In this document: piece by piece, positions 1 to 64,000 of the stretch | Position numbering within the stretch: the first letter of the stretch is position 1 | How the letters are laid out: every line of letters begins with the position of its first letter | Virus record (IMG/VR): IMGVR_UViG_3300032247_001667 | DNA: 64,000 nucleotides | Source of the DNA: an uncultured virus (IMG/VR IMGVR_UViG_3300032247_001667) | Lineage: Duplodnaviria > Heunggongvirae > Uroviricota > Caudoviricetes | Reading direction: 5' to 3' (one strand) | The notes under the pieces: model-generated | The model's input: the letters and a program-made list of their open reading frames with translations, nothing else | What the model was told of the DNA's origin: nothing | Database searches by the model: none | Translations under genes and position numbers: made by a program

Positions 1-2
1 CT

Positions 3-146
3 CAAAAGATGAAAGACCTTAATCAAAACCAAGAACAACAACAGCAAAGTCAAAAAGTTCAACAAGCTATACAGCAACAGCAAAATGAAAAAAATGTTCC
101 AGCAGTAAATTCAAATCCAAACCCTAAAGAAGCAACTCCTATTTAA
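3..146 (+). CDS. 3' end of a Gln-rich protein (partial, begins before the window)
   Basis: Open frame QKMKDLNQNQEQQQQSQKVQQAIQQQQNEK...EATPI ending at TAA 144-146. Confidence 0.6.
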   Translation, partial: QKMKDLNQNQEQQQQSQKVQQAIQQQQNEKNVPAVNSNPNPKEATPI

Positions 147-150
147 TATG

Positions 151-156
151 GTGTAA
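151..156 (+). promoter_or_regulatory. GTGTAA element (putative phage late promoter), 8 nt before ATG 165
   Basis: The same hexamer recurs in intergenic position before many genes at fixed spacing. Confidence 0.7.
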
Positions 157-164
157 GCCCATAT

Positions 165-431
165 ATGGTAATTAAAATTAAGAACTGGTGGAAAGATTTA
201 AAATCTTATGATAGGTTCTTTTTTATATCATTTGTCCCAGCGATGCTTTTCACGCTTTGGGGACTAAGTGACCTTTATATTAATTACTTTGATTTATTAA
301 GTAGAGAAGATCACCTTCAATTCTTTCTTAGAATATTCTTCCCAGTATCATTAGCTACCTTCATAACAGTATTAGAACGCAATAAGAGACAAAAGCTAAT
401 AAAAGATATAAAAAACTATTTAAAACAGTAG
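165..431 (+). CDS. Small membrane protein with two hydrophobic segments (holin-like topology)
   Basis: FFFISFVPAMLFTLWGL and FFLRIFFPVSLATFITVL, followed by a basic C-terminus. Confidence 0.6.
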   Translation: MVIKIKNWWKDLKSYDRFFFISFVPAMLFTLWGLSDLYINYFDLLSREDHLQFFLRIFFPVSLATFITVLERNKRQKLIKDIKNYLKQ

Positions 432-436
432 TGTAA
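431..436 (+). promoter_or_regulatory. GTGTAA element overlapping the upstream TAG stop, 8 nt before ATG 445
   Basis: TAGTGTAATATAGTTTATG. Confidence 0.7.
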
Positions 437-444
437 TATAGTTT

Positions 445-1167
445 ATGTTTATAGTTAAAAGAGATTTTGATCCTAATTTTAATCCATATAGTGATCCATA
501 TGCTGCAAGTGTAGTTTTTAATAATACATTTAACTCAAGTGTAAATGCTCAAAATACTAGTTGGTATCAAGGTCCAAATCAAGAAATTACAACTGCTCCA
601 GCTGGATGCCCGAAACCTAATTGCTTACACTTATCTCAAGGATATGCTGATACTTCAGCCTTATATTCAGAGCAAGGATTTGGTGAGTTAGGGATGCTTG
701 ATTTAACTCAAAGTTATACAATAGAATATTGGTTTTATGTTACAGATATTAATACAGATTATGGAGAAAATGGTCGTTTTCTATTTTTAAGAGCAGACGG
801 AGGAGATCCAATATATGCTGCTTTTGGTGGAGACAGAAGCATTACCTTGGGATGGAATTCTGACGGTTATAATTTTTATACTTCAAGTCCATCTTTATTC
901 AATTTAAATTCATGGAATCATGTAGCAATTGTAGTAGATCAATCATTAACAAAAAGTATAAATTATATAAATGGAGTCAACATCCTACAAGTAACCGAGA
1001 CTATAAGCAATTTTAATGGTGACCCAGCGCATTGGGAATGGGGTGTTGGACATGATTTTGATAATGGATATGATGTTTATATCTCAAATATGAGATGGAC
1101 TCAAGCTGTTAGATATACTACTAATTTTACTCCAACATTTGTTAACTTTTATAATTCAGCAAATTAA
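445..1167 (+). CDS. LamG/concanavalin A-like domain protein (likely virion-associated)
   Basis: YTIEYWFY, NSWNHVAIV, YINGV and YISNMRWTQAVRYTTNFTP are typical of phage LamG-like domains. Confidence 0.75.
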   Translation: MFIVKRDFDPNFNPYSDPYAASVVFNNTFNSSVNAQNTSWYQGPNQEITTAPAGCPKPNCLHLSQGYADTSALYSEQGFGELGMLDLTQSYTIEYWFYVTDINTDYGENGRFLFLRADGGDPIYAAFGGDRSITLGWNSDGYNFYTSSPSLFNLNSWNHVAIVVDQSLTKSINYINGVNILQVTETISNFNGDPAHWEWGVGHDFDNGYDVYISNMRWTQAVRYTTNFTPTFVNFYNSAN

Positions 1168-1171
1168 AAAT

Positions 1172-2164
1172 ATGAGCTTAATAATTAAAAAAAATACAAC
1201 CTTCAAAATTCCAAGAACAGGACCAATTCCATCAGATTTAACTGGATTGTCTGCTTGGTTTAAAGCAGATGCTGGAGTTAGCACATTATTTTTAAATCAA
1301 ATTACCCTTACTGGCGCTGAAGCAACTACATCAGATGGAATTTACACAAGAACAGATGGAGAAACAAATCCATTTTATGGACCCGATGGAAATTATATAG
1401 AATATGTTGAACGAGATGGAATATATGATTCATTTGTTGTATGGGATGAAACAGTTGGAGATTACACATACGGTATAACTATAAATCATAATACTCAACA
1501 AATAGTTTCAATTAATGAAAGAGATTATGGAGCAGTTCCATCATCATCAACTACAACAAGTAACGCAACAACAATAATTAATTCTTGGACAGATCAGAGC
1601 ATTAATGGAACGATAGTACGTCCAGATACTCTAATGTCACCAACATTAAGTTCTTCTTTTATAAATGGAAAACCAGCAATTCGATGCCAGAATAATCAAG
1701 GTCTCTCTACCAATAATTTTCTTGTTGAAGATGCTTGGACTTTTTTTTCTGTAGCAAAACGAAATACTGGAGATACTGGAAGAACATTTTCTGCTTATAA
1801 TATTAATATGTTAATTGGATCATGGAATGGTAATTCTGATAGATTTTATGGAAATGCTACAAATGGATGGCTTTATGAGGGTGAAAGTCAAAGTGAAGAT
1901 TGGATTATTACAACAGCATATTCTGATGTAAATTCAAGTAATTCATTTTTATTTAAACAGAATGGAACAACTTTAAATACTGGAAATTCATCTATCAGCA
2001 TTTCAATTGATGGCTTAAGTTTTGGTGGAGGAATCTGGAACGGTGGCAATGAAGAACCAGCAAATTGTTATTTTTCTGAATTCATTATATATGGAAGAGT
2101 TCTTAATTCTACAGAAATTCAACAAGTTGAAACTTATTTAAATCAAAAATATCAAATTTATTAA
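1172..2164 (+). CDS. LamG-like domain protein with an inserted module
   Basis: LSAWFKADAG...SWTDQS...INGKPAI...SEFIIYGRVLNSTEIQQVETYLNQKY; ATG 1172 preferred over the 1139 start. Confidence 0.7.
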   Translation: MSLIIKKNTTFKIPRTGPIPSDLTGLSAWFKADAGVSTLFLNQITLTGAEATTSDGIYTRTDGETNPFYGPDGNYIEYVERDGIYDSFVVWDETVGDYTYGITINHNTQQIVSINERDYGAVPSSSTTTSNATTIINSWTDQSINGTIVRPDTLMSPTLSSSFINGKPAIRCQNNQGLSTNNFLVEDAWTFFSVAKRNTGDTGRTFSAYNINMLIGSWNGNSDRFYGNATNGWLYEGESQSEDWIITTAYSDVNSSNSFLFKQNGTTLNTGNSSISISIDGLSFGGGIWNGGNEEPANCYFSEFIIYGRVLNSTEIQQVETYLNQKYQIY

Positions 2165-2167
2165 TTT

Positions 2168-2242
2168 TTACTTAACTCTTTCTACTAAATACCATATATA
2201 AACTAACACAGCAAAGCAAATTAAACTAGTAGAATATGTCAT
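2168..2242 (-). CDS. 24-aa single-helix membrane peptide (below the ORF-track cutoff)
   Basis: MTYSTSLICFAVLVYIWYLVERVK*; fills the intergenic gap and has a - strand GTGTAA at 2255-2260. Confidence 0.5.
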   Translation of the reverse strand: MTYSTSLICFAVLVYIWYLVERVK

Positions 2243-2254
2243 ATATATTAGACT

Positions 2255-2260
2255 TTACAC
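2255..2260 (-). promoter_or_regulatory. GTGTAA element upstream of the 24-aa peptide
   Basis: TTACAC on the + strand, 12 nt from ATG 2242. Confidence 0.5.
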
Positions 2261-2285
2261 TTTATATATGTAATATAAGACATAA

Positions 2286-2357
2286 GCCAGAATAGCACAG
2301 CGGTAGTGCAACGGTTTTGTAAACCGTAGGTCATCGGTTCGAATCCGATTTCTGGCT
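2286..2357 (+). tRNA. tRNA-Thr(UGU), CCA not encoded
   Basis: Acceptor GCCAGAA/TTCTGGC, D stem GCAC/GTGC, anticodon arm ACGGT-TTTGTAA-ACCGT, T arm ATCGG-TTCGAAT-CCGAT. Confidence 0.95.
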
Positions 2358-2385
2358 CATTTTGATGTTAATTATATAAAATTAA

Positions 2386-2391
2386 GTGTAA
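2386..2391 (+). promoter_or_regulatory. GTGTAA element, 8 nt before ATG 2400
   Basis: AAGTGTAATGGTATATATG. Confidence 0.7.
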
Positions 2392-2399
2392 TGGTATAT

Positions 2400-3137
2400 A
2401 TGCCTATACCTCAACCAAAAGATAACGAAAAACAAAATGATTACATGGGTCGTTGCATGCACAAAGTTAATAAAGATAATCCTAAAATGAAAAATAAGCA
2501 ACAAGTCGCAATTTGTTTAAATACCTATAATAATCCTAAAAAGAAAAGTAAGGCAAATGAAATGGAAATAGATTTTACCGAAGATATTAAAAATATGAAT
2601 AAACAACAAGAAACTTCAAAAGTTGAAGTACCAACAAATACAGCAGTAACTGCACCAGCTTCAGAAGCAAAAACAGAAGAGAACTCAGCTTCTTGTGGTA
2701 AACCAAATTGTGGATCAGTTCAACAAGTAGAAGAAGTTAAAACTGAAGTTAAAGCAGAAACAGATGGTAAGGGTGAACTAATTCAAACTTATATGCTTCA
2801 AATGCAAAAACAATATCAAATATTTCATTGGCAAACAATGTCATTTTCACAACATACAAGTTTTGGAAAAATTTATGAAATTCTAGATGAAAGCATAGAT
2901 ACATTTATTGAAACATATATGGGTAAATATGGCAGAGTAATTGCTGCTTCTAAATTTAATCTTGAAATGTCAAATTATTCAGATTTAAATTTCATCAACG
3001 CAACAGATTTATATATTAAATTTTTAATTGGATTGAATGATATGCTCGATGAAAGTCAAGATTCAGATTTACTAAATATTAGAGATGAGATACTTGGGAA
3101 TTTAAATAGATTAAAATATCTATTAACATTGGTATAA
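2400..3137 (+). CDS. Small N-terminal domain (MPIP...RCM...AICL), low-complexity linker and ferritin/Dps-like four-helix domain (DUF5856-like)
   Basis: IFHWQTMSFSQHTSFGKIYEILDESIDTFIETYMG...RDEILGNLNRLKYLL; start 2400 fits the GTGTAA-N8-ATG spacing. Confidence 0.7.
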   Translation: MPIPQPKDNEKQNDYMGRCMHKVNKDNPKMKNKQQVAICLNTYNNPKKKSKANEMEIDFTEDIKNMNKQQETSKVEVPTNTAVTAPASEAKTEENSASCGKPNCGSVQQVEEVKTEVKAETDGKGELIQTYMLQMQKQYQIFHWQTMSFSQHTSFGKIYEILDESIDTFIETYMGKYGRVIAASKFNLEMSNYSDLNFINATDLYIKFLIGLNDMLDESQDSDLLNIRDEILGNLNRLKYLLTLV

Positions 3138-3141
3138 ATTT

Positions 3142-3444
3142 ATGGCTTACAAACATAAAATCCTAGAACTTGATATTACCGAAACAGAAGCTTATCAAAG
3201 TACATATAAAGGCAAAACAAGAAGCGAATTAAAAGATAGCGACTTCTTGTTTCCAGAAAAGCGTTCATTCCCAATAGTATCTCCTCAAGATGTAAGAGAT
3301 GCTATTAATAATTATGGTCGTATGGGTGGTGGAATGAGTTATGATGCTTTTATCAAAAAATTATATAATAAAGCCAAAAGTAAAGGCCCAGCCTTTGTAG
3401 CTGCAATTCCTGAAAAAACAAGAAAAGAACATAATTTAAGTTAA
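3142..3444 (+). CDS. Conserved phage hypothetical protein (DUF6582-like)
   Basis: RSELKDSDFLFPEKRSFPI...VRDAI motif. Confidence 0.55.
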   Translation: MAYKHKILELDITETEAYQSTYKGKTRSELKDSDFLFPEKRSFPIVSPQDVRDAINNYGRMGGGMSYDAFIKKLYNKAKSKGPAFVAAIPEKTRKEHNLS

Positions 3445-3451
3445 ATTAAAC

Positions 3452-3480
3452 TTGACTTAAATATATTTTACATCTATAAT
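3452..3480 (+). promoter_or_regulatory. Sigma70-type promoter heading the glycan cluster
   Basis: TTGACT(3452-3457)-17 nt-TATAAT(3475-3480). Confidence 0.8.
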
Positions 3481-3492
3481 TTGATGTAAAAT

Positions 3493-4047
3493 ATGGATCA
3501 AATACAGACACCAGAAGGCTATTCAGTAGCTAATTCACCAGAAGCTCAAGAAAGATACAAAAGATCTTTAGAGTTGGCTAAACATGGTTTAAAGCCAATA
3601 TTAAATCCTCCTTTTGTAAATATGCCTCCTCAAAAAGTAGGAGAGGGCTATAGATCTAATATCATATTAGATAATAAACATATCAATAATATTACATTCA
3701 TTTCATTAGACCCCAATGCTGTAATAGAAAAACATTATCACAAAGAAAACTATCATTATATATTAGTAACCAGAGGTAAACTTTTATATTATGAAAAACC
3801 AGTATTAAGTAATCAAGGAGTTTATTTTGATCAAATAAAAGCTGGTAGTCTTTTATATGTCGGACCGATGCTAGAACATCAACTCACTTGTGATGAAAGA
3901 ACTGATTTTTACATGTTCAGTAATAAAGGATTAACTGATGAGTTAATTGACAGAGATGTATATCCAATATCTTATGATTTGAAAAATTTTCCCATCATAT
4001 CAAGACCGCAGATCAATTCGGAAGTAGAATTTATCAAAAGACATTAA
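3493..4047 (+). CDS. Cupin-domain protein (possible sugar isomerase/epimerase)
   Basis: EKHYHKENYHYILVTRG and GPMLEHQL cupin motifs. Confidence 0.65.
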   Translation: MDQIQTPEGYSVANSPEAQERYKRSLELAKHGLKPILNPPFVNMPPQKVGEGYRSNIILDNKHINNITFISLDPNAVIEKHYHKENYHYILVTRGKLLYYEKPVLSNQGVYFDQIKAGSLLYVGPMLEHQLTCDERTDFYMFSNKGLTDELIDRDVYPISYDLKNFPIISRPQINSEVEFIKRH

Positions 4048-4048
4048 A

Positions 4049-4954
4049 ATGAACTTAATTAATATAGGTGGTCATGGTCTTGGGGACTGTATTCTTTCTT
4101 TACAAATATCTTATCTATTAAAACAAAAATGTTTTAAGCACACTACTTTAATCTCGACCAGAGATGAAGTATATAAACCATTGTGGCATATATTCGCAAA
4201 TGAACTTGACCTACATCAAATAGATTCAAAATATGCCGACGATAATGCTCTACTTCATAATGAAAATTATATTAAAGAAATAGCGTCACAATATAATAGC
4301 AACAATATTACTTATAATGTTCCAGACTTACTTTTTAGAAATCCTCTTGCATTTAAATATAACGATTATGGACTTAATCCTCAACTAATTAAAAAGACAA
4401 GAATACTAAGCAATCATTTTAGCAGAAAAGAAAATATTATATATTGCGGATTACTAACCACAACCAAGGGCTATATGTATCAAAATATACCTTTGTTATT
4501 AAGATCATTAGCTGAACATCTTTCAAATTATACTATATATTTTCCTAAGATTAAAGCTTGGGATAAAGATTTAGATTATATTGGAAATTTCAATGTTAGC
4601 TTTCCAACAAATGTATGGATAGACGATAATCCTCAATTTGAAAAATCGTTAGATATATTAACGAAAAGCAAATATGGAATATTTACCTGTAATGGCCCAA
4701 GTCATATTGCTTATCAAATTGGTATGCCAAGGTTAATTCTTGATCCTCAATTTGGTAGAATCCCATGGATTTCTAGATGGAAAGAAGACTACGAAGAATG
4801 TATTGATATTAATACAGGCTATAATGATATTACAAGATTAGTGGTTAATAACATTAATAACCCAGAAACTTTACTAGTTGATAGAAAAATACTTTTAAAT
4901 TTGATAAAAAGCGGATATAATTCTTGGAAAGATATATTCTATTTAAAATATTGA
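4049..4954 (+). CDS. GT9-like (heptosyltransferase-type) glycosyltransferase
   Basis: GHGLGDCILSL at the N-terminus; TCNGPSHIAYQIGMP resembles GT9 DSGPxHxA. Confidence 0.65.
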   Translation: MNLINIGGHGLGDCILSLQISYLLKQKCFKHTTLISTRDEVYKPLWHIFANELDLHQIDSKYADDNALLHNENYIKEIASQYNSNNITYNVPDLLFRNPLAFKYNDYGLNPQLIKKTRILSNHFSRKENIIYCGLLTTTKGYMYQNIPLLLRSLAEHLSNYTIYFPKIKAWDKDLDYIGNFNVSFPTNVWIDDNPQFEKSLDILTKSKYGIFTCNGPSHIAYQIGMPRLILDPQFGRIPWISRWKEDYEECIDINTGYNDITRLVVNNINNPETLLVDRKILLNLIKSGYNSWKDIFYLKY

Positions 4955-4958
4955 TAAT

Positions 4959-5645
4959 ATGAAAAATCATTTAATTATTCCACATAAAAACAGATTAGAT
5001 AGTTTAATCAATCAAGTCAATTCTTTTATTAATTTTAAAAAAGAAAAAAATAATATTACAATTAATTATGTTGAACAAATTGAAACTAATAATTTACATA
5101 ATACTGGTATGACAATTAATGCTGGATATAAAATATTAGAACAATTTAACGAATGTAATCCAGATGATAATTTTTGGTTTATACCAGTAGATGTTATACT
5201 TTTAAATAATTTTCCATTTTTAGTACCAGAAAATACTTTTGTTTCAATTGCCCCAGTAGATCCAATAGATGGGCATGATCATTATAAAATTTTTGGCATT
5301 AAAATAAAAGATTTTAAAAAAGTTGATGGACTTAGTAATTTATTTTTTGGATGGGGATCAGAAGATGGAGAATTTAAAATGAGATGTCTATTTAATAATT
5401 TAGAAATGAAACATATTCAACATCATCAATCAATAGAAGATAATCTTTTTTCAGATAATTTATCAAAAGAAAAAATGGGAGAAAGAAATGCATCAAATAT
5501 GGGAAAGAATGTAGATATAGGTAATGATAATAGTCGTAAAGAATATAAAGGAGATGGCTTATCAACATTAAATATAGATCTCTATGATAGATTTGAGTTA
5601 ATTGAAAAAACTTCTATTTTTTATAATAAATTTAAAGTTAAATAA
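4959..5645 (+). CDS. GT7/galactosyltransferase-like protein
   Basis: IIPHKNR, PVDV and GLSNLFFGWGSEDGEF (GWGxED). Confidence 0.75.
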   Translation: MKNHLIIPHKNRLDSLINQVNSFINFKKEKNNITINYVEQIETNNLHNTGMTINAGYKILEQFNECNPDDNFWFIPVDVILLNNFPFLVPENTFVSIAPVDPIDGHDHYKIFGIKIKDFKKVDGLSNLFFGWGSEDGEFKMRCLFNNLEMKHIQHHQSIEDNLFSDNLSKEKMGERNASNMGKNVDIGNDNSRKEYKGDGLSTLNIDLYDRFELIEKTSIFYNKFKVK

Positions 5646-5652
5646 TAAAATT

Positions 5653-6603
5653 ATGAATAACACATTAATCATTGGTGGTTGTGGATATATTGGAAGTAGA
5701 CTATTCAACTATTTAAAATTTAAAAATTATAATGTAACATCTTTAGATTTGGAATTATTTGGGAATCCAAATATGCCAAATATAAAACAAAATTATAATA
5801 CTTTAACAAAAGAAGAACTATCTAAATTTGATAATATAATTCTTCTCGCTGGACACGCAAGCGTTCAAATGTGTGAATCAAATATGATAGGATCTTTTAG
5901 AAATAATGTGCAATATTTTGTTGAATTACTTCCTAAATTATCTAAAAATCAAAAATTTATTTATGCAAGTAGCTCTAGCGTTTATGGTAATGTAAATAGA
6001 AATATAGTTACAGAAGAGTGTGAAGAATATATTGCTGGAAGTTTTTATGATTTAGCTAAAGCAGAAATAGATTATTATGTAAAAATCTTCGATGAAATTA
6101 ATTATTATGGATTAAGATTTGGAACAGTAAATGGATTTTCACCTCATACAAGAAACGACATTATGATAAATGCGATGGTTTCATCAGCCATAACTAATAA
6201 AGAAATTAAAATATTTAATGCTATGATTAGAAGACCTATTCTTTATATCAATGATTTATGTAGAGCAGTAGAAACAATTATTTTAAAAGGAAATCATTCA
6301 AATAGAGGTTTATATAATTTGGCATCCTTTAATTCTACAGTAGATATTATTGGCAGAAAAACTTCAGAAATTTTTGATGATGTTAAATTATCAATTATTG
6401 ATTCAGAGCCTACTACAGAAGAAAATATAAATAAAAAATTAAACTCAAAAGTTTATGATTTCGCTATTTCATCAGATAAGTTTATATCTACATTTGACTT
6501 CAAGTTTGAAGGTACAATTAAAGATATCGCTTTAGAGGTTAAAGAAAATTTAAATAAAGCACTTGTTATAAGTAAAAGACGCGAAAAGGATATGATAGTA
6601 TGA
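5653..6603 (+). CDS. NAD-dependent epimerase/dehydratase/reductase (extended SDR)
   Basis: GGCGYIG, YASSSSVYG, YDLAK, LRFGTVNG. Confidence 0.85.
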   Translation: MNNTLIIGGCGYIGSRLFNYLKFKNYNVTSLDLELFGNPNMPNIKQNYNTLTKEELSKFDNIILLAGHASVQMCESNMIGSFRNNVQYFVELLPKLSKNQKFIYASSSSVYGNVNRNIVTEECEEYIAGSFYDLAKAEIDYYVKIFDEINYYGLRFGTVNGFSPHTRNDIMINAMVSSAITNKEIKIFNAMIRRPILYINDLCRAVETIILKGNHSNRGLYNLASFNSTVDIIGRKTSEIFDDVKLSIIDSEPTTEENINKKLNSKVYDFAISSDKFISTFDFKFEGTIKDIALEVKENLNKALVISKRREKDMIV

Positions 6604-7379
6604 AAATAGGAATTACTTGCATTGGTTATGAATCTAAAGATTTATTACATAAGTGCTTTGTGCCTTGGAATCAAATCAAAGCAGATAAAACTTTAATTCC
6701 AGAAGTAGAAAGCATAAGAATATGTTTTGCTCATGGATGCTTTGAAGAAACTCATAAACTAGGATTTCCTATTTACTCAACAGATAAAACTCATGAATTA
6801 GCTAAAGAGATGTATGATAAATCTCTTATAGATGATTTAATTATTTATGATACTCCACAAAAAGAATATGTAATGTGGACAAATAATCTTTTAAAATTAA
6901 AAAAGTCCGAAATAGATTTACTAATAATGGTAAATATTGATGAAATTTGGGAACTAGAAGAAATTAAAAAACTTATTAAGTATGTTAAGAATAATGAACT
7001 AGTTGATTACTTTAAAATTAATTTTAAAAACTATTGTATCGACTATAAAACTTGGGTTGATGATTTTATTGTTCCTAGAGCATGGTTCGTAAATAAGAAC
7101 AAAGGTTTAAAACGCTTCTATCAAGATGAATTGGTAGAATATGAGGATGGAACAAAAGATGTTAACAGATCTTATATGACTGTGCCAAAGCATTTAATAT
7201 TTCCTAAACATTACAGTTGGGTTGGAACAAATGATTATCTAAAAAGAAAACTAGAATTTCAAAGATTAAGATTTGGCATATGCTCATATTCATGGGACCA
7301 AGTAAATGATAAACTGCAATTAAATGATGAATTCTATAATAAGTTTGGTTTACCAAAACCGTCTTTAAATAAAGATTAA
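6600..7379 (+). CDS. GT-A/GT2-like glycosyltransferase
   Basis: VNIDEIW (DxD-like) and HYSWV; cluster context. Confidence 0.55.
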   Translation: MKIGITCIGYESKDLLHKCFVPWNQIKADKTLIPEVESIRICFAHGCFEETHKLGFPIYSTDKTHELAKEMYDKSLIDDLIIYDTPQKEYVMWTNNLLKLKKSEIDLLIMVNIDEIWELEEIKKLIKYVKNNELVDYFKINFKNYCIDYKTWVDDFIVPRAWFVNKNKGLKRFYQDELVEYEDGTKDVNRSYMTVPKHLIFPKHYSWVGTNDYLKRKLEFQRLRFGICSYSWDQVNDKLQLNDEFYNKFGLPKPSLNKD

Positions 7380-7381
7380 AT

Positions 7382-8617
7382 ATGAAATACCTAACCAACA
7401 TCTCAGAATGCAGACTATGTAAAAGTTCAAGGATTAAAACAATTCTACCATTTGGAGAAGTTGCTCTTGCCAACTCTTATCCTACAACACAAGATGAAAG
7501 TGAAGACCTATTCAATCTTACATTAGTTAAGTGCGATGATTGTGGGCATGTTCAATTAAAAGAAACTATAAATCCAGATAGATTGTTTTTAAATTATTTA
7601 TATTCTAGTTCAGATTCACCATCATTACTTAAACATTTTGCAGAATATGCTCAAGATATCAAAAATAGATTTGATTATAATACTGCCACTACGATTATAG
7701 ATATTGGATCAAATGATGGAATTCTTCTTAAGGAATTTGAAAATATTAATTTTGGAAAGCTAATCGGTATTGATCCTGCCAAAAATATTTCTGAAAGAGC
7801 AAGGTCTATTAAAGATGCGACAATCATTGTCGATTTTTTTAATATAGAAAGTTCTCAAAAAATCAAAGATCAATTTGGACCAATTAATATTATCTGCGCA
7901 AATAATGTATTTGCTCATGTTGATAAAGTAGACAGTATGATTGAAGGCATAGTCAATATAATGAACGATGAAAGTGTATTTGTTTTTGAAAATGCATATC
8001 TTTTAGATACAATCAAAGGTTTGTACTTTGATCAAGCCTACCATGAACATCTTCAATATTATGGTATTATTCCATTGGTTAATTACTTAAACAAATATGG
8101 TTTAGAAATATTTGATATCAAAAGAGTCAATACTCAAGGTGGATCATTTAGAATTTTCACTAAAAAAATTTCTAACAATAAACATAAAGTAACAGAAAAT
8201 GTTCAAGCTTTTATAGATAAAGAAAATGAATTTAATCTATATGCAGATGAAACTTATATTGATTTCGTTAATAAATTAAATACATTAAAAACCGATCTAC
8301 AAGCTTTAGTTAAAACTGCCATAGCAGAAAATAAAACAATATCTTGTTATGGTTGTCCAGCTAAATTTGCTTTATTTAGTAAATTTTTTGAATTAAATAG
8401 CAGTATTATTAAATATGTTGTAGATGATTCTCCATTAAAACAAGGAAGATTTTCTCCAGGAAAAAAGATTCCAATCGTAAGCAGAAATTATTTTTACGAT
8501 AACCCAACTGATTATTGTATAATTTCTGTTTGGAATATGGCAGATGCTATTATCAATAATAATAAAGACTACAATGGCAAGTTTGTTATTCCAATGCCAA
8601 AACTAAAAGTTATATAA
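7382..8617 (+). CDS. NDP-hexose C-methyltransferase (Zn-binding)
   Basis: CRLC...CDDCGHVQL, DIGSNDG, NNVFAH, YHEHLQY, GGSFR, YGCPAK, VDDSPLKQGRFSPG. Confidence 0.9.
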   Translation: MKYLTNISECRLCKSSRIKTILPFGEVALANSYPTTQDESEDLFNLTLVKCDDCGHVQLKETINPDRLFLNYLYSSSDSPSLLKHFAEYAQDIKNRFDYNTATTIIDIGSNDGILLKEFENINFGKLIGIDPAKNISERARSIKDATIIVDFFNIESSQKIKDQFGPINIICANNVFAHVDKVDSMIEGIVNIMNDESVFVFENAYLLDTIKGLYFDQAYHEHLQYYGIIPLVNYLNKYGLEIFDIKRVNTQGGSFRIFTKKISNNKHKVTENVQAFIDKENEFNLYADETYIDFVNKLNTLKTDLQALVKTAIAENKTISCYGCPAKFALFSKFFELNSSIIKYVVDDSPLKQGRFSPGKKIPIVSRNYFYDNPTDYCIISVWNMADAIINNNKDYNGKFVIPMPKLKVI

Positions 8618-8623
8618 GTTTAT

Positions 8624-8652
8624 TTGACATAGTAATATTTGTAGTATATAAT
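8624..8652 (+). promoter_or_regulatory. Consensus sigma70 promoter
   Basis: TTGACA(8624-8629)-17 nt-TATAAT(8647-8652). Confidence 0.85.
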
Positions 8653-8672
8653 TGATCAAAGGAATATATAAT

Positions 8673-9236
8673 ATGAAATCATTAATTGAATTAAATTTAC
8701 CTCATGGACCAGAACAGCTAGAGTTCTTCAGATCAGTAAGAGATTTAACTCCAGATAATGCTATAATTGTAGAAATTGGAAGTTATGTTGGAGCTATTGG
8801 AAATCAATTCATTGGTGGAAATAGAAAAGTTTTTTGTGTAGACCCATGGGAAGAGCAAGTTTACAGTAAAGATGATCCTCAATATTCTTTAATTGAAGAT
8901 GCAATTAATAATAGAGGTGGAATTAATAATATATACGAAACTTGGATGAAAAATGCAGGAGCAGATTTATTTGTTAATATATTTCCAATTAAAGGATATT
9001 CTCAAAATATTGCAAAGTTTTTTAATTTACCAATAGATCTATTATATCTAGATGGATGTCACAATTATGAATCAGTAAAAAGAGATATAGAGCTTTGGGC
9101 ACCAAAAGTTAAAAATGGTGGAATTATAATGGGTGATGATTATGGTGGTTTTTTTACTGGAGTAACTAAAGCAGTTGATGAATCTTTCCCAACGAGACAA
9201 ATATATCATGGAAATCAATTTTTCTATAGAAAGTAA
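8673..9236 (+). CDS. Class I SAM-dependent O-methyltransferase (Methyltransf_24-like)
   Basis: VEIGSYVG, CVDPW, YLDGCHNYESVKRD, GGIIMGDDY; the TTG at 8652 overlaps the -10 box, so ATG 8673 is preferred. Confidence 0.85.
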   Translation: MKSLIELNLPHGPEQLEFFRSVRDLTPDNAIIVEIGSYVGAIGNQFIGGNRKVFCVDPWEEQVYSKDDPQYSLIEDAINNRGGINNIYETWMKNAGADLFVNIFPIKGYSQNIAKFFNLPIDLLYLDGCHNYESVKRDIELWAPKVKNGGIIMGDDYGGFFTGVTKAVDESFPTRQIYHGNQFFYRK

Positions 9237-9247
9237 ATATTTATAAA

Positions 9248-10126
9248 ATGAAATTATTATACGTTATATATACTCATAATCGAGGCAAAGTTCTAGAACA
9301 ATGCTTGTCTTCTTTATTTAATAAAAATACTACTAAACCAGACAGAGTTTTAATTATAGATGATGGATCAAATTTAGATGTAAAAAATTCATTATATGAA
9401 TTTTCATTACAAAATTCATCTAAAATTCCAATAGATTTTTTCTGTATTAATAAAAATGTTTTTTATGGAGTAGCCGCTGAATTTGGATTTAGAATGGCTG
9501 CGGTTTACGATCCAGAATATGTTTTCTTTATAGAGAGTGATTATATTTATAATAGAAATAGCGTAGATACAGTAATGGATGTTTTTGAAAATAATGAATA
9601 TGGTAAAAATTGTGTTGGTTTCGCTGGTTATGATGGTCCAGATTTTTATAAAAAAGAACATACAGATAAAATATATCCAGAAATTTTAAGAACTGATTAC
9701 GGAGAAGATAATTTAAATAGATCAATAATGTATAAACCATTCGACATTGAAACTAAATTTGGTAAAAAACAACTAGAATTAGTATCAAATTCTTGTGGCA
9801 CAATGTATTTTAATTGGCAAAAATTAAAATTGCTCAAACAAGATTTTCCAAATGAATTTGAAAATTGGATATTAAGAGTAACAGAAAAAATTAGCCCAAG
9901 AGCAGAAGGCGCAAAAAGAAGCCTTAGCGATGGAATAATGAGTCATGGTATTTCTTGGCTATGGACAAAATGGGCGATTAAGAATAATGTAGATATAAAT
10001 AAATATGCAGCTTTATTAAATATTAAACCAAGTGTGGCAGATCATATAAATGGAGCTGGAATTAATGGATATATAGTTGGAGAAGGCCAAACATTTGTTG
10101 GCAGTCCTTCATGGAAAGATGATTAA
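9248..10126 (+). CDS. GT2-family glycosyltransferase
   Basis: IYTHNR, IIDDGS, FIESDY. Confidence 0.75.
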   Translation: MKLLYVIYTHNRGKVLEQCLSSLFNKNTTKPDRVLIIDDGSNLDVKNSLYEFSLQNSSKIPIDFFCINKNVFYGVAAEFGFRMAAVYDPEYVFFIESDYIYNRNSVDTVMDVFENNEYGKNCVGFAGYDGPDFYKKEHTDKIYPEILRTDYGEDNLNRSIMYKPFDIETKFGKKQLELVSNSCGTMYFNWQKLKLLKQDFPNEFENWILRVTEKISPRAEGAKRSLSDGIMSHGISWLWTKWAIKNNVDINKYAALLNIKPSVADHINGAGINGYIVGEGQTFVGSPSWKDD

Positions 10127-11498
10127 ATTAATCATATTTGATTTGGATGGAGTTTTAATTGATGCAAGAGAACTTCATTATGAGGCCCTTAATAAAGCTT
10201 TATTTAGTATAGATCCAAAATTTACAATCAATAAGGAAGAACATTTATCTACATACGATGGTCTTCCAACTACTAAAAAACTTGAATTATTAACTAAAAA
10301 TAAAAATCTTCCTAAAGAATCATATTCAAGCATATGGAGTAGTAAGCAGAAGTATACAAAAGAAATAATAGATTTTGGATTTACTTTTGACGAATCTCTT
10401 AGAAAAGTTTTATTTAAATTAAAAGAAGATGGATATAAAATATATGTAGCATCTAATTCTATCAGAGAAACAGTAAAAATGTCTTTACTTAGAAAAGGCT
10501 TTCTTGAGTTTATTGATGGATATTTTTCAAATGAAGATGTTAAAAATCCAAAACCAAAAACTGAAATATATCTAAAATGTATGATTGATGCTGGGTGCGA
10601 TCCAAAAGAATGTTTGATTGTAGAGGATTCTTATGTTGGAAGAAAAGCTGCTTTGGCTTCTGGAGCATTTTTATGTGGAGTTATGAATACTTCAGATGTT
10701 ACTTATGAAAAGATAATAGACTCAATCAATAAAGCTAATAACAATATTATTAATACTAAAGAAAAATGGCAAGGTGGTAAAATGAAAGTATTAATTCCAA
10801 TGGCTGGAGCAGGAACTCGATTTGAGAAAGCTGGCTATACATTCCCTAAACCATTAATTGAAGTAAGAGGAAAGCCAATGATTGAAGTAGTAGTTGATTC
10901 TTTAAATATAGATGCTGAACATGTTTTTATAGTTCAAAAAGATCATTATGATAAATTTTCATTAAAAGATACTTTAAATCTTATATCGCCAAATTGCAAT
11001 ATATCTATCACCAAAGAACTAACAGAAGGAGCAGCTTGCACGACGTTATTAGCCAAAGAATTTATTAATAATGACCAACCACTATTAATAGCTAATTCAG
11101 ATCAATATCTTGATTGGGATAGTACAGAATTTATGTATTCTATGCTAGCAGATAATATAGATGCTGGTATTTTAGTTTTTGAATCTACTCATCCAAAATG
11201 GAGTTATGCAAAATTAAATGAAAATGGTTTTGTTTGCGAAGTAGCTGAAAAAAAACCCATAAGTAATCTTGCAACTGTAGGAGTATATTTCTGGAGAAAA
11301 GGCTCGGACTATGTTAAATATGCCGAACAAATGATTCAAAAGAATATAAGAGTAAATAATGAATTTTATGTTTGCCCAGTATTTAATGAAGCAATACAGG
11401 ACGGCAAAAAAGTAAAAGTATTTAAAATTGAAAATAATAAAATGTGGGGAATTGGAACACCAGAAGATTTAAATTATTTTCTAGAAAATCATAAATAA
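10119..11498 (+). CDS. Fusion of HAD phosphatase and sugar-phosphate nucleotidyltransferase
   Basis: IFDLDGVL, KPK and VEDS (HAD); LIPMAGAGTRF...PKPLIEV, ANSD, EKKP and GTPEDL (NTP transferase). Confidence 0.9.
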   Translation: MIKLIIFDLDGVLIDARELHYEALNKALFSIDPKFTINKEEHLSTYDGLPTTKKLELLTKNKNLPKESYSSIWSSKQKYTKEIIDFGFTFDESLRKVLFKLKEDGYKIYVASNSIRETVKMSLLRKGFLEFIDGYFSNEDVKNPKPKTEIYLKCMIDAGCDPKECLIVEDSYVGRKAALASGAFLCGVMNTSDVTYEKIIDSINKANNNIINTKEKWQGGKMKVLIPMAGAGTRFEKAGYTFPKPLIEVRGKPMIEVVVDSLNIDAEHVFIVQKDHYDKFSLKDTLNLISPNCNISITKELTEGAACTTLLAKEFINNDQPLLIANSDQYLDWDSTEFMYSMLADNIDAGILVFESTHPKWSYAKLNENGFVCEVAEKKPISNLATVGVYFWRKGSDYVKYAEQMIQKNIRVNNEFYVCPVFNEAIQDGKKVKVFKIENNKMWGIGTPEDLNYFLENHK

Positions 11499-11499
11499 T

Positions 11500-12264
11500 A
11501 TGAAAATAGCAATATGTTTGTCTGGACATTTAAGAACTTATAAGCAAACAATAGGAAATTTTTTAAATCTCAAGAATTTTTTAAGTCAATTTGGGGATAT
11601 AGAAATATTTATCTCTACTTGGGATACTGTAAACTCTAACAGCAGTTGGAGTAGAAGTTTAAATACTACATCTGAAAATAATGAAACAATTAATGAACAA
11701 GAGATAATCCAATTATATAAACCAACAAAAATTAATATTGAAAACTTTAATAAATTAAAACATTTATTTTTAACTAAAAATTTCACTAATTTTAATCCTC
11801 AAGAAAATTTGAAAGATAACAGAAGAGGAAATTTAGACTTTCTTTATGCAATACCTCAATTTTATAAAATATTCGATTGCAATAGTTTAAAATCTGAATA
11901 TGAAAATGAAAATGGATTCGCTTATGATTTAGTAATAAGACAAAGATTCGATCATAATTTTATTAATTTTGTTGATTTAAATTCATTAAATAAAGATATT
12001 ATTCATATTGGTATAAATCATGAATATAATTTACAAGACCCAACATGGACATTATCTAATGGATATAGCACTTGCGATCAATTTGCTATAGGTTCAAGTG
12101 AAAATATGAATTTATATTCTTCAGTTTATTCTAATTTATCTAATTTACTTAAAAAAGAAACATACTCAGAATGTGGAGAAAGAATACTTTGGGAACATTT
12201 AAAATTTTTAGGAATAAAAATTGAAACATGCATGAAGAATGACATACATTTAATAAGAGGATAA
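11500..12264 (+). CDS. Putative glycosyltransferase-like protein
   Basis: MKIAICLSGHLR...YDLVIRQRFD...DQFAIG, a pattern typical of glycan loci. Confidence 0.55.
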   Translation: MKIAICLSGHLRTYKQTIGNFLNLKNFLSQFGDIEIFISTWDTVNSNSSWSRSLNTTSENNETINEQEIIQLYKPTKINIENFNKLKHLFLTKNFTNFNPQENLKDNRRGNLDFLYAIPQFYKIFDCNSLKSEYENENGFAYDLVIRQRFDHNFINFVDLNSLNKDIIHIGINHEYNLQDPTWTLSNGYSTCDQFAIGSSENMNLYSSVYSNLSNLLKKETYSECGERILWEHLKFLGIKIETCMKNDIHLIRG

Positions 12265-12277
12265 TCAATTTTTAAAA

Positions 12278-13306
12278 ATGAAAATTAAAGTTTTTGATGA
12301 TGACCCAAGGTTAATTACTGACCCTAATTACGTTAAAAGAATGGGTAGCTTTGGAACAGTTGCTTTTAATATGAATAAAGCTCTAAAAGAATTAGGTTAT
12401 CATGCTGAATTGGACGAAGCAGATTGGGTAGGAAAATGTGGAGCATTAGACCCTCAATTTCAATATAAAGATAAAAAAAGTTTTTATATTAACGTATGGG
12501 AAACAAATAACAGTATACCGCATTACCTTTTGCATAATGCACAAGGTAAATTGATATTTGGACTTTGTGATAAAATTACAAATATTTGGAGAAAGTATGG
12601 ATTTGAAACAGAAACAATTTACGCTGGATGTGATACAGATTATTGGCATCAAACAAAAGAAAAAAATAAAAACCAATTTGTATTTTGCCATATAAATCAT
12701 TCTACAGTAAGAAGCTCACTTGAACTAACGATACAAGCATTCGCTAAAGTATTTAAAAATAATCAAGATGTTAAGCTTATAATTAAAGATAGCTCTGAAA
12801 ATATTCCATTTAGCAATTATATAAAAAGTTTTGATTGTTCTAATATAAAGCATATAGTTGGATTTTGGGATTCAGATCAAATTAGAGATCTTTACAGTGA
12901 AAGTCATGTTACATTAAATTTACTTAGATCTGCTAGTTTTGGAATGCCACTTTTAGAATGTTCAGCTTGCGATAGCTTATGCTTAACTGGGAATGTAAGC
13001 CCTACAAATGAAATAGTTGATGCTAGTTTCGCTGCGATGATTGAACCAAAAGGTGAAATACCAATTTATCCATACATTGAAGAGGCTGAAATCAAATTTG
13101 GATTAAAAAATTATTATGGTAGATTTTCTTATCCAGAAATGCCATGTTTTTGGGATTTTGATGTAGATGTTTATGCTAATAAAATGCTAGAAATTTATAA
13201 TAATTGGTCAGATTATAAAAAAATAGATAAAAGAACTCCAGTAGTATATAATTGGAAATGGGAAAATAGTGTTAAAAAGTTAATAAACATATTACAAAAC
13301 AAATGA
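12278..13306 (+). CDS. GT4 (GT-B) glycosyltransferase
   Basis: VWET, RSSLELTIQAF, LYSESH, ASFGMPLLE. Confidence 0.8.
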   Translation: MKIKVFDDDPRLITDPNYVKRMGSFGTVAFNMNKALKELGYHAELDEADWVGKCGALDPQFQYKDKKSFYINVWETNNSIPHYLLHNAQGKLIFGLCDKITNIWRKYGFETETIYAGCDTDYWHQTKEKNKNQFVFCHINHSTVRSSLELTIQAFAKVFKNNQDVKLIIKDSSENIPFSNYIKSFDCSNIKHIVGFWDSDQIRDLYSESHVTLNLLRSASFGMPLLECSACDSLCLTGNVSPTNEIVDASFAAMIEPKGEIPIYPYIEEAEIKFGLKNYYGRFSYPEMPCFWDFDVDVYANKMLEIYNNWSDYKKIDKRTPVVYNWKWENSVKKLINILQNK

Positions 13307-14040
13307 ATTTAGTTGCATGCGTAGAAAAAATTGATCTTAATTTTTTAAATAAAAAATATGAGATTAACTATAGTTTTTGGAATAATCCAGGAGAGCAAAC
13401 TCCTCTTAACTCTTCTAGAAGATATCAAAAAGAATTAAATGATCATTTAATTAAATGGAATAAATATGTAAAAGAAGGCTCTATAGCAATAGATATTGGA
13501 TGTCATTCTGGCGACACTTCTATCCCTTTAGGAGTTTTAGTTGGTCCAAATGGAAAAGTTTTATGCTTTGATCCAGGCCCAGTATTTGAAATTTTTACTC
13601 ATAATAAAAATAATAATCAATTCCTTAATTTAGAAGGTTATAATTTTGCCATAACTAAAGAAGAAAAAGTATATGAATTTACATATGGATTCGATATGAA
13701 CAATGGTGGCATTACTGTTAATCCAGAAGACCAAGGAGACAAAGCTCTATGGAAAGGGGTTAATTTTATTTCTCAATTCAAAGATAAAATTAACTTTAAA
13801 GATATTTCATTTATTAAAATTGATGCAGAAGGTTATGATTCTGAAATCTTAATAAGCTTAAAAGACTTACTTAGAGAATACAAGCCTATCATTCAAATTG
13901 AATGGTTTCTCAAAAAAGAAAATGAAATAAAATCAGCCCTGTCAGAAATTAATTATCAAGCTTTTTCTCCATATACAGATATGCCTATTGAAATTATTGA
14001 ACAAAATAAAATACCAGATTTAATTTGTAAATCATTATGA
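13303..14040 (+). CDS. FkbM-family methyltransferase
   Basis: IDIGCHSG, FDP, FIKIDAEGYD, PIIQIE. Confidence 0.85.
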   Translation: MNLVACVEKIDLNFLNKKYEINYSFWNNPGEQTPLNSSRRYQKELNDHLIKWNKYVKEGSIAIDIGCHSGDTSIPLGVLVGPNGKVLCFDPGPVFEIFTHNKNNNQFLNLEGYNFAITKEEKVYEFTYGFDMNNGGITVNPEDQGDKALWKGVNFISQFKDKINFKDISFIKIDAEGYDSEILISLKDLLREYKPIIQIEWFLKKENEIKSALSEINYQAFSPYTDMPIEIIEQNKIPDLICKSL

Positions 14041-14888
14041 TCATAGATTGCTTTCCATTTTTTAAAGAGCTAGACGTATTAGAAATACGTTTAAATTGTT
14101 TAAATGAATATGTAGATAGATTCTTATTAGTAGAATCAGAAGAAACCTTTACTGGTCTAGATAAACCTTTATATTTCTTTGAAAATAATAAAAGATTTGA
14201 AAAATTTTTACATAAAATAGAATACTTAAAAGTTCCTAAAATACCAAACAATTTAGATCCATATAAGGGTCAAGTTAATTGGTCAAGAGAATATTATCAA
14301 AAAAATTATATGATGCATATAATTAAAGAACTCAATCCAGATGATATTGTGATTATATCAGATTGTGATGAAATACCAGACTTATCTAAAATAGATTTCG
14401 CATTAGTGGATGATCCAAAAGTCTTTATTAATAATATGTTTATTTTTAAATTAAATTTAATGATGTTTAATAATGAAACCAGCCTAAAAAGAATAGAAGG
14501 AAATCCTCCAGTAAATAATAAAATCAATGATCCTTGGTTATGGTTTGGTTCTACAATATTGAAGCAAAAATATATTAAAAATCAAGATTTTTGGGGTCAT
14601 CCAAATTTAAGAGAAAGCAGACAACATCTTTCTCAAATCTATGGTGGATGGCATTTTACATTTTGTATGGAAAATAAAGACATACAACACAAGTTGAAAG
14701 CATTTTCTCATGCAGATGCTTTAGATACAAAAGAGATAAATAATAATGACTATATAAATAAATGTATAGCAGATCAAAAAGAGTTTAATGACTGTGGCAG
14801 AGATGTTAAATTAATTGATATTAACTCCGAATATCTACCAGAATATTTAGTACAAAATAAAGAAAAATATAATCATCTATTTAAATGA
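14037..14888 (+). CDS. GT17-like (beta-1,4-N-acetylglucosaminyltransferase-like) glycosyltransferase
   Basis: IDCFPFFKELDVLEIRL, VESEETFTG..KP, SDCDEIP, GGWHF, KLKAFSH. Confidence 0.85.
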   Translation: MIIDCFPFFKELDVLEIRLNCLNEYVDRFLLVESEETFTGLDKPLYFFENNKRFEKFLHKIEYLKVPKIPNNLDPYKGQVNWSREYYQKNYMMHIIKELNPDDIVIISDCDEIPDLSKIDFALVDDPKVFINNMFIFKLNLMMFNNETSLKRIEGNPPVNNKINDPWLWFGSTILKQKYIKNQDFWGHPNLRESRQHLSQIYGGWHFTFCMENKDIQHKLKAFSHADALDTKEINNNDYINKCIADQKEFNDCGRDVKLIDINSEYLPEYLVQNKEKYNHLFK

Positions 14889-15322
14889 AAGTGATATCCC
14901 ATCGAGGGAATTTAAATGGCCCAAATCCAAGTACTGAAAACTCTATACCAGCAATTAATATAGCTTTATATCATGGTTTTGATGTAGAAATAGACGTTTG
15001 GTTTAAAAATAATAAATGGTATTTGGGTCATGATAGACCAATTTATCAAGTAGAAGAATCTTTTCTTCAAAATAAAAAACTATGGTGTCATGCTAAGAAT
15101 TTAGATGCATTAAATTTAATGCTAAAAAATAATAAAATACATTGCTTCTGGCACCAAAATGATGACTTTACTTTAACATCTAAAAATTATATATGGACAT
15201 ACCCCAATAAGCATACAACAGATAATTCTATTATAGTATTAATTAAAAAACAAAAAATACCCAAAAAAACTTTTGGTATATGTACTGATTTTCCAGTATC
15301 ATTCATTAATGAAAAGCAATAA
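14885..15322 (+). CDS. Short GDPD/PLC-like phosphodiesterase-fold protein
   Basis: ISHRGN, EN, VEIDVW, LGHD, WCHAKN, GICTD. Confidence 0.75.
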   Translation: MKVISHRGNLNGPNPSTENSIPAINIALYHGFDVEIDVWFKNNKWYLGHDRPIYQVEESFLQNKKLWCHAKNLDALNLMLKNNKIHCFWHQNDDFTLTSKNYIWTYPNKHTTDNSIIVLIKKQKIPKKTFGICTDFPVSFINEKQ

Positions 15323-15326
15323 TTTT

Positions 15327-16484
15327 ATGGAAACATATCATGGAAAGAAAATAGATACCGCTAATATTCTAAATATTGAGGACGCAAGTAAACTTATTAA
15401 AGGTAGAAAAACAGTAGTAATAACTGGCGTAACTGGCCAAGATGGTAGTCATATGGTTGATTTTCTATTAAAGAATACTGATCTTTTAATATTTGGTGGA
15501 GTTAGAAGATTAAGCGTATATAACCATGAAAATATTAGACATATCAATTCTGATAGATTTCATTTAATTAATTTTGATCTTACTGATGCTCATGCCATTG
15601 CTCGTACTGTAGAAAAATTACAACCAGATTATTTTATTAATTTTGCAGCTCAAAGTTTTGTAGCAAGTAGTTGGGATTTTGCTAGACAAACTTGGCAAGC
15701 TAATTCAACTTCTGTATTAGATATACTAGAAGCAATCAGACTATATAAACCATCTTGTAGATTATATCAAGCTGGATCAAGCGAAGAGTTTGGTAATGTA
15801 TTATATGCTCCGCAGGACGAAAAGCATCCACTAAGGCCAAGAAGCCCTTATGGAGCAAGTAAAGCTGCTGCTAGACAATTAATTAAAGTATATAGAGATT
15901 CATATAATCTTTATGCAATTCAAGGTTGGTTATTTAATCATGAAGGAACAAGGCGTGGAGAAGAATTTGTTACTAGAAAGATTACAAAAAATATAGCAAG
16001 AATAAATTATGCTATAAAAAATAATGAATCATTTATTCCATTAGAGTTAGGAAATGTAGAAGCTAAAAGAGATTGGAGTGATGCCGAAGATTTCGTAGAA
16101 GGAGTTTGGATGATGTTAAATCAAGATTCTTGTAATCCAAATTATAATGGAACTCCTAATGAATACGTATTCTCCTCAAACGAAACCCATACAATTAGAG
16201 AGTTTGTTGAAAAAGCATTTAAATGTGCTGGAATAGAAGGCTCTTGGATTTATGCACATCCAGATGGAACTGCTGAAGACGAGATATTTTGTAGAAAGAA
16301 ATCTGATGGAAAATACGAAGTATTAGTAAAAATTAATCCTAAATTCTATAGACCAGCAGAAGTAGAGCTATTATTAGGAGACTCAACGAAAGCAAGAAAT
16401 GAATTGGGTTGGAAACCAAAGATTTCATTTGACAATTTAGTTAAAAAGATGGTAGAATTTGATATTGAAAATTACAAACCATAA
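15327..16484 (+). CDS. gmd: GDP-mannose 4,6-dehydratase
   Basis: ITGVTGQDGS, AAQSFV, YQAGSSE, PRSPYGASK, FNHE...FVTRKI, RDW, YRPAEV. Confidence 0.95.
   Translation: METYHGKKIDTANILNIEDASKLIKGRKTVVITGVTGQDGSHMVDFLLKNTDLLIFGGVRRLSVYNHENIRHINSDRFHLINFDLTDAHAIARTVEKLQPDYFINFAAQSFVASSWDFARQTWQANSTSVLDILEAIRLYKPSCRLYQAGSSEEFGNVLYAPQDEKHPLRPRSPYGASKAAARQLIKVYRDSYNLYAIQGWLFNHEGTRRGEEFVTRKITKNIARINYAIKNNESFIPLELGNVEAKRDWSDAEDFVEGVWMMLNQDSCNPNYNGTPNEYVFSSNETHTIREFVEKAFKCAGIEGSWIYAHPDGTAEDEIFCRKKSDGKYEVLVKINPKFYRPAEVELLLGDSTKARNELGWKPKISFDNLVKKMVEFDIENYKP
16429..16458 (+). promoter_or_regulatory. Sigma70-type promoter inside the gmd 3' end
   Basis: TTGACA(16429-16434)-18 nt-TAGAAT(16453-16458) with extended -10 TG. 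Confidence 0.6.
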
Positions 16485-16809
16485 ACTTTGTCAATTTATA
16501 GTTAAGAAATATATTAAAGATAACGTAAATTGGGCCAGAGAGATTAAGATTGCTCAGACCTTAATTAAAACCTATAAAGGGTATTCTTTTTGGAATAGTT
16601 TAAAACAATTAAAATTACCTAGTTTAGCTTGGTTTTTAACTGATGAGGGTAAATCTTTCTTAGCTATTGAAGTCAAGAAAAATGATTTATCACTAGATAA
16701 GAAAACAGATAATATTATACTTACTGAAAATAAAGCTGGAGAAGATAAAAAAGTTTGTCAAAAACCTAAAAGTCTGTTAGAATTTATATCATATGGCAAA
16801 AAAATCTAA
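16465..16809 (+). CDS. Hypothetical protein
   Basis: ORF overlapping gmd and recA; TTG 16465 sits where the promoter's start site is expected (track start 16459). Confidence 0.6.
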   Translation: MKITNHKLCQFIVKKYIKDNVNWAREIKIAQTLIKTYKGYSFWNSLKQLKLPSLAWFLTDEGKSFLAIEVKKNDLSLDKKTDNIILTENKAGEDKKVCQKPKSLLEFISYGKKI

Positions 16810-17935
16810 AGAAGAAATTATCGAATCATCTGGACCAAGTGCATCAGATAGACTATTATCATTTTTAAAAGACAATAAAGAAGATCATTATAATTTTGAA
16901 GACGAGGTATATTACAAGGTATCTACTGGTAGCTTGAACCTGGATATCGCTACAGGTGGTGGTTTATGTCCAGGGTTGCATAGATTTATTGGAATGAATG
17001 AAGGTGGCAAAACCTCAGAAGCACTTGAAGTAACAAAGAACTTTCTTAAATCAGTAGAAAATTCTAGGGCTTTACTCTTTAAAGCAGAAGGAAGATTGAG
17101 TAAAGAAGTGAAAGAGCGATCTGGAATTAAGTTTGTAACTGATCCTAAAGAATGGGTTGACGGAACTTGTTTTGTATTTGAATGCAATATTTTTGAAACT
17201 GTTTCAGAATTAATGAAAGATCTCATTCAATCAAATGACGAGAACAAGAGATATATGTTTATTCTTGACTCAGTCGATGGATTAATGACTAAAGGTGATT
17301 CTCAAAAAAGCATGACAGAAGCTACAAAGGTTGCAGGAGGAGCAGTTATTTCATCAATGTTGATGAAGAAAATTTCGCTTGCACTTTCTAAACGTGGCCA
17401 TATGGCTATTTTTATTAGTCAAGTTCGATCTGATATTAAACTTGATCCTTATGCTGCGAATAAAGATATTCGTCAAACTACTGCTACTGGTGGAAATGCA
17501 TTATTACATTTTGCTAATTGGATTCTTGAATTTGAACCAAAGTTTAATAAAGACCTTATTCTTGAAAAACCAAATGATAGATATGACCCAGTAAAAAATA
17601 AAATTATTGGTCATAATGTTAAAATTGCAATCAAGAAATCAACTAATGAATCCACAAATTCAAAAGTACAATATCCAATTAAGTATGGTCGTAAAGATGG
17701 ATCTTCTGTTTGGAAAGAATATGAAGTTATCGACCAAATCTTAGCTTGGGAATTTGCAACTGCTAAAGGTGCATGGGTAACATTTTCGGATGAGATTATA
17801 GAAGAACTCAAGCAACAAAGTCTAGAGCTCAAAAAGCAACATCAAGGAATAGATAATCTAAGATCATATCTTGAAGAAAATAAACCAATTGTTGACTACT
17901 TCTACGATAAATTTATAAAAACACTTACATCATGA
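16793..17935 (+). CDS. recA: RecA-family recombinase
   Basis: VSTGSLNLDIATGGG, Walker A GMNEGGKT, ILDSV, FISQVR, TGGNALLHFA, GAW. Confidence 0.9.
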   Translation: MAKKSKEEIIESSGPSASDRLLSFLKDNKEDHYNFEDEVYYKVSTGSLNLDIATGGGLCPGLHRFIGMNEGGKTSEALEVTKNFLKSVENSRALLFKAEGRLSKEVKERSGIKFVTDPKEWVDGTCFVFECNIFETVSELMKDLIQSNDENKRYMFILDSVDGLMTKGDSQKSMTEATKVAGGAVISSMLMKKISLALSKRGHMAIFISQVRSDIKLDPYAANKDIRQTTATGGNALLHFANWILEFEPKFNKDLILEKPNDRYDPVKNKIIGHNVKIAIKKSTNESTNSKVQYPIKYGRKDGSSVWKEYEVIDQILAWEFATAKGAWVTFSDEIIEELKQQSLELKKQHQGIDNLRSYLEENKPIVDYFYDKFIKTLTS

Positions 17936-18351
17936 GGCTATTAAATATTAACGGCAAGCTCGTTAATAAAAATGTAAGAAATTATCTAGTAGATTGGCAA
18001 GGTAAAAGCCGTAGTAAATTACAGTTTAAATTTAAAGAGTTCTTTTATCCATACTGGAAGAACCATATAGTTTATGAAGAGTTTCCAGTTTATGGTAGTA
18101 TGCTTAAAGTTGATTTATTAAATGCAACTAAAAAGATAGCAGTTGAGATTCAAGGTAATCAACATGAGTCCTTTAATAAGTTCTTTCATGATAATTCACG
18201 ATTAAAATACCTTCAGAGCATAAAAAGGGATGTTAAAAAAGGAAAATGGCTTGAAATGAATGAATTTAAATTCCTTGAACTATATGAGGACGATCTTAAA
18301 TTATTATCACCACAATATATAGAAGAAAAGTGTGGAATATTGATTATTTAA
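17932..18351 (+). CDS. Small PD-(D/E)XK endonuclease (DUF559/Vsr-like)
   Basis: EEFPV...KVDL...IAVEIQGNQH...KRD..K. Confidence 0.7.
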   Translation: MRLLNINGKLVNKNVRNYLVDWQGKSRSKLQFKFKEFFYPYWKNHIVYEEFPVYGSMLKVDLLNATKKIAVEIQGNQHESFNKFFHDNSRLKYLQSIKRDVKKGKWLEMNEFKFLELYEDDLKLLSPQYIEEKCGILII

Positions 18352-18357
18352 GTGTAA
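18352..18357 (+). promoter_or_regulatory. GTGTAA element, 9 nt before GTG 18367
   Basis: TAAGTGTAAAATTACCTAGTG. Confidence 0.6.
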
Positions 18358-18366
18358 AATTACCTA

Positions 18367-18651
18367 GTGGCTAAAAATAAAAAGTTCAATTTTCCTAATA
18401 ATCTATTAAAACAACTAGATGAATGTAGTTTCGGTGGATATATTTTATTTAATTTTAATTCCAAGGGCGAACCTCAAGTATTTACAAAATTCGATAACCA
18501 AATGAACGCTATGGCACTTTTATATTATCTTGGCTCTTGGAGTAGCACAATTGATCAAATAAATATGGATGCTACAGCAGACGCTATTTTACAGCAAGAT
18601 AATAAAAGCAGGGGTGAAGAAGACGATTTTAACGAAGAAGAAAACGATTAA
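18367..18651 (+). CDS. Small hypothetical protein with acidic tail
   Basis: ORF fills the gap; ends EEDDFNEEEND. Confidence 0.65.
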   Translation: MAKNKKFNFPNNLLKQLDECSFGGYILFNFNSKGEPQVFTKFDNQMNAMALLYYLGSWSSTIDQINMDATADAILQQDNKSRGEEDDFNEEEND

Positions 18652-18657
18652 ACTTTG

Positions 18658-18686
18658 TTGACTTTTAATTTATAAGATGGTATCAT
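18658..18686 (+). promoter_or_regulatory. Sigma70-type promoter for the dnaB operon
   Basis: TTGACT(18658-18663)-17 nt-TATCAT(18681-18686), extended -10 TG; ATG 9 nt later. Confidence 0.75.
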
Positions 18687-18695
18687 GTATAAAGC

Positions 18696-20180
18696 ATGAT
18701 TTACTCCTCGCAGGTTGAACGACACGTATTAAGTGGGCTTATTAAATATCAGAATCTGTTCGCAGATGTTGATGTTTTTTTAAACGAATCAGACTTCTTT
18801 CATGAAGTTCATTCTATTGTATATGCGGTCTACAAGAACACAAGATATAAAGGCGAAAAAGTAGATAAAGTATTATTAGCAGAAAAGATCAAGAATCTTG
18901 GTATTTCATTTAAAGATGATATCAATATTTACGATTATATTGATAATCTTTCATTTTCTCAAATCACAGAAGAAGCTACAATGGCTGCTTGTAAAGAATT
19001 AGTCAAATTAAGAATTAGAAGAGAAATAAGTCAAACAGCAGATAAGCTAAAAACTTTTGTTGGTAAAAGTGGTGATGAAGCAATAGATAAGATTATCGCA
19101 GAAGCAGATTCAATTTATAACCAAAAGATTTCATCTTATATTTCAAATGATGAACCAATTAATCTATTCGAAGGAGTAGAAGATATTATTGAAGAAATTG
19201 GAAACAATCCTAAAGAAGAAGTTGGACTAGTAACTTCATATCCAGAATTTAATAGACTTTATGGTGGCTTAAAGAATGGAAATATTTATGCTATTGTAAG
19301 TAGGCCAGGTCAAGGAAAATCCACATGGATTAATGATATATGTTTTAACGCAAGTATTAATTCCAAGAACAAGACTAAAACATTAATCTTGGATACTGAA
19401 ATGCAAACATTTGATATTCAATTAAGAATGGTATCTTCACTTTCTGGTGTTCCAATGTGGTATCTTGAAACTGGTAATTGGCGTAGGAATGAAGATATGA
19501 CCAAAAAAGTTAGAGAAGCATGGGTCAAAGTCAAGAATTACGAATATTATCATTATCACGTTGGCTCGAAGAACATTGATCAAATCTGTTCTATTATTAG
19601 AAGGTGGTATCTCTCTAAAGTCGGTAGAGGAAATCAAGCATTGATCGCTTATGATTATGTTAAACTTACTGGTGAAAAAGTAGGTCAAAATTGGGCAGAG
19701 CATCAAGCTATTGGCGATAAGATTGATAAGCTAAAAAGAATTTCGGAAGAAATACATTGTCCAGTTATTACTGCGATGCAATTGAATCGTACTGGAGAAA
19801 ATTTTAATAGAAACTCTTCAGCAGTAATTGATGATAGTTCTGCTATTGCTTTGTCAGATAGATTACAATGGTTCGCATCATTCGTTGCGATCTTTAGAAG
19901 AAAAACATTAGACGAACTAGCTCTTGATGGTCAACAATTCGGAACTCATAAACTTGTTCCAACAAAAACTAGATTCCAAGGTAAAGAAGCTGCTGGTCAC
20001 CAAGATTTAGTTAGAAGATTAGATCCAACTGGAAAAGAGATTTGGGCCCAAAACTATTTAAATTATAATGTTCAAAACTTTAAAATTGAAGAACGTGGTT
20101 CATTAGAAACAATTGCTCAAAGACAAAGAGAGCAATACGAATTAAATGACACAAATGGAAATGATGGAGAAGTATTGTGA
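18696..20180 (+). CDS. dnaB: Replicative DnaB-like helicase
   Basis: N-terminal ERHVLSGL/DFF..H, Walker A SRPGQGKST, TEM, YDY, MQLNR, KTR. Confidence 0.9.
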   Translation: MIYSSQVERHVLSGLIKYQNLFADVDVFLNESDFFHEVHSIVYAVYKNTRYKGEKVDKVLLAEKIKNLGISFKDDINIYDYIDNLSFSQITEEATMAACKELVKLRIRREISQTADKLKTFVGKSGDEAIDKIIAEADSIYNQKISSYISNDEPINLFEGVEDIIEEIGNNPKEEVGLVTSYPEFNRLYGGLKNGNIYAIVSRPGQGKSTWINDICFNASINSKNKTKTLILDTEMQTFDIQLRMVSSLSGVPMWYLETGNWRRNEDMTKKVREAWVKVKNYEYYHYHVGSKNIDQICSIIRRWYLSKVGRGNQALIAYDYVKLTGEKVGQNWAEHQAIGDKIDKLKRISEEIHCPVITAMQLNRTGENFNRNSSAVIDDSSAIALSDRLQWFASFVAIFRRKTLDELALDGQQFGTHKLVPTKTRFQGKEAAGHQDLVRRLDPTGKEIWAQNYLNYNVQNFKIEERGSLETIAQRQREQYELNDTNGNDGEVL

Positions 20181-20836
20181 ACGTAAAATTAGTATCAGTA
20201 ACTCAACCTAATATAGAAGGAATTGATAAATCAGAAGAGCTAGTAGCTTATTGTGCTAGAGTTAGTAATCCATCAAATCAAATGAATTCTGAAACATCTC
20301 CAAAATTACTTGCATTTTTAATTAAGCATAAACATTGGAGTCCATTTGAAATGGTCGATATGACTGTAGAAATTAAAACTAGTAGGGCAATTGCAGCTCA
20401 GATTTTAAGACACCGCTCGTTTTCATTTCAAGAGTTTAGTCAAAGATATAGCGTCGCTAATCAATTTGAAGATATAGAGTTAAGACTTCAAGGAGATAAA
20501 AATAGGCAAGTTGGTGAAAAATTAATTTCTAAAGATCATCCAGAATATGATAATCTTAATCATATAGTCGCAGAAACTTTATCTATGAGTCAGCATTGTT
20601 ATGATACAATGATTGAAAATGGTATAGCAAAAGAAGTAGCCAGAATGATTCTTCCGTTAACAACTGAAACTACAATGTATATGAAAGGATCATTAAGAAG
20701 TTGGGTTCATTATATTGAATTAAGAACCGAACAAAATACTCAAAAAGAACATAGAATAATTGCAGATGAATGTAAGAATATATTTATTGAACAATTTCCA
20801 ATTATTGCGGAGGCATTACAATGGAAGAAACAGTAA
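20177..20836 (+). CDS. thyX: Flavin-dependent thymidylate synthase
   Basis: HWSPFE, QILRHRSFSFQEFSQRY (RHRx7S), EVARMILP. Confidence 0.97.
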   Translation: MNVKLVSVTQPNIEGIDKSEELVAYCARVSNPSNQMNSETSPKLLAFLIKHKHWSPFEMVDMTVEIKTSRAIAAQILRHRSFSFQEFSQRYSVANQFEDIELRLQGDKNRQVGEKLISKDHPEYDNLNHIVAETLSMSQHCYDTMIENGIAKEVARMILPLTTETTMYMKGSLRSWVHYIELRTEQNTQKEHRIIADECKNIFIEQFPIIAEALQWKKQ

Positions 20837-21729
20837 ATAATATACATCAAATATTAACTAATATAGGTTATTCTCTAAAAGATTTTGGTAGAGAATACAG
20901 AACAAAACCTATTTATAGAGATAGCGATAATGATACTGTATTAAGAATATATAAAGACACTGGATTTTGGGTGGACTTTAAAGAGAACATAAGTGGAGAC
21001 TTTGCTACTCTTATTAAGATGAGTCTAAAATTAGACACAAATGAACAAGCAAAGACTTGGCTCAAACAAAAGAATTTTGAAGTAGTTCCAGTTCAAGAAA
21101 ATAAACCTCAACTCAAAGAAAAGAAAATCTTTGATAAAGAGCTATTGTTAAAACTTAACAAAGATCATAACTATTGGATTAATCGAGGGGTTAATCAAGA
21201 AACAATTGAATTATTTAATGGTGGAATAGCTAGTGCTGGCAAGATGAAAAACAGATATGTATTTCCAATATTTAACAGTAAAAAAGAAATCGTTGGTTTT
21301 TCTGGAAGAGACGTTACGAATACAAGCAAAATCAAATGGAAACACTTAGGAGATAAGAGCAGTTGGTGCTATCCAGTTAATTTAAATATAGAAGCTATCA
21401 AACAACAAAAACAAGTTATCCTAATTGAAAGCATCGGAGATTGTTTATCTCTTTGGCAGAATGATATCAAAAATACAGTAGTAACATTTGGTCTTGAAGT
21501 TAGTATTTCTATATTAAACTTCTTATTAAAGATTGACCCAAATACAATTTATATTTCATTTAATAATGACGCTCAAAAGAATAACGCTGGAAATTTTGCA
21601 GCAGAAAAAACTAGAAATAAACTTTTGAGATATTTCGATGCGAAACAAATCAAAATAGCTTTGCCAAATAAAAAAGACTTTGGCGAAATGAATTCTGAAG
21701 AAATTAATCAATGGAAGCAAAGCCTTTAA
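20821..21729 (+). CDS. DnaG-like TOPRIM primase
   Basis: RYVFPI...GFSGR, LIESIGD, FNND, KDFGE; located next to dnaB. Confidence 0.8.
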   Translation: MEETVNNIHQILTNIGYSLKDFGREYRTKPIYRDSDNDTVLRIYKDTGFWVDFKENISGDFATLIKMSLKLDTNEQAKTWLKQKNFEVVPVQENKPQLKEKKIFDKELLLKLNKDHNYWINRGVNQETIELFNGGIASAGKMKNRYVFPIFNSKKEIVGFSGRDVTNTSKIKWKHLGDKSSWCYPVNLNIEAIKQQKQVILIESIGDCLSLWQNDIKNTVVTFGLEVSISILNFLLKIDPNTIYISFNNDAQKNNAGNFAAEKTRNKLLRYFDAKQIKIALPNKKDFGEMNSEEINQWKQSL

Positions 21730-22688
21730 AAACATTATCTGCCTCTAGAATTAAAACCTTAGAGACTTGCTCTTGGGTCTATTGGAATAATTATCATACC
21801 AAAGTTCCTCAAACTCAAAATGATGGAGCTATGCGTGGTACAATTTGTCATACCATTTTTGAATTACTTTTAAATAAAAAGCATCTTCCAAAATACAAAA
21901 GAATTATTAAGGATAATTCAATTAATGGAGATAAAGCTGTATCAAGATTAGTTAAGAAACTTTCTGCTAAAGTTGGACTTGATGAAAAGAATTATGAACT
22001 AGTAGATGAAATGATATTAGTTGGATTAAAGAATGATTTCTTTGGAGAAGATGGAAAAATAGTTAAACCAGAATACGCATTTGATATCAAGAACGATAAC
22101 CCAAAATATCATATTAAGGGTTTCATTGATAAGCCAATTAAAACGAAAAAAGAAATGCATATAATCGACTACAAGAGTTCTAAGTATAAGTTTAGAGGCG
22201 ATGACCTTCAAGCTAATCTACAAGCTATGATGTATAGTCTCGCAAGCAAGAAACTATGGCCTAAACTTAAGCCAGTTGTTAAATTCTTATTCTTAAGATT
22301 TCCTAAGCAACCATTTCAAGAACTTCAGTTTGATGATAATCAAATTAAAGGATTTGAGCATTATCTAGAACATATTAATGAATATGTTAATAACTTTGAC
22401 GAAAATTCTGCTAAAGCTAATTTCGCAATAGATAACCAAAAGAATAAATGGATGTGCCAAGTCGGAGGCTGGAAATGTCCATATAAAGATTCTTATGAAT
22501 ATTATGTAAAATTAAATAATAAGGGCGAAATCATAGAATCTAGTTTAACTGGTAAATTTAAAGATACTGAAGGATTTACAATAGAGAAAAGGAATTACGA
22601 AGGTTGTCCTAAATGGAATAAGCCTAAATCATCAGATGATTTCTTGGATAAAACTATAACAGATAAAACAGACGACTTTTTAGATTGA
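21711..22688 (+). CDS. PD-(D/E)XK (RecB/Cas4-like) exonuclease
   Basis: LSASRIKTLETC, RGTICH, GFID, IIDYKS, QAMMY, C-terminal Cys. Confidence 0.85.
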   Translation: MEAKPLKTLSASRIKTLETCSWVYWNNYHTKVPQTQNDGAMRGTICHTIFELLLNKKHLPKYKRIIKDNSINGDKAVSRLVKKLSAKVGLDEKNYELVDEMILVGLKNDFFGEDGKIVKPEYAFDIKNDNPKYHIKGFIDKPIKTKKEMHIIDYKSSKYKFRGDDLQANLQAMMYSLASKKLWPKLKPVVKFLFLRFPKQPFQELQFDDNQIKGFEHYLEHINEYVNNFDENSAKANFAIDNQKNKWMCQVGGWKCPYKDSYEYYVKLNNKGEIIESSLTGKFKDTEGFTIEKRNYEGCPKWNKPKSSDDFLDKTITDKTDDFLD

Positions 22689-22713
22689 TTTTTAAATAAA
22701 TTAATATTACAAT
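22685..22713 (+). promoter_or_regulatory. Sigma70-type promoter for the polymerase genes
   Basis: TTGATT(22685-22690)-17 nt-TACAAT(22708-22713). Confidence 0.6.
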
Positions 22714-22719
22714 TGCATG

Positions 22720-23484
22720 ATGGATATTTTACCTATATTTAAGTCTCATTACAGTATTGGAAGATCTATCCTTACTCTAGAAGATGAAGAATCCTCTGAG
22801 ACTTATCCAGACTCGATTATTGATATCGCTAAACAAAACAAGATGAAAGAAGTATATCTAGTAGAAGATAATATGAGTTCATTTCTTCAAGCATATACAA
22901 ATACTAAAAAGTATAATATTAATTTAAGGTATGGATTGAGATTAACTGTTACTGATAGCATTACCGAAAAGAGCGATGAGTCAAGAACTAAAAACTCAAA
23001 GATCATTATCTTCTTTAAGAACGAAAATGGATATAGAAAGTTAATCAAACTATTTAGTATCGCGGCTAAAGACGGATTCTACTATGAGCCAAGAATTGAT
23101 TACAAGACTTTAAAAGAAAACTGGTCAGATAAAGATTTGATGCTATGTATTCCATTTTATGATTCTTTTATTTATAATAACCTCTTAAGAAGTTCACTAT
23201 GTATTCCAGAATTAGATTTTACTAAACCAATCTTCTTTGTAGAAGACAATGAAATGCCATTTGACAATTTATTAAAGAATAAGCTAACGGAATATTGCAA
23301 TAAAGTATCCGCTCAAATGCTTAATGTTAAGAGTATTTTCTATAAAACTAAAAAAGACTTTAAAGCTTATTTGACCTTTAGATGTATTAATAATAGAAGC
23401 TCTTTAAATAAACCAGAGATAGAACATATGACTAGCGACACTTTCTGTTTTGAGAGCTGGCAGGAGAAAATTAAAAATGGATGA
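22720..23484 (+). CDS. Stand-alone PHP domain of DNA polymerase III alpha
   Basis: FKSHYSIGRSIL, YGLRL, KNENGYRKLIKL, FYYEPRID, matching the DnaE N-terminus; ATG 22717 or 22720. Confidence 0.8.
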   Translation: MDILPIFKSHYSIGRSILTLEDEESSETYPDSIIDIAKQNKMKEVYLVEDNMSSFLQAYTNTKKYNINLRYGLRLTVTDSITEKSDESRTKNSKIIIFFKNENGYRKLIKLFSIAAKDGFYYEPRIDYKTLKENWSDKDLMLCIPFYDSFIYNNLLRSSLCIPELDFTKPIFFVEDNEMPFDNLLKNKLTEYCNKVSAQMLNVKSIFYKTKKDFKAYLTFRCINNRSSLNKPEIEHMTSDTFCFESWQEKIKNG

Positions 23485-24115
23485 GCATCTTTTAAGATAC
23501 GATAAGAAGAAAACATTTGTTCTTATTGATTTGGAAACATTTAATCTATGTTTAAACTTCTGCCATAATCTTCCTTGGCAAATTGGCATGATTAAGGCTA
23601 AAGGAGATTTTAAATTAGATAGCAAAAATTATTATATTAATTGGGATACTAAATTAAAGATCAGTCAAGATGCAGCAAGAATAACTAGATATGACCATAA
23701 AAAAGTTCAAAGAGACGGCTTGAATATTAAAGATACTTTTCCAACTATCAAAGATTGGCTAGATCATGCCGATTATATTGTAGGTCACAACATATTAGGA
23801 TTTGACGTTAATCTAATTAAAGAATTATATAAAACTATGGGATGTAAATGGGATCATTTAATGCCAAAGATTATAGATACAAACTGCATGGCTAGAGGAA
23901 TTAAATATAATATGCCCTACAAGCCAAATGAAAATTTGCTAGAATATCAATACAAAATATATCATACTAGAAGAAAAGATGTTAAAAGCTCTTTGTCGTT
24001 TCTTGGAAAAGAAAATGGCATAGAACATGATTACGATAAACTTCATGACGCTTTAAATGATCTTGATTTGAATTTAAAAGTATGGAATAAATTGAAATGG
24101 CAAATAGAGGTATAA
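23477..24115 (+). CDS. DEDDh 3'-5' exonuclease (DnaQ/epsilon-like)
   Basis: IDLET, GHNILGFD, IDT, HDALND. Confidence 0.9.
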   Translation: MDEHLLRYDKKKTFVLIDLETFNLCLNFCHNLPWQIGMIKAKGDFKLDSKNYYINWDTKLKISQDAARITRYDHKKVQRDGLNIKDTFPTIKDWLDHADYIVGHNILGFDVNLIKELYKTMGCKWDHLMPKIIDTNCMARGIKYNMPYKPNENLLEYQYKIYHTRRKDVKSSLSFLGKENGIEHDYDKLHDALNDLDLNLKVWNKLKWQIEV

Positions 24116-24119
24116 AAAT

Positions 24120-24341
24120 ATGGCATCATTAGACGACGTATATGATATGACACAAAAATTAGAAGACAATAATATTGAATATCTTTTAATTACAATTACC
24201 AAAGGCAAGAAGCAAGGTAAAGCAGATGTATTTTATTATCTTAAAAATGCAGAATCAATGAGAGTATTGTCCAGAGGCTTAGAAGCCTTTAATAAAGAAA
24301 TAGATAATATAGAAAGAGGCGAAGAATCAGATGATGAATAA
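24120..24341 (+). CDS. Small hypothetical protein
   Basis: 73-aa ORF between the exonuclease and the polymerase core. Confidence 0.65.
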   Translation: MASLDDVYDMTQKLEDNNIEYLLITITKGKKQGKADVFYYLKNAESMRVLSRGLEAFNKEIDNIERGEESDDE

Positions 24342-26895
24342 AAAAGATTTTGATAGTAATTTTTCTAATATTGACCTTCCTCTTCATGGAGTAAGACTTC
24401 CAGAGTTTACTATTGATAATGTTTACAAGCATAAGCTAGAGATTAGCGAAGATGCATCAAATTATGATTTCTTAAAAGCATTAGCTCTTAAAGGTTTCAA
24501 GCAATTAAATCTAAAGAAAGATACCGAAGAATACAAGAAATATATTGATAGAGCTAAATACGAACTAGATACTCTTAAAGAATTGGAGTTTGTTGATTAT
24601 ATTCTACTCGTTTGGAATGTTATTAATTATTGCAAGGAAAGCAATATTCCAGTAGGTCTAGGTAGAGGTTCAGCTGCTGGCTCATTAATTTTATATCTAA
24701 TTGGCGTAACTAATATTGATCCAGTTAAATATGACCTTTATTTCGAAAGATTTATATCCAAGATTCGCGCTAAAAAGCAAGTTATTGATGGAGTAACGTA
24801 TTTGGATGGTAGTTTGATGTGTGACGTTGACTTGGATATTTGTTATTATAATCGTCATAAAGTATTACAATATTTGGAAGAAAAGTTCAAAGGCAAAACA
24901 AGTAAGATATTAACTTTGAATACTCTTAGCGGAAAACTTCTTATTAAAGAGTGCGGAAAAATTATCGGAGAAAAGACAGATCAAGAGATGACTGAGGTAT
25001 CTTCACTTATTCCAAAAGTATTCGGTCAAGTTAAAGATATCGAAACTGCTTATGAAGAAGTTCCTAAATTCAAAAAGTGGTGCGATGAAAATGAAGAGAT
25101 TTATCAAATAGCTTTAAAATTAAGAAATCTTGTTAAGAATAAAGGCGTTCATCCTTCTGGAGTTCTTCTTTCTCACGACGAGTTAGAAACAGCTTGTCCA
25201 ACAGAATTTTCTAGTGATAAGGAAGCAGTATCAAGTTTCGATATGAATTGGGCTAGTTTGTTTAATATTAAATTGGATATTCTAGGCTTAAGAAGCGTTT
25301 CTGTAGTAGATGACGTTTGTAAAAGTATTGGAATTAAGATTGGAGATATTGATTTAAATCATGAATCTATTTATCGTAACTTACAAGATTTAAGAAATCC
25401 TCATGGTCTATTCCAAATTGAAGCAGAAACTAATTTCAAAGTTTGCCAAAAGGTTAAGCCAAAGAATCTAGAAGAACTTAGTGGAGTGTTGGCTCTTGCT
25501 AGACCTGGAGCTTTGCAATTTGCAGATAAATATGCTGCTCATACAAACTATCAACAATCAGAAAGTATACATCCATTTTTCGATGACATCTTAAAAGATA
25601 CTGGTGGCGTAGCTCTTTACCAAGAGCAATTGATGAAGATGGCTCATAAGATTGGTTTTACATTAGATGAAGCGGAAATTCTACGCCGAATCGTAGGTAA
25701 AAAGAAAACAGAAGAAATTAAAGCTTGGAAAGCAAAAATTGAAAATCAATGCAAGAAGAATAAGCTACCAAAAGAGGTAGGAGAAATTCTATGGAAGATT
25801 CTAGAAGATTCAGCTAACTACTCTTTCAATAAGTCACATTCAATTGCATATGCAGCTCTAGCAGCAATTACTATTTATCTTAAGTTTAATCATCCACAAC
25901 AATTCTTTTTATCTTTATTAAAGATGACAAGACACGAACCAGATCCAATTGGTGAAATATCTAAGATTCAAAAAGAAATGGGAGCATTTGGAATCAAACT
26001 TCTAAGACCACATATTATTAAATCTGAAATGGATTTCTCAATTGAAGGTCAAGATATTAGATTTGGATTGCTTTCTGTTAAGGGTATTTCTGATAAATCA
26101 ATTGAAAAGTTAAATAGCTTCAGAAATAAATATTCAAATAAGTTTGAGATATTCCAAGCAGCCGAAGAAGCTGATCTTAATATTGGAGTATTATCTTCAT
26201 TAATTCAAGCTGGAGCTTTGATTGGATTTAAACAATCTAGAAGTAAAGTAGTATTAGAAGCTCAACTATGGAATATTTTAAGTGTTAAAGAAAAGAAGTT
26301 CTGTATTTCATTTGCAGAGAAGTTTGATTATGATTTAATTAAAATTATTAAACATCTTAACACTTTCACAGATGAAAAGGGAAAAGTGATTATCAAAGGC
26401 ACAAGACTTGATACAATTAAAAAGAGATACGAACCATATCTAAAGATATATAATCAAAATAGTAAAAGCGAAAGCTTTGCTAATTGGTATTATGAAAAGA
26501 GATTACTAGGTTACTCTTATGAAAAATCACTAAGGGAAATATTCCAAGAAAAGAGACAGGACTTGTCTTCGCTTAATGAGATACTAGATCTGCCAGTAAA
26601 TTCAAAGGTTGCATTTATTGGAGAAGTTCAAGAGGTTTATTCTGGTATAGCTAAAAATGAGAAAAAGACTAAGTTCTTAAAGATTAAAATGTCAGACGAA
26701 ACCAATGTTATTAATGTATTAATGTTTAATGATAATATTGAAAATAATAAGACCTTAAATAATAAGAGGAATTATGAAGAGAATAATATCGTCATTGTAA
26801 AGGGTACAAAAAAAGAAGATTGTATATTTGCTGATCTAGGTGCTATTCAAGATCACGAAATATATATGAAACTTAGCGAAGTTAAAAATATATAA
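24331..26895 (+). CDS. dnaE: DNA polymerase III alpha catalytic core (PHP-less), with C-terminal OB fold
   Basis: GRGSAAGSL, FERF, DVDLD, HPSGV, KLDILGL, RPG, YQEQLM, YSFNKSH, IRFGL. Confidence 0.95.
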   Translation: MMNKKDFDSNFSNIDLPLHGVRLPEFTIDNVYKHKLEISEDASNYDFLKALALKGFKQLNLKKDTEEYKKYIDRAKYELDTLKELEFVDYILLVWNVINYCKESNIPVGLGRGSAAGSLILYLIGVTNIDPVKYDLYFERFISKIRAKKQVIDGVTYLDGSLMCDVDLDICYYNRHKVLQYLEEKFKGKTSKILTLNTLSGKLLIKECGKIIGEKTDQEMTEVSSLIPKVFGQVKDIETAYEEVPKFKKWCDENEEIYQIALKLRNLVKNKGVHPSGVLLSHDELETACPTEFSSDKEAVSSFDMNWASLFNIKLDILGLRSVSVVDDVCKSIGIKIGDIDLNHESIYRNLQDLRNPHGLFQIEAETNFKVCQKVKPKNLEELSGVLALARPGALQFADKYAAHTNYQQSESIHPFFDDILKDTGGVALYQEQLMKMAHKIGFTLDEAEILRRIVGKKKTEEIKAWKAKIENQCKKNKLPKEVGEILWKILEDSANYSFNKSHSIAYAALAAITIYLKFNHPQQFFLSLLKMTRHEPDPIGEISKIQKEMGAFGIKLLRPHIIKSEMDFSIEGQDIRFGLLSVKGISDKSIEKLNSFRNKYSNKFEIFQAAEEADLNIGVLSSLIQAGALIGFKQSRSKVVLEAQLWNILSVKEKKFCISFAEKFDYDLIKIIKHLNTFTDEKGKVIIKGTRLDTIKKRYEPYLKIYNQNSKSESFANWYYEKRLLGYSYEKSLREIFQEKRQDLSSLNEILDLPVNSKVAFIGEVQEVYSGIAKNEKKTKFLKIKMSDETNVINVLMFNDNIENNKTLNNKRNYEENNIVIVKGTKKEDCIFADLGAIQDHEIYMKLSEVKNI

Positions 26896-26902
26896 AAAAA
26901 TT

Positions 26903-26931
26903 TTGACACTTTGACATATAGCTGTTATCAT
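26903..26931 (+). promoter_or_regulatory. Sigma70-type promoter
   Basis: TTGACA(26903-26908)-17 nt-TATCAT(26926-26931), extended -10 TG; a second TTGACA lies at 26911. Confidence 0.75.
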
Positions 26932-26939
26932 TCGTATAT

Positions 26940-27488
26940 ATGATATCATTTTATAAACCAAATAGTAAAAATACAGGCACTGCCTGTAGCTTCACAGTAA
27001 ATACAAAAGATGCCTCAATTTGGGGCTCATTGATTAAGCAATCATCTTGGAATGACGCAAAGAAGATTGGATCATTTTCTGAAAATCAAAATAACTCAAA
27101 CAAGAGCGTTAAAGTTAAGTTCTCGCTTACAGAAGCTGCTGGTATTCTAGACGCAATCGAAAGAAATACTGAATTTTCAGCTTATCATACTTCTGAAAAG
27201 CAAACTACCAGAATTAAGTTCTGTCCATATATTCGAGAAGATAAGCAAGTCGGATTCTCTTATTCAGTTAATAAAGAAGATAAACAAAATAGCGAAAACA
27301 AGCAATCTTATTTAATTGGATTTTATTTCAATGAAGCTCGTCTTATTAGAGAGTTTATTAGTTATGCATTAAATTCTACATTTGAAGCTCAAAGAATTGA
27401 AACAATTAAAAAGCTTAAAAATTCACCAAATGCAGTCAAAGAAGACAAGCCAAATAATCAAGTAGAAGAAGATTCTGATCTTTGGTAA
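26940..27488 (+). CDS. Putative ssDNA-binding protein, Whirly-like, with acidic tail
   Basis: SFYK, KFSLTEAAGIL...FSAYH, EARLIREFISYAL; C-terminus EEDSDLW; directly follows dnaE. Confidence 0.55.
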   Translation: MISFYKPNSKNTGTACSFTVNTKDASIWGSLIKQSSWNDAKKIGSFSENQNNSNKSVKVKFSLTEAAGILDAIERNTEFSAYHTSEKQTTRIKFCPYIREDKQVGFSYSVNKEDKQNSENKQSYLIGFYFNEARLIREFISYALNSTFEAQRIETIKKLKNSPNAVKEDKPNNQVEEDSDLW

Positions 27489-27492
27489 TTGA

Positions 27493-29412
27493 ATGAAGAA
27501 AAAGAAGATAGTTTATCAATCTGATTTTAGTTTAGCTAAAACAGGATTCGGTAGGGCTTGTAGAGCTTTACTATCTTACTTACATAAAACTGGTAAGTAT
27601 GAAGTAGTTAGTTATGCATGTGGTCTTCAATACTCCCATCCAGATTTAAAGAAAACTCCATGGAAATCAGTAGGTTCTCTACCAGATAATCCTCAAGAAA
27701 TTGAACAACTAAACAAAGATCCTCATATGGCTAGATTAGCTGGCTATGGTGGTCACCTTTTGGATCGAATTATTTCAGAGGAAAAACCAGATGTTTATAT
27801 TGCTGTTCAAGATATTTGGGGAATTGATTTTGCTATTCCTAAAAAATGGTTTAATAAAACTAATTCTGTGCTTTGGACAACTCTTGACTCTTTGCCAATT
27901 CTGCCATCTGCTGTAGAAGCAGCTAAAAAAGTAAAGAACTATTGGATTTGGAGTGATTTCGCTACTAAAGCGTTACATGAAATGGGTCATGAAAATGTTA
28001 AAACTGTACATGGACCAATTGAAACTAGTAATTTTCATAGACTGCCAGACGAGCAAAGATTAAATCTTAGAAAGAGATTTAATATCCCAGCTGATTCATT
28101 TATCATAGGATTCGTCTTTAGAAATCAATTAAGAAAAAGCGTACCCAATTTACTTGAGGGATATGCTCTTTGGAAAAGAAGTAATCCTCAAATTAAAAAC
28201 ACATTCTTGCTTCTGCATACTCATTGGGGAGAAGGATGGAACATTTATAAACTAGCAGACGAATATGGTGTTCCTAAGAATGAAATTTTAACTACTTATA
28301 TTTGTAAAAATTGTTTAAATTACGAAATCAAATCATTCCAAGGTCAAGATTTAAATTGTCCAATCTGTAAAGCGGAAAAAACTCAAACAACAACTAATGT
28401 TGGAATAGGCGTTACAGAAGAACAATTAAATGAAGTATATAATCTTATGGACGTTTATTGTCATCCATTTACAAGCGGTGGGCAAGAAATTCCAATTCAA
28501 GAAGCTAAACTAACAGAACTTATTACTCTTGTAACAGATTATAGTTGTGGTGAAGAAATGTGCAAAGATGAAGCCTATAGTCTACCATTAGAATGGACAG
28601 AGTATAGAGAGCATGGAACAGAATTCATTAAAGCTTCAACAAAACCTTCTTCTATAGCCAAACAAATTAATAAAGTATATAATCTTGCCCCAAATAAAAG
28701 AAAAGAAATGGGCAAGAAAGCTAGAGAATGGACTATTGAAAACTTTGCAGTAGAAAATATTGGTAAATTTATTGAGAAATTCATTGATGAATCTCCAGAA
28801 GTTAATTATGATTTCGATTTAAGCAAAGAAGAACAAAAAGATCCATATGCTCAAATAGAAGATATAAAAGATGATTCTCAATGGGTCAGTTCTTTATATA
28901 ATAAAATTTTAAAACTTCCAGAAGTAAATGATCAAGATGAAGGTCACAAATATTGGATGCAACAATTGAAACAAGGTGGTAAAAGAGTTGATATTGAAAA
29001 ATATTTCAGAGAAGTAGCATCGAAAGATAACGAAAAGAATAAGCAAACATCTTTTGAGGATCTTTTAGATAAAGATGATAAAGGTAAAAGGATACTTTAT
29101 GTCATGCCAGAAAGTGCTGGTGATGTATTTATGATTACTGCTTTATTTGATAGTTTGAAAGAAACTTATCCAGAATACAATCTTTATGTAGCAACTAAAC
29201 CAAATTTCTTTCCAATACTAGAAGGAAATCCTCATGTACATAAAGCTATACCATATAATCCACAAATGGATCAATTATTATGGCTAGAAGGAGCAGGGGA
29301 TCATCAAGGTTATTTTGAAATAGCTTTTATTCCTCACGTTAATACTCAAAGAATTTTAACTTATATTCATAATGGAAAGGATCGAATCGCATTCGATTTA
29401 AATAAAAAATGA
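27493..29412 (+). CDS. Multidomain glycosyltransferase: GT4 with Zn-ribbon insert, DUF4214-like domain, GT9 N-terminal lobe
   Basis: TGFG, RNQLRK, CKNC...CPIC, GGQEIPIQEA; LYNKIL...EGHKYW...L; AGDVFMITALFDSLKETYP...LEGNPHV. Confidence 0.8.
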   Translation: MKKKKIVYQSDFSLAKTGFGRACRALLSYLHKTGKYEVVSYACGLQYSHPDLKKTPWKSVGSLPDNPQEIEQLNKDPHMARLAGYGGHLLDRIISEEKPDVYIAVQDIWGIDFAIPKKWFNKTNSVLWTTLDSLPILPSAVEAAKKVKNYWIWSDFATKALHEMGHENVKTVHGPIETSNFHRLPDEQRLNLRKRFNIPADSFIIGFVFRNQLRKSVPNLLEGYALWKRSNPQIKNTFLLLHTHWGEGWNIYKLADEYGVPKNEILTTYICKNCLNYEIKSFQGQDLNCPICKAEKTQTTTNVGIGVTEEQLNEVYNLMDVYCHPFTSGGQEIPIQEAKLTELITLVTDYSCGEEMCKDEAYSLPLEWTEYREHGTEFIKASTKPSSIAKQINKVYNLAPNKRKEMGKKAREWTIENFAVENIGKFIEKFIDESPEVNYDFDLSKEEQKDPYAQIEDIKDDSQWVSSLYNKILKLPEVNDQDEGHKYWMQQLKQGGKRVDIEKYFREVASKDNEKNKQTSFEDLLDKDDKGKRILYVMPESAGDVFMITALFDSLKETYPEYNLYVATKPNFFPILEGNPHVHKAIPYNPQMDQLLWLEGAGDHQGYFEIAFIPHVNTQRILTYIHNGKDRIAFDLNKK

Positions 29413-30554
29413 AACTAGTAGAAACATACGCAGCTAATTCTGGTTTAACTATATCTAAACCATTTATATATGAAAAATTCTTTCCTCTTAATGTCGATAG
29501 ATATATAACAATTCATAAAGAAGTAAAGTATCCATCTAGAAAATATCTATACTGGCAAGAAGTTGTTGATATTTTAAATCCAATCCTACAAGAAAATAAC
29601 ATCAAAATATTACAAGTTGGCACAAAAGAAGACGAAATACTTATGAATGTTATGTCTAGCTTAGGAATGACATCTCTAAATCAATTAGCTTATATCATTA
29701 AGAATAGTATGCTTCATGTAGGAGTAGATAGCTTTCCAGTTCATCTAGCTTCATCCTATGATAAAAAGATTGTATCAATTTACTCTAATACAAATTCAAC
29801 TAACATGGGCCCATATTGGGGAGACAAAAAGAATCATATTCTAATTGAGGCAGATCGCAAAGGTAAAAAGCCATCTTATAGTTTTGATGAGTTTCCTAAA
29901 ACAATTAATACAATTAAGCCAGAAGAAATTGCTAAATCTGTTTTAAAATTATTAGATATACCATTTAAGAATATGCCAACAACAATTCAATTTGGAGAAG
30001 GTTATTCAACTAAAAGTTTAGAAATTATTCCAGATGGATTAATTAATCCTCAATCAATTCCAATTGATAATCCAATTATTAGAATGGATTATGTATTCAA
30101 TGAAGAAGTGCTTCATGCATTTTTGCAACAAAAGAAATGTTTAATTTTTACAAATAAACCAATTAATCTTGACTTATTGAGTGCGTTTAAACCTAATGTA
30201 GCACAAGTAATATATATTGTTGATGAAAATAATGATTATAAATTCATTAAAAATCTTAAAAATCGCGGTATTCCATATGCTATGATATCTTATTTAGATG
30301 GTAAAAAGCTAAATGAATATAAGCTAGAATATATGGATTACGGATTAATTCTAGAAAAGAAATATGCAACAAAGAATATAGATGACATTAAAGACTTATA
30401 TTATAAATCTAGTAGGATTTTAGTTTCAACTAAAGGTCAATTTGATTCAAAATATCAATGGTTGAATACTACTAAAGATAATAAAGTCGTAGATAACCAA
30501 GACTTCTGGAAAGACTCAGATTCTTTTTACATATTCAAACTTGACAAACAATAA
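29409..30554 (+). CDS. GT9 C-terminal-lobe protein plus an unknown domain
   Basis: YWQEVVD, LNQLAYII...HVGVDSFPVHLA...IVSIY...GPY. Confidence 0.75.
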   Translation: MKLVETYAANSGLTISKPFIYEKFFPLNVDRYITIHKEVKYPSRKYLYWQEVVDILNPILQENNIKILQVGTKEDEILMNVMSSLGMTSLNQLAYIIKNSMLHVGVDSFPVHLASSYDKKIVSIYSNTNSTNMGPYWGDKKNHILIEADRKGKKPSYSFDEFPKTINTIKPEEIAKSVLKLLDIPFKNMPTTIQFGEGYSTKSLEIIPDGLINPQSIPIDNPIIRMDYVFNEEVLHAFLQQKKCLIFTNKPINLDLLSAFKPNVAQVIYIVDENNDYKFIKNLKNRGIPYAMISYLDGKKLNEYKLEYMDYGLILEKKYATKNIDDIKDLYYKSSRILVSTKGQFDSKYQWLNTTKDNKVVDNQDFWKDSDSFYIFKLDKQ

Positions 30555-30569
30555 TATATCCTGTATCAT
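30541..30569 (+). promoter_or_regulatory. Sigma70-type promoter giving a leaderless transcript
   Basis: TTGACA(30541-30546)-17 nt-TATCAT(30564-30569); ATG at 30576. Confidence 0.8.
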
Positions 30570-30575
30570 TTAAAT

Positions 30576-31355
30576 ATGATAAATGAAACAGAAACAACTA
30601 TTATACCTCCAAATATAACTTTCACAGAAGATATTCTTGATGCAGATTGCAAGAATTGTCCACCTAAATTAGTATCTCGCAATAAATATGGTCTATTAGA
30701 AGACGAAAGCATTAAATATGTCTTCAATGACGATGGACTTATTAATTGGAGAGGAATGGTTAAAACTCAATATCTCGTACCCAATAGACAAAAGACTCAA
30801 GAAACAGATGTATCAAAGCTAGAAGATAAAGATTTATTAATTCTACTTGGTGGCACTAAAGAGTTGGCTCAAATTCGTGGATATACAAAGGTAGAATATA
30901 AAGTAGTTGCTGCTACTGAGAATTATTTTGCTACAAGTTGCAGAATTACTTGGTTGCCTAATTATGAAACGAATGGAAAAGAAATTGTTTTTGAATCTCT
31001 AGCTGACGCTAGTACTTCTAATACTAAAAGTTTTGCTAGATTCTTTTTAGCTGCAATTGCAGAGAATAGAGCTTTCGTAAGATGTGTTCGTAATTTTTTA
31101 AAGATTAATATCGTCAGTCAAGAAGAACTTGGAGATGTTAAGGTATTAGATGAAGCTGTTGCGGTAGAGAATCCAACTTCTCCTCACAATCTTCTTGAGA
31201 AAATTATGAAAGATAAGGGTATTAATTTTGAAACTCTTAAAGAAAGACTAGTTAAAGAAAAATTTGAAAAGGTAGATGATATTAAAGCTATATCTGATAT
31301 TCCTAAAGCTAAAATCTTTGAATTGATAGAACGAATTAAAAAGATTAAAAAGTAA
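30576..31355 (+). CDS. Putative single-strand annealing protein (Rad52/Redbeta superfamily)
   Basis: AIAENRAFVRCVRNFLKINIVSQEEL resembles the SSAP AExRA..R.....EE motif; small helical C-terminal domain. Confidence 0.55.
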   Translation: MINETETTIIPPNITFTEDILDADCKNCPPKLVSRNKYGLLEDESIKYVFNDDGLINWRGMVKTQYLVPNRQKTQETDVSKLEDKDLLILLGGTKELAQIRGYTKVEYKVVAATENYFATSCRITWLPNYETNGKEIVFESLADASTSNTKSFARFFLAAIAENRAFVRCVRNFLKINIVSQEELGDVKVLDEAVAVENPTSPHNLLEKIMKDKGINFETLKERLVKEKFEKVDDIKAISDIPKAKIFELIERIKKIKK

Positions 31356-32534
31356 TTATTTTTTATCTCCAGCAATAACTTTGAGTTTAGTATAAACTGG
31401 AGTAGGAGCATAAGCTTCTATATAAGCTGTTGTAATAAATCCATTTATAATATAATAATTATCTGGATTTGGATAAAAGCATTCTATAGATCCAAATGGG
31501 AAAGAATACATTGGTATTGAGGCGCCATTAAATAGAGTTGCACCAACGTAATCTCCATATCCAGAACTAGAAGCATCGCCGATAATGATTTCAAAATAAG
31601 GCCAGTAAATATTTTTATTTCTTCCATATTTAATTTCTTCTCCTAATATATTATTCTTTACTCCTTTGTAATAAGGTTCTTTACTTTTCTGAACAGTCGT
31701 AATAAAATCTGAAAAATCAACAGTAATAGAACTAGAGCTTATTGCAGTTAAATTAGATTGGACATTGTTAATATAATTATTAATTTCATTTGTTCTTTTT
31801 AGCAATAAATTTGGATCAAGACTAGGATTTTTTTTCAACTCTTCTAGATCTTTTTTAAAGAATAATTTAAGATCATTGATATAAGCGGCAATATCAGTGC
31901 TTTTTAATCTACTAAAAGAAGTTTTAAATAGTGGCCCACCTGCAACCATATGATTATTTGTGGCGTTAAATACTACTTTATTTGCTGCAAAACTTTGACT
32001 AAAGTTTTCAAATGGAACACCATTGTAGTATATCTTTTTAACTAATTTTTGAGTTTTTTTGTCAATTAAAAATTTATCACGAATCAAGACTCTTTCTCCT
32101 AGTATTACTGATTTTTTATTAGTATTTAAATACGCTTCTTTTAAATAAACAGTTGATTTAAAAATTCTATTAGAATAACCATTTAATGGTTGAGCTGCAG
32201 CTTGAAGTGTGTCTACAACATTTCCACATAACTGACTAGTTTGTAATGCCTGTACTGCACTTTGTATATTAATTGGAACTGGACCAAATAATCCTCCTCC
32301 ACCACCTAAAACAAATGCAACTAAATTATTTTTTAATTGTAATATCTTCCAAAAAATATCACCAAATTGTTTTTCTTGATAATACACTGGTCTAGTTTTT
32401 GAAGGTGAAGCAGTTTCTTGAAATGGTAATTTTCTTTGTAATTTTAATCCATATATATCAGCTCTAACTGGCATAGCGCCAAATCTGATATTTTTATCGT
32501 TGCTAGTGATAAGTATTGATGGATAAGAATTCAT
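31356..32534 (-). CDS. Hypothetical protein (end of the tail module)
   Basis: 392-aa ORF in the - strand operon. Confidence 0.7.
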   Translation of the reverse strand: MNSYPSILITSNDKNIRFGAMPVRADIYGLKLQRKLPFQETASPSKTRPVYYQEKQFGDIFWKILQLKNNLVAFVLGGGGGLFGPVPINIQSAVQALQTSQLCGNVVDTLQAAAQPLNGYSNRIFKSTVYLKEAYLNTNKKSVILGERVLIRDKFLIDKKTQKLVKKIYYNGVPFENFSQSFAANKVVFNATNNHMVAGGPLFKTSFSRLKSTDIAAYINDLKLFFKKDLEELKKNPSLDPNLLLKRTNEINNYINNVQSNLTAISSSSITVDFSDFITTVQKSKEPYYKGVKNNILGEEIKYGRNKNIYWPYFEIIIGDASSSGYGDYVGATLFNGASIPMYSFPFGSIECFYPNPDNYYIINGFITTAYIEAYAPTPVYTKLKVIAGDKK

Positions 32535-32536
32535 GA

Positions 32537-33235
32537 TTAACCTTTGGTATAATCATAAAATAAATAAGTTCCACCAAAAAATGGAATTGGATAAGCTACT
32601 GGAATACCATCATAATTAAAAGTTTGTAAAATAATATTAGTATTTAAAAGTTGAACTAAATACTGAGTTGTCATTTTTTTAGTTTGAGGATTATAAAGAT
32701 ATATAACTTTACCAGTACTACTATCTGAAGTTACATTAGCAATTGGTACATAAGCATATCTTTGATATCGTGTGACTGTGCTATTTTTAAGCTGACCTTG
32801 ATCATCAAATTCCAATGGTGGATCAAATCCAATCATTTCTGGAAATCCATTCCATGGTCTATAATATGATTTTGGACTAGTATCATGTTCTGATGGCAAA
32901 CAAACTACTTCTGCGGAAAGTATATTTAAATTTTGACTTATTTCTAATTCTAAATAAATAATTGAATCTGTATGCGGATCTATTTCTGCGCCGAGTTTTT
33001 TTATAACATGTCTATCTGTATTTCCTTCTTTAGCCTTTATAAGCTGTTCAGTTTCCTTATCTAGAAGACTTGGAGCAATCATTATATCTTTTAAATTAAA
33101 AGATTTATATATAACAGATCTTGGATTTACTATAAATTTAGTACTATTGTCTTTGGCTGTAACAGTAGTTACTTCAAATGGTATTGAATTACCACCTCCA
33201 CCACTGCCTACATTTATTGATTTTCTTCTTGCCAT
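32537..33235 (-). CDS. Hypothetical protein
   Basis: 232-aa ORF tightly packed in the operon. Confidence 0.7.
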   Translation of the reverse strand: MARRKSINVGSGGGGNSIPFEVTTVTAKDNSTKFIVNPRSVIYKSFNLKDIMIAPSLLDKETEQLIKAKEGNTDRHVIKKLGAEIDPHTDSIIYLELEISQNLNILSAEVVCLPSEHDTSPKSYYRPWNGFPEMIGFDPPLEFDDQGQLKNSTVTRYQRYAYVPIANVTSDSSTGKVIYLYNPQTKKMTTQYLVQLLNTNIILQTFNYDGIPVAYPIPFFGGTYLFYDYTKG

Positions 33236-33236
33236 A

Positions 33237-35762
33237 TTATTGTACTGGGACTGTAATACCAGTTGGTACTGTTATTGTTGTATTCAATTGAGTATTCCCT
33301 GTTAGTATTATATTGTAACTATAGCCAGATATTCCACTATTTAAACTTATATTTAATTTAACTACGTCAACACTAGCGAAATCTGGAGAATTAGTATAAC
33401 TGACACTAAATGTTTTTCTATTAACTGTTTCTTTGGAGTATCCAGTATAATTAGTAGATATAGTACTTTCTGTGAATATACCAGTATTTTTAATATTAAT
33501 ATATTCAGAAATTCCATTATTAGTAGCAACTTCATATAAATCCCATAGCCCAGTAAATGGTCTATAACCAATTAATCCAGTAATATCTTTTACTAATGTG
33601 CCAGTAATTAATTGTTGGAAATAACCAGTTATATATAAACCAGTATTTAATAATCCAGTAAAGATACCAGTAGGTGTCATTGGATTTCTATAAGTGACTC
33701 CACTAGTAAAATATTCTCCACTAATCGCTGGAACTCCAGTAGATCCTTGAGATATTACTCTAAAGAAATTTCCCTCATAACCACGAATTAAAGATTCTAA
33801 TATTAAATTATTATTTTGAATAGTTGATTTTACTGAATAATCTCCACTACCAGAATTAATTATATTATTTAAAGTATTAATACTATTGAAATATACTGGA
33901 GGAGTAAATTCTGATCCAGTTTCATATATGAAATTAAAATTAGATCCAGTAGCATCATTTGTTAATATAATAAAATCACCTAAAATTGGATTATTATAAT
34001 TTAATACTCCAGAAGCATTTCTATATCCAACTGGTTGAGTAGTAAATGCAGATAAAGTTTGACCACTTACTAATCTATTGAAATCAATAATTCCAGTTCC
34101 TATCCCACTTACTGATCCACTTATTAATCCAAAACAATTAACATTATTTCTTAAAAGTGGATAATTTTGTAGATAACCATAAACTGTTAGATCTTGTTCT
34201 TGACTAACAAATGCCGTTCTACCTCTCAAGATTGCATCTAAAGCATTAATAGTTGGAACTTCTCCATTTATAGATACTGTATTTAAAACAGTAAATGTTT
34301 GATTGAAAGTTCCAGTTCCAAAAACTGAATATTGAACTTTTTTAATAAACGTAATAGTTTGATCTTCTACACTGTAAAAATAATCATTGAATGTTGCAAT
34401 ACCAGTAAATTCACCAAGATAAGTTTTTTCTCTATAACCTACTGGCGGACCAATATTTATATCTCCACCAATCATTTTCAAATTTTCTGATTTTAGGAAA
34501 GTTTTATTTTCGTATATTATATTGTTCATTGGTGGTTCATAATTAAAATTAATAATTTGATTTTGACTATTCAAACCCCAACCTGTAACATTTTTATTAT
34601 TTAAAACAACTAAACTATGAAATCCACCAGCACTTATACCATTTACATTATTTAAATTATTTCCTCCGAGAGCTTGATTATAAGTATTGTCGCCCCATCC
34701 AGTTATTTTACCATTTGATAATAAAGCTAAATTATGATCCCATCCTGCGCTGATTTCTATTACCCCAGTTAAATTATTTCCACCTAAAGCTTTACCAGAA
34801 GTATTGTCTCCCCAACCAGTAACTTGTCCATTATTTAATAATGCTAATGAATGAGTAGCTCCAGCACTTATACTGGAAACTCCAGTAAGATATAATCCAC
34901 TCAATGATTCTCCATAAGTATTCGCTCCCCAACCAGTTATAGTTCCATTATTAAATAAAACTAATCCAAAAGAATTTCCAGCATTAATATCAACTATTCC
35001 AGTTAAATTTGATAAAGGAGTTTGACTCCAACTAGATACATTTCCAGTTGTTCCAGAAGTTTGCCCATAACTATTATTGCCCCAACCTGTTATTGTTCCA
35101 TTATTAAAAAGCGCCATACTAAAAGAATTTTGAGTACTTATTTTTTGTACACCAGATAATCTTCCTACTGGAGTTTGATTCCAATCTGTATAAGATGGAA
35201 TTCCTGCAATTTTTCCATAACTATTATCACCAAATCCAGTAATAGTTCCATTTTCAAATAAAATTAAAGAATGAGTTGTTCCAGCTTGAATTTCTTTTAT
35301 GTTACTTAAATCTTTGGGACCCAATTGATTATATGAATTTGATCCATTACCACCATATGTTTTATCATTATATAAGTAAAGACTATAATCATATCCTGCA
35401 TGAACTTTATTAATATAAATATCAATAAACTCTCCAGTAACATATCCAGAGGCAATAAAGAATCCAGAAGGATCAGTGGTTCCAACATCTACTACATTAA
35501 TATAACCAGTTTTTGTAGTTAGTCTTATTGAAGAATAATTAGAATCAAATATATCAGTAACACCAGTAAATATAAAATTAGATGCTTCAAAATTAAAATC
35601 ATAATCAGAAAAGATGCTAACATTTTGAGCTATCATTCTTGGCTCTACTCTGCTTATAAATCCATTTATAAATTCTCTTTTAGCTAAAGTAGCTTTATCT
35701 ATTGGTGCGCTTTGAAAGCCACTCATATAGATTCTAGCAAATTTATATCCTGAAAATGACAT
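33237..35762 (-). CDS. RCC1-repeat tail/virion protein
   Basis: Tandem GxVTGWGxNxxG...LTGVxxISAGxxHSLALL repeats. Confidence 0.8.
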   Translation of the reverse strand: MSFSGYKFARIYMSGFQSAPIDKATLAKREFINGFISRVEPRMIAQNVSIFSDYDFNFEASNFIFTGVTDIFDSNYSSIRLTTKTGYINVVDVGTTDPSGFFIASGYVTGEFIDIYINKVHAGYDYSLYLYNDKTYGGNGSNSYNQLGPKDLSNIKEIQAGTTHSLILFENGTITGFGDNSYGKIAGIPSYTDWNQTPVGRLSGVQKISTQNSFSMALFNNGTITGWGNNSYGQTSGTTGNVSSWSQTPLSNLTGIVDINAGNSFGLVLFNNGTITGWGANTYGESLSGLYLTGVSSISAGATHSLALLNNGQVTGWGDNTSGKALGGNNLTGVIEISAGWDHNLALLSNGKITGWGDNTYNQALGGNNLNNVNGISAGGFHSLVVLNNKNVTGWGLNSQNQIINFNYEPPMNNIIYENKTFLKSENLKMIGGDINIGPPVGYREKTYLGEFTGIATFNDYFYSVEDQTITFIKKVQYSVFGTGTFNQTFTVLNTVSINGEVPTINALDAILRGRTAFVSQEQDLTVYGYLQNYPLLRNNVNCFGLISGSVSGIGTGIIDFNRLVSGQTLSAFTTQPVGYRNASGVLNYNNPILGDFIILTNDATGSNFNFIYETGSEFTPPVYFNSINTLNNIINSGSGDYSVKSTIQNNNLILESLIRGYEGNFFRVISQGSTGVPAISGEYFTSGVTYRNPMTPTGIFTGLLNTGLYITGYFQQLITGTLVKDITGLIGYRPFTGLWDLYEVATNNGISEYINIKNTGIFTESTISTNYTGYSKETVNRKTFSVSYTNSPDFASVDVVKLNISLNSGISGYSYNIILTGNTQLNTTITVPTGITVPVQ

Positions 35763-35789
35763 ATTCCTTTTACCTGTTATTAATTACAC
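35763..35789 (-). promoter_or_regulatory. GTGTAA-N8-AGG-N4-AGG element
   Basis: Reverse complement GTGTAA TTAATAAC AGG TAAA AGG AAT ATG. Confidence 0.8.
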
Positions 35790-38700
35790 TCATCTGTAAT
35801 CAGTAAATCCTACTCTGAATACATTTTCTTCAACTAGCATGGTCTTTTCTTGAGTTTGTTCTTGTTGCTTATCGCCATTATCGTCTTCTTTTACTCCGCT
35901 TTCTTTTGGCTCTGCTCCAGAAATTGGACATCCAGAAGGAATCCATAATTCTATGTATCCACTTCCACATATTTTACTGAATTTTCCAGCAGTAGGAACA
36001 CATACAATTGTTGCTCCATTTCCTGTTTGGAATTGTTTGTTTCCAGATTCAATTTGATCTATTAAATTAGAAAGATCGCCACTAGTTGTCGTTGCCCCGC
36101 TTGGAACAATTCTATTTCCAGTTGTTGCGCTTATTGGTACAGTTATTTCTCTTGTAACTTTTGTATTATTAATTGCTGCGTAATTTATAGTTCCACCAGC
36201 GGTATTATAGCTTGTTGATAAAATATTTACTGGTTGAACATCTTCACTTGACACAACTTTATTCCAATTTACTCCATCATTTGAACCTTGAAGCTCAATT
36301 GTTTTTGGTACTAAGTAAGAAGTAATAACTGCTCTTGGACCAAATGTTATAAAAATTTGATGTTCTCCTAATCTACCACTTTGCAAACTAGTTAAACTAA
36401 TTGTTGATTCATCATTTAGTGCTGCAGATAGTAATGGCCCATAACTATATGATGGATACTTAGCGTATAACATCGGTAACCAAGTATAAATTCCAGTCGA
36501 ATTAAATTTTAAATTTATCTTATCTACTAATTCAGAAGTTGTAAAGAAATATTTATCTCCAGTATTTGTTGTTGAATATATAAATTCAGCATTCACTGGA
36601 GAATGAATTGGATCAAATCCATATATACTTTTATGAACTTGTTCGAAAGGATAAGCGTATTGATTAAATGATATTCTATCTCCATCAATAAAACTACTTA
36701 CATTACTTATTTGACCAGAATAATAGCTATTTGGTCCATAATTGTCTTTTATTGATTTTAAAGTTATTGCATCTAAAAAGTAAAGTCCATATTGTTGATT
36801 AATTGTATTTTCATTAACATTTTTTGGTCTATCAAATAAATTATCTTGATTACATGCTATGAATGTGTCTGTTCCACCGCCTCCTCCCGCTCCAACTCCA
36901 AGTTCTTTTTTACAATCAACTTGTTCTTGACATTGACAGCATAAACTAAATAATTTATCATTCAAAGCTATCCTATAAAATCCTGGATTAGAATTTGTGA
37001 ATATATAATCAACTAATTTTCCATATATTGCATATGGCATTTTAGCTTGAGGAATATCTATAAATGTTTGACTTGGATTATTAGATCTTATTTTAAGAGC
37101 TTGAGAACATATAGCACAACTGAAATCTGCACTACATGGATCTTGTTCGGTTGGATTAGGTTGAATAACTACTTGTTTTGGAGGGCAATAATTTTCTGAT
37201 ATATATTTTTTATATGTCAAATATGGAATTTGATTAGCATTTAAGACTTGTCCAGTTTTAAATGTTTTATAGTCAATTGTAAAAGCTTTAAGTTCATTTT
37301 TATTTGTAGATTCTATTCCACTGGGAGTTGTTATATTATCTAATGTATAAGTTAAACCTAATACTTCATTAATTTGAGTATATATATCTAATTCTGGTTC
37401 ATTTTCTGAAAAGTCTATATTTAGATTAGAAACATTTGTATAAGTGTTTGAACTTATTATTTGATTATTTGAATTATATCCAAAATTAAAAAGCTGTTCA
37501 TCACTTTTAACATTAATTCCATATGCATAATCTTTTTCTAAACCAATATTAAATGGTTGATAATTATTAATATCAAATATTTTTGTAGTAGATAATGAAC
37601 CTGTTATTTGTATTTCATAATCTAAATTATTTACAAGAAAATCTTTTAAGATTTTTAAATCTGTAGTATATTTTGATACTAATGGTAATTGTGTTATTTG
37701 AAATGTATTTGATATTTGAGTAGCTGGATTATAAAATTCATTTCCAGTTTGACTTGCAGTAATAGTAGCTGTTCCAATTGATTTCAGTATAACCAAATTT
37801 CCACTTAAAAAAATTACTCCAGTACTACTTGTGCTATAAGTAATAGGTAAACTTGAACTATTAGTTGCATTTAAATAAAAAGCGCTATCAGTAATAACTT
37901 TATCTAAAATTGTTGGAAAATTAATAGTTTGATCAGCTTTTGTTACATTAACATTTGCATCAGTTAATGAATTAAGATAATATGGAGAACTTGGAATAAA
38001 TGTTACTGGATAATTAAATATCCCTGTATTGTTTGGAATAGTTTGAGGATTACTCCAAGTAAACGTACCAGGAACATCTGCAGCGCCACCAGTTAAATTT
38101 GAATTTGATAAACTTTGATTATATTGAATAGAAGTTCCAATTGGTTTAGTTATAATATTTGGAGTTCCTAAAGTTTCATAAACTGCAACAGGAAGCGGCC
38201 CAACCATTAATTTATTGCCACTATCATTAAAACTTAGGTTTTGACCAAAAGGATTTAATGATGGAAGTGAAAAAGGCCAAAGAGTGTTTCCAGCAGATGG
38301 ATATGGAGTTTCTAAATCATAAAATCCAGTAAATATTTTATTTGCATCTAAACCAGAATAAATTCTTATCCAACCAGGAAACCCTCCTTCATTTGGATAT
38401 GGTGTATTAATATCCGTTTTTGCCGCGCCTGGTTCGACACTAATACCTAGCATATTTCCAGAAGAATTTAAACTTATATTCTTAATAACATAAGGAGTAA
38501 AATTTATTTCTTGATTTATTTTCCAACTTCCAGAAGAAATATTTCCAGTTAAGATGTATATTTTGCTATATCCTGTTCCATTAGCTATCCATTGTGATGA
38601 AGTCGCAGCGATTAAATTTCCTTCTGAATTTATTTTTACATTTGGAGATAGAGATCTATTATTTTGCCATCCTACTCCAGTTATTTTTGCTATTTGATCC

Positions 38701-39572
38701 CAATTTTTACCAGAACCAGTAAATATAAATATTTTACCATTAGATTGTGGAGGAGTATTGACTAAACCAGTTGGCACTGCAGAAGTAGTTAATATATTTC
38801 CTAAATTATTTATAGCTATATTTCTACCAAAAAAAGAATCATTAAGGTCTTGATTTTTAATTTCTTTTGCTAAAGAATAATTAGATATACCTGTAAAAAT
38901 AGAAATGGATCCAGAATAAATATACTCAGGATTTTCACTTGCCTCTTGTCCAATAATAAATGTATCTCCAATTCTAGATATGCCAGCGCTTATTCCAAAA
39001 CCATACGTACCACTACCGCTAAATTGTTGTTTATATATCCATTTTCCATTTTGTTTTTCATAAAGATAAGCTTGACCACCTTTATTAAAAGGTGCAAGAT
39101 ATTGGGATGGCGCACCAATAATTAATTTATTGCCACTATTGATCGCTAAAGATTTACCAAATTCAGGTTCAATAATATTATTTGGGTCAGCAAAATTTCC
39201 ATTTATTCCTGTTATAACTTGAGCATATTGCCACACATCGCCGACACCACTATTAAGTAATGGGTATCCATTTATTTTTGGTGTTCCTGTTGTTCTTTTA
39301 TAAACATATAATATTCCAGTAAAAGCAGTACCAGCAGTAGTGGGATAACCATTCCCCTCTGGTGAAATGGGAATTGGGCCATCATTACATACAAAAGCTT
39401 CATCTCCTTCTCGATTTAATAAGAATTGTGTGCTAAGAATTCCTCCTCTAAATTTTAGCGCATTTGGATATGTGCCATATGGTAAACCTGGACCAGGATC
39501 ACTTTCAAACAATTGCAAATTTTTATTAAGAAAAAATTCCTGACCAGTAAAATCATATCTAACAGAATACAT
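35790..39572 (-). CDS. Large tail/virion protein with FG-GAP-like propeller and Ig/MBG-like domains
   Basis: FGKSLAIN...IIGAP repeats; GGAADVPGTFTW and KADQTINFPTI Ig-like segments. Confidence 0.7.
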   Translation of the reverse strand: MYSVRYDFTGQEFFLNKNLQLFESDPGPGLPYGTYPNALKFRGGILSTQFLLNREGDEAFVCNDGPIPISPEGNGYPTTAGTAFTGILYVYKRTTGTPKINGYPLLNSGVGDVWQYAQVITGINGNFADPNNIIEPEFGKSLAINSGNKLIIGAPSQYLAPFNKGGQAYLYEKQNGKWIYKQQFSGSGTYGFGISAGISRIGDTFIIGQEASENPEYIYSGSISIFTGISNYSLAKEIKNQDLNDSFFGRNIAINNLGNILTTSAVPTGLVNTPPQSNGKIFIFTGSGKNWDQIAKITGVGWQNNRSLSPNVKINSEGNLIAATSSQWIANGTGYSKIYILTGNISSGSWKINQEINFTPYVIKNISLNSSGNMLGISVEPGAAKTDINTPYPNEGGFPGWIRIYSGLDANKIFTGFYDLETPYPSAGNTLWPFSLPSLNPFGQNLSFNDSGNKLMVGPLPVAVYETLGTPNIITKPIGTSIQYNQSLSNSNLTGGAADVPGTFTWSNPQTIPNNTGIFNYPVTFIPSSPYYLNSLTDANVNVTKADQTINFPTILDKVITDSAFYLNATNSSSLPITYSTSSTGVIFLSGNLVILKSIGTATITASQTGNEFYNPATQISNTFQITQLPLVSKYTTDLKILKDFLVNNLDYEIQITGSLSTTKIFDINNYQPFNIGLEKDYAYGINVKSDEQLFNFGYNSNNQIISSNTYTNVSNLNIDFSENEPELDIYTQINEVLGLTYTLDNITTPSGIESTNKNELKAFTIDYKTFKTGQVLNANQIPYLTYKKYISENYCPPKQVVIQPNPTEQDPCSADFSCAICSQALKIRSNNPSQTFIDIPQAKMPYAIYGKLVDYIFTNSNPGFYRIALNDKLFSLCCQCQEQVDCKKELGVGAGGGGGTDTFIACNQDNLFDRPKNVNENTINQQYGLYFLDAITLKSIKDNYGPNSYYSGQISNVSSFIDGDRISFNQYAYPFEQVHKSIYGFDPIHSPVNAEFIYSTTNTGDKYFFTTSELVDKINLKFNSTGIYTWLPMLYAKYPSYSYGPLLSAALNDESTISLTSLQSGRLGEHQIFITFGPRAVITSYLVPKTIELQGSNDGVNWNKVVSSEDVQPVNILSTSYNTAGGTINYAAINNTKVTREITVPISATTGNRIVPSGATTTSGDLSNLIDQIESGNKQFQTGNGATIVCVPTAGKFSKICGSGYIELWIPSGCPISGAEPKESGVKEDDNGDKQQEQTQEKTMLVEENVFRVGFTDYR

Positions 39573-39605
39573 ATATTTTATTAACTTTCTTTTTGTATGA
39601 TAAAA

Positions 39606-39611
39606 TTACAC
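39606..39611 (-). promoter_or_regulatory. GTGTAA element without the AGG doublet
   Basis: Intergenic TTACAC, 33 nt from ATG 39572. Confidence 0.65.
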
Positions 39612-39620
39612 TTTTTCATT

Positions 39621-42600
39621 TTATGTTCCATTTCCATCTATCTTTGGATACTTCAAGTACTCGCCAGTACAATAAGTTCTGTTTGGTGCTTTTAATTCTA
39701 AATTTGATTTCAATGATTTTAATCTATCTTGAGAGACTGCTATTCCAGAAGCTCCAAAATTAAAATCACAAACATTATAAACATTTTGGCTTTTTACATT
39801 TATATTAGATATACTCTTTTGATTTCCACTTATATAACTAATATTTAAATTACTAACTAAAGGTTCCTTTTTAGAATCTTCATAAAATCCACTATTTAAA
39901 ATATAACAATGCATATCCATGTCACAATCATCTATCGCTGTATCAGAATATCCATAAAGATTGCACTCTAATAAAAGAACATGAGGTTGATTTTCTTTTG
40001 GAAGATTATTTAATAATGGAGAACAATCAGTACAATTAGTTTTTGTATTTTTTGTAATATTTTCAGTATAATAAATTGGTGATGTTGCATTAGGATAATA
40101 ATTAGAAATAATATTCCATTTATTGAAAAGATAATAATAAACTTCATTTCTATTTAAATAATTTAAACCACTATCATAAACTAATATCTCAAGAATTGCA
40201 CCATCTAGTCCTTGAGCGTCTCCGCTATAATACATAGATGGCCCAACAGGATAAGTATCAGAGATTACTGATTTTTTTATAAATTTATCATTACTTCCAA
40301 TTAAAAGTTGCCCAAAATTAAATCCAGTAGATCCACTATAAATTAATAAATTATTTACATAATATTCAAATCTTCCAGTATCCATTACAAGATTTCCAAT
40401 TTGACCTCCTTGATAAAAAACTCCGCTATTAACTCTTGCAGGATCACCTATACCAGTAAAATTAAATAATTTTCCAGTATTTAAAGTAGACATATAGAAA
40501 CCACTATTATTATAACTCTGAATAGATCTTTGATTTTGTCCAAAATTTCCAGTTTCAACAAAAAATATAGATATTGGAAGTTTTCCACTATATCCACTAA
40601 TTAACATATTAGAACCATTAGTAAATTTAATAGAAGGAAGAATTTGATTGTCCATTTTTGGCAATAATAAATCATCAAAAGGTTGTGCATTTAAAAAATC
40701 AAAATGATATCCAATTCCAGAAACCTCAAAAGAACCAGAGGCGAGCTTTCCATTTGTTGTTAAATTGGAAATACTCATATCAAAATTAAAAGTTGAATTT
40801 AAATTAGTTACTTCTGTTTTATTTGAAATTTCGATTGATCCAGTTGTATAGTTTGGAACAACAAAAGCTGAAAAATTAACTCCAGGAGTAAATGCATATT
40901 TAATTCCAGTTTTAATTGGATTTACATTTACATTTCCAGTAATTGAATTAAAGTTTAATTGACCTGCTCCCCAATTTGCTATATTATTAGGATTTCCAGA
41001 AAAAGCACAACTATTATTAATACCAGCATTAATCCCAGATATTCCAGTTGGTCCTAAATATTTTGTTATAAATATATTTAATAAATTAACAAAAGAATTT
41101 GAATTTCCACAACCAGTAACTTTACTTGTTTCTAATAAAGCAATTGAAGAATCAAATCCTGCGCTCACTTTAGAAACGCCAGTCAAGTAAATTAAATTAG
41201 ATGTTTTACCATAACCATCATCTCCAAATCCACTTATTGTTTTATTATTCAATAAAATTAAAGAATTATAATAACCAGCACTAATTCCAGAAATATCGGT
41301 TACTCCACTTAATGACTTAGTTTCTCCAAACTCATTAGTTCCCCAACCCGTAACAGTTCTATCTGAGAATAATGCTAAACTATGACTTGCTCCAGCGGAT
41401 ATATCTATAACTCCATATAAATTATTTCCATTAGAAGCTTGTCCATAAGTATCATCTCCAAATCCAACAAGTGTTCCATCTGAGAATAATGCCAAAGCAT
41501 GATTAGTTCCAGCGCTTATTTTAATAATATTATTAAGACTATTTGCGTAAGTATTTTGCCCATAACTATCGTATCCCCATCCCGTGACTTTTCCATTATT
41601 AAGTAAAGCTAAACTAAAATTTTCTCCAGCTGAAACATTTAATACCCCAGTCAGATTATTACCATTAGAAGCTTGTCCATAACCATTAGTTCCCCATCCA
41701 GTTACTCTACCACCACTCAAAACTGCTAAACTATGACCATATCCTGCTGAAATTTGAATTGCACCAGTTAAATTGAAACCTTGAGAAACTTGTCCATAGT
41801 CATCATTTCCCCAGCCAGTTACTTTTCCACTTGTATTTAAAATTCCTAATACATGTCCATATCCAGCAGATATGTCAATAAAACTACTTGCATTTAAACT
41901 TATATTTTTAGTTATATTATGCAATTTAGTTAATTGATTTAAATAATCGTAACCCCAACCAGTAATTATATTTCCACTTTTTAAAACTGCTAAACTGTGA
42001 AATTTTCCTGCACTTATTTCTATTCCACTTGTTAGATTTAATCCTTGAGAAACTTGACCATAATCATCATTTCCCCAACCAGTAATTTTACCACTATTTA
42101 TTAATATAGCTAAATTATGATAAGATCCTGCAGAAATTCCAGATACCCCAGTTAAATTCAAACCTTGAGAAACTTGACCATAATCATCATTTCCCCAACC
42201 AGTAACTTTATTATTTTTTAATAGAGCTATTGCATGTGCTGATCCAGCGCTTACTTTGTTAACTCCAGTCAAATTTAATCCACTTGAAACTTGACCATAA
42301 GTATTATTTCCCCAACCTGTAATTCTATTATTATCTAATAAAGCAAAAGCAAAATCTGGCCCAATTGCCAAATCAATAACTCCAGTTAAAATTCCTACTG
42401 GACTACTATTCCAATCTCCTGTAAAAATATTATTTGAATCATTTAAAGTTATACCAGCTATTCTACCATAAGCATTATTTCCAAATCCAGTTATTTTTTT
42501 ATTTTTTAATAATGCTAAAACGTATTCTTTTTGATATTGTTGACTCTCAAAAGAATATTCAATAAATTGTTGATTTAATTGTAATTCTCCAGTTCTTGAA

Positions 42601-45600
42601 TGACTACAAGAATATATTTTTTCAATATTGTTTGATATTTTATAGAAATTAATTAGATCATTATCTGTAAATGCTTGATTATTATAATATAAAACTCCAT
42701 GATTTTGTCCAGTTAGATAATTTGTATTTAAATTATATTGATAAGTATAAGTTGTGCTATCTCCAGAAGTAAATATTTTTAATGTATTGTTATTTAAAAT
42801 TTCAGCAAGTAATTGGTAATTTCCACTACTATTGGCATTTATTGAATCCCTTAAACCAGTAATTCCACTAAAAAATCCAACTCCAGTTAATGTATTTGAG
42901 TAATTAAATGTAGATGTATTATTTAACGTTAAAAAATCTCCATTTTTAAGATTATTTAATTTTAAAATTCCAGAAAAAGGTTTAATATTAATCAAAGAAA
43001 ATCCAGTATTTGAATAAAAAGAAATGGCGTCGCCACTATTGTAAAAATTATTATATCCTGGGCCAAAATTAACTTTATTTTTCCAAAAAATTAAATTATT
43101 ATCACTAGATATAGCAGATAGACTATCCATAGCATCTAATTGAATTTTAATATTTGGTATATTGTAAGAAGATGGTAGACCTTCATTAGTATATGGTTGA
43201 GGTGGACATGTTTTATCGTATGATGATATATAATAAGTACCAACATATGGTTGATTATATGAAATATCCCCAATCGCACCAATAGCTTTAATATTTCCGC
43301 TGTAATTCATAGCCGTACTCCATCCGAAGTATTGTCCAGAAGTTAAATTAGTATTTTGACCATATTTTCTCCAATTAGTTCCACTTCCAGTATAAATATA
43401 AATTATACCAACTCCAGAAATACCATAAACATTTGCATTGTAAGCCCCAATAACTGCCTGATTACCAATTCCATTCAAACTAACAGATGAACCAAAATAA
43501 TCATTAGGCAATCCATCAAATGTGGTAAGTTTTGCTGTTTGAATCCAACTATTTCCGCTCCCAGTGAATACATAAGCTGCTCCAGAATAACCACTGACTC
43601 CAGGAGCTCCAACTAAAGCTATATTTCCTAAGCTATTTATACTAACACTTGTTCCAAATCTATCTCCAGATTTTATATCGGTAGAAGTAATTCTAGCAGT
43701 TTGATTCCAAGTGTTCCTTGAACCAGTAAAAATAAAAGCTGAACCAGAGGTATAATCTGAATTTGGAGATCCTATAATAATTGTATTTCCTACGGTATTT
43801 ACATCAATTGAAGCACCAAAAAGATCTCCAGATTTTCTATTATTAACTCCAGTAAGTTTTATAACTTGAGTCCAATTACTTTGAGTTCCAGTAAATATAT
43901 AAGCTGCTCCAGAACCATTATTTGCTCCAACTGCGCCAACTACTGTTAAATTTCCCAATCCATTTAAACTTACAGAAGAGCCAAAGTAATCATTAAATTG
44001 ATTATTTCCACTTCCAGTTATTTTGACTGCTTGATTTAGTCCAGTTCCATAACCAGTAAAAATATAAACTGCTCCAGCGCCAGTAATATTATTTATTTTT
44101 GAGTTTGAAGCACCAATGCAAACTATATTTCCTACATCATTTATAGATGAACTAGAACCAAATTGATCTCCAGATCCAATTCCTTGACCAGTAATTTTAG
44201 CTATTGCGTACCAATTATTACCTTGTCCACTTAATAAATAGGCTCTTCCTGCACCAGATATATTATTTTCTGTAGTATTTATTGCAGTAGCAACTGCTAT
44301 ATCACCTAAACCATTTAAAGCAACACTATAACCCAAATAAGAATAAGCTGAAATTGGATCATCCAAACTGGTTCTAGGTGTTTCAACTAATCTAATTTGT
44401 ACTGGTCTTCTTGGAATTAAATAATAATTATTACATATATCATAATATTTAAGATATTGTTCTGAAATTTCCTCTACCTCTGGAAGATAATTATTTGAAG
44501 ATACTTTATATTCGTAAGGTTCTATTCCAGAAATTAAAGCAGAATAAATTTTATTTGAATAATTTTTTAATGAAAGACTTCTTGATCCTAAAATTTCATC
44601 TATATTTACTAAACTAGTAGCAGCAATTTTATCACATTCTAAATTTGGAACATATTTATAACTTGTTATATCTTGTCCAGATTTGTTTATATCAAGAGTA
44701 TTATAATATTCATTATCTACAAATGGAATTAATTTTTTAGAATTTAAATTTAGTGTCCTAAATAGTAATGGCAAATAATTCTCATCTCTAAAATAAGAAT
44801 TATCTTCTGTAGATTTTGATATAGAAAAACATCCATTAAAAATTTCATCATTTGTTATAAAACTTACAAAGTCTTTTGTAGAAAGATCATTTACTGGTAT
44901 TCTTTCAGAATTTGCTAATATATCTGGATTTGTATCAATAAGACTATACGGGTTATAATTTAAATTTATTGTAAAACTTTTTAACTCATAAGATGGAGAA
45001 TCACAATTAGTTTCATTTATTATATTTTCATTAATTGTTAAATTTGCTGAATCAACGCATCCATAACAACCTTTTAGCAAATATCCTTTACCAAAAAAAT
45101 TACTATTGCTATTAAAACCAGTTTGATTTACATTTCCACTATATTCATAATTAAATTTATTAATTAATGTAATTAAATCTTGCGGATTAGACCATTCATT
45201 ATTATTTAGATCAGCTTGAGAAGTACTAGTTGTATATTTAAAAGATGGAATTGGATATGAACCACCAGCTATCGTCCAAGGATCAGGGGAAGGATTATAG
45301 CCATAATAATTAGAATGTATATTTTTATAAGTAACATCACCAGCTTCTCCTGCGGAATAATCAAAAAGATTCCATGATGTCCCATTAAAAGATATTATAC
45401 CATTTGCACCTCGAAAATTATTATTAGGAGATGATCTTGTATAAATTCCATTAGAAGTTGCTGTACCTGCGCCTTCAACAATTATTTGACTAACGTATGT
45501 ATTATATATAAATTTTAAATTATTACCAAAATAATTAATAATACCACTTGGATTAGAAGGGCATATATTTATATTTTCATAAGCAGCTTTTAATTTTTCA

Positions 45601-45872
45601 TAATTAACAGTTATAGTGTCAGTTCTACTTGGTAATGTATATACTTTACTTGTACTTTTAGGATCAACTCTATCAAAGATTGGCTCTAAATAATTAATAA
45701 ATGATATTTTACCAGTTTTTGGCAAATGAAGAAAATCAATATAATATGGGTTATTAAATCTATTAAACTCTATTTCGCTTAATGTAACAGGAGGGAAAAA
45801 ATATTGATTACCACTATAATAAGCGCCAAATTGTAAAGACCATATCTTATATTTTTTATAATAATTTTCCAT
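39621..45872 (-). CDS. 2083-aa adhesin-like tail protein: FG-GAP propeller, RCC1 repeats and interrupted LamG-like domain
   Basis: DxFGSSVSLNxxGN...VGA...GAAYIFTG repeats; many VTGWG RCC1 repeats; C-terminal EILVYDSGL...YLFNKW. Confidence 0.8.
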   Translation of the reverse strand: MENYYKKYKIWSLQFGAYYSGNQYFFPPVTLSEIEFNRFNNPYYIDFLHLPKTGKISFINYLEPIFDRVDPKSTSKVYTLPSRTDTITVNYEKLKAAYENINICPSNPSGIINYFGNNLKFIYNTYVSQIIVEGAGTATSNGIYTRSSPNNNFRGANGIISFNGTSWNLFDYSAGEAGDVTYKNIHSNYYGYNPSPDPWTIAGGSYPIPSFKYTTSTSQADLNNNEWSNPQDLITLINKFNYEYSGNVNQTGFNSNSNFFGKGYLLKGCYGCVDSANLTINENIINETNCDSPSYELKSFTINLNYNPYSLIDTNPDILANSERIPVNDLSTKDFVSFITNDEIFNGCFSISKSTEDNSYFRDENYLPLLFRTLNLNSKKLIPFVDNEYYNTLDINKSGQDITSYKYVPNLECDKIAATSLVNIDEILGSRSLSLKNYSNKIYSALISGIEPYEYKVSSNNYLPEVEEISEQYLKYYDICNNYYLIPRRPVQIRLVETPRTSLDDPISAYSYLGYSVALNGLGDIAVATAINTTENNISGAGRAYLLSGQGNNWYAIAKITGQGIGSGDQFGSSSSINDVGNIVCIGASNSKINNITGAGAVYIFTGYGTGLNQAVKITGSGNNQFNDYFGSSVSLNGLGNLTVVGAVGANNGSGAAYIFTGTQSNWTQVIKLTGVNNRKSGDLFGASIDVNTVGNTIIIGSPNSDYTSGSAFIFTGSRNTWNQTARITSTDIKSGDRFGTSVSINSLGNIALVGAPGVSGYSGAAYVFTGSGNSWIQTAKLTTFDGLPNDYFGSSVSLNGIGNQAVIGAYNANVYGISGVGIIYIYTGSGTNWRKYGQNTNLTSGQYFGWSTAMNYSGNIKAIGAIGDISYNQPYVGTYYISSYDKTCPPQPYTNEGLPSSYNIPNIKIQLDAMDSLSAISSDNNLIFWKNKVNFGPGYNNFYNSGDAISFYSNTGFSLINIKPFSGILKLNNLKNGDFLTLNNTSTFNYSNTLTGVGFFSGITGLRDSINANSSGNYQLLAEILNNNTLKIFTSGDSTTYTYQYNLNTNYLTGQNHGVLYYNNQAFTDNDLINFYKISNNIEKIYSCSHSRTGELQLNQQFIEYSFESQQYQKEYVLALLKNKKITGFGNNAYGRIAGITLNDSNNIFTGDWNSSPVGILTGVIDLAIGPDFAFALLDNNRITGWGNNTYGQVSSGLNLTGVNKVSAGSAHAIALLKNNKVTGWGNDDYGQVSQGLNLTGVSGISAGSYHNLAILINSGKITGWGNDDYGQVSQGLNLTSGIEISAGKFHSLAVLKSGNIITGWGYDYLNQLTKLHNITKNISLNASSFIDISAGYGHVLGILNTSGKVTGWGNDDYGQVSQGFNLTGAIQISAGYGHSLAVLSGGRVTGWGTNGYGQASNGNNLTGVLNVSAGENFSLALLNNGKVTGWGYDSYGQNTYANSLNNIIKISAGTNHALALFSDGTLVGFGDDTYGQASNGNNLYGVIDISAGASHSLALFSDRTVTGWGTNEFGETKSLSGVTDISGISAGYYNSLILLNNKTISGFGDDGYGKTSNLIYLTGVSKVSAGFDSSIALLETSKVTGCGNSNSFVNLLNIFITKYLGPTGISGINAGINNSCAFSGNPNNIANWGAGQLNFNSITGNVNVNPIKTGIKYAFTPGVNFSAFVVPNYTTGSIEISNKTEVTNLNSTFNFDMSISNLTTNGKLASGSFEVSGIGYHFDFLNAQPFDDLLLPKMDNQILPSIKFTNGSNMLISGYSGKLPISIFFVETGNFGQNQRSIQSYNNSGFYMSTLNTGKLFNFTGIGDPARVNSGVFYQGGQIGNLVMDTGRFEYYVNNLLIYSGSTGFNFGQLLIGSNDKFIKKSVISDTYPVGPSMYYSGDAQGLDGAILEILVYDSGLNYLNRNEVYYYLFNKWNIISNYYPNATSPIYYTENITKNTKTNCTDCSPLLNNLPKENQPHVLLLECNLYGYSDTAIDDCDMDMHCYILNSGFYEDSKKEPLVSNLNISYISGNQKSISNINVKSQNVYNVCDFNFGASGIAVSQDRLKSLKSNLELKAPNRTYCTGEYLKYPKIDGNGT
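42043..42205. repeat. Exact 43-bp direct repeat (42043-42085 and 42163-42205) within the RCC1 repeats
   Basis: ccttgagaaacttgaccataatcatcatttccccaaccagtaa twice at 120-bp period; a diverged third copy starts near 41779. Confidence 0.85.
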
Positions 45873-45899
45873 TTGCCTTATACCTTAATATTATTACAC
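45873..45899 (-). promoter_or_regulatory. GTGTAA-N8-AGG-N4-AGG element
   Basis: Reverse complement GTGTAA TAATATTA AGG TATA AGG CAA ATG. Confidence 0.8.
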
Positions 45900-47588
45900 T
45901 TAAGTTAATCTCTTATCTATAAGACCTAAAGTTACTCCACCACATACTTTATATAGTATTGGAAATCTTTTATCATTAGGAATTGTGAATGTGATATATC
46001 TTTCAACATATTCTGTATCATTACCCAATTCATCAATTAATAAATAGGTATTATATGTTCCTGGAAGAGTTGGTGTACCTTGAATAGTATATAGTATATA
46101 TTCATAATTTTGGTTAATTCCAACTGGTTTTGGTAAATAAACATTTTGATAATTATACCCAGTTACTGCAATACCAGATCCAGTTATTCCAAATCCAGTT
46201 AAATTTCCAGTAACTTGTGCTGGTATATTTCCAGGACTAAAAGTTTTAACAATTGGAGCATTTAAAGCAAATAGACTATGATTGTATCCTGCGGAAATAT
46301 TTGTTACTCCAGTTAAAATATTATTTGTATATAAATTTGAAATTTGTCTATTTAAATTTAATCCCCATCCAGTTACTCTTCCATTTTCTAATAATGCTAA
46401 ATTATGATTATATGATGTATTTATATCAATAACTCCAGTTAACAATCCAGCTGGAGTACCAGACCATGAAATAACATCTTGCGAACCTTGCACTTGATTA
46501 TAGGAGTTATTGCCCCAACCAGTTATTCTTTTATTATTTAAAAGAGCAATAGTATGATTTTCTCCTGCAGAAATTTTAGTTATACCAGTAACAATATAAC
46601 CACCAGTAATTTTGCTATAAGAATTATCTCCAAATCCAGTAATCGTTCCATTATTTAAAAGAACCATACTATGATTTGATCCTGCGCTTACTTGTATAGC
46701 TCCAGTAATTTTTCCCACTGGAGTTTGATTCCAATCATAAAAACCAGTTGTTCCAGAAACTTGAGTGGAAAGATTAGATCCCCATCCAGTAACTTTTCCA
46801 TTTTTTAATAAAGCTAAACTATGAATAGTTCCAACTGATATTCCACTTATTCCAGTTAAATTATTTCCTCCATTAGATTGATTGCTTGAATCTAATCCAA
46901 AACCACTTACTATATCATTCTCAAAAAGAACTAAAGTATGAGAACTTTTTGTAGCTAAACTCTTTACTCCAGTTAATAATGATTGTAATTGAGATAAATT
47001 TTGCCCGTAGGTATTGATTCCCCAACCAGTTATTGTTTTATTATTAAATAATCCTATACTATAATTTGTTCCAGCAAATACAGAATTAATACCAGTTAGT
47101 CCATTTGAATTTGTACACTGAAGATCTGTATTATCTCCTGTAGCAAAAATTCCACTTACTCCATATCCATTGGTTGAAATAGGTTGATATTGTTTAAAAA
47201 GTGGGCCAAGTAAACCTGTTAATCCAGTTATTCCTATTCCAACTAATACTGGTCTGCTATCATAAGCTATTTCTCCAGTATTTATAGGTTTTAAACCATT
47301 TAATGATGTAGCTAATGATAATCCTGGAGGTAAATTATTTATTGAAATTAATCTTGATGAAAAAATTCCTGTATTTCCAGTATTCAATATACTAATTGAC
47401 ATGAATGCCTCTGAAGAAGTAGTTAAACTATGAAATCCTCCAGCGCTTATTTTTTTTATTTTATTTAATGTTATTGGAGAAGTTAATTGGAATTCAAGAC
47501 CTCTTCCTATTCCATATACTCCACTATCACTTGTGATATAAAGATTGTGATAATATCCTGCACTAATATCAATTGTATCGCATGCCAT
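45900..47588 (-). CDS. RCC1-repeat tail/virion protein
   Basis: ISAGxxH...VTGWG repeats; NLPPGLS and IQGTPT resemble a He_PIG-type Ig domain. Confidence 0.8.
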   Translation of the reverse strand: MACDTIDISAGYYHNLYITSDSGVYGIGRGLEFQLTSPITLNKIKKISAGGFHSLTTSSEAFMSISILNTGNTGIFSSRLISINNLPPGLSLATSLNGLKPINTGEIAYDSRPVLVGIGITGLTGLLGPLFKQYQPISTNGYGVSGIFATGDNTDLQCTNSNGLTGINSVFAGTNYSIGLFNNKTITGWGINTYGQNLSQLQSLLTGVKSLATKSSHTLVLFENDIVSGFGLDSSNQSNGGNNLTGISGISVGTIHSLALLKNGKVTGWGSNLSTQVSGTTGFYDWNQTPVGKITGAIQVSAGSNHSMVLLNNGTITGFGDNSYSKITGGYIVTGITKISAGENHTIALLNNKRITGWGNNSYNQVQGSQDVISWSGTPAGLLTGVIDINTSYNHNLALLENGRVTGWGLNLNRQISNLYTNNILTGVTNISAGYNHSLFALNAPIVKTFSPGNIPAQVTGNLTGFGITGSGIAVTGYNYQNVYLPKPVGINQNYEYILYTIQGTPTLPGTYNTYLLIDELGNDTEYVERYITFTIPNDKRFPILYKVCGGVTLGLIDKRLT

Positions 47589-47620
47589 ATTAATACCTTA
47601 TTCCTTTATAAAAATTACAC
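47589..47620 (-). promoter_or_regulatory. GTGTAA-N9-AGG-N4-AGG element
   Basis: Reverse complement GTGTAA TTTTTATAA AGG AATA AGG TATTAAT ATG. Confidence 0.8.
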
Positions 47621-47626
47621 ATACTA

Positions 47627-49963
47627 TTATCCAAAAAATGGTCTAGTAGATTCTGGAGCCCAACTATAAGTTGCTCCTGCTTCTAGAATAATATTTTGTG
47701 GAGCATTATTTGGAGTATAAGTTCCTTTTCCTCCAGCTTGACCTACTCCACCTCCGCTGCCAGATCCTCCACCTCCATTACCACCACATAAAATACTAGC
47801 AGCACCCTCTCCTCCACAACAAGTTTGTGGAGTAACTCCTCCAGTATTTAATTTTCCTGCTGGAATTCCTGCTCCAGGACCACCTTCTCCACATAACCCT
47901 CCTTTATCTCCACCAACCCCTCCACCTCCTCCGATGACTCCATAATTTTCAATAATTAAAGTTACTCCAGCTCTAATAATAATAGCTTCTGTTCGTGATG
48001 AATTTGCTGCTTCAAATCCACAATATCCTTGTCCTCTTCCAGCTAATACTCCACCATTTGGATTACATCCTGCTCCATTTAGTGGGCCAACCACTAAACG
48101 TACTGTGACTCCAGCTGGCCATGTTCCAGTATCTAATGAAGGATTGTTATTTACTCCAGCGTTTGCGCTTCCAACATTTCCATATATATAAAATGTTACT
48201 TTACTTCCAGCTTCAACCGTTGGAGCAAGAGATCTTAAATTAACGTTAGTAACAGTTTGTCCAATATTACAAATAATATATTCATAATTACAAGATCCAT
48301 AAATTGGACAGTTATTATCATCGTACCCAATAATATCTTTATTCACTCCTTTGCTTGGTCCTGTTACTGTCGCGGCAGGATATCCACAACCTTGAGCATA
48401 CAATGCACTCAATCCGAATCCAGAATCTGGATGAAGAAAAGTAAAACGACTAGGATTATCTATAGCTGTAATTGTCCATGATCCATTCCCTTGACTATAA
48501 TTACAACTTGGTCTTCTTAATCCAGTTATAACCACAAGATCTCCAGTTGAATATCCATGAGGAAGAATTGTTCCAATAACTACTGGATTTGGTGGATTTA
48601 ATCTATCTACAGCAGGTAAAGTAATAATTCCAGTTATTACAAGTGCTCCAGCGCAATTTCCAGGATCTGCACAAGGAGAGCAATAATAATTTGGACAATT
48701 ATTAGAATCAACTCCACTAGCAACAGGATAACCATTTGTGCAATTTGGAGCGGATGAACATGGAGAGCATATATATGTTGGACATCCTAAAGAGTCATAA
48801 CCATTAATTTTTTGATAATAATTTTCTCCACAATTTAAATTTTGCACTGTACATCCACCTTGTCCAGTTTGTAAACATGCAGAATTAGCTTGGCCATAAG
48901 TATTATCCCCCCAACCAGTAACGTTTCCATTATCTAATAAACCTATTCCATGTTGATATCCTGCGCTTACTTTTGTAACACCAGTCAAATTATTTCCAGC
49001 AGAAGCTTGATTATAAGTATTATCACCCCAGCCAGTAGTTCTTTTATTTGCTAGTAATGCTAAACTATGAAATCCACCAGCACTAATCGCTCTTACTCCA
49101 GTCAAATTATTTCCAAAACTTGCTTGACCATAATCATTATTTCCCCATCCAGTAACTTTTAAGTTATCAAGTAAGGCTAAACTATGATAAGCTCCAGCGC
49201 TAATATCAATAACTCCTGTTAAATTATTTCCACCTAAAGCTTGAGAAAAAGTATTGTTTCCCCACCCCGTAACTTTTTTATTAGCAAGTAAAGCTAAACT
49301 ATGACCACTACCAGCAGAAACCGCAATAACACCAGTAAGATTATTTCCGCCAAAAGCTTTATTAAAATCATTATTTCCCCAACCTGTCATTGTTAAATTA
49401 GTAAAAACTGCTAAATTATGATCATATCCTGCGCTAATACCAGATATACCAGTTAAATTATTTCCATTTATAGCTTGACCACTATTATTATATCCCCATC
49501 CATAAACTTTATTATAAGCAGTTATATTTTGTGTTGTATAAATATTATATCCAGTATTGGCTGAACCAAAAACATAATTATTACCAGTATTTGATTTATA
49601 ATAACCACTTAGTATATTGTTTAAATTTATATTAACAGCTTGACCACTAGGATATCTAGATCCAGTAATTTTTAAAGATGAGTTATTAATTGAATTTGGT
49701 ATGTTTAAATTAATATCATTATTTTCGACTACTTGTATTTGTACTATTTTGTATATATTTTCAGTTTGATTTTTTGCAAAAAATACAGAACTTTTTGTTT
49801 GTTGTTTTATTGGAGTTCCATATATATAACCATCTGGTTTATATATTGTCATGCCATCTGGAAGATTAACTGCATCATATCCAGTAACATAACCAATCGA
49901 ATTTATCTTAAAATAAGAAAATTGATCTTTGATTAGATTATGTTTAGAATTTAATATGTTCAT
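47627..49963 (-). CDS. RCC1-repeat protein with Cys-rich repeats and Gly-rich (gp38-like) C-terminus; candidate receptor-binding protein
   Basis: RCC1 repeats; DxxxCPxYxC repeats; IIENYGVIGGGGGVGG; ATG 49963 overlaps the upstream TGA (ATGA). Confidence 0.7.
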   Translation of the reverse strand: MNILNSKHNLIKDQFSYFKINSIGYVTGYDAVNLPDGMTIYKPDGYIYGTPIKQQTKSSVFFAKNQTENIYKIVQIQVVENNDINLNIPNSINNSSLKITGSRYPSGQAVNINLNNILSGYYKSNTGNNYVFGSANTGYNIYTTQNITAYNKVYGWGYNNSGQAINGNNLTGISGISAGYDHNLAVFTNLTMTGWGNNDFNKAFGGNNLTGVIAVSAGSGHSLALLANKKVTGWGNNTFSQALGGNNLTGVIDISAGAYHSLALLDNLKVTGWGNNDYGQASFGNNLTGVRAISAGGFHSLALLANKRTTGWGDNTYNQASAGNNLTGVTKVSAGYQHGIGLLDNGNVTGWGDNTYGQANSACLQTGQGGCTVQNLNCGENYYQKINGYDSLGCPTYICSPCSSAPNCTNGYPVASGVDSNNCPNYYCSPCADPGNCAGALVITGIITLPAVDRLNPPNPVVIGTILPHGYSTGDLVVITGLRRPSCNYSQGNGSWTITAIDNPSRFTFLHPDSGFGLSALYAQGCGYPAATVTGPSKGVNKDIIGYDDNNCPIYGSCNYEYIICNIGQTVTNVNLRSLAPTVEAGSKVTFYIYGNVGSANAGVNNNPSLDTGTWPAGVTVRLVVGPLNGAGCNPNGGVLAGRGQGYCGFEAANSSRTEAIIIRAGVTLIIENYGVIGGGGGVGGDKGGLCGEGGPGAGIPAGKLNTGGVTPQTCCGGEGAASILCGGNGGGGSGSGGGVGQAGGKGTYTPNNAPQNIILEAGATYSWAPESTRPFFG

Positions 49964-51021
49964 AGTTGAAATGAGATAGGAATTATACCTTGACCAACAC
50001 ATATATTCTTAAATGTTTCATTACCAGGTGTGCCATCAACTGTAAACTCTTGACGAGCTATTGTTAATTGAGCTATTCCTTCGTGACATCCACCATTTAA
50101 ATTACATTTAATATAAAGATATGCTGTACAATCTTCTCTTAATTTAATAGGCTGATATGTGTCGCCATTTACAGTTACATCTTCTACAAGCCAATCTCTC
50201 ATCGCCATAAAAAGAGTGCTTCGTTGTACTGGAAAATAATTTCCAACTCTATCGCCTCCATCTGAACCATTATTAAGATTAAAAGTACCAAGCCAATTTA
50301 CACATTTTTCAATACCTGCAGTGTCGTTAGTTTGGATAGCTGTAAGAGCTTCTTTTGTTTGTGGAATAGCGAAACCAAATTTAAATACAGCTCTGTCACA
50401 ATTATGTCCTCCACCACAAGGTCCATTATTTAAATATTGGAATCGAAGTGATAAGCTATCATTTAAATCACATAGACATTTTTTGCAACCTTCTTTTTCA
50501 GCATAAGCGACATTCAGATCATCATAAACTTCCCAAGATATCCATGCTGGATCATTTCCAAAACCTTTTGTGCCACGGTGCCATCCTCCGTTTGGACCAT
50601 AATAACCTCTTAAGCGATAATCTTTATATAACGGCTGTTTTGGTCCAATAAAATTAGGACTTTCTGCAAAAAATGGCGTTGCTAGTTCTTTATCATGCGC
50701 TGTTGCTTCTTCAGACGTTTTTGCTTCGTATCTAGTTTCGCAATCCCAAGAAAATATTTTCGTTTGATTGTACTCTTCTGGACAAACATTTTTTAAATCA
50801 TAATTTCTCTTTGGTTTTTTATCTTCGCTTGGACATTTACATTCACAATTTATAACATCAGAAGGAAGTCTTTGCGTTGGCGTATTTCCTGCTCCACGAA
50901 TTGATATTTCTAATATTTCTGCTTGAGGATCCATCCAACTAGTTACAGCAGAACATGTTTCTAGCACTACTTCAAATTCTACTGAGCTTGGAGTTGATAT
51001 TATATTATCTGGTAGTATCAT
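49960..51021 (-). CDS. Cys-rich hypothetical protein
   Basis: 353-aa ORF with CECKC, CKKCLC, CGGGHNC. Confidence 0.7.
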   Translation of the reverse strand: MILPDNIISTPSSVEFEVVLETCSAVTSWMDPQAEILEISIRGAGNTPTQRLPSDVINCECKCPSEDKKPKRNYDLKNVCPEEYNQTKIFSWDCETRYEAKTSEEATAHDKELATPFFAESPNFIGPKQPLYKDYRLRGYYGPNGGWHRGTKGFGNDPAWISWEVYDDLNVAYAEKEGCKKCLCDLNDSLSLRFQYLNNGPCGGGHNCDRAVFKFGFAIPQTKEALTAIQTNDTAGIEKCVNWLGTFNLNNGSDGGDRVGNYFPVQRSTLFMAMRDWLVEDVTVNGDTYQPIKLREDCTAYLYIKCNLNGGCHEGIAQLTIARQEFTVDGTPGNETFKNICVGQGIIPISFQL

Positions 51022-51052
51022 GAATGTTCCTTTTTCCTATTTTAAATTACAC
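51022..51052 (-). promoter_or_regulatory. GTGTAA-N8-AGG-N4-AGG element
   Basis: Reverse complement GTGTAA TTTAAAAT AGG AAAA AGG AACATTC ATG. Confidence 0.8.
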
Positions 51053-51060
51053 TTATAATT

Positions 51061-54000
51061 TTATTTTCCAAATCCTCTAGTAGCAGGTGGAATATTACTT
51101 CCTATGGGAGCTGTGTCAAGACCAGGACTTGGAAGATTAGTTCCTATTGGAGTGTTGCCTCCAAAAAAGTCATATGGAGTATTTGTTTTTCTACTAATAT
51201 CTCCTGCGGGTATGGTTAATTCTACTTCTTTGCTAACAATTATTGGTACTAAACCTCTCTTAAGCGTAGCTCTAACTTCTACTGTAACTTTTCTCTCGAT
51301 GCAATTTGGATTAAATACTACGCCTTTTATTTTAAGTTTTCCTGGAGATGTACATGAGCATTTAAGATCTGATGTTTTTGATATTTGCGGTTGGTCTATC
51401 CATTCATAACTTAATATGCCTGCGTTTAAAAACAGTTCTCTATATTCTTGGCTACAATCTGCTGTAATATTTCCTCTAGTTGGATCTTGAGTTGGTCCAG
51501 GACCTGGTTCTTTTTGAGGTCCTCCTCCGCCACCACCAAAAGTTGGTTTAGCTTGATCATTTTTATCAAGATTATCAACTTCTATAATAGGAATTTTTGT
51601 ATAATCTGGAATTGGCACACCTGTTCCTGCGTCAGGAATAATATTTCCAGATGATGAAAATGATGGTAGCGATATTGTTACTTGAGGTAAAGAAAAATCT
51701 ATTCCAACTTGTCCAGCTCTGGTATCTTTTCCAGATATAACTGGATATTTTTTATCACAAACGGTGTATATTTTTTCTTTGCTTAATGGAATTAATGAAT
51801 TATAATCAGAAAAAGAGTCTACATTAGAAGGGTCTGGTGAGCATGTATAGTATGTTCCACCTCCAAATTTAGCTATATCTTTTAAAAATTCACTTGTAAA
51901 ATCTAGTGAGCTATTGTTTGCATATTGGCAATTTAATGTATTGAAAATAATTCCACTAGAGTTATAGATATTCCCAATATATTGTAAAAATTCATTTTTT
52001 GTATAACCAGTTAATGAGATACGATTAGTTACAATGTTTATATTTCTTACGCCGCTACTATTCCAATTTAATTTTCTAGCTGCTTCTATTGCTTCGATTA
52101 TTCTATTGTCTGGAGTATAATTTGCATCTTGATCTGAATATGGAGCAGTAGTTAATGCAGTTATATAATTATCAGTATATCCTGTTCCAGTTAAGAAGTT
52201 GTGACCATATATTCCAGTTTTTGTATAAAATATATTAGCATTTTGATTAAATCCACTTCCGTAATATCTAAAATAATCAATATTAAGTGATACTTGCCCA
52301 GTAAATGTATTAATATTTAATTTATTATAATAATTTTTATCTACAATATTTGCAATTTGAATTGGAACTCTACATAAACTTTTACCAGTTGGAGCAGTGC
52401 TGTTATTAACATATTTAACTCTAGCTTTGTAATCTCCTTGAGATAATCCAGTACAGAATGTTATATCATTTTGTATGGCTATAAAACTACTTTCATAAAA
52501 ACCACTATATGCACCACCATCAATTTTCTTACTTAAAATTAAATTATAAAAAATATCTCTAGATGGAGATAGTTGAATTGGAACATTATTTTGTTTTAAA
52601 TTTAAATTGAATTTTTCTAATGAACCAGTTACGTTAAAATTAACTTCTGAGAAATAGTTTTGACCATCATCCTCAAGAATAACAAGATCAAAATTAATAT
52701 TATTAACAATATAATCTGAAGTATTTTGCTCAACTACGACATCATTTGCAGAGAACAAATGCTCCCATCTTCCACTATTTTGACAAGTTCCTACGATGTT
52801 AGAAAAATATCCACTTCCAACACCAAATATATGAGTTCTAATACCAGTATCATTTAATAAATAATAAGATTCTTGATCGAATGAATAATTGATTCCAGTT
52901 TCTAAAGTTTTAGTTTTAAGCTCATAAGTCCCAGTAGGTTTTATAACTACAAATTTTGGTAATGCTTGATCTAAGATTTTTCCAGGTTCATCACATTGAC
53001 CAGTTATAACATATAACTCTACATTCCCAGTAGTTGTTGCTGTTGCTATAAATCCAGATGGTATTGCTGAATTAGTATCACATAAACTTAAATAAGCAGA
53101 ACCACTAACTAATCCAGATAAATCATAAGCATAAGATATATATTTTCTATTTTGGCTAACATTACAATTTAATATTCCTAAATTTCCAGTTATAATATCT
53201 TCTTCATCTGTTGCTCTTGATTCGCCAGTTATTCCACTAAAATTTTTAACAAAAGTATAGTAACCTTGATCAAAATCTATAAAAAATTCGGCGTTAACTT
53301 TTCCAGTTGGTCCAATTCCAGATTGATATCCAGTTGCTACTATCTTATATGGATCAGAAGCTACGACAACAGAATCTTTTGGTGGAGTAAATGAAAAGTT
53401 TTTACCACTATATTGAGCGCTACTTAAAATTATTCCAGTAAGCGCTCCAGTATAAAGTAATTGTGCTAAATTTGGAAAATATCCATCAACAATTCCAGTT
53501 GCAATAAATCCACTATTGTTTTGATTGTATGCAATTCCACTTCCAGTAAAAGGATAAGGATTAACTGCTACTGTTAATCCTCCAACATATGGCACATTTC
53601 CAGTAACTAAAATTTTTACTTTTCCACTAGCAAAAACGTCTTGATATACATAACCAGATCCTAAACCATAACCAGTTATAATATAGTTTCCTTGAGAGTA
53701 TCCAGTTGCTACTTTAAATTGTTGAGCATAAAATCCGCTATCAGTTACATATTGAACATTATTTAAGAAATCATTTCCACCACTAAACAATACTCCAGTA
53801 GCTACATAACTAGAAATATATCCAGATCCAGTCAAATAACCACTTAAAGTTCCATTAAATTTTCCTGTAGCAGATAAAAATCCAGTTACATTACCAGTTA
53901 ATCCACTAACATAACTTAAACTTAATTGAACATTAGCCCCAGAAACATATCCATAACTTAAAGAGTAATCTTTTGGAGTATTAACGAAAATTTGATCATA

Positions 54001-54768
54001 ACCAGTTTGAACATTTGGAAATCCAGTAATTGCTGGAGAAACATCAAAGAATAAGAAGAATAATGGAATTACTTCACCACTAATTGATATTGTTTTTGTA
54101 AAATTACCAAAATTAGTATAAAATAATGCATCAAAAGTATCATTAACAAGAGCATCTATTCCTGTGCTACTATTAATTAAATAAGTTCCAGTATTATTAA
54201 ATGTAATTGGAAAACCATCTAAACTATAAGTATCAGTTTTACTTGTGGCTACAGCAGAGAATATCTTTACTTCTAAATTTGGATTTTGATTTACTAATAT
54301 ACCAGTTAAAGTTTTAGTAACAAAAGGATTATTTTTATCATCAACAATTATATTGTAATCTTTAATCTTAGGAGTTGTAACTACTGAAGAAAGTTCTGTA
54401 TATCCTCCAGTTAAACTAAAGTTGTAATCCAAAGAACAGCCTATTGGATTTAGATAAAAATAATTAAAATTATAGCCAGTATTAGGTATATTTGAATAAA
54501 TTAAAGTATTATCAATAGTTAATGTTTCTCTACCAGAAACTATACTTCCATTTATGCTTAATTCTCTATTTGCAATATATCCAATTACGATATTATCATT
54601 AGCATCTTTAATTTTACCATATTGGTTTTTAAAAGTTAATTTACTATTAGTTCCACTAAATCCAAACTCAAAATAACCAGTATTATTGTTTGCTGTTAGA
54701 TTTAAATTATAATTAAAATCACCAGTTTGATTCAAGAAATTAATAGATCTAAATTGATTAGTTGTCAT
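51061..54768 (-). CDS. Large (S/T)G-rich tail/virion protein with a vWA-like segment
   Basis: EAIEAARKLNWNSSGVRNINIVTN...FLKDIAKFGGGTY resembles the vWA C-terminal half. Confidence 0.65.
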   Translation of the reverse strand: MTTNQFRSINFLNQTGDFNYNLNLTANNNTGYFEFGFSGTNSKLTFKNQYGKIKDANDNIVIGYIANRELSINGSIVSGRETLTIDNTLIYSNIPNTGYNFNYFYLNPIGCSLDYNFSLTGGYTELSSVVTTPKIKDYNIIVDDKNNPFVTKTLTGILVNQNPNLEVKIFSAVATSKTDTYSLDGFPITFNNTGTYLINSSTGIDALVNDTFDALFYTNFGNFTKTISISGEVIPLFFLFFDVSPAITGFPNVQTGYDQIFVNTPKDYSLSYGYVSGANVQLSLSYVSGLTGNVTGFLSATGKFNGTLSGYLTGSGYISSYVATGVLFSGGNDFLNNVQYVTDSGFYAQQFKVATGYSQGNYIITGYGLGSGYVYQDVFASGKVKILVTGNVPYVGGLTVAVNPYPFTGSGIAYNQNNSGFIATGIVDGYFPNLAQLLYTGALTGIILSSAQYSGKNFSFTPPKDSVVVASDPYKIVATGYQSGIGPTGKVNAEFFIDFDQGYYTFVKNFSGITGESRATDEEDIITGNLGILNCNVSQNRKYISYAYDLSGLVSGSAYLSLCDTNSAIPSGFIATATTTGNVELYVITGQCDEPGKILDQALPKFVVIKPTGTYELKTKTLETGINYSFDQESYYLLNDTGIRTHIFGVGSGYFSNIVGTCQNSGRWEHLFSANDVVVEQNTSDYIVNNINFDLVILEDDGQNYFSEVNFNVTGSLEKFNLNLKQNNVPIQLSPSRDIFYNLILSKKIDGGAYSGFYESSFIAIQNDITFCTGLSQGDYKARVKYVNNSTAPTGKSLCRVPIQIANIVDKNYYNKLNINTFTGQVSLNIDYFRYYGSGFNQNANIFYTKTGIYGHNFLTGTGYTDNYITALTTAPYSDQDANYTPDNRIIEAIEAARKLNWNSSGVRNINIVTNRISLTGYTKNEFLQYIGNIYNSSGIIFNTLNCQYANNSSLDFTSEFLKDIAKFGGGTYYTCSPDPSNVDSFSDYNSLIPLSKEKIYTVCDKKYPVISGKDTRAGQVGIDFSLPQVTISLPSFSSSGNIIPDAGTGVPIPDYTKIPIIEVDNLDKNDQAKPTFGGGGGGPQKEPGPGPTQDPTRGNITADCSQEYRELFLNAGILSYEWIDQPQISKTSDLKCSCTSPGKLKIKGVVFNPNCIERKVTVEVRATLKRGLVPIIVSKEVELTIPAGDISRKTNTPYDFFGGNTPIGTNLPSPGLDTAPIGSNIPPATRGFGK

Positions 54769-57617
54769 TAGTTTATTGTTGTTGGTGTTTCTGGCGCACG
54801 TTGTTGAGTTTGATTATAAGCAAATCCTGCTCGTAATATATCTAAACTTAAAGGTTCAGCAAAACTATTTCCAAATGATATAGAACAAACTCCGCCCTCT
54901 GAACTATATGTATAATTTAATTCCTCTAAACCAAGATTTAAAGCTGTTCTTAGATCAATATCAGGTATTCCTTTTAATTTAAAACTTAATTTTTTACGAT
55001 TCTCTAATATACTATGTGTTTGTCTTAAATTATATTCCTCGTGAATTCTTTTTAAAGTTGCTTCATTTGGATAACAAGTTGATGATAAAGCTTCAAAATC
55101 ATTATCTGTTATATTGAGATAATTTAATTCAAATTTTGAAGTATTTTGATTAAATGTATTTGGAAGATTAGATTGAATGCTTTGTATTTTTCCAAGTTCT
55201 TTAGATTGATTAAATTTTTGAGTAACTAAAATTCTAAATGCTGGATCTCTATTTTTAATATAATCATCACAGGGATTATCGTTATTTTTATCTCCTTCTT
55301 GTGGCTCTTCTCCAATTAGTGATAATGGTGGAGCAAAAATTTTAAATGTTTTATCAATTGTTAATGTACTACAAGTTTTATCTATTAAACCAGGAATAGT
55401 ATTTTTATCTGTTGCTGCATTTGGACTTACTTCTTTTCCTAATCTTTCAGTTGGATGTTGAGCCTTATTATACTCCCATTTATGATCGAAAAATCCAGGA
55501 ATCATAGCATATAATTTAATATTTCCTGGTAATGGATCTACTGAGCCGTCAGTAGTTGTTGCTGTAACATTTGTTTTCAATACTTCATCAAGTTCTGGTG
55601 GATAAGCTACTGCTCCAACTCCACCACCTCCTTCAGTTCCATATTCAGATAAAGCATAATTCTTATATTTTTCAAAAACACTTTTATAAGTTTCTGTATT
55701 ATCTGGTTTTGGTGACCATTGAGGTTCTCTATCTACAATAAGAACACTTGGACCAAAATATGGTTTTTTTTGTGTATCCAGCGGTGGTTCTTTTGGTTGT
55801 TCATTTGTTTCTAAATTTTTAAATGGACTAACTGGTGGATTATTAGTTTGAGCGCCTTTACCTTTATCATCAAGTAGATTTCCTTCTTTATATGGATAAA
55901 CTAAGCATCCAAGATATCCAGCTGGATCATATGGATATTTTTGAAATGGAAGATTGTTAACATCGTACCCTCTTCCAATCATATCAACTGAAGCTCCATC
56001 TCCTCCAAAAAGATCTGTATTTTGCCTTATGGTTGCTGCATCACCAGTTATTCCGCAAAGCTTAACAAAACCTTCTCTTACGTAAAACCTTCCAAAAGAT
56101 TCAAATACTTTCTTTTCAAAATCTATTCTTTTATCATATAATTCTTTTTCATGATAAGCAATTACATAATATCCTTTATTTTTAATGAATTGATTTCTTG
56201 TAATATCATCTGAAATTCTGCTAGTTAAATAATCATATTGTTGACAAGCTAATTTCTCTTCTGTGCTTAATTTTTCTATAGCTGCAGGTGTTAAATTTCC
56301 AGTATTTTCAATAACTTGAATAATTGTTAAATTTCCCATCTCTGGTATTTTTTTATCAATTCCTTCAAAAAATCCAGTGCTTCTATTTGCTGATCCTTTT
56401 CCTAACTCAAATTTTTGCTTCATGTTTCTAGCTTGAGTAGAATCAGTAATACCATAAATATATCTCATCCAAAAAGCCTCTCTCATTTCTTCTGAATATG
56501 TAGCTAAAATTGCAGAAGTAGTATCATCTCTCCAATCTATTTTAACAGTTCCTAATGCAGCTCTACTTTGCCTTTTTCTTGCTCCCTGTATATCAAAATC
56601 AGAAACAGTTGGCAAAACAACAGATTGACTTTTTTCACATGCATAAGGTTTTGTTTGACCATTTCTTTCATAAAGAGATATAGATCCATAAGAAACAGTA
56701 TTCTCCATAGATTCTTCGATATCTTTAGATAATATTTTTATATTTGAATTATCTACTATAGCATTAATTGCACTTTCATTTAATTTAACATCTGCTGTTA
56801 AATCTTTAAAAAATAATTTATTTGCTACTGGATCAAAAATTGCAGCAAGTTTTAAATCTCCGCACCATTGATCTAATACTTGTTTTAAAGTTCCCGTGTA
56901 ACTTTTTAAGAATTTTTTAATTTTATCTTCTGGTAGATCTGGTTTTTCTACTGTTAAATTTATGCCAGCGTTCCCAACGATAGCAGTTATTCCATCTAAT
57001 AATTCAAAAAATGTATAAGCTACATCAAAAACTTTTTGATAGCTTAATTTATCGCATTTATCTTCTTTACTATATTTATCAGTTGGACAATTTGGGCAAG
57101 GATCACATGGATCTATTGCTGTATTTAATTCGTTATAATTTAATTCTCCATCTTTATTAACATCACAAGGATGAAGTTCTCTTCCAAGAATTATGAAATT
57201 ATTATCTATCGTATAAGGTTGATAATAGTTAGCTATTTTTCTACCACGTTTAGTTTTTATGTTTTTATTTGGAATAGCCCAAAATTTTTTAATTAAACCA
57301 ACGTAAATTTTCTCTAAAATAAAACTACCATCTATAAATTCTATTTCTAATATCTTACCTTGAGATGATTCTTTTTTGCTATATTTAATAGGATACATAT
57401 TTAAATTAATAGTTCCTATTTTAATTTGACTTGGTTGCAGTACAGTTAATACTGGAGTTGAATAAACTCCATCTTCATTTATAACACTTACTGATAATCT
57501 AGAAGGTTCTTTGCCTATGCTTGGTTGAAAATTTACATCATAAATATAGCCTCTTAGGTATTTATTACTACCATTAACTGTAACAGTATCTATTGTTTTA
57601 TAGACTGAGACTGACAT
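54768..57617 (-). CDS. Probable baseplate hub/tail-associated protein
   Basis: Position downstream of the tape-measure region; YTGTLKQVLDQWCGDL resembles hub proteins. Confidence 0.5.
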   Translation of the reverse strand: MSVSVYKTIDTVTVNGSNKYLRGYIYDVNFQPSIGKEPSRLSVSVINEDGVYSTPVLTVLQPSQIKIGTINLNMYPIKYSKKESSQGKILEIEFIDGSFILEKIYVGLIKKFWAIPNKNIKTKRGRKIANYYQPYTIDNNFIILGRELHPCDVNKDGELNYNELNTAIDPCDPCPNCPTDKYSKEDKCDKLSYQKVFDVAYTFFELLDGITAIVGNAGINLTVEKPDLPEDKIKKFLKSYTGTLKQVLDQWCGDLKLAAIFDPVANKLFFKDLTADVKLNESAINAIVDNSNIKILSKDIEESMENTVSYGSISLYERNGQTKPYACEKSQSVVLPTVSDFDIQGARKRQSRAALGTVKIDWRDDTTSAILATYSEEMREAFWMRYIYGITDSTQARNMKQKFELGKGSANRSTGFFEGIDKKIPEMGNLTIIQVIENTGNLTPAAIEKLSTEEKLACQQYDYLTSRISDDITRNQFIKNKGYYVIAYHEKELYDKRIDFEKKVFESFGRFYVREGFVKLCGITGDAATIRQNTDLFGGDGASVDMIGRGYDVNNLPFQKYPYDPAGYLGCLVYPYKEGNLLDDKGKGAQTNNPPVSPFKNLETNEQPKEPPLDTQKKPYFGPSVLIVDREPQWSPKPDNTETYKSVFEKYKNYALSEYGTEGGGGVGAVAYPPELDEVLKTNVTATTTDGSVDPLPGNIKLYAMIPGFFDHKWEYNKAQHPTERLGKEVSPNAATDKNTIPGLIDKTCSTLTIDKTFKIFAPPLSLIGEEPQEGDKNNDNPCDDYIKNRDPAFRILVTQKFNQSKELGKIQSIQSNLPNTFNQNTSKFELNYLNITDNDFEALSSTCYPNEATLKRIHEEYNLRQTHSILENRKKLSFKLKGIPDIDLRTALNLGLEELNYTYSSEGGVCSISFGNSFAEPLSLDILRAGFAYNQTQQRAPETPTTIN

Positions 57618-59752
57618 TATTTATTAACCTCCAAAGCACTATCTGTATTATATATATTTTTACCCTTATTCTCTAAGAATAAAGGGTCATTTATAAGATC
57701 AAATCTTGACTTTTCAATAAATTCATTAGAGTCTTGTTTTACTCCATTTAGGTATACTGCTGATGTATTTTTAGCATACAATCTTGGTAAAGTATAAGAG
57801 TATACATTTCCTGTTAATAGTATATAATTTAATACAGAATTATAAGCTGTTATATTTCCAGTAGTAGATACGCTTGTATTACCAATATTAGTATAGCTAT
57901 TAGATCCACTTTGAATATAATTAATTCCGCTTATTAGTTTTTGACCATTTAAATATAAAAAGTCTTTTTTACCAGTTAATATTATATTTCCGCCAGTATA
58001 ACTATAAAATAAGAATCCAGTTTTATTAAAATCTAATAGAATAGTATCTAAACTATCATAGTTTCCAGAAACATTGGCTATATTATCTATTTTATAATCA
58101 AATATGTTAGCATAATCATTATAATCAATATTATATACGCCGTTATTTGATACATTTGAAATGTTTTGATTTTCTAAGATTCTAAATCTTCTATTTCCAA
58201 CATTAAATTCTGCTGGTTGATTTAAAATAGGAGAATAAGTTGGATTAAATTCAAAAGTATAAACTTCTACAATATCTTTACTGTCTAAAACTCTATTATA
58301 AATTATTTGATTGATACCAATTGAATTTAAATATCCTGTATTTTTAATTAAAGAAGTTCCTCGGTTTATTGTTAAGTTAGAGGTTTTAGATATAAATGCG
58401 CCAGTAATATATTGATTTGTGAATGTTATATTTTCTACCTTCGTTAAATAAGAACCATTATTTTGTATTGTAAAATTATAAATATAGTTTCCAGTAACAA
58501 CAGATGAAGTGAAGTTTGCTCCTACGTTTCCACTAAATGGAAAATTAATTAATTGAGTAAAATTACTATTTGTTATACTTTCAATTCCAGTCTCTAATCC
58601 AGTAAGATAATTTATTCCAGTAATAGCATAACCAGAAAGAACACCAGTTAATCCAGATATAAAAGTTAATGGGATTCCAGTACCACATATATTTACTATT
58701 TCTCCAGCATTTATGTTTACTGTACCAGTTAATCCTGTGCCAGAAATTTGTAATTCATAACCAGTAACAGAACCAGTTATAATTACGTTTGAAAAGAATC
58801 TAGTTACAGTATTTGTATAGTTAAATGATTGAGATGTGTATCCAGTAAAGAATCCAGTAGCTACATGATTAGAACCAACTATATTTCCAGTAATACTTCC
58901 ACTAAGTTGACCTAAATAATCATAAAAAGAATAACTATTTAAACAAGTAAAACTAATTCCAGTAGAACTATCAAATATAGCGCCAGTTAAATTATTAGTC
59001 AATCCAGAATAACTATACAATTCATCAATAGTCGAGAATGTTATTGTTTTATTAATATCATAAATAAATCCATCAGCAAGATCATTTAAATAAGTAGAAT
59101 TTAAAGACTCTTGCAAGAAAATAAATTCATTCATCTTACCTATATAGTTCTTTCCGCTAAAGAATGGCAAAATTTTTCCAGAACCAAGAGTTAAATGATT
59201 AAAATTATTTCTATCTGTTTGAATTGCAAAACTTTCAAATAAGAACTTTTCTGTTGCTGGATCATAAATGTTTATGTTGACGTTACTTAAATTTTTATTA
59301 ACTGATACTATTCCAGCTGTATTTGCTTTTGCATTGGTTATATGAGTTGTTGGGCCATAAATACTATCGTAATATTCATAATAATAATTGTTAAAACTAG
59401 TAATACCAAAGTTAAATCCAGAGTAAATATTTGATCCAGCAGTATCTAATGTAGAGAATAAGACTGCTTGACCACTTCCAGTCTTTTCATAAGCACAATA
59501 AACTGTAAAAAAATCATTTTTTAAGCCAGTAGCATTTTGAATAACAATAGCATTCTTGCCAGTAAAATCTAAACCAGTACTATTAATTAGTAATCCAGAA
59601 TAATTACCAGAAAATACTGAATTATTTTTAAGGTAATAACTAGATCCAGTTTTAATATTACTATTAGTAAAAGTATAATTAAGAATATAATTATTAAGAT
59701 TCAACCCTAGTTGATCTGCATAATAATCAAAGCTATTAGATATCTGTGCCAT
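57617..59752 (-). CDS. (S/T)G-rich virion protein with N-terminal LamG-like domain
   Basis: LTLGSG...YIGKMNEFIFL; C-terminal LYLNGQKL and VYLNGVKQ repeats. Confidence 0.65.
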   Translation of the reverse strand: MAQISNSFDYYADQLGLNLNNYILNYTFTNSNIKTGSSYYLKNNSVFSGNYSGLLINSTGLDFTGKNAIVIQNATGLKNDFFTVYCAYEKTGSGQAVLFSTLDTAGSNIYSGFNFGITSFNNYYYEYYDSIYGPTTHITNAKANTAGIVSVNKNLSNVNINIYDPATEKFLFESFAIQTDRNNFNHLTLGSGKILPFFSGKNYIGKMNEFIFLQESLNSTYLNDLADGFIYDINKTITFSTIDELYSYSGLTNNLTGAIFDSSTGISFTCLNSYSFYDYLGQLSGSITGNIVGSNHVATGFFTGYTSQSFNYTNTVTRFFSNVIITGSVTGYELQISGTGLTGTVNINAGEIVNICGTGIPLTFISGLTGVLSGYAITGINYLTGLETGIESITNSNFTQLINFPFSGNVGANFTSSVVTGNYIYNFTIQNNGSYLTKVENITFTNQYITGAFISKTSNLTINRGTSLIKNTGYLNSIGINQIIYNRVLDSKDIVEVYTFEFNPTYSPILNQPAEFNVGNRRFRILENQNISNVSNNGVYNIDYNDYANIFDYKIDNIANVSGNYDSLDTILLDFNKTGFLFYSYTGGNIILTGKKDFLYLNGQKLISGINYIQSGSNSYTNIGNTSVSTTGNITAYNSVLNYILLTGNVYSYTLPRLYAKNTSAVYLNGVKQDSNEFIEKSRFDLINDPLFLENKGKNIYNTDSALEVNK

Positions 59753-59785
59753 TTCCTTTATCCTTTTGCCTTCATAATATTACAC
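59753..59785 (-). promoter_or_regulatory. GTGTAA-N8-(AGG-N4)x2-AGG element
   Basis: Reverse complement GTGTAA TATTATGA AGG CAAA AGG ATAA AGG AA ATG. Confidence 0.8.
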
Positions 59786-61360
59786 TTAATTGTATTGCGA
59801 AGTTTCAGATGAGAACTCTATATCAAAACTGCAACTTGCGTTTTCTTTGTTTAATACTATATTTGATTTTGTTAATATAAGATCTGAAGCAGCACTAAAG
59901 TAAGTATTTCTTAAGTAATTAGCAAAATCAACTATAAGAGAAGAGTTAAAAGTGGCGATAGGGGTTATACTAACATCAATTAGCGCCGAGCCATTGATAC
60001 CTAAAACATGACGTTTCTTGTAATTTAAATTTTCTATAACGTGCTGACCATTTCCATCTAATACTGGAGAGAATGAATATTGAGTTAATCCTGGACTTAT
60101 TTTAATATTATAAGATAAATTAACTAAACTGCCATATCTACTGTTGGTATCATCATATGATTCACTTGAAGATAATACAGCATTATTCTCATCAATAGTT
60201 AAACTTTTAGATATTAAATGTATTCTTGGTTTATCTACTATATTATTCAAAAACGTTGTTTGAGTTAATAAATCGTTTATTTTACTTAACCCATTTTGGA
60301 CGCTAGAAGAAAACACACTCTTAGCTGTTGAGAAAGTCAAATTAGTATTAGGCTTAACATCGCCTTTATAATCAATCTTATTTATTTGTTCCATAAAATC
60401 GCTACTAATATCTATGCTATAAGTTTTTGATATGCCTTGATCTATTCTTTGATCATTGGTATAATTTTGAGAGAAATTTAAAGTATTAACATCTGGATTA
60501 TAATCATAGTTCTCACCATTAACTTGAAAATCACTAAAGCTTAATCCATAAGGTAAATTAGTTGTAGTAATACTTGCTAGTTGACTTTTTAATGCTGAAA
60601 AACCATACGTTTTACCACCGATTACATTTCCATCTATAGTTAAATTTACATTTCCATCTTCGACACCACTAGAGATATTCATTGTATATCTTAAAACTGG
60701 ACTATTTTCATTACCAGTATCAACAACATAATTTTCTTCTATTGATATGTTTCCATCTAATGCGTTTATTGTTTCTTTTTGATTTAATAAAGTGGGAGTT
60801 GTGAAACTTGCGCCATTCCAGTATGGACCAAAATCAGATAATCTTCCAGTTAAATTATTAATAAAAGCTCTAGCATTAGATAATGCATCGTTGGAAATTT
60901 CAGTTCTTATTCCATCAGCAGATAGTCTATGCGAAATTTGTAATTGCTTATCTTCTGTTTCTTGATATGAAATTTCTCTACTTACATTTTTAACTTTAGC
61001 ACCAAGTCCATTAGTTTTATCGTGACATGTAATTTGAACTGTATATGGGACAATTCCAACATAACTTGATGCATCAATTGAAATAGAATCTAATTGACAA
61101 CATTCAGAATATTCTGTATCTATTGTTATACTAGGATAAAATCCGCCAGAGAAATTAGTAAATAGTTGATCTACTTTATTTTTTAATGTAGCGAATGTAA
61201 GACCAGTCAATTGACCATTAAAAGTATATTGAATTTCACTTCTTTCAAATGCACTATCAAATATTGGCTTAATACTTTTAGTAATATATGGAGGCATTTT
61301 GCTAATATTAGAAAATGGATTTCCTATGCCACTAAATTGAATATTAACTGGAAGAGCCAT
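59786..61360 (-). CDS. Tail/baseplate-region structural protein (probable paralog of 61363-63033)
   Basis: Repeated beta-rich units; second gene after the tape measure. Confidence 0.55.
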   Translation of the reverse strand: MALPVNIQFSGIGNPFSNISKMPPYITKSIKPIFDSAFERSEIQYTFNGQLTGLTFATLKNKVDQLFTNFSGGFYPSITIDTEYSECCQLDSISIDASSYVGIVPYTVQITCHDKTNGLGAKVKNVSREISYQETEDKQLQISHRLSADGIRTEISNDALSNARAFINNLTGRLSDFGPYWNGASFTTPTLLNQKETINALDGNISIEENYVVDTGNENSPVLRYTMNISSGVEDGNVNLTIDGNVIGGKTYGFSALKSQLASITTTNLPYGLSFSDFQVNGENYDYNPDVNTLNFSQNYTNDQRIDQGISKTYSIDISSDFMEQINKIDYKGDVKPNTNLTFSTAKSVFSSSVQNGLSKINDLLTQTTFLNNIVDKPRIHLISKSLTIDENNAVLSSSESYDDTNSRYGSLVNLSYNIKISPGLTQYSFSPVLDGNGQHVIENLNYKKRHVLGINGSALIDVSITPIATFNSSLIVDFANYLRNTYFSAASDLILTKSNIVLNKENASCSFDIEFSSETSQYN

Positions 61361-61362
61361 AA

Positions 61363-63033
61363 TTAAAATCCTTGAGCTGCATTTATTGTGAAATCATTTC
61401 TGATTCTGGATCTTACATCAAATAATATCCATTGTGCGCCACCATTAAATGTATTTCTAACTGGATCAAAAGAATAATCTTTAGAAAGAAGAAAATTAGG
61501 AAGAGTTAATTTAGGAATATAACTATTAAATTGAGTAATGTAAGCTTGAATTGGAGTATTCTTTTTACCTTTTATATCAACATTTATGTATTGTTTTATT
61601 GGACTACTTTGCTTTAAGTATTGGGCTAGCTCTTTTCCTCCTTCTGGACCAAATCCTGGAACTTGAAAAACTTGTATAGTACCTACAGCATCTTCTTCTG
61701 ATCTTTCGATACTAATTGATTTAAAAGAACTCGTATCATATATTGGTCTATTTGAATATTGATGACTAAATGTTATTTTTCCATCTGTTACTGCAAAACT
61801 AAGATTAGTATTTAAAACAAAATATTTAGTTGGAGAAAGTCCAAAAGTAAAAAGTCCTTGAGCCAGACTAGGTATACTTGTATTAGAAGAAGATGTATAA
61901 ACTGAGCTATAATCTGCACTGTATTTATTTAATCCACTTAAAAATTTAGTATTAGAGCTTGGATCATTTGCGCTTGTTTTGCCGTAGGCTATATAAGTTC
62001 CATTTTCTGTAGATTCTATAAAACCATCTTCTGATTTTCTGAAATCAATACTATTATCTTTAATAATTGTACTTTGTAATCTTGATTGATTTGTGAATTC
62101 TATGCTATAATTTATTTTACCAAGAAATTGATCTCTTGTTACTGTTCTTGAAGTTGCTACATTTTGTAAAGTTGTTAATGCTGGAGTTAATTCACTGGAA
62201 AAATCAGTAAGATAAGATTGACATCTATTAAATGCATTAGGATATGAAGCATTAAACAAGCTAAGTGCATTTGTATATTTATCATCAACTAACCCTTGTA
62301 TTTCTGCATCTTCTTTAACTGTAACGACTCCTCCATTAGCTAGTTGCACAGAATATCCAGTTGAAATTGTGGCATTACCAGATATATTATTTAAATAAGT
62401 TAAAGTTTGATTTAGAGAATAAGACCCTTTATATACATCAAATGTTTCATTATAGTATTTTTTATAACTATTAGAATAACCACTACCAAGCATACTTAAT
62501 GCATATTTATTTGTAGTTAAAACTCCATTTGCAATAGTTCTACTTGCGTTAAGAAGAGCTGATCCTGTTGTATTAAAATATTGAAGACTGAATGAATGAG
62601 TATATTCTTTTTTATTTCCTTCTGCTAAAGTTAATCCAAAACTATCTGAAATAGATTCTACATTTTGTAAAGCATAAGTATCTAAATAATCTTTATCAGC
62701 ACTTGAGCCAAATTCGCTATATACTTCAAAGTCTATTTTAGTTGGCTTAGTTCTAACGTCTTGATTTTCGCCTTGATTAAAATCAAATGAAGTTATCTTG
62801 CCACTGGTATAATTAACTCCATTTATTGTGATATCTATAAGGCCATTAAAACTACTAGAATTATAAATTTTAATTTGATTCCAAATACCAGCAACGCCAG
62901 TAACTGTATTTAAGCTTAATAAGATTCCTTCTATTGAAATATTTTGAACTTGTCTAAGAGCAATTCCTCCTTGAGAAAAACTATAATTATTTGTTATGCC
63001 TAATATTGTAGGATTTTCTAATGAAATGTTCAT
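61363..63033 (-). CDS. Tail/baseplate-region structural protein
   Basis: Immediately after the tape measure; repeated units (GSYSLNQT, GKINYSIEF, GKITFSHQY). Confidence 0.55.
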   Translation of the reverse strand: MNISLENPTILGITNNYSFSQGGIALRQVQNISIEGILLSLNTVTGVAGIWNQIKIYNSSSFNGLIDITINGVNYTSGKITSFDFNQGENQDVRTKPTKIDFEVYSEFGSSADKDYLDTYALQNVESISDSFGLTLAEGNKKEYTHSFSLQYFNTTGSALLNASRTIANGVLTTNKYALSMLGSGYSNSYKKYYNETFDVYKGSYSLNQTLTYLNNISGNATISTGYSVQLANGGVVTVKEDAEIQGLVDDKYTNALSLFNASYPNAFNRCQSYLTDFSSELTPALTTLQNVATSRTVTRDQFLGKINYSIEFTNQSRLQSTIIKDNSIDFRKSEDGFIESTENGTYIAYGKTSANDPSSNTKFLSGLNKYSADYSSVYTSSSNTSIPSLAQGLFTFGLSPTKYFVLNTNLSFAVTDGKITFSHQYSNRPIYDTSSFKSISIERSEEDAVGTIQVFQVPGFGPEGGKELAQYLKQSSPIKQYINVDIKGKKNTPIQAYITQFNSYIPKLTLPNFLLSKDYSFDPVRNTFNGGAQWILFDVRSRIRNDFTINAAQGF

Positions 63034-63034
63034 T

Positions 63035-64000
63035 TTATGCTACTGCTTGTTGCGCTGCTACTAATTGTGATGGTGGAGTTTTTTCTCCGCTTTTACCTTC
63101 TAAAATTCTTATTCTTTCATTTGCTTGAGCAACTACTGCTTGTAAAGCGGCTACAATAGCTTGAGTTGTTGTGTCTGGAGTTGATGTTATATTAATATTA
63201 GCATTTACTGGTGAAATATTTACAGATGCTGTAGTTGCTCCTATTATTGATCCATTTGCGCCTTTAGGAGGATTTTGTAGCCCATTTTCTGATGGAGGAA
63301 TCGTTGATCCATTTGCTCCATTTCCAGTAGGTTGTGGATTTGGATTTTCTTCTTGCTTTCTTTTCTTTTTAGCCTCTGCTGCGATTTTTATTCGTTCTGC
63401 TGCTTGTTGTAACCATTCGTTTCCTTCTTTTTGATCCATGACTTGATGACCAGTCATTCCGTGTTCAAATATTTTTGCAAAAACATCAGTAAGTGCCCCA
63501 CTAATATTTTGATTTTCTCCAGTATCCTTATCTTTAGTTAAACCAAAAGTAGGTATTTTACCTATTAGAAAACCAAGACCTGCTCCTAAAGCTCCAAAAA
63601 CTGCAATAAGACCAGCGACTGATGCTCCTAATACTGTGATAGCTTCTCCTAGTGGTAAAGCTGCCGCTTCAAGTAAGGTTAATGATATTCCTGCAGCTTC
63701 TATTCCTGCTATAGTTTCTCCTGCAAGAGTTGCGCCTTCTACTACAACTGTTTCTGCTGCAACAACTGCCCCCTCTCCTGCTCCTGCTACTGCTGCTGGG
63801 GCTGCGCCAGTAAAAAGACCCTTTAATATTGATAATCCACCTAATGATGCAAGCGCAGTTACAACAGGGCCAAGAACATTAGCTAAAAGTGTAAATCCAA
63901 TTATTAAAGCTTGTGTAGATTCATTTAATCCATTCCACCATTTCTTTATATCATCGATTGTACTAGACATTGCATCTGTAATTATTTTACTATCTGAAGA
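63035..64000 (-). CDS. C-terminal part of a probable tail tape measure protein (partial)
   Basis: Frame stays open to the window edge (SSDSKIITDAM...); Ala/Gly-rich hydrophobic stretches; upstream of the tail genes. Confidence 0.6.
   Translation of the reverse strand, partial: SSDSKIITDAMSSTIDDIKKWWNGLNESTQALIIGFTLLANVLGPVVTALASLGGLSILKGLFTGAAPAAVAGAGEGAVVAAETVVVEGATLAGETIAGIEAAGISLTLLEAAALPLGEAITVLGASVAGLIAVFGALGAGLGFLIGKIPTFGLTKDKDTGENQNISGALTDVFAKIFEHGMTGHQVMDQKEGNEWLQQAAERIKIAAEAKKKRKQEENPNPQPTGNGANGSTIPPSENGLQNPPKGANGSIIGATTASVNISPVNANINITSTPDTTTQAIVAALQAVVAQANERIRILEGKSGEKTPPSQLVAAQQAVA

Follow-up and report, generated by a model that had tools for sequence, protein, structure and literature searches.

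Tape-measure and tail-tip proteins are needed in few copies and capsid and tube subunits in hundreds from the same late promoters, a difference usually ascribed to fixed ribosome-binding strengths. Among small proteins acting on RNA, ColE1 Rop/Rom has a hairpin fold and binds at kissing loops without sequence specificity. On some 30 mRNAs, phage T4 RegA and the ribosome compete for unstructured initiation regions, and exposed helix residues of RegA read the RNA, as far as the accessible part of PMC3014915 describes it. The operators of CsrA/RsmA consist of a short SD-like purine motif at several leader sites, with ribosome competition and one site lying in the 5’ UTR of the regulator itself, and TRAP binds (NAG)9-11, triplet repeats that are single-stranded and whose spacers are not conserved, and thereby blocks the ribosome-binding site in a small gene set (both according to the available sections of PMC4347634). 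The omega arrays of pSM19035 have a 7-base period and several copies (PMC3130281, available part). The AGG arrays described here resemble these last three systems in the properties named, ribosome competition and an autogenous site being proposed in our case. Literature searches, with most subscription journals outside their coverage, returned no description of an AGG-repeat system or of the small protein discussed below.

GTGTAA boxes and AGG arrays in the window

The window, a 64-kb stretch of DNA from an uncultured virus, contains 18 GTGTAA hexamers, 7 on the plus and 11 on the minus strand. Seven of the minus-strand copies lie within 35763–59785, six of them before gene starts and one (50303), left out of the count in the original prediction, within the 353-aa ORF listed below. 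The following features were mapped:

59780..59785, minus strand: GTGTAA box, putative promoter, adjoining the upstream gene's stop codon
59755..59771, minus strand: three-copy array AGG CAAA AGG ATAA AGG, 2 nt 5’ of the ATG of a 711-aa tail-module gene (57617-59752)
51047..51052, minus strand: GTGTAA box
51029..51038, minus strand: AGG AAAA AGG, 7 nt 5’ of the ATG of a 353-aa gene (49960-51021)
47615..47620, minus strand: GTGTAA box with a 9-nt spacer
47596..47605, minus strand: AGG AATA AGG, 7 nt 5’ of the ATG of a 562-aa RCC1-repeat gene (45900-47588)
45894..45899, minus strand: GTGTAA box adjoining the upstream stop codon
45876..45885, minus strand: AGG TATA AGG, 3 nt 5’ of the ATG of a 2083-aa RCC1/FG-GAP repeat gene (39621-45872)
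39606..39611, minus strand: GTGTAA box without AGG array (the exception), 33 nt to the ATG of a 1260-aa gene (35790-39572)
35784..35789, minus strand: GTGTAA box adjoining the upstream stop codon
35766..35775, minus strand: AGG TAAA AGG, 3 nt 5’ of the ATG of an 841-aa RCC1-repeat gene (33237-35762)
151..156, plus strand: GTGTAA box, leaderless reference, ATG 8 nt on (gene 165-431)
431..436, plus strand: GTGTAA box, ATG 8 nt on (gene 445-1167)
2386..2391, plus strand: GTGTAA box, in-frame ATG 8 nt on (2400)
18352..18357, plus strand: GTGTAA box, GTG start 9 nt on (gene 18367-18651)
63035..64000, minus strand: 3’ piece of a probable tape-measure gene (PHROG tape-measure match, E 8e-5)

Our recount agrees with the original prediction that five of the six minus-strand tail-gene boxes are followed by AGG-N4-AGG. 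From the highest coordinate downwards, the distance from the box to the first AGG is 8, 8, 9, 8 and 8 nt, and that from the last AGG to the ATG 2, 7, 7, 3 and 3 nt. Over the whole window AGGN4AGG is no more frequent than expected (10 observed, 11.75 expected), yet all 6 minus-strand copies fall within the five box leaders; a post-hoc binomial estimate for 5 of the 18 window boxes carrying the motif is about 2e-15. Because four plus-strand boxes have a start codon 8–9 nt on (ATG at 8 nt for those at 151, 431 and 2386, GTG at 9 nt for 18352), the first AGG occupies the position of the start codon in the leaderless cases, again as predicted. A function of the first AGG as an in-frame start was rejected, the distance to the ATG falling in all frames.

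The 711-aa gene is a homologue of tail-module genes in relatives, whereas family and relative searches with the 353-aa gene gave no match. Searches with the tail genes of the window itself returned no close relative, and the identity of its DnaE to those of GenBank phages is about 32% or less.

Geometry of the arrays in relatives

When related genomes were searched, the signal was found to be conserved. Across 96 leaders the distance of the first GG to the box had a standard deviation of 1.3 and that of the last GG to the ATG 2.9 (Levene p=6e-8), and the box spacing was still the tighter one without the small core gene described below (n=42, p=0.016), although both p-values overstate independence because the records are related. 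This is the reverse of what an ordinary Shine-Dalgarno (SD) sequence, with the ATG spacing more conserved, would give. The proposed anchoring to GTGTAA instead of the ATG holds as far as spacing is concerned, but arrays also occur without GTGTAA. Likewise the proposed 7-nt period accounts for 91 of 155 intervals without being strict, 41 of them measuring 10–12 nt.

The leaders are essentially unfolded, with predicted folding weaker than -1 kcal/mol in 87/96. An intramolecular G-quadruplex was rejected, since 48 of the 96 leaders have only two GG. Extension of the array upstream of the inferred +1 was not clear (10/210 vs 7/365, p=0.07), and depletion of the motif in coding sense strands was not seen (24 observed, 27.1 +/- 5.2 expected). 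Eight MAG loci carried eight different host labels.

The claim that most other genes lack a clear Shine-Dalgarno has to be corrected, as some genes of the phage family do have an ordinary one: in 2186 box-less genes AGG/GGAG peaks 6–13 nt before the ATG. The form AGGAG is found in 15 of 18 cases before capsid/tube-type genes vs 3 of 234 array copies, and 80 of the 234 lie more than 13 nt from the start. The array is not the ordinary Shine-Dalgarno of this phage family: it has 2–4 copies, its spacing to the box is tighter and AGGAG is rare.

Association with the tail module

An AGG repeat marks the starts of tail-gene messages in a large family of uncultured aquatic phages. The tail module, which follows the tube gene, has 47 leadered box promoters in 13 records and the window, and 39 of them carry the array, compared to 1 of 59 elsewhere; the same contrast (11/15 vs 0/22) was found in five records chosen by UvsX homology only. 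Only 10 of 232 internal tail-gene starts have it, so that a signal per transcript fits better than one per gene. Arrays also stand behind TATAAT-type or variant boxes, and of the 36 box-less arrays close to an ATG, 30 stand before genes of the tail module. Given its presence at box-less starts, the array belongs to translation starts and not to GTGTAA alone. Inheritance of the leader by duplication of RCC1 genes was rejected, as non-RCC1 genes carry the array and orthologues gain or lose box and array together (RCC1 in the accessible part of PMC4611503 is only a strain name).

A candidate regulator

The array is carried most constantly by a small core gene (product of 71–128 aa) located right after the tube gene. 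The window does not contain it, and it would lie beyond the window's end; in relatives it is found about 2 kb upstream of the start of the tape-measure gene. At loci retrieved through protein homology, the array is present in 55 of 63 distinct small-gene leaders, compared to 0/59 for the tube gene, 0/59, 0/60, 0/56 and 0/49 for neck-region genes and 0/60 for the second-chaperone gene. Of the 74 gene groups that occur in 6 or more of 17 records, it alone has a near-universal array (12/13). At least three copies are present in 40 of 54 small-gene leaders vs 8 of 42 others, and the array is kept where the promoter is TATAAT-like (L249, L309, L394). In the gene's own leader this operator-like array overlaps the initiation region, the arrangement of an autogenous repressor. 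The relatives L012 and L036 have an array at the tape-measure gene and none at the small gene, and in L070 the small gene is preceded by one AGG only. The small gene also heads the chaperone operon, a position that could by itself account for its constant array; any core gene would show the same co-occurrence with arrays.

The protein family comprises 660 clusters at 50% identity. Its model is a two-helix hairpin (pLDDT 88) with no strand or helix-turn-helix, and the median net charge is -1. Among 150 representatives with less than 50% identity, R46 is conserved to 100%, K47 to 93, D51 to 91, N54 to 96, R58 to 96 and K22 to 91%. The homodimer model scored 0.63 (best control 0.02), with contacts agreeing to at least 75% between runs and pLDDT of at least 77; the threshold for a dimer was attained by 20 of 30 solved pairs and by 1 of 23 single chains. 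The conserved polar residues are not among the confidently predicted interface residues. Comparison with RNA-binder families and folds (PHROG, Pfam, PDB, Foldseek) gave no match: Pfam returned sub-threshold matches only, the Atlas no usable match, PDB sequences a coiled coil at best (E 0.006), and Foldseek helices of ribosome recycling factor (best E 0.49; 0.15 in another search). We read the weak PDB and Foldseek matches as generic hairpin likeness. Several other core genes are also without family.

Proposed mechanism and alternative explanations

We propose, with a probability of roughly 0.45, that the AGG array is an RNA operator bound by the small protein, a putative autogenous translational repressor. 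GTGTAA would be the late-promoter box of the phage, with transcription probably starting 8–9 nt behind it, and tail-module messages behind the tube gene would open with a pair (A)GG-N4-AGG that is unstructured and often joined by more copies. In the sequence of tail-module leaders the pair or array ends 0–15 nt before the start codon, and as an operator it would cover the ribosome-binding region. The binder would have two sites and would most likely be the homodimer of the small hairpin protein. Once bound it would block ribosome entry and limit its own synthesis, and the same block would cap tape-measure, tail-tip and fibre proteins, leaving head, neck and tube genes free. Repression is favoured over activation because the array overlaps the start region. 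The single orientation of the AGG units, the lack of clear extension upstream of the inferred +1, the unfolded leaders and the box-less arrays before tail-module genes resemble a signal in RNA. Points against the proposal are the small gene's place in the chaperone operon, the relatives without an array at this gene, the median net charge of -1 and missing RNA-binder match of its product, and the lack of motif depletion in coding sense strands. The original prediction offered a regulator's binding site at tail genes or tandem mini-SD sites. The former gains from the module specificity and the candidate protein, its tie to GTGTAA being loosened by arrays elsewhere; such a regulator may set tail-protein stoichiometry. 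The latter is weakened, yet 82 of 96 leaders keep an AGG in the SD range, 5–13 nt before the start. It is unlikely that the array is a weak, redundant SD intrinsic to the ribosome, with AAAGG or AGGU pairing to the 16S 3’ end in a minimal leader and keeping translation of the low-copy tail proteins low without a factor in trans. The phage family does use SD sequences, and no array ends more than 15 nt from the start. At most one copy, however, can fall in the SD range, which leaves unaccounted for the second at a fixed 7 nt, the copies ending 0–4 nt from the start (61/234) and the 14 of 96 leaders that lack a copy in this range. Moreover, TGG or CGG can replace AGG in the first unit, and neither confinement to one module nor extra copies on one gene would be expected.

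Quite unlikely is an element acting as DNA over +1 to +25, either an operator for a repressor, which might again be the small protein, or an initially transcribed sequence defining a tail sub-class of late promoters. The fixed distance of the first GG from the box, the excess at promoter-proximal (39/47) over internal (10/232) tail starts and later intervals of 10–12 nt, about one helical turn, would fit, as would a promoter-like hexamer in 17 of 36 box-less arrays (background about 12%) and the binding of heptad arrays as DNA by omega protein. But omega heptads occur in both orientations (both points from the available part of PMC3130281), while 210 array leaders contain 460 AGG and 5 inverted CCT; 16 of the 30 box-less tail-gene arrays, at operon-internal starts, have no such hexamer, arrays always end near a start codon, and the hairpin model offers neither strand nor helix-turn-helix. 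Control of mRNA lifetime from the 5’ end, by protection through a bound protein or as a nuclease target, would suit an array beginning at the inferred +1 and has a precedent in T4 RegB, which cuts GGAG in initiation regions (accessible part of PMC3014915). In view of the internal array copies, a candidate protein with no match to a nuclease fold or family and a motif not avoided in coding regions, we consider it improbable. Just as improbable is binding by a different phage core protein or by a host factor like CsrA/RsmA, the small gene being only a target. The other core genes without family, the gene's place at the head of the chaperone operon and the loci L012 and L036 speak for it; on the other side, CsrA requires GGA (PMC4347634, in the part available), which only 84 of 234 copies read, and no CsrA, S1, KH or bS21 match was found among the 49 core proteins scanned.

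A short, discrete, module-wide signal with a named candidate regulator makes feedback control directly testable in a laboratory strain. Should the small protein act as proposed, it would represent a new family of RNA-binding proteins and form, with its operator, a very small regulatory pair. Even with the wrong protein, the motif flags the starts of tail-module genes in a phage clade with poor annotation. More tentatively, it is possible that a new family of small helical-hairpin dimers reads tandem AGG in single-stranded RNA at a 10-nt operator, forming an autoregulated translational regulon for tail assembly in a large clade of freshwater and marine phages.

Comparison with known systems

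In size and in its helix-turn-helix hairpin, Rop/Rom resembles the model of the candidate, which as a homodimer scored well above control. Entry 3k79, which we take to be the ColE1 Rop/Rom fold, stands at rank 45 of the Foldseek list (E 4.0, TM 0.48) and the sequence search gave no match, so neither sequence nor fold score is significant. T4 RegA, like the candidate as modelled, is a small phage-encoded homodimer, and its competition with the ribosome at unstructured initiation regions is what we propose for the candidate. It has beta sheets and is monomeric when it binds RNA, in contrast to the all-helical hairpin, which has no sequence match to it, and its sites are A+U-rich with AUG, without repeat and in early and middle genes, whereas here an AGG pair precedes late tail genes (RegA after the accessible part of PMC3014915). 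Neither family nor fold of RegA was matched by the small protein in PHROG, Pfam or PDB. CsrA recognises an invariant GGA in hairpin loops, unlike the mostly GGA-free copies in unfolded leaders, and the candidate is helical, with no CsrA-family match in Pfam or among the phage core proteins. TRAP sites comprise 9–11 units with 2-nt spacers (both systems as in the available sections of PMC4347634), compared to 2–5 AGG units at 7 or 10–12 nt here; a ring protein as in TRAP was not found. Finally, the omega sites are recognised as DNA by a ribbon-helix-helix protein and are mixed in orientation (available part of PMC3130281), whereas the AGG arrays keep one orientation and lie beside start codons.

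The window and its relatives

The window, with a G+C content of 29%, comes from a tailed phage of large size. Its + strand carries sugar-modifying genes, UvsX, DnaB, ThyX, primase and a DnaE-type polymerase; on its - strand lie long genes with RCC1/FG-GAP repeats and part of a tape-measure gene. The following regions were recorded alongside:

2255–2260 (-): GTGTAA, with an ATG 12 nt further on that opens a hydrophobic ORF of 24 codons (start at 2242)
4049–16484 (+) and 27493–30554 (+): large glycosyltransferase/methyltransferase/nucleotide-sugar enzyme cluster; two of the glycosyltransferases belong to the core, being present in 17 of 17 records
22717–26895 (+): DnaE-type polymerase split into PHP domain, 3'-5' exonuclease, a 73-aa gene and then the catalytic part; same layout in relatives
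upstream of 26940, 30576 and 18696 (+): host-type promoters TTGAC(A/T)-N17-TATCAT, 6–9 nt before the ATG

Relatives are plentiful in IMG/VR (300 stretches for UvsX). Of 20 records reached by the search 16 were read as separate tiles, 11 picked by motif and five by UvsX homology (G004, G005, G010, G011, G020). DnaE identity among the records is 34–94% to each other and 38–85% to the window. Because gene calling relied on a simple ORF rule, some starts are wrong.

Form and anchoring of the repeat

The original prediction described AGG-N4-AGG behind five of six GTGTAA boxes (promoter-like hexamers) at - strand tail genes, and this was fully borne out; one further box lies within an ORF. Searching with GTGTAAT-N7/8-AGGNAWAAGG yielded at least 123 stretches; most distinct contexts run into an ATG ORF, with a locus G+C of about 27–44%, and a minority are chance matches. 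We call the repeated AGG units ahead of a start codon an array, and the stretch between box and start codon the leader. GG-to-GG intervals (n = 155) were 7 in 91 cases, 10–12 in 41 and 8–9 in 5. The base behind AGG was T in 123, A in 84, C in 21 and G in 6 of 234 copies, and TGG or CGG can replace AGG as the first unit. Across 210 array leaders, motif-picked loci included, 460 copies read AGG and 5 inverted CCT. Folding computations found the leaders unstructured.

Among 2740 genes examined, GTGTAA stands no more than 12 nt ahead of the start in 158 and is followed by a longer leader in 130. Arrays occur in 51 of these 130 genes versus 59 of 2452 box-less ones (background 49). For spacing we used 96 leaders, 51 from the tiles and the window and 45 further ones of a small core gene (see below) from homology loci; L358, whose start was mis-called, was left out. 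The first GG lies 7–10 nt behind the box in 92 of them (sd 1.31), the last 0–15 nt ahead of the start (sd 2.91). Anchoring to the box rather than the start codon, as originally proposed, thus withstood the check (Levene p = 6e-8), also with the small gene excluded (sd 1.72 versus 2.75, n = 42, p = 0.016).

Position 8 behind the box is T in 115 of 210 array and 121 of 225 leaderless promoters, position 9 is A in 155 and 150, respectively. We read the T8/A9 shared by both promoter types as the probable -1/+1 step of transcription. A core gene encodes a sigma-70 region-2 protein (E 7e-5). Leaderless messages come from host-type promoters too (73 leaderless versus 18 leadered genes in the tiles). 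In G007, where few gene starts have GTGTAA, box variants GGGTAA/GGTTAA stand at the same distance to AGG arrays (L266:9069, L267:2880-4901, L267:15889-16173), possibly reflecting a sigma with shifted specificity. Back-to-back TTACAC...GTGTAA boxes around the motif match in L010, L016, L023, L033 and L046 form a divergent promoter pair between a gpM-like gene and its neighbour.

Comparison with ordinary Shine-Dalgarno sites

Could the array simply be a Shine-Dalgarno (SD) site? In box-less genes AGG/GGAG peaks 6–13 nt ahead of the ATG. Major capsid, decoration and tube genes, labelled by position and size without a firm family match, show one AGG, not repeated, in 18 of 35 cases. In 15 of these 18 it reads AGGAG, a form found in 3 of 234 array copies. 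Although 82 of 96 array leaders keep one AGG within SD range, the array is, by its sequence, distinct from the ordinary SD of this phage family.

Arrays mark the tail module

Array-led genes encode lambda gpM-like (PF05939), gpL-like (PF05100), gpI-like (phrog_32) and fibre-like proteins as well as the presumed tape measure (1,700–4,200 aa). On gene maps arrays begin at the gene behind the tube gene, extend through the rest of the tail module and are almost never present at portal, protease, capsid, neck and tube genes. In 13 records plus the window, leadered box promoters carry an array in 39 of 47 cases in the tail module versus 1 of 59 elsewhere (G001, G003 and G016, with rearranged or unanchored modules, were excluded). 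The bias has the same direction in each of the 13 records, and homology-picked records gave 11 of 15 versus 0 of 22.

Box-less starts have arrays in 10 of 232 cases inside versus 6 of 1635 outside the module. When all loci are counted, there are 36 box-less arrays no more than 15 nt from an ATG, and 30 of them precede tail-module genes; 16 of these 30 lack a GTGTAA- or TATAAT-like hexamer. As 17 of the 36 have such a hexamer versus a 12% background, part of them are variant promoters. Arrays outside the module at L266:9069-9458 (129-aa core gene) and L262:987-1631 (sulfotransferase-family gene) are possible extra targets. We put the probability that the array is a real control signal specific to the tail module at roughly 0.9.

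A candidate regulator

Among the core gene groups one is exceptional, with an array in 12 of 13 cases. This small gene (71–128 aa) sits between the tube gene and two presumed tail chaperones, so labelled by position; in many cases a terminator-like U tract and a box of its own precede it. Of the 63 distinct leaders at loci collected through protein homology, 55 have the array. Three or more copies occur in 40 of 54 small-gene leaders versus 8 of 42 others (8 of 9 small-gene leaders in the tiles alone, p = 2e-5). Where a TATAAT-like promoter replaces the box the array is kept, including in G005 and G013, among the window's nearest records. It is absent in L012 and L036, and L070 has one AGG. 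The small gene and both chaperone-like genes are inverted relative to neck/tube genes in L012:6570-8598, L036:14029-15720, G003, L399 and L402; the two losses fall in this sub-clade. In the small-gene leaders of L334, L342 and L344–L346 an extended -10-like TGGTATAAT is nested behind GTGTAA and is itself followed by two AGG, a possible dual promoter.

All 10 records searched of 130–214 kb and at least 90% completeness contain the small gene, but any core gene would pass that test. Four complete records of 37–57 kb lack it; in three (L034, L060, L112) the motif match leads into no ATG gene.

The family comprises 777 proteins (660 representatives) and is unnamed; Pfam, PDB and fold searches gave no assignment. 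The protein is modelled as a hairpin of two helices. A predicted homodimer is supported by a model score of 0.63 versus 0.02 for the control (contact agreement 75%, pLDDT at least 77), the mark being attained by 20 of 30 solved pairs, as against 1 of 23 single chains. The near-invariant polar residues are not among the confidently predicted interface residues. This suggests that the predicted dimer may have two binding grooves facing outward, which would fit a two-unit site.

Comparison with known systems

The conserved, tail-module-specific leader signal is real, and it comes with a well-indicated candidate regulator. We lean towards an RNA operator bound by a protein; given such an operator, the small protein is probably the binder. 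What the data establish is the sequence and its placement, its restriction to the tail module, the contrast with the SD of this family and the conservation of the small protein; the box as a promoter with its +1, action on RNA, the binder, repression and the purpose of the control are interpretation. The alternative of action at the DNA level has a precedent in the omega heptads (PMC3130281). Neither the motif nor a tail-specific phage translational repressor was described in the literature searched, which covers subscription journals thinly. The array system qualifies as a member of neither the T4 RegA (PMC3014915) nor the CsrA (PMC4347634) system, but we propose that it works in a mode similar to both.
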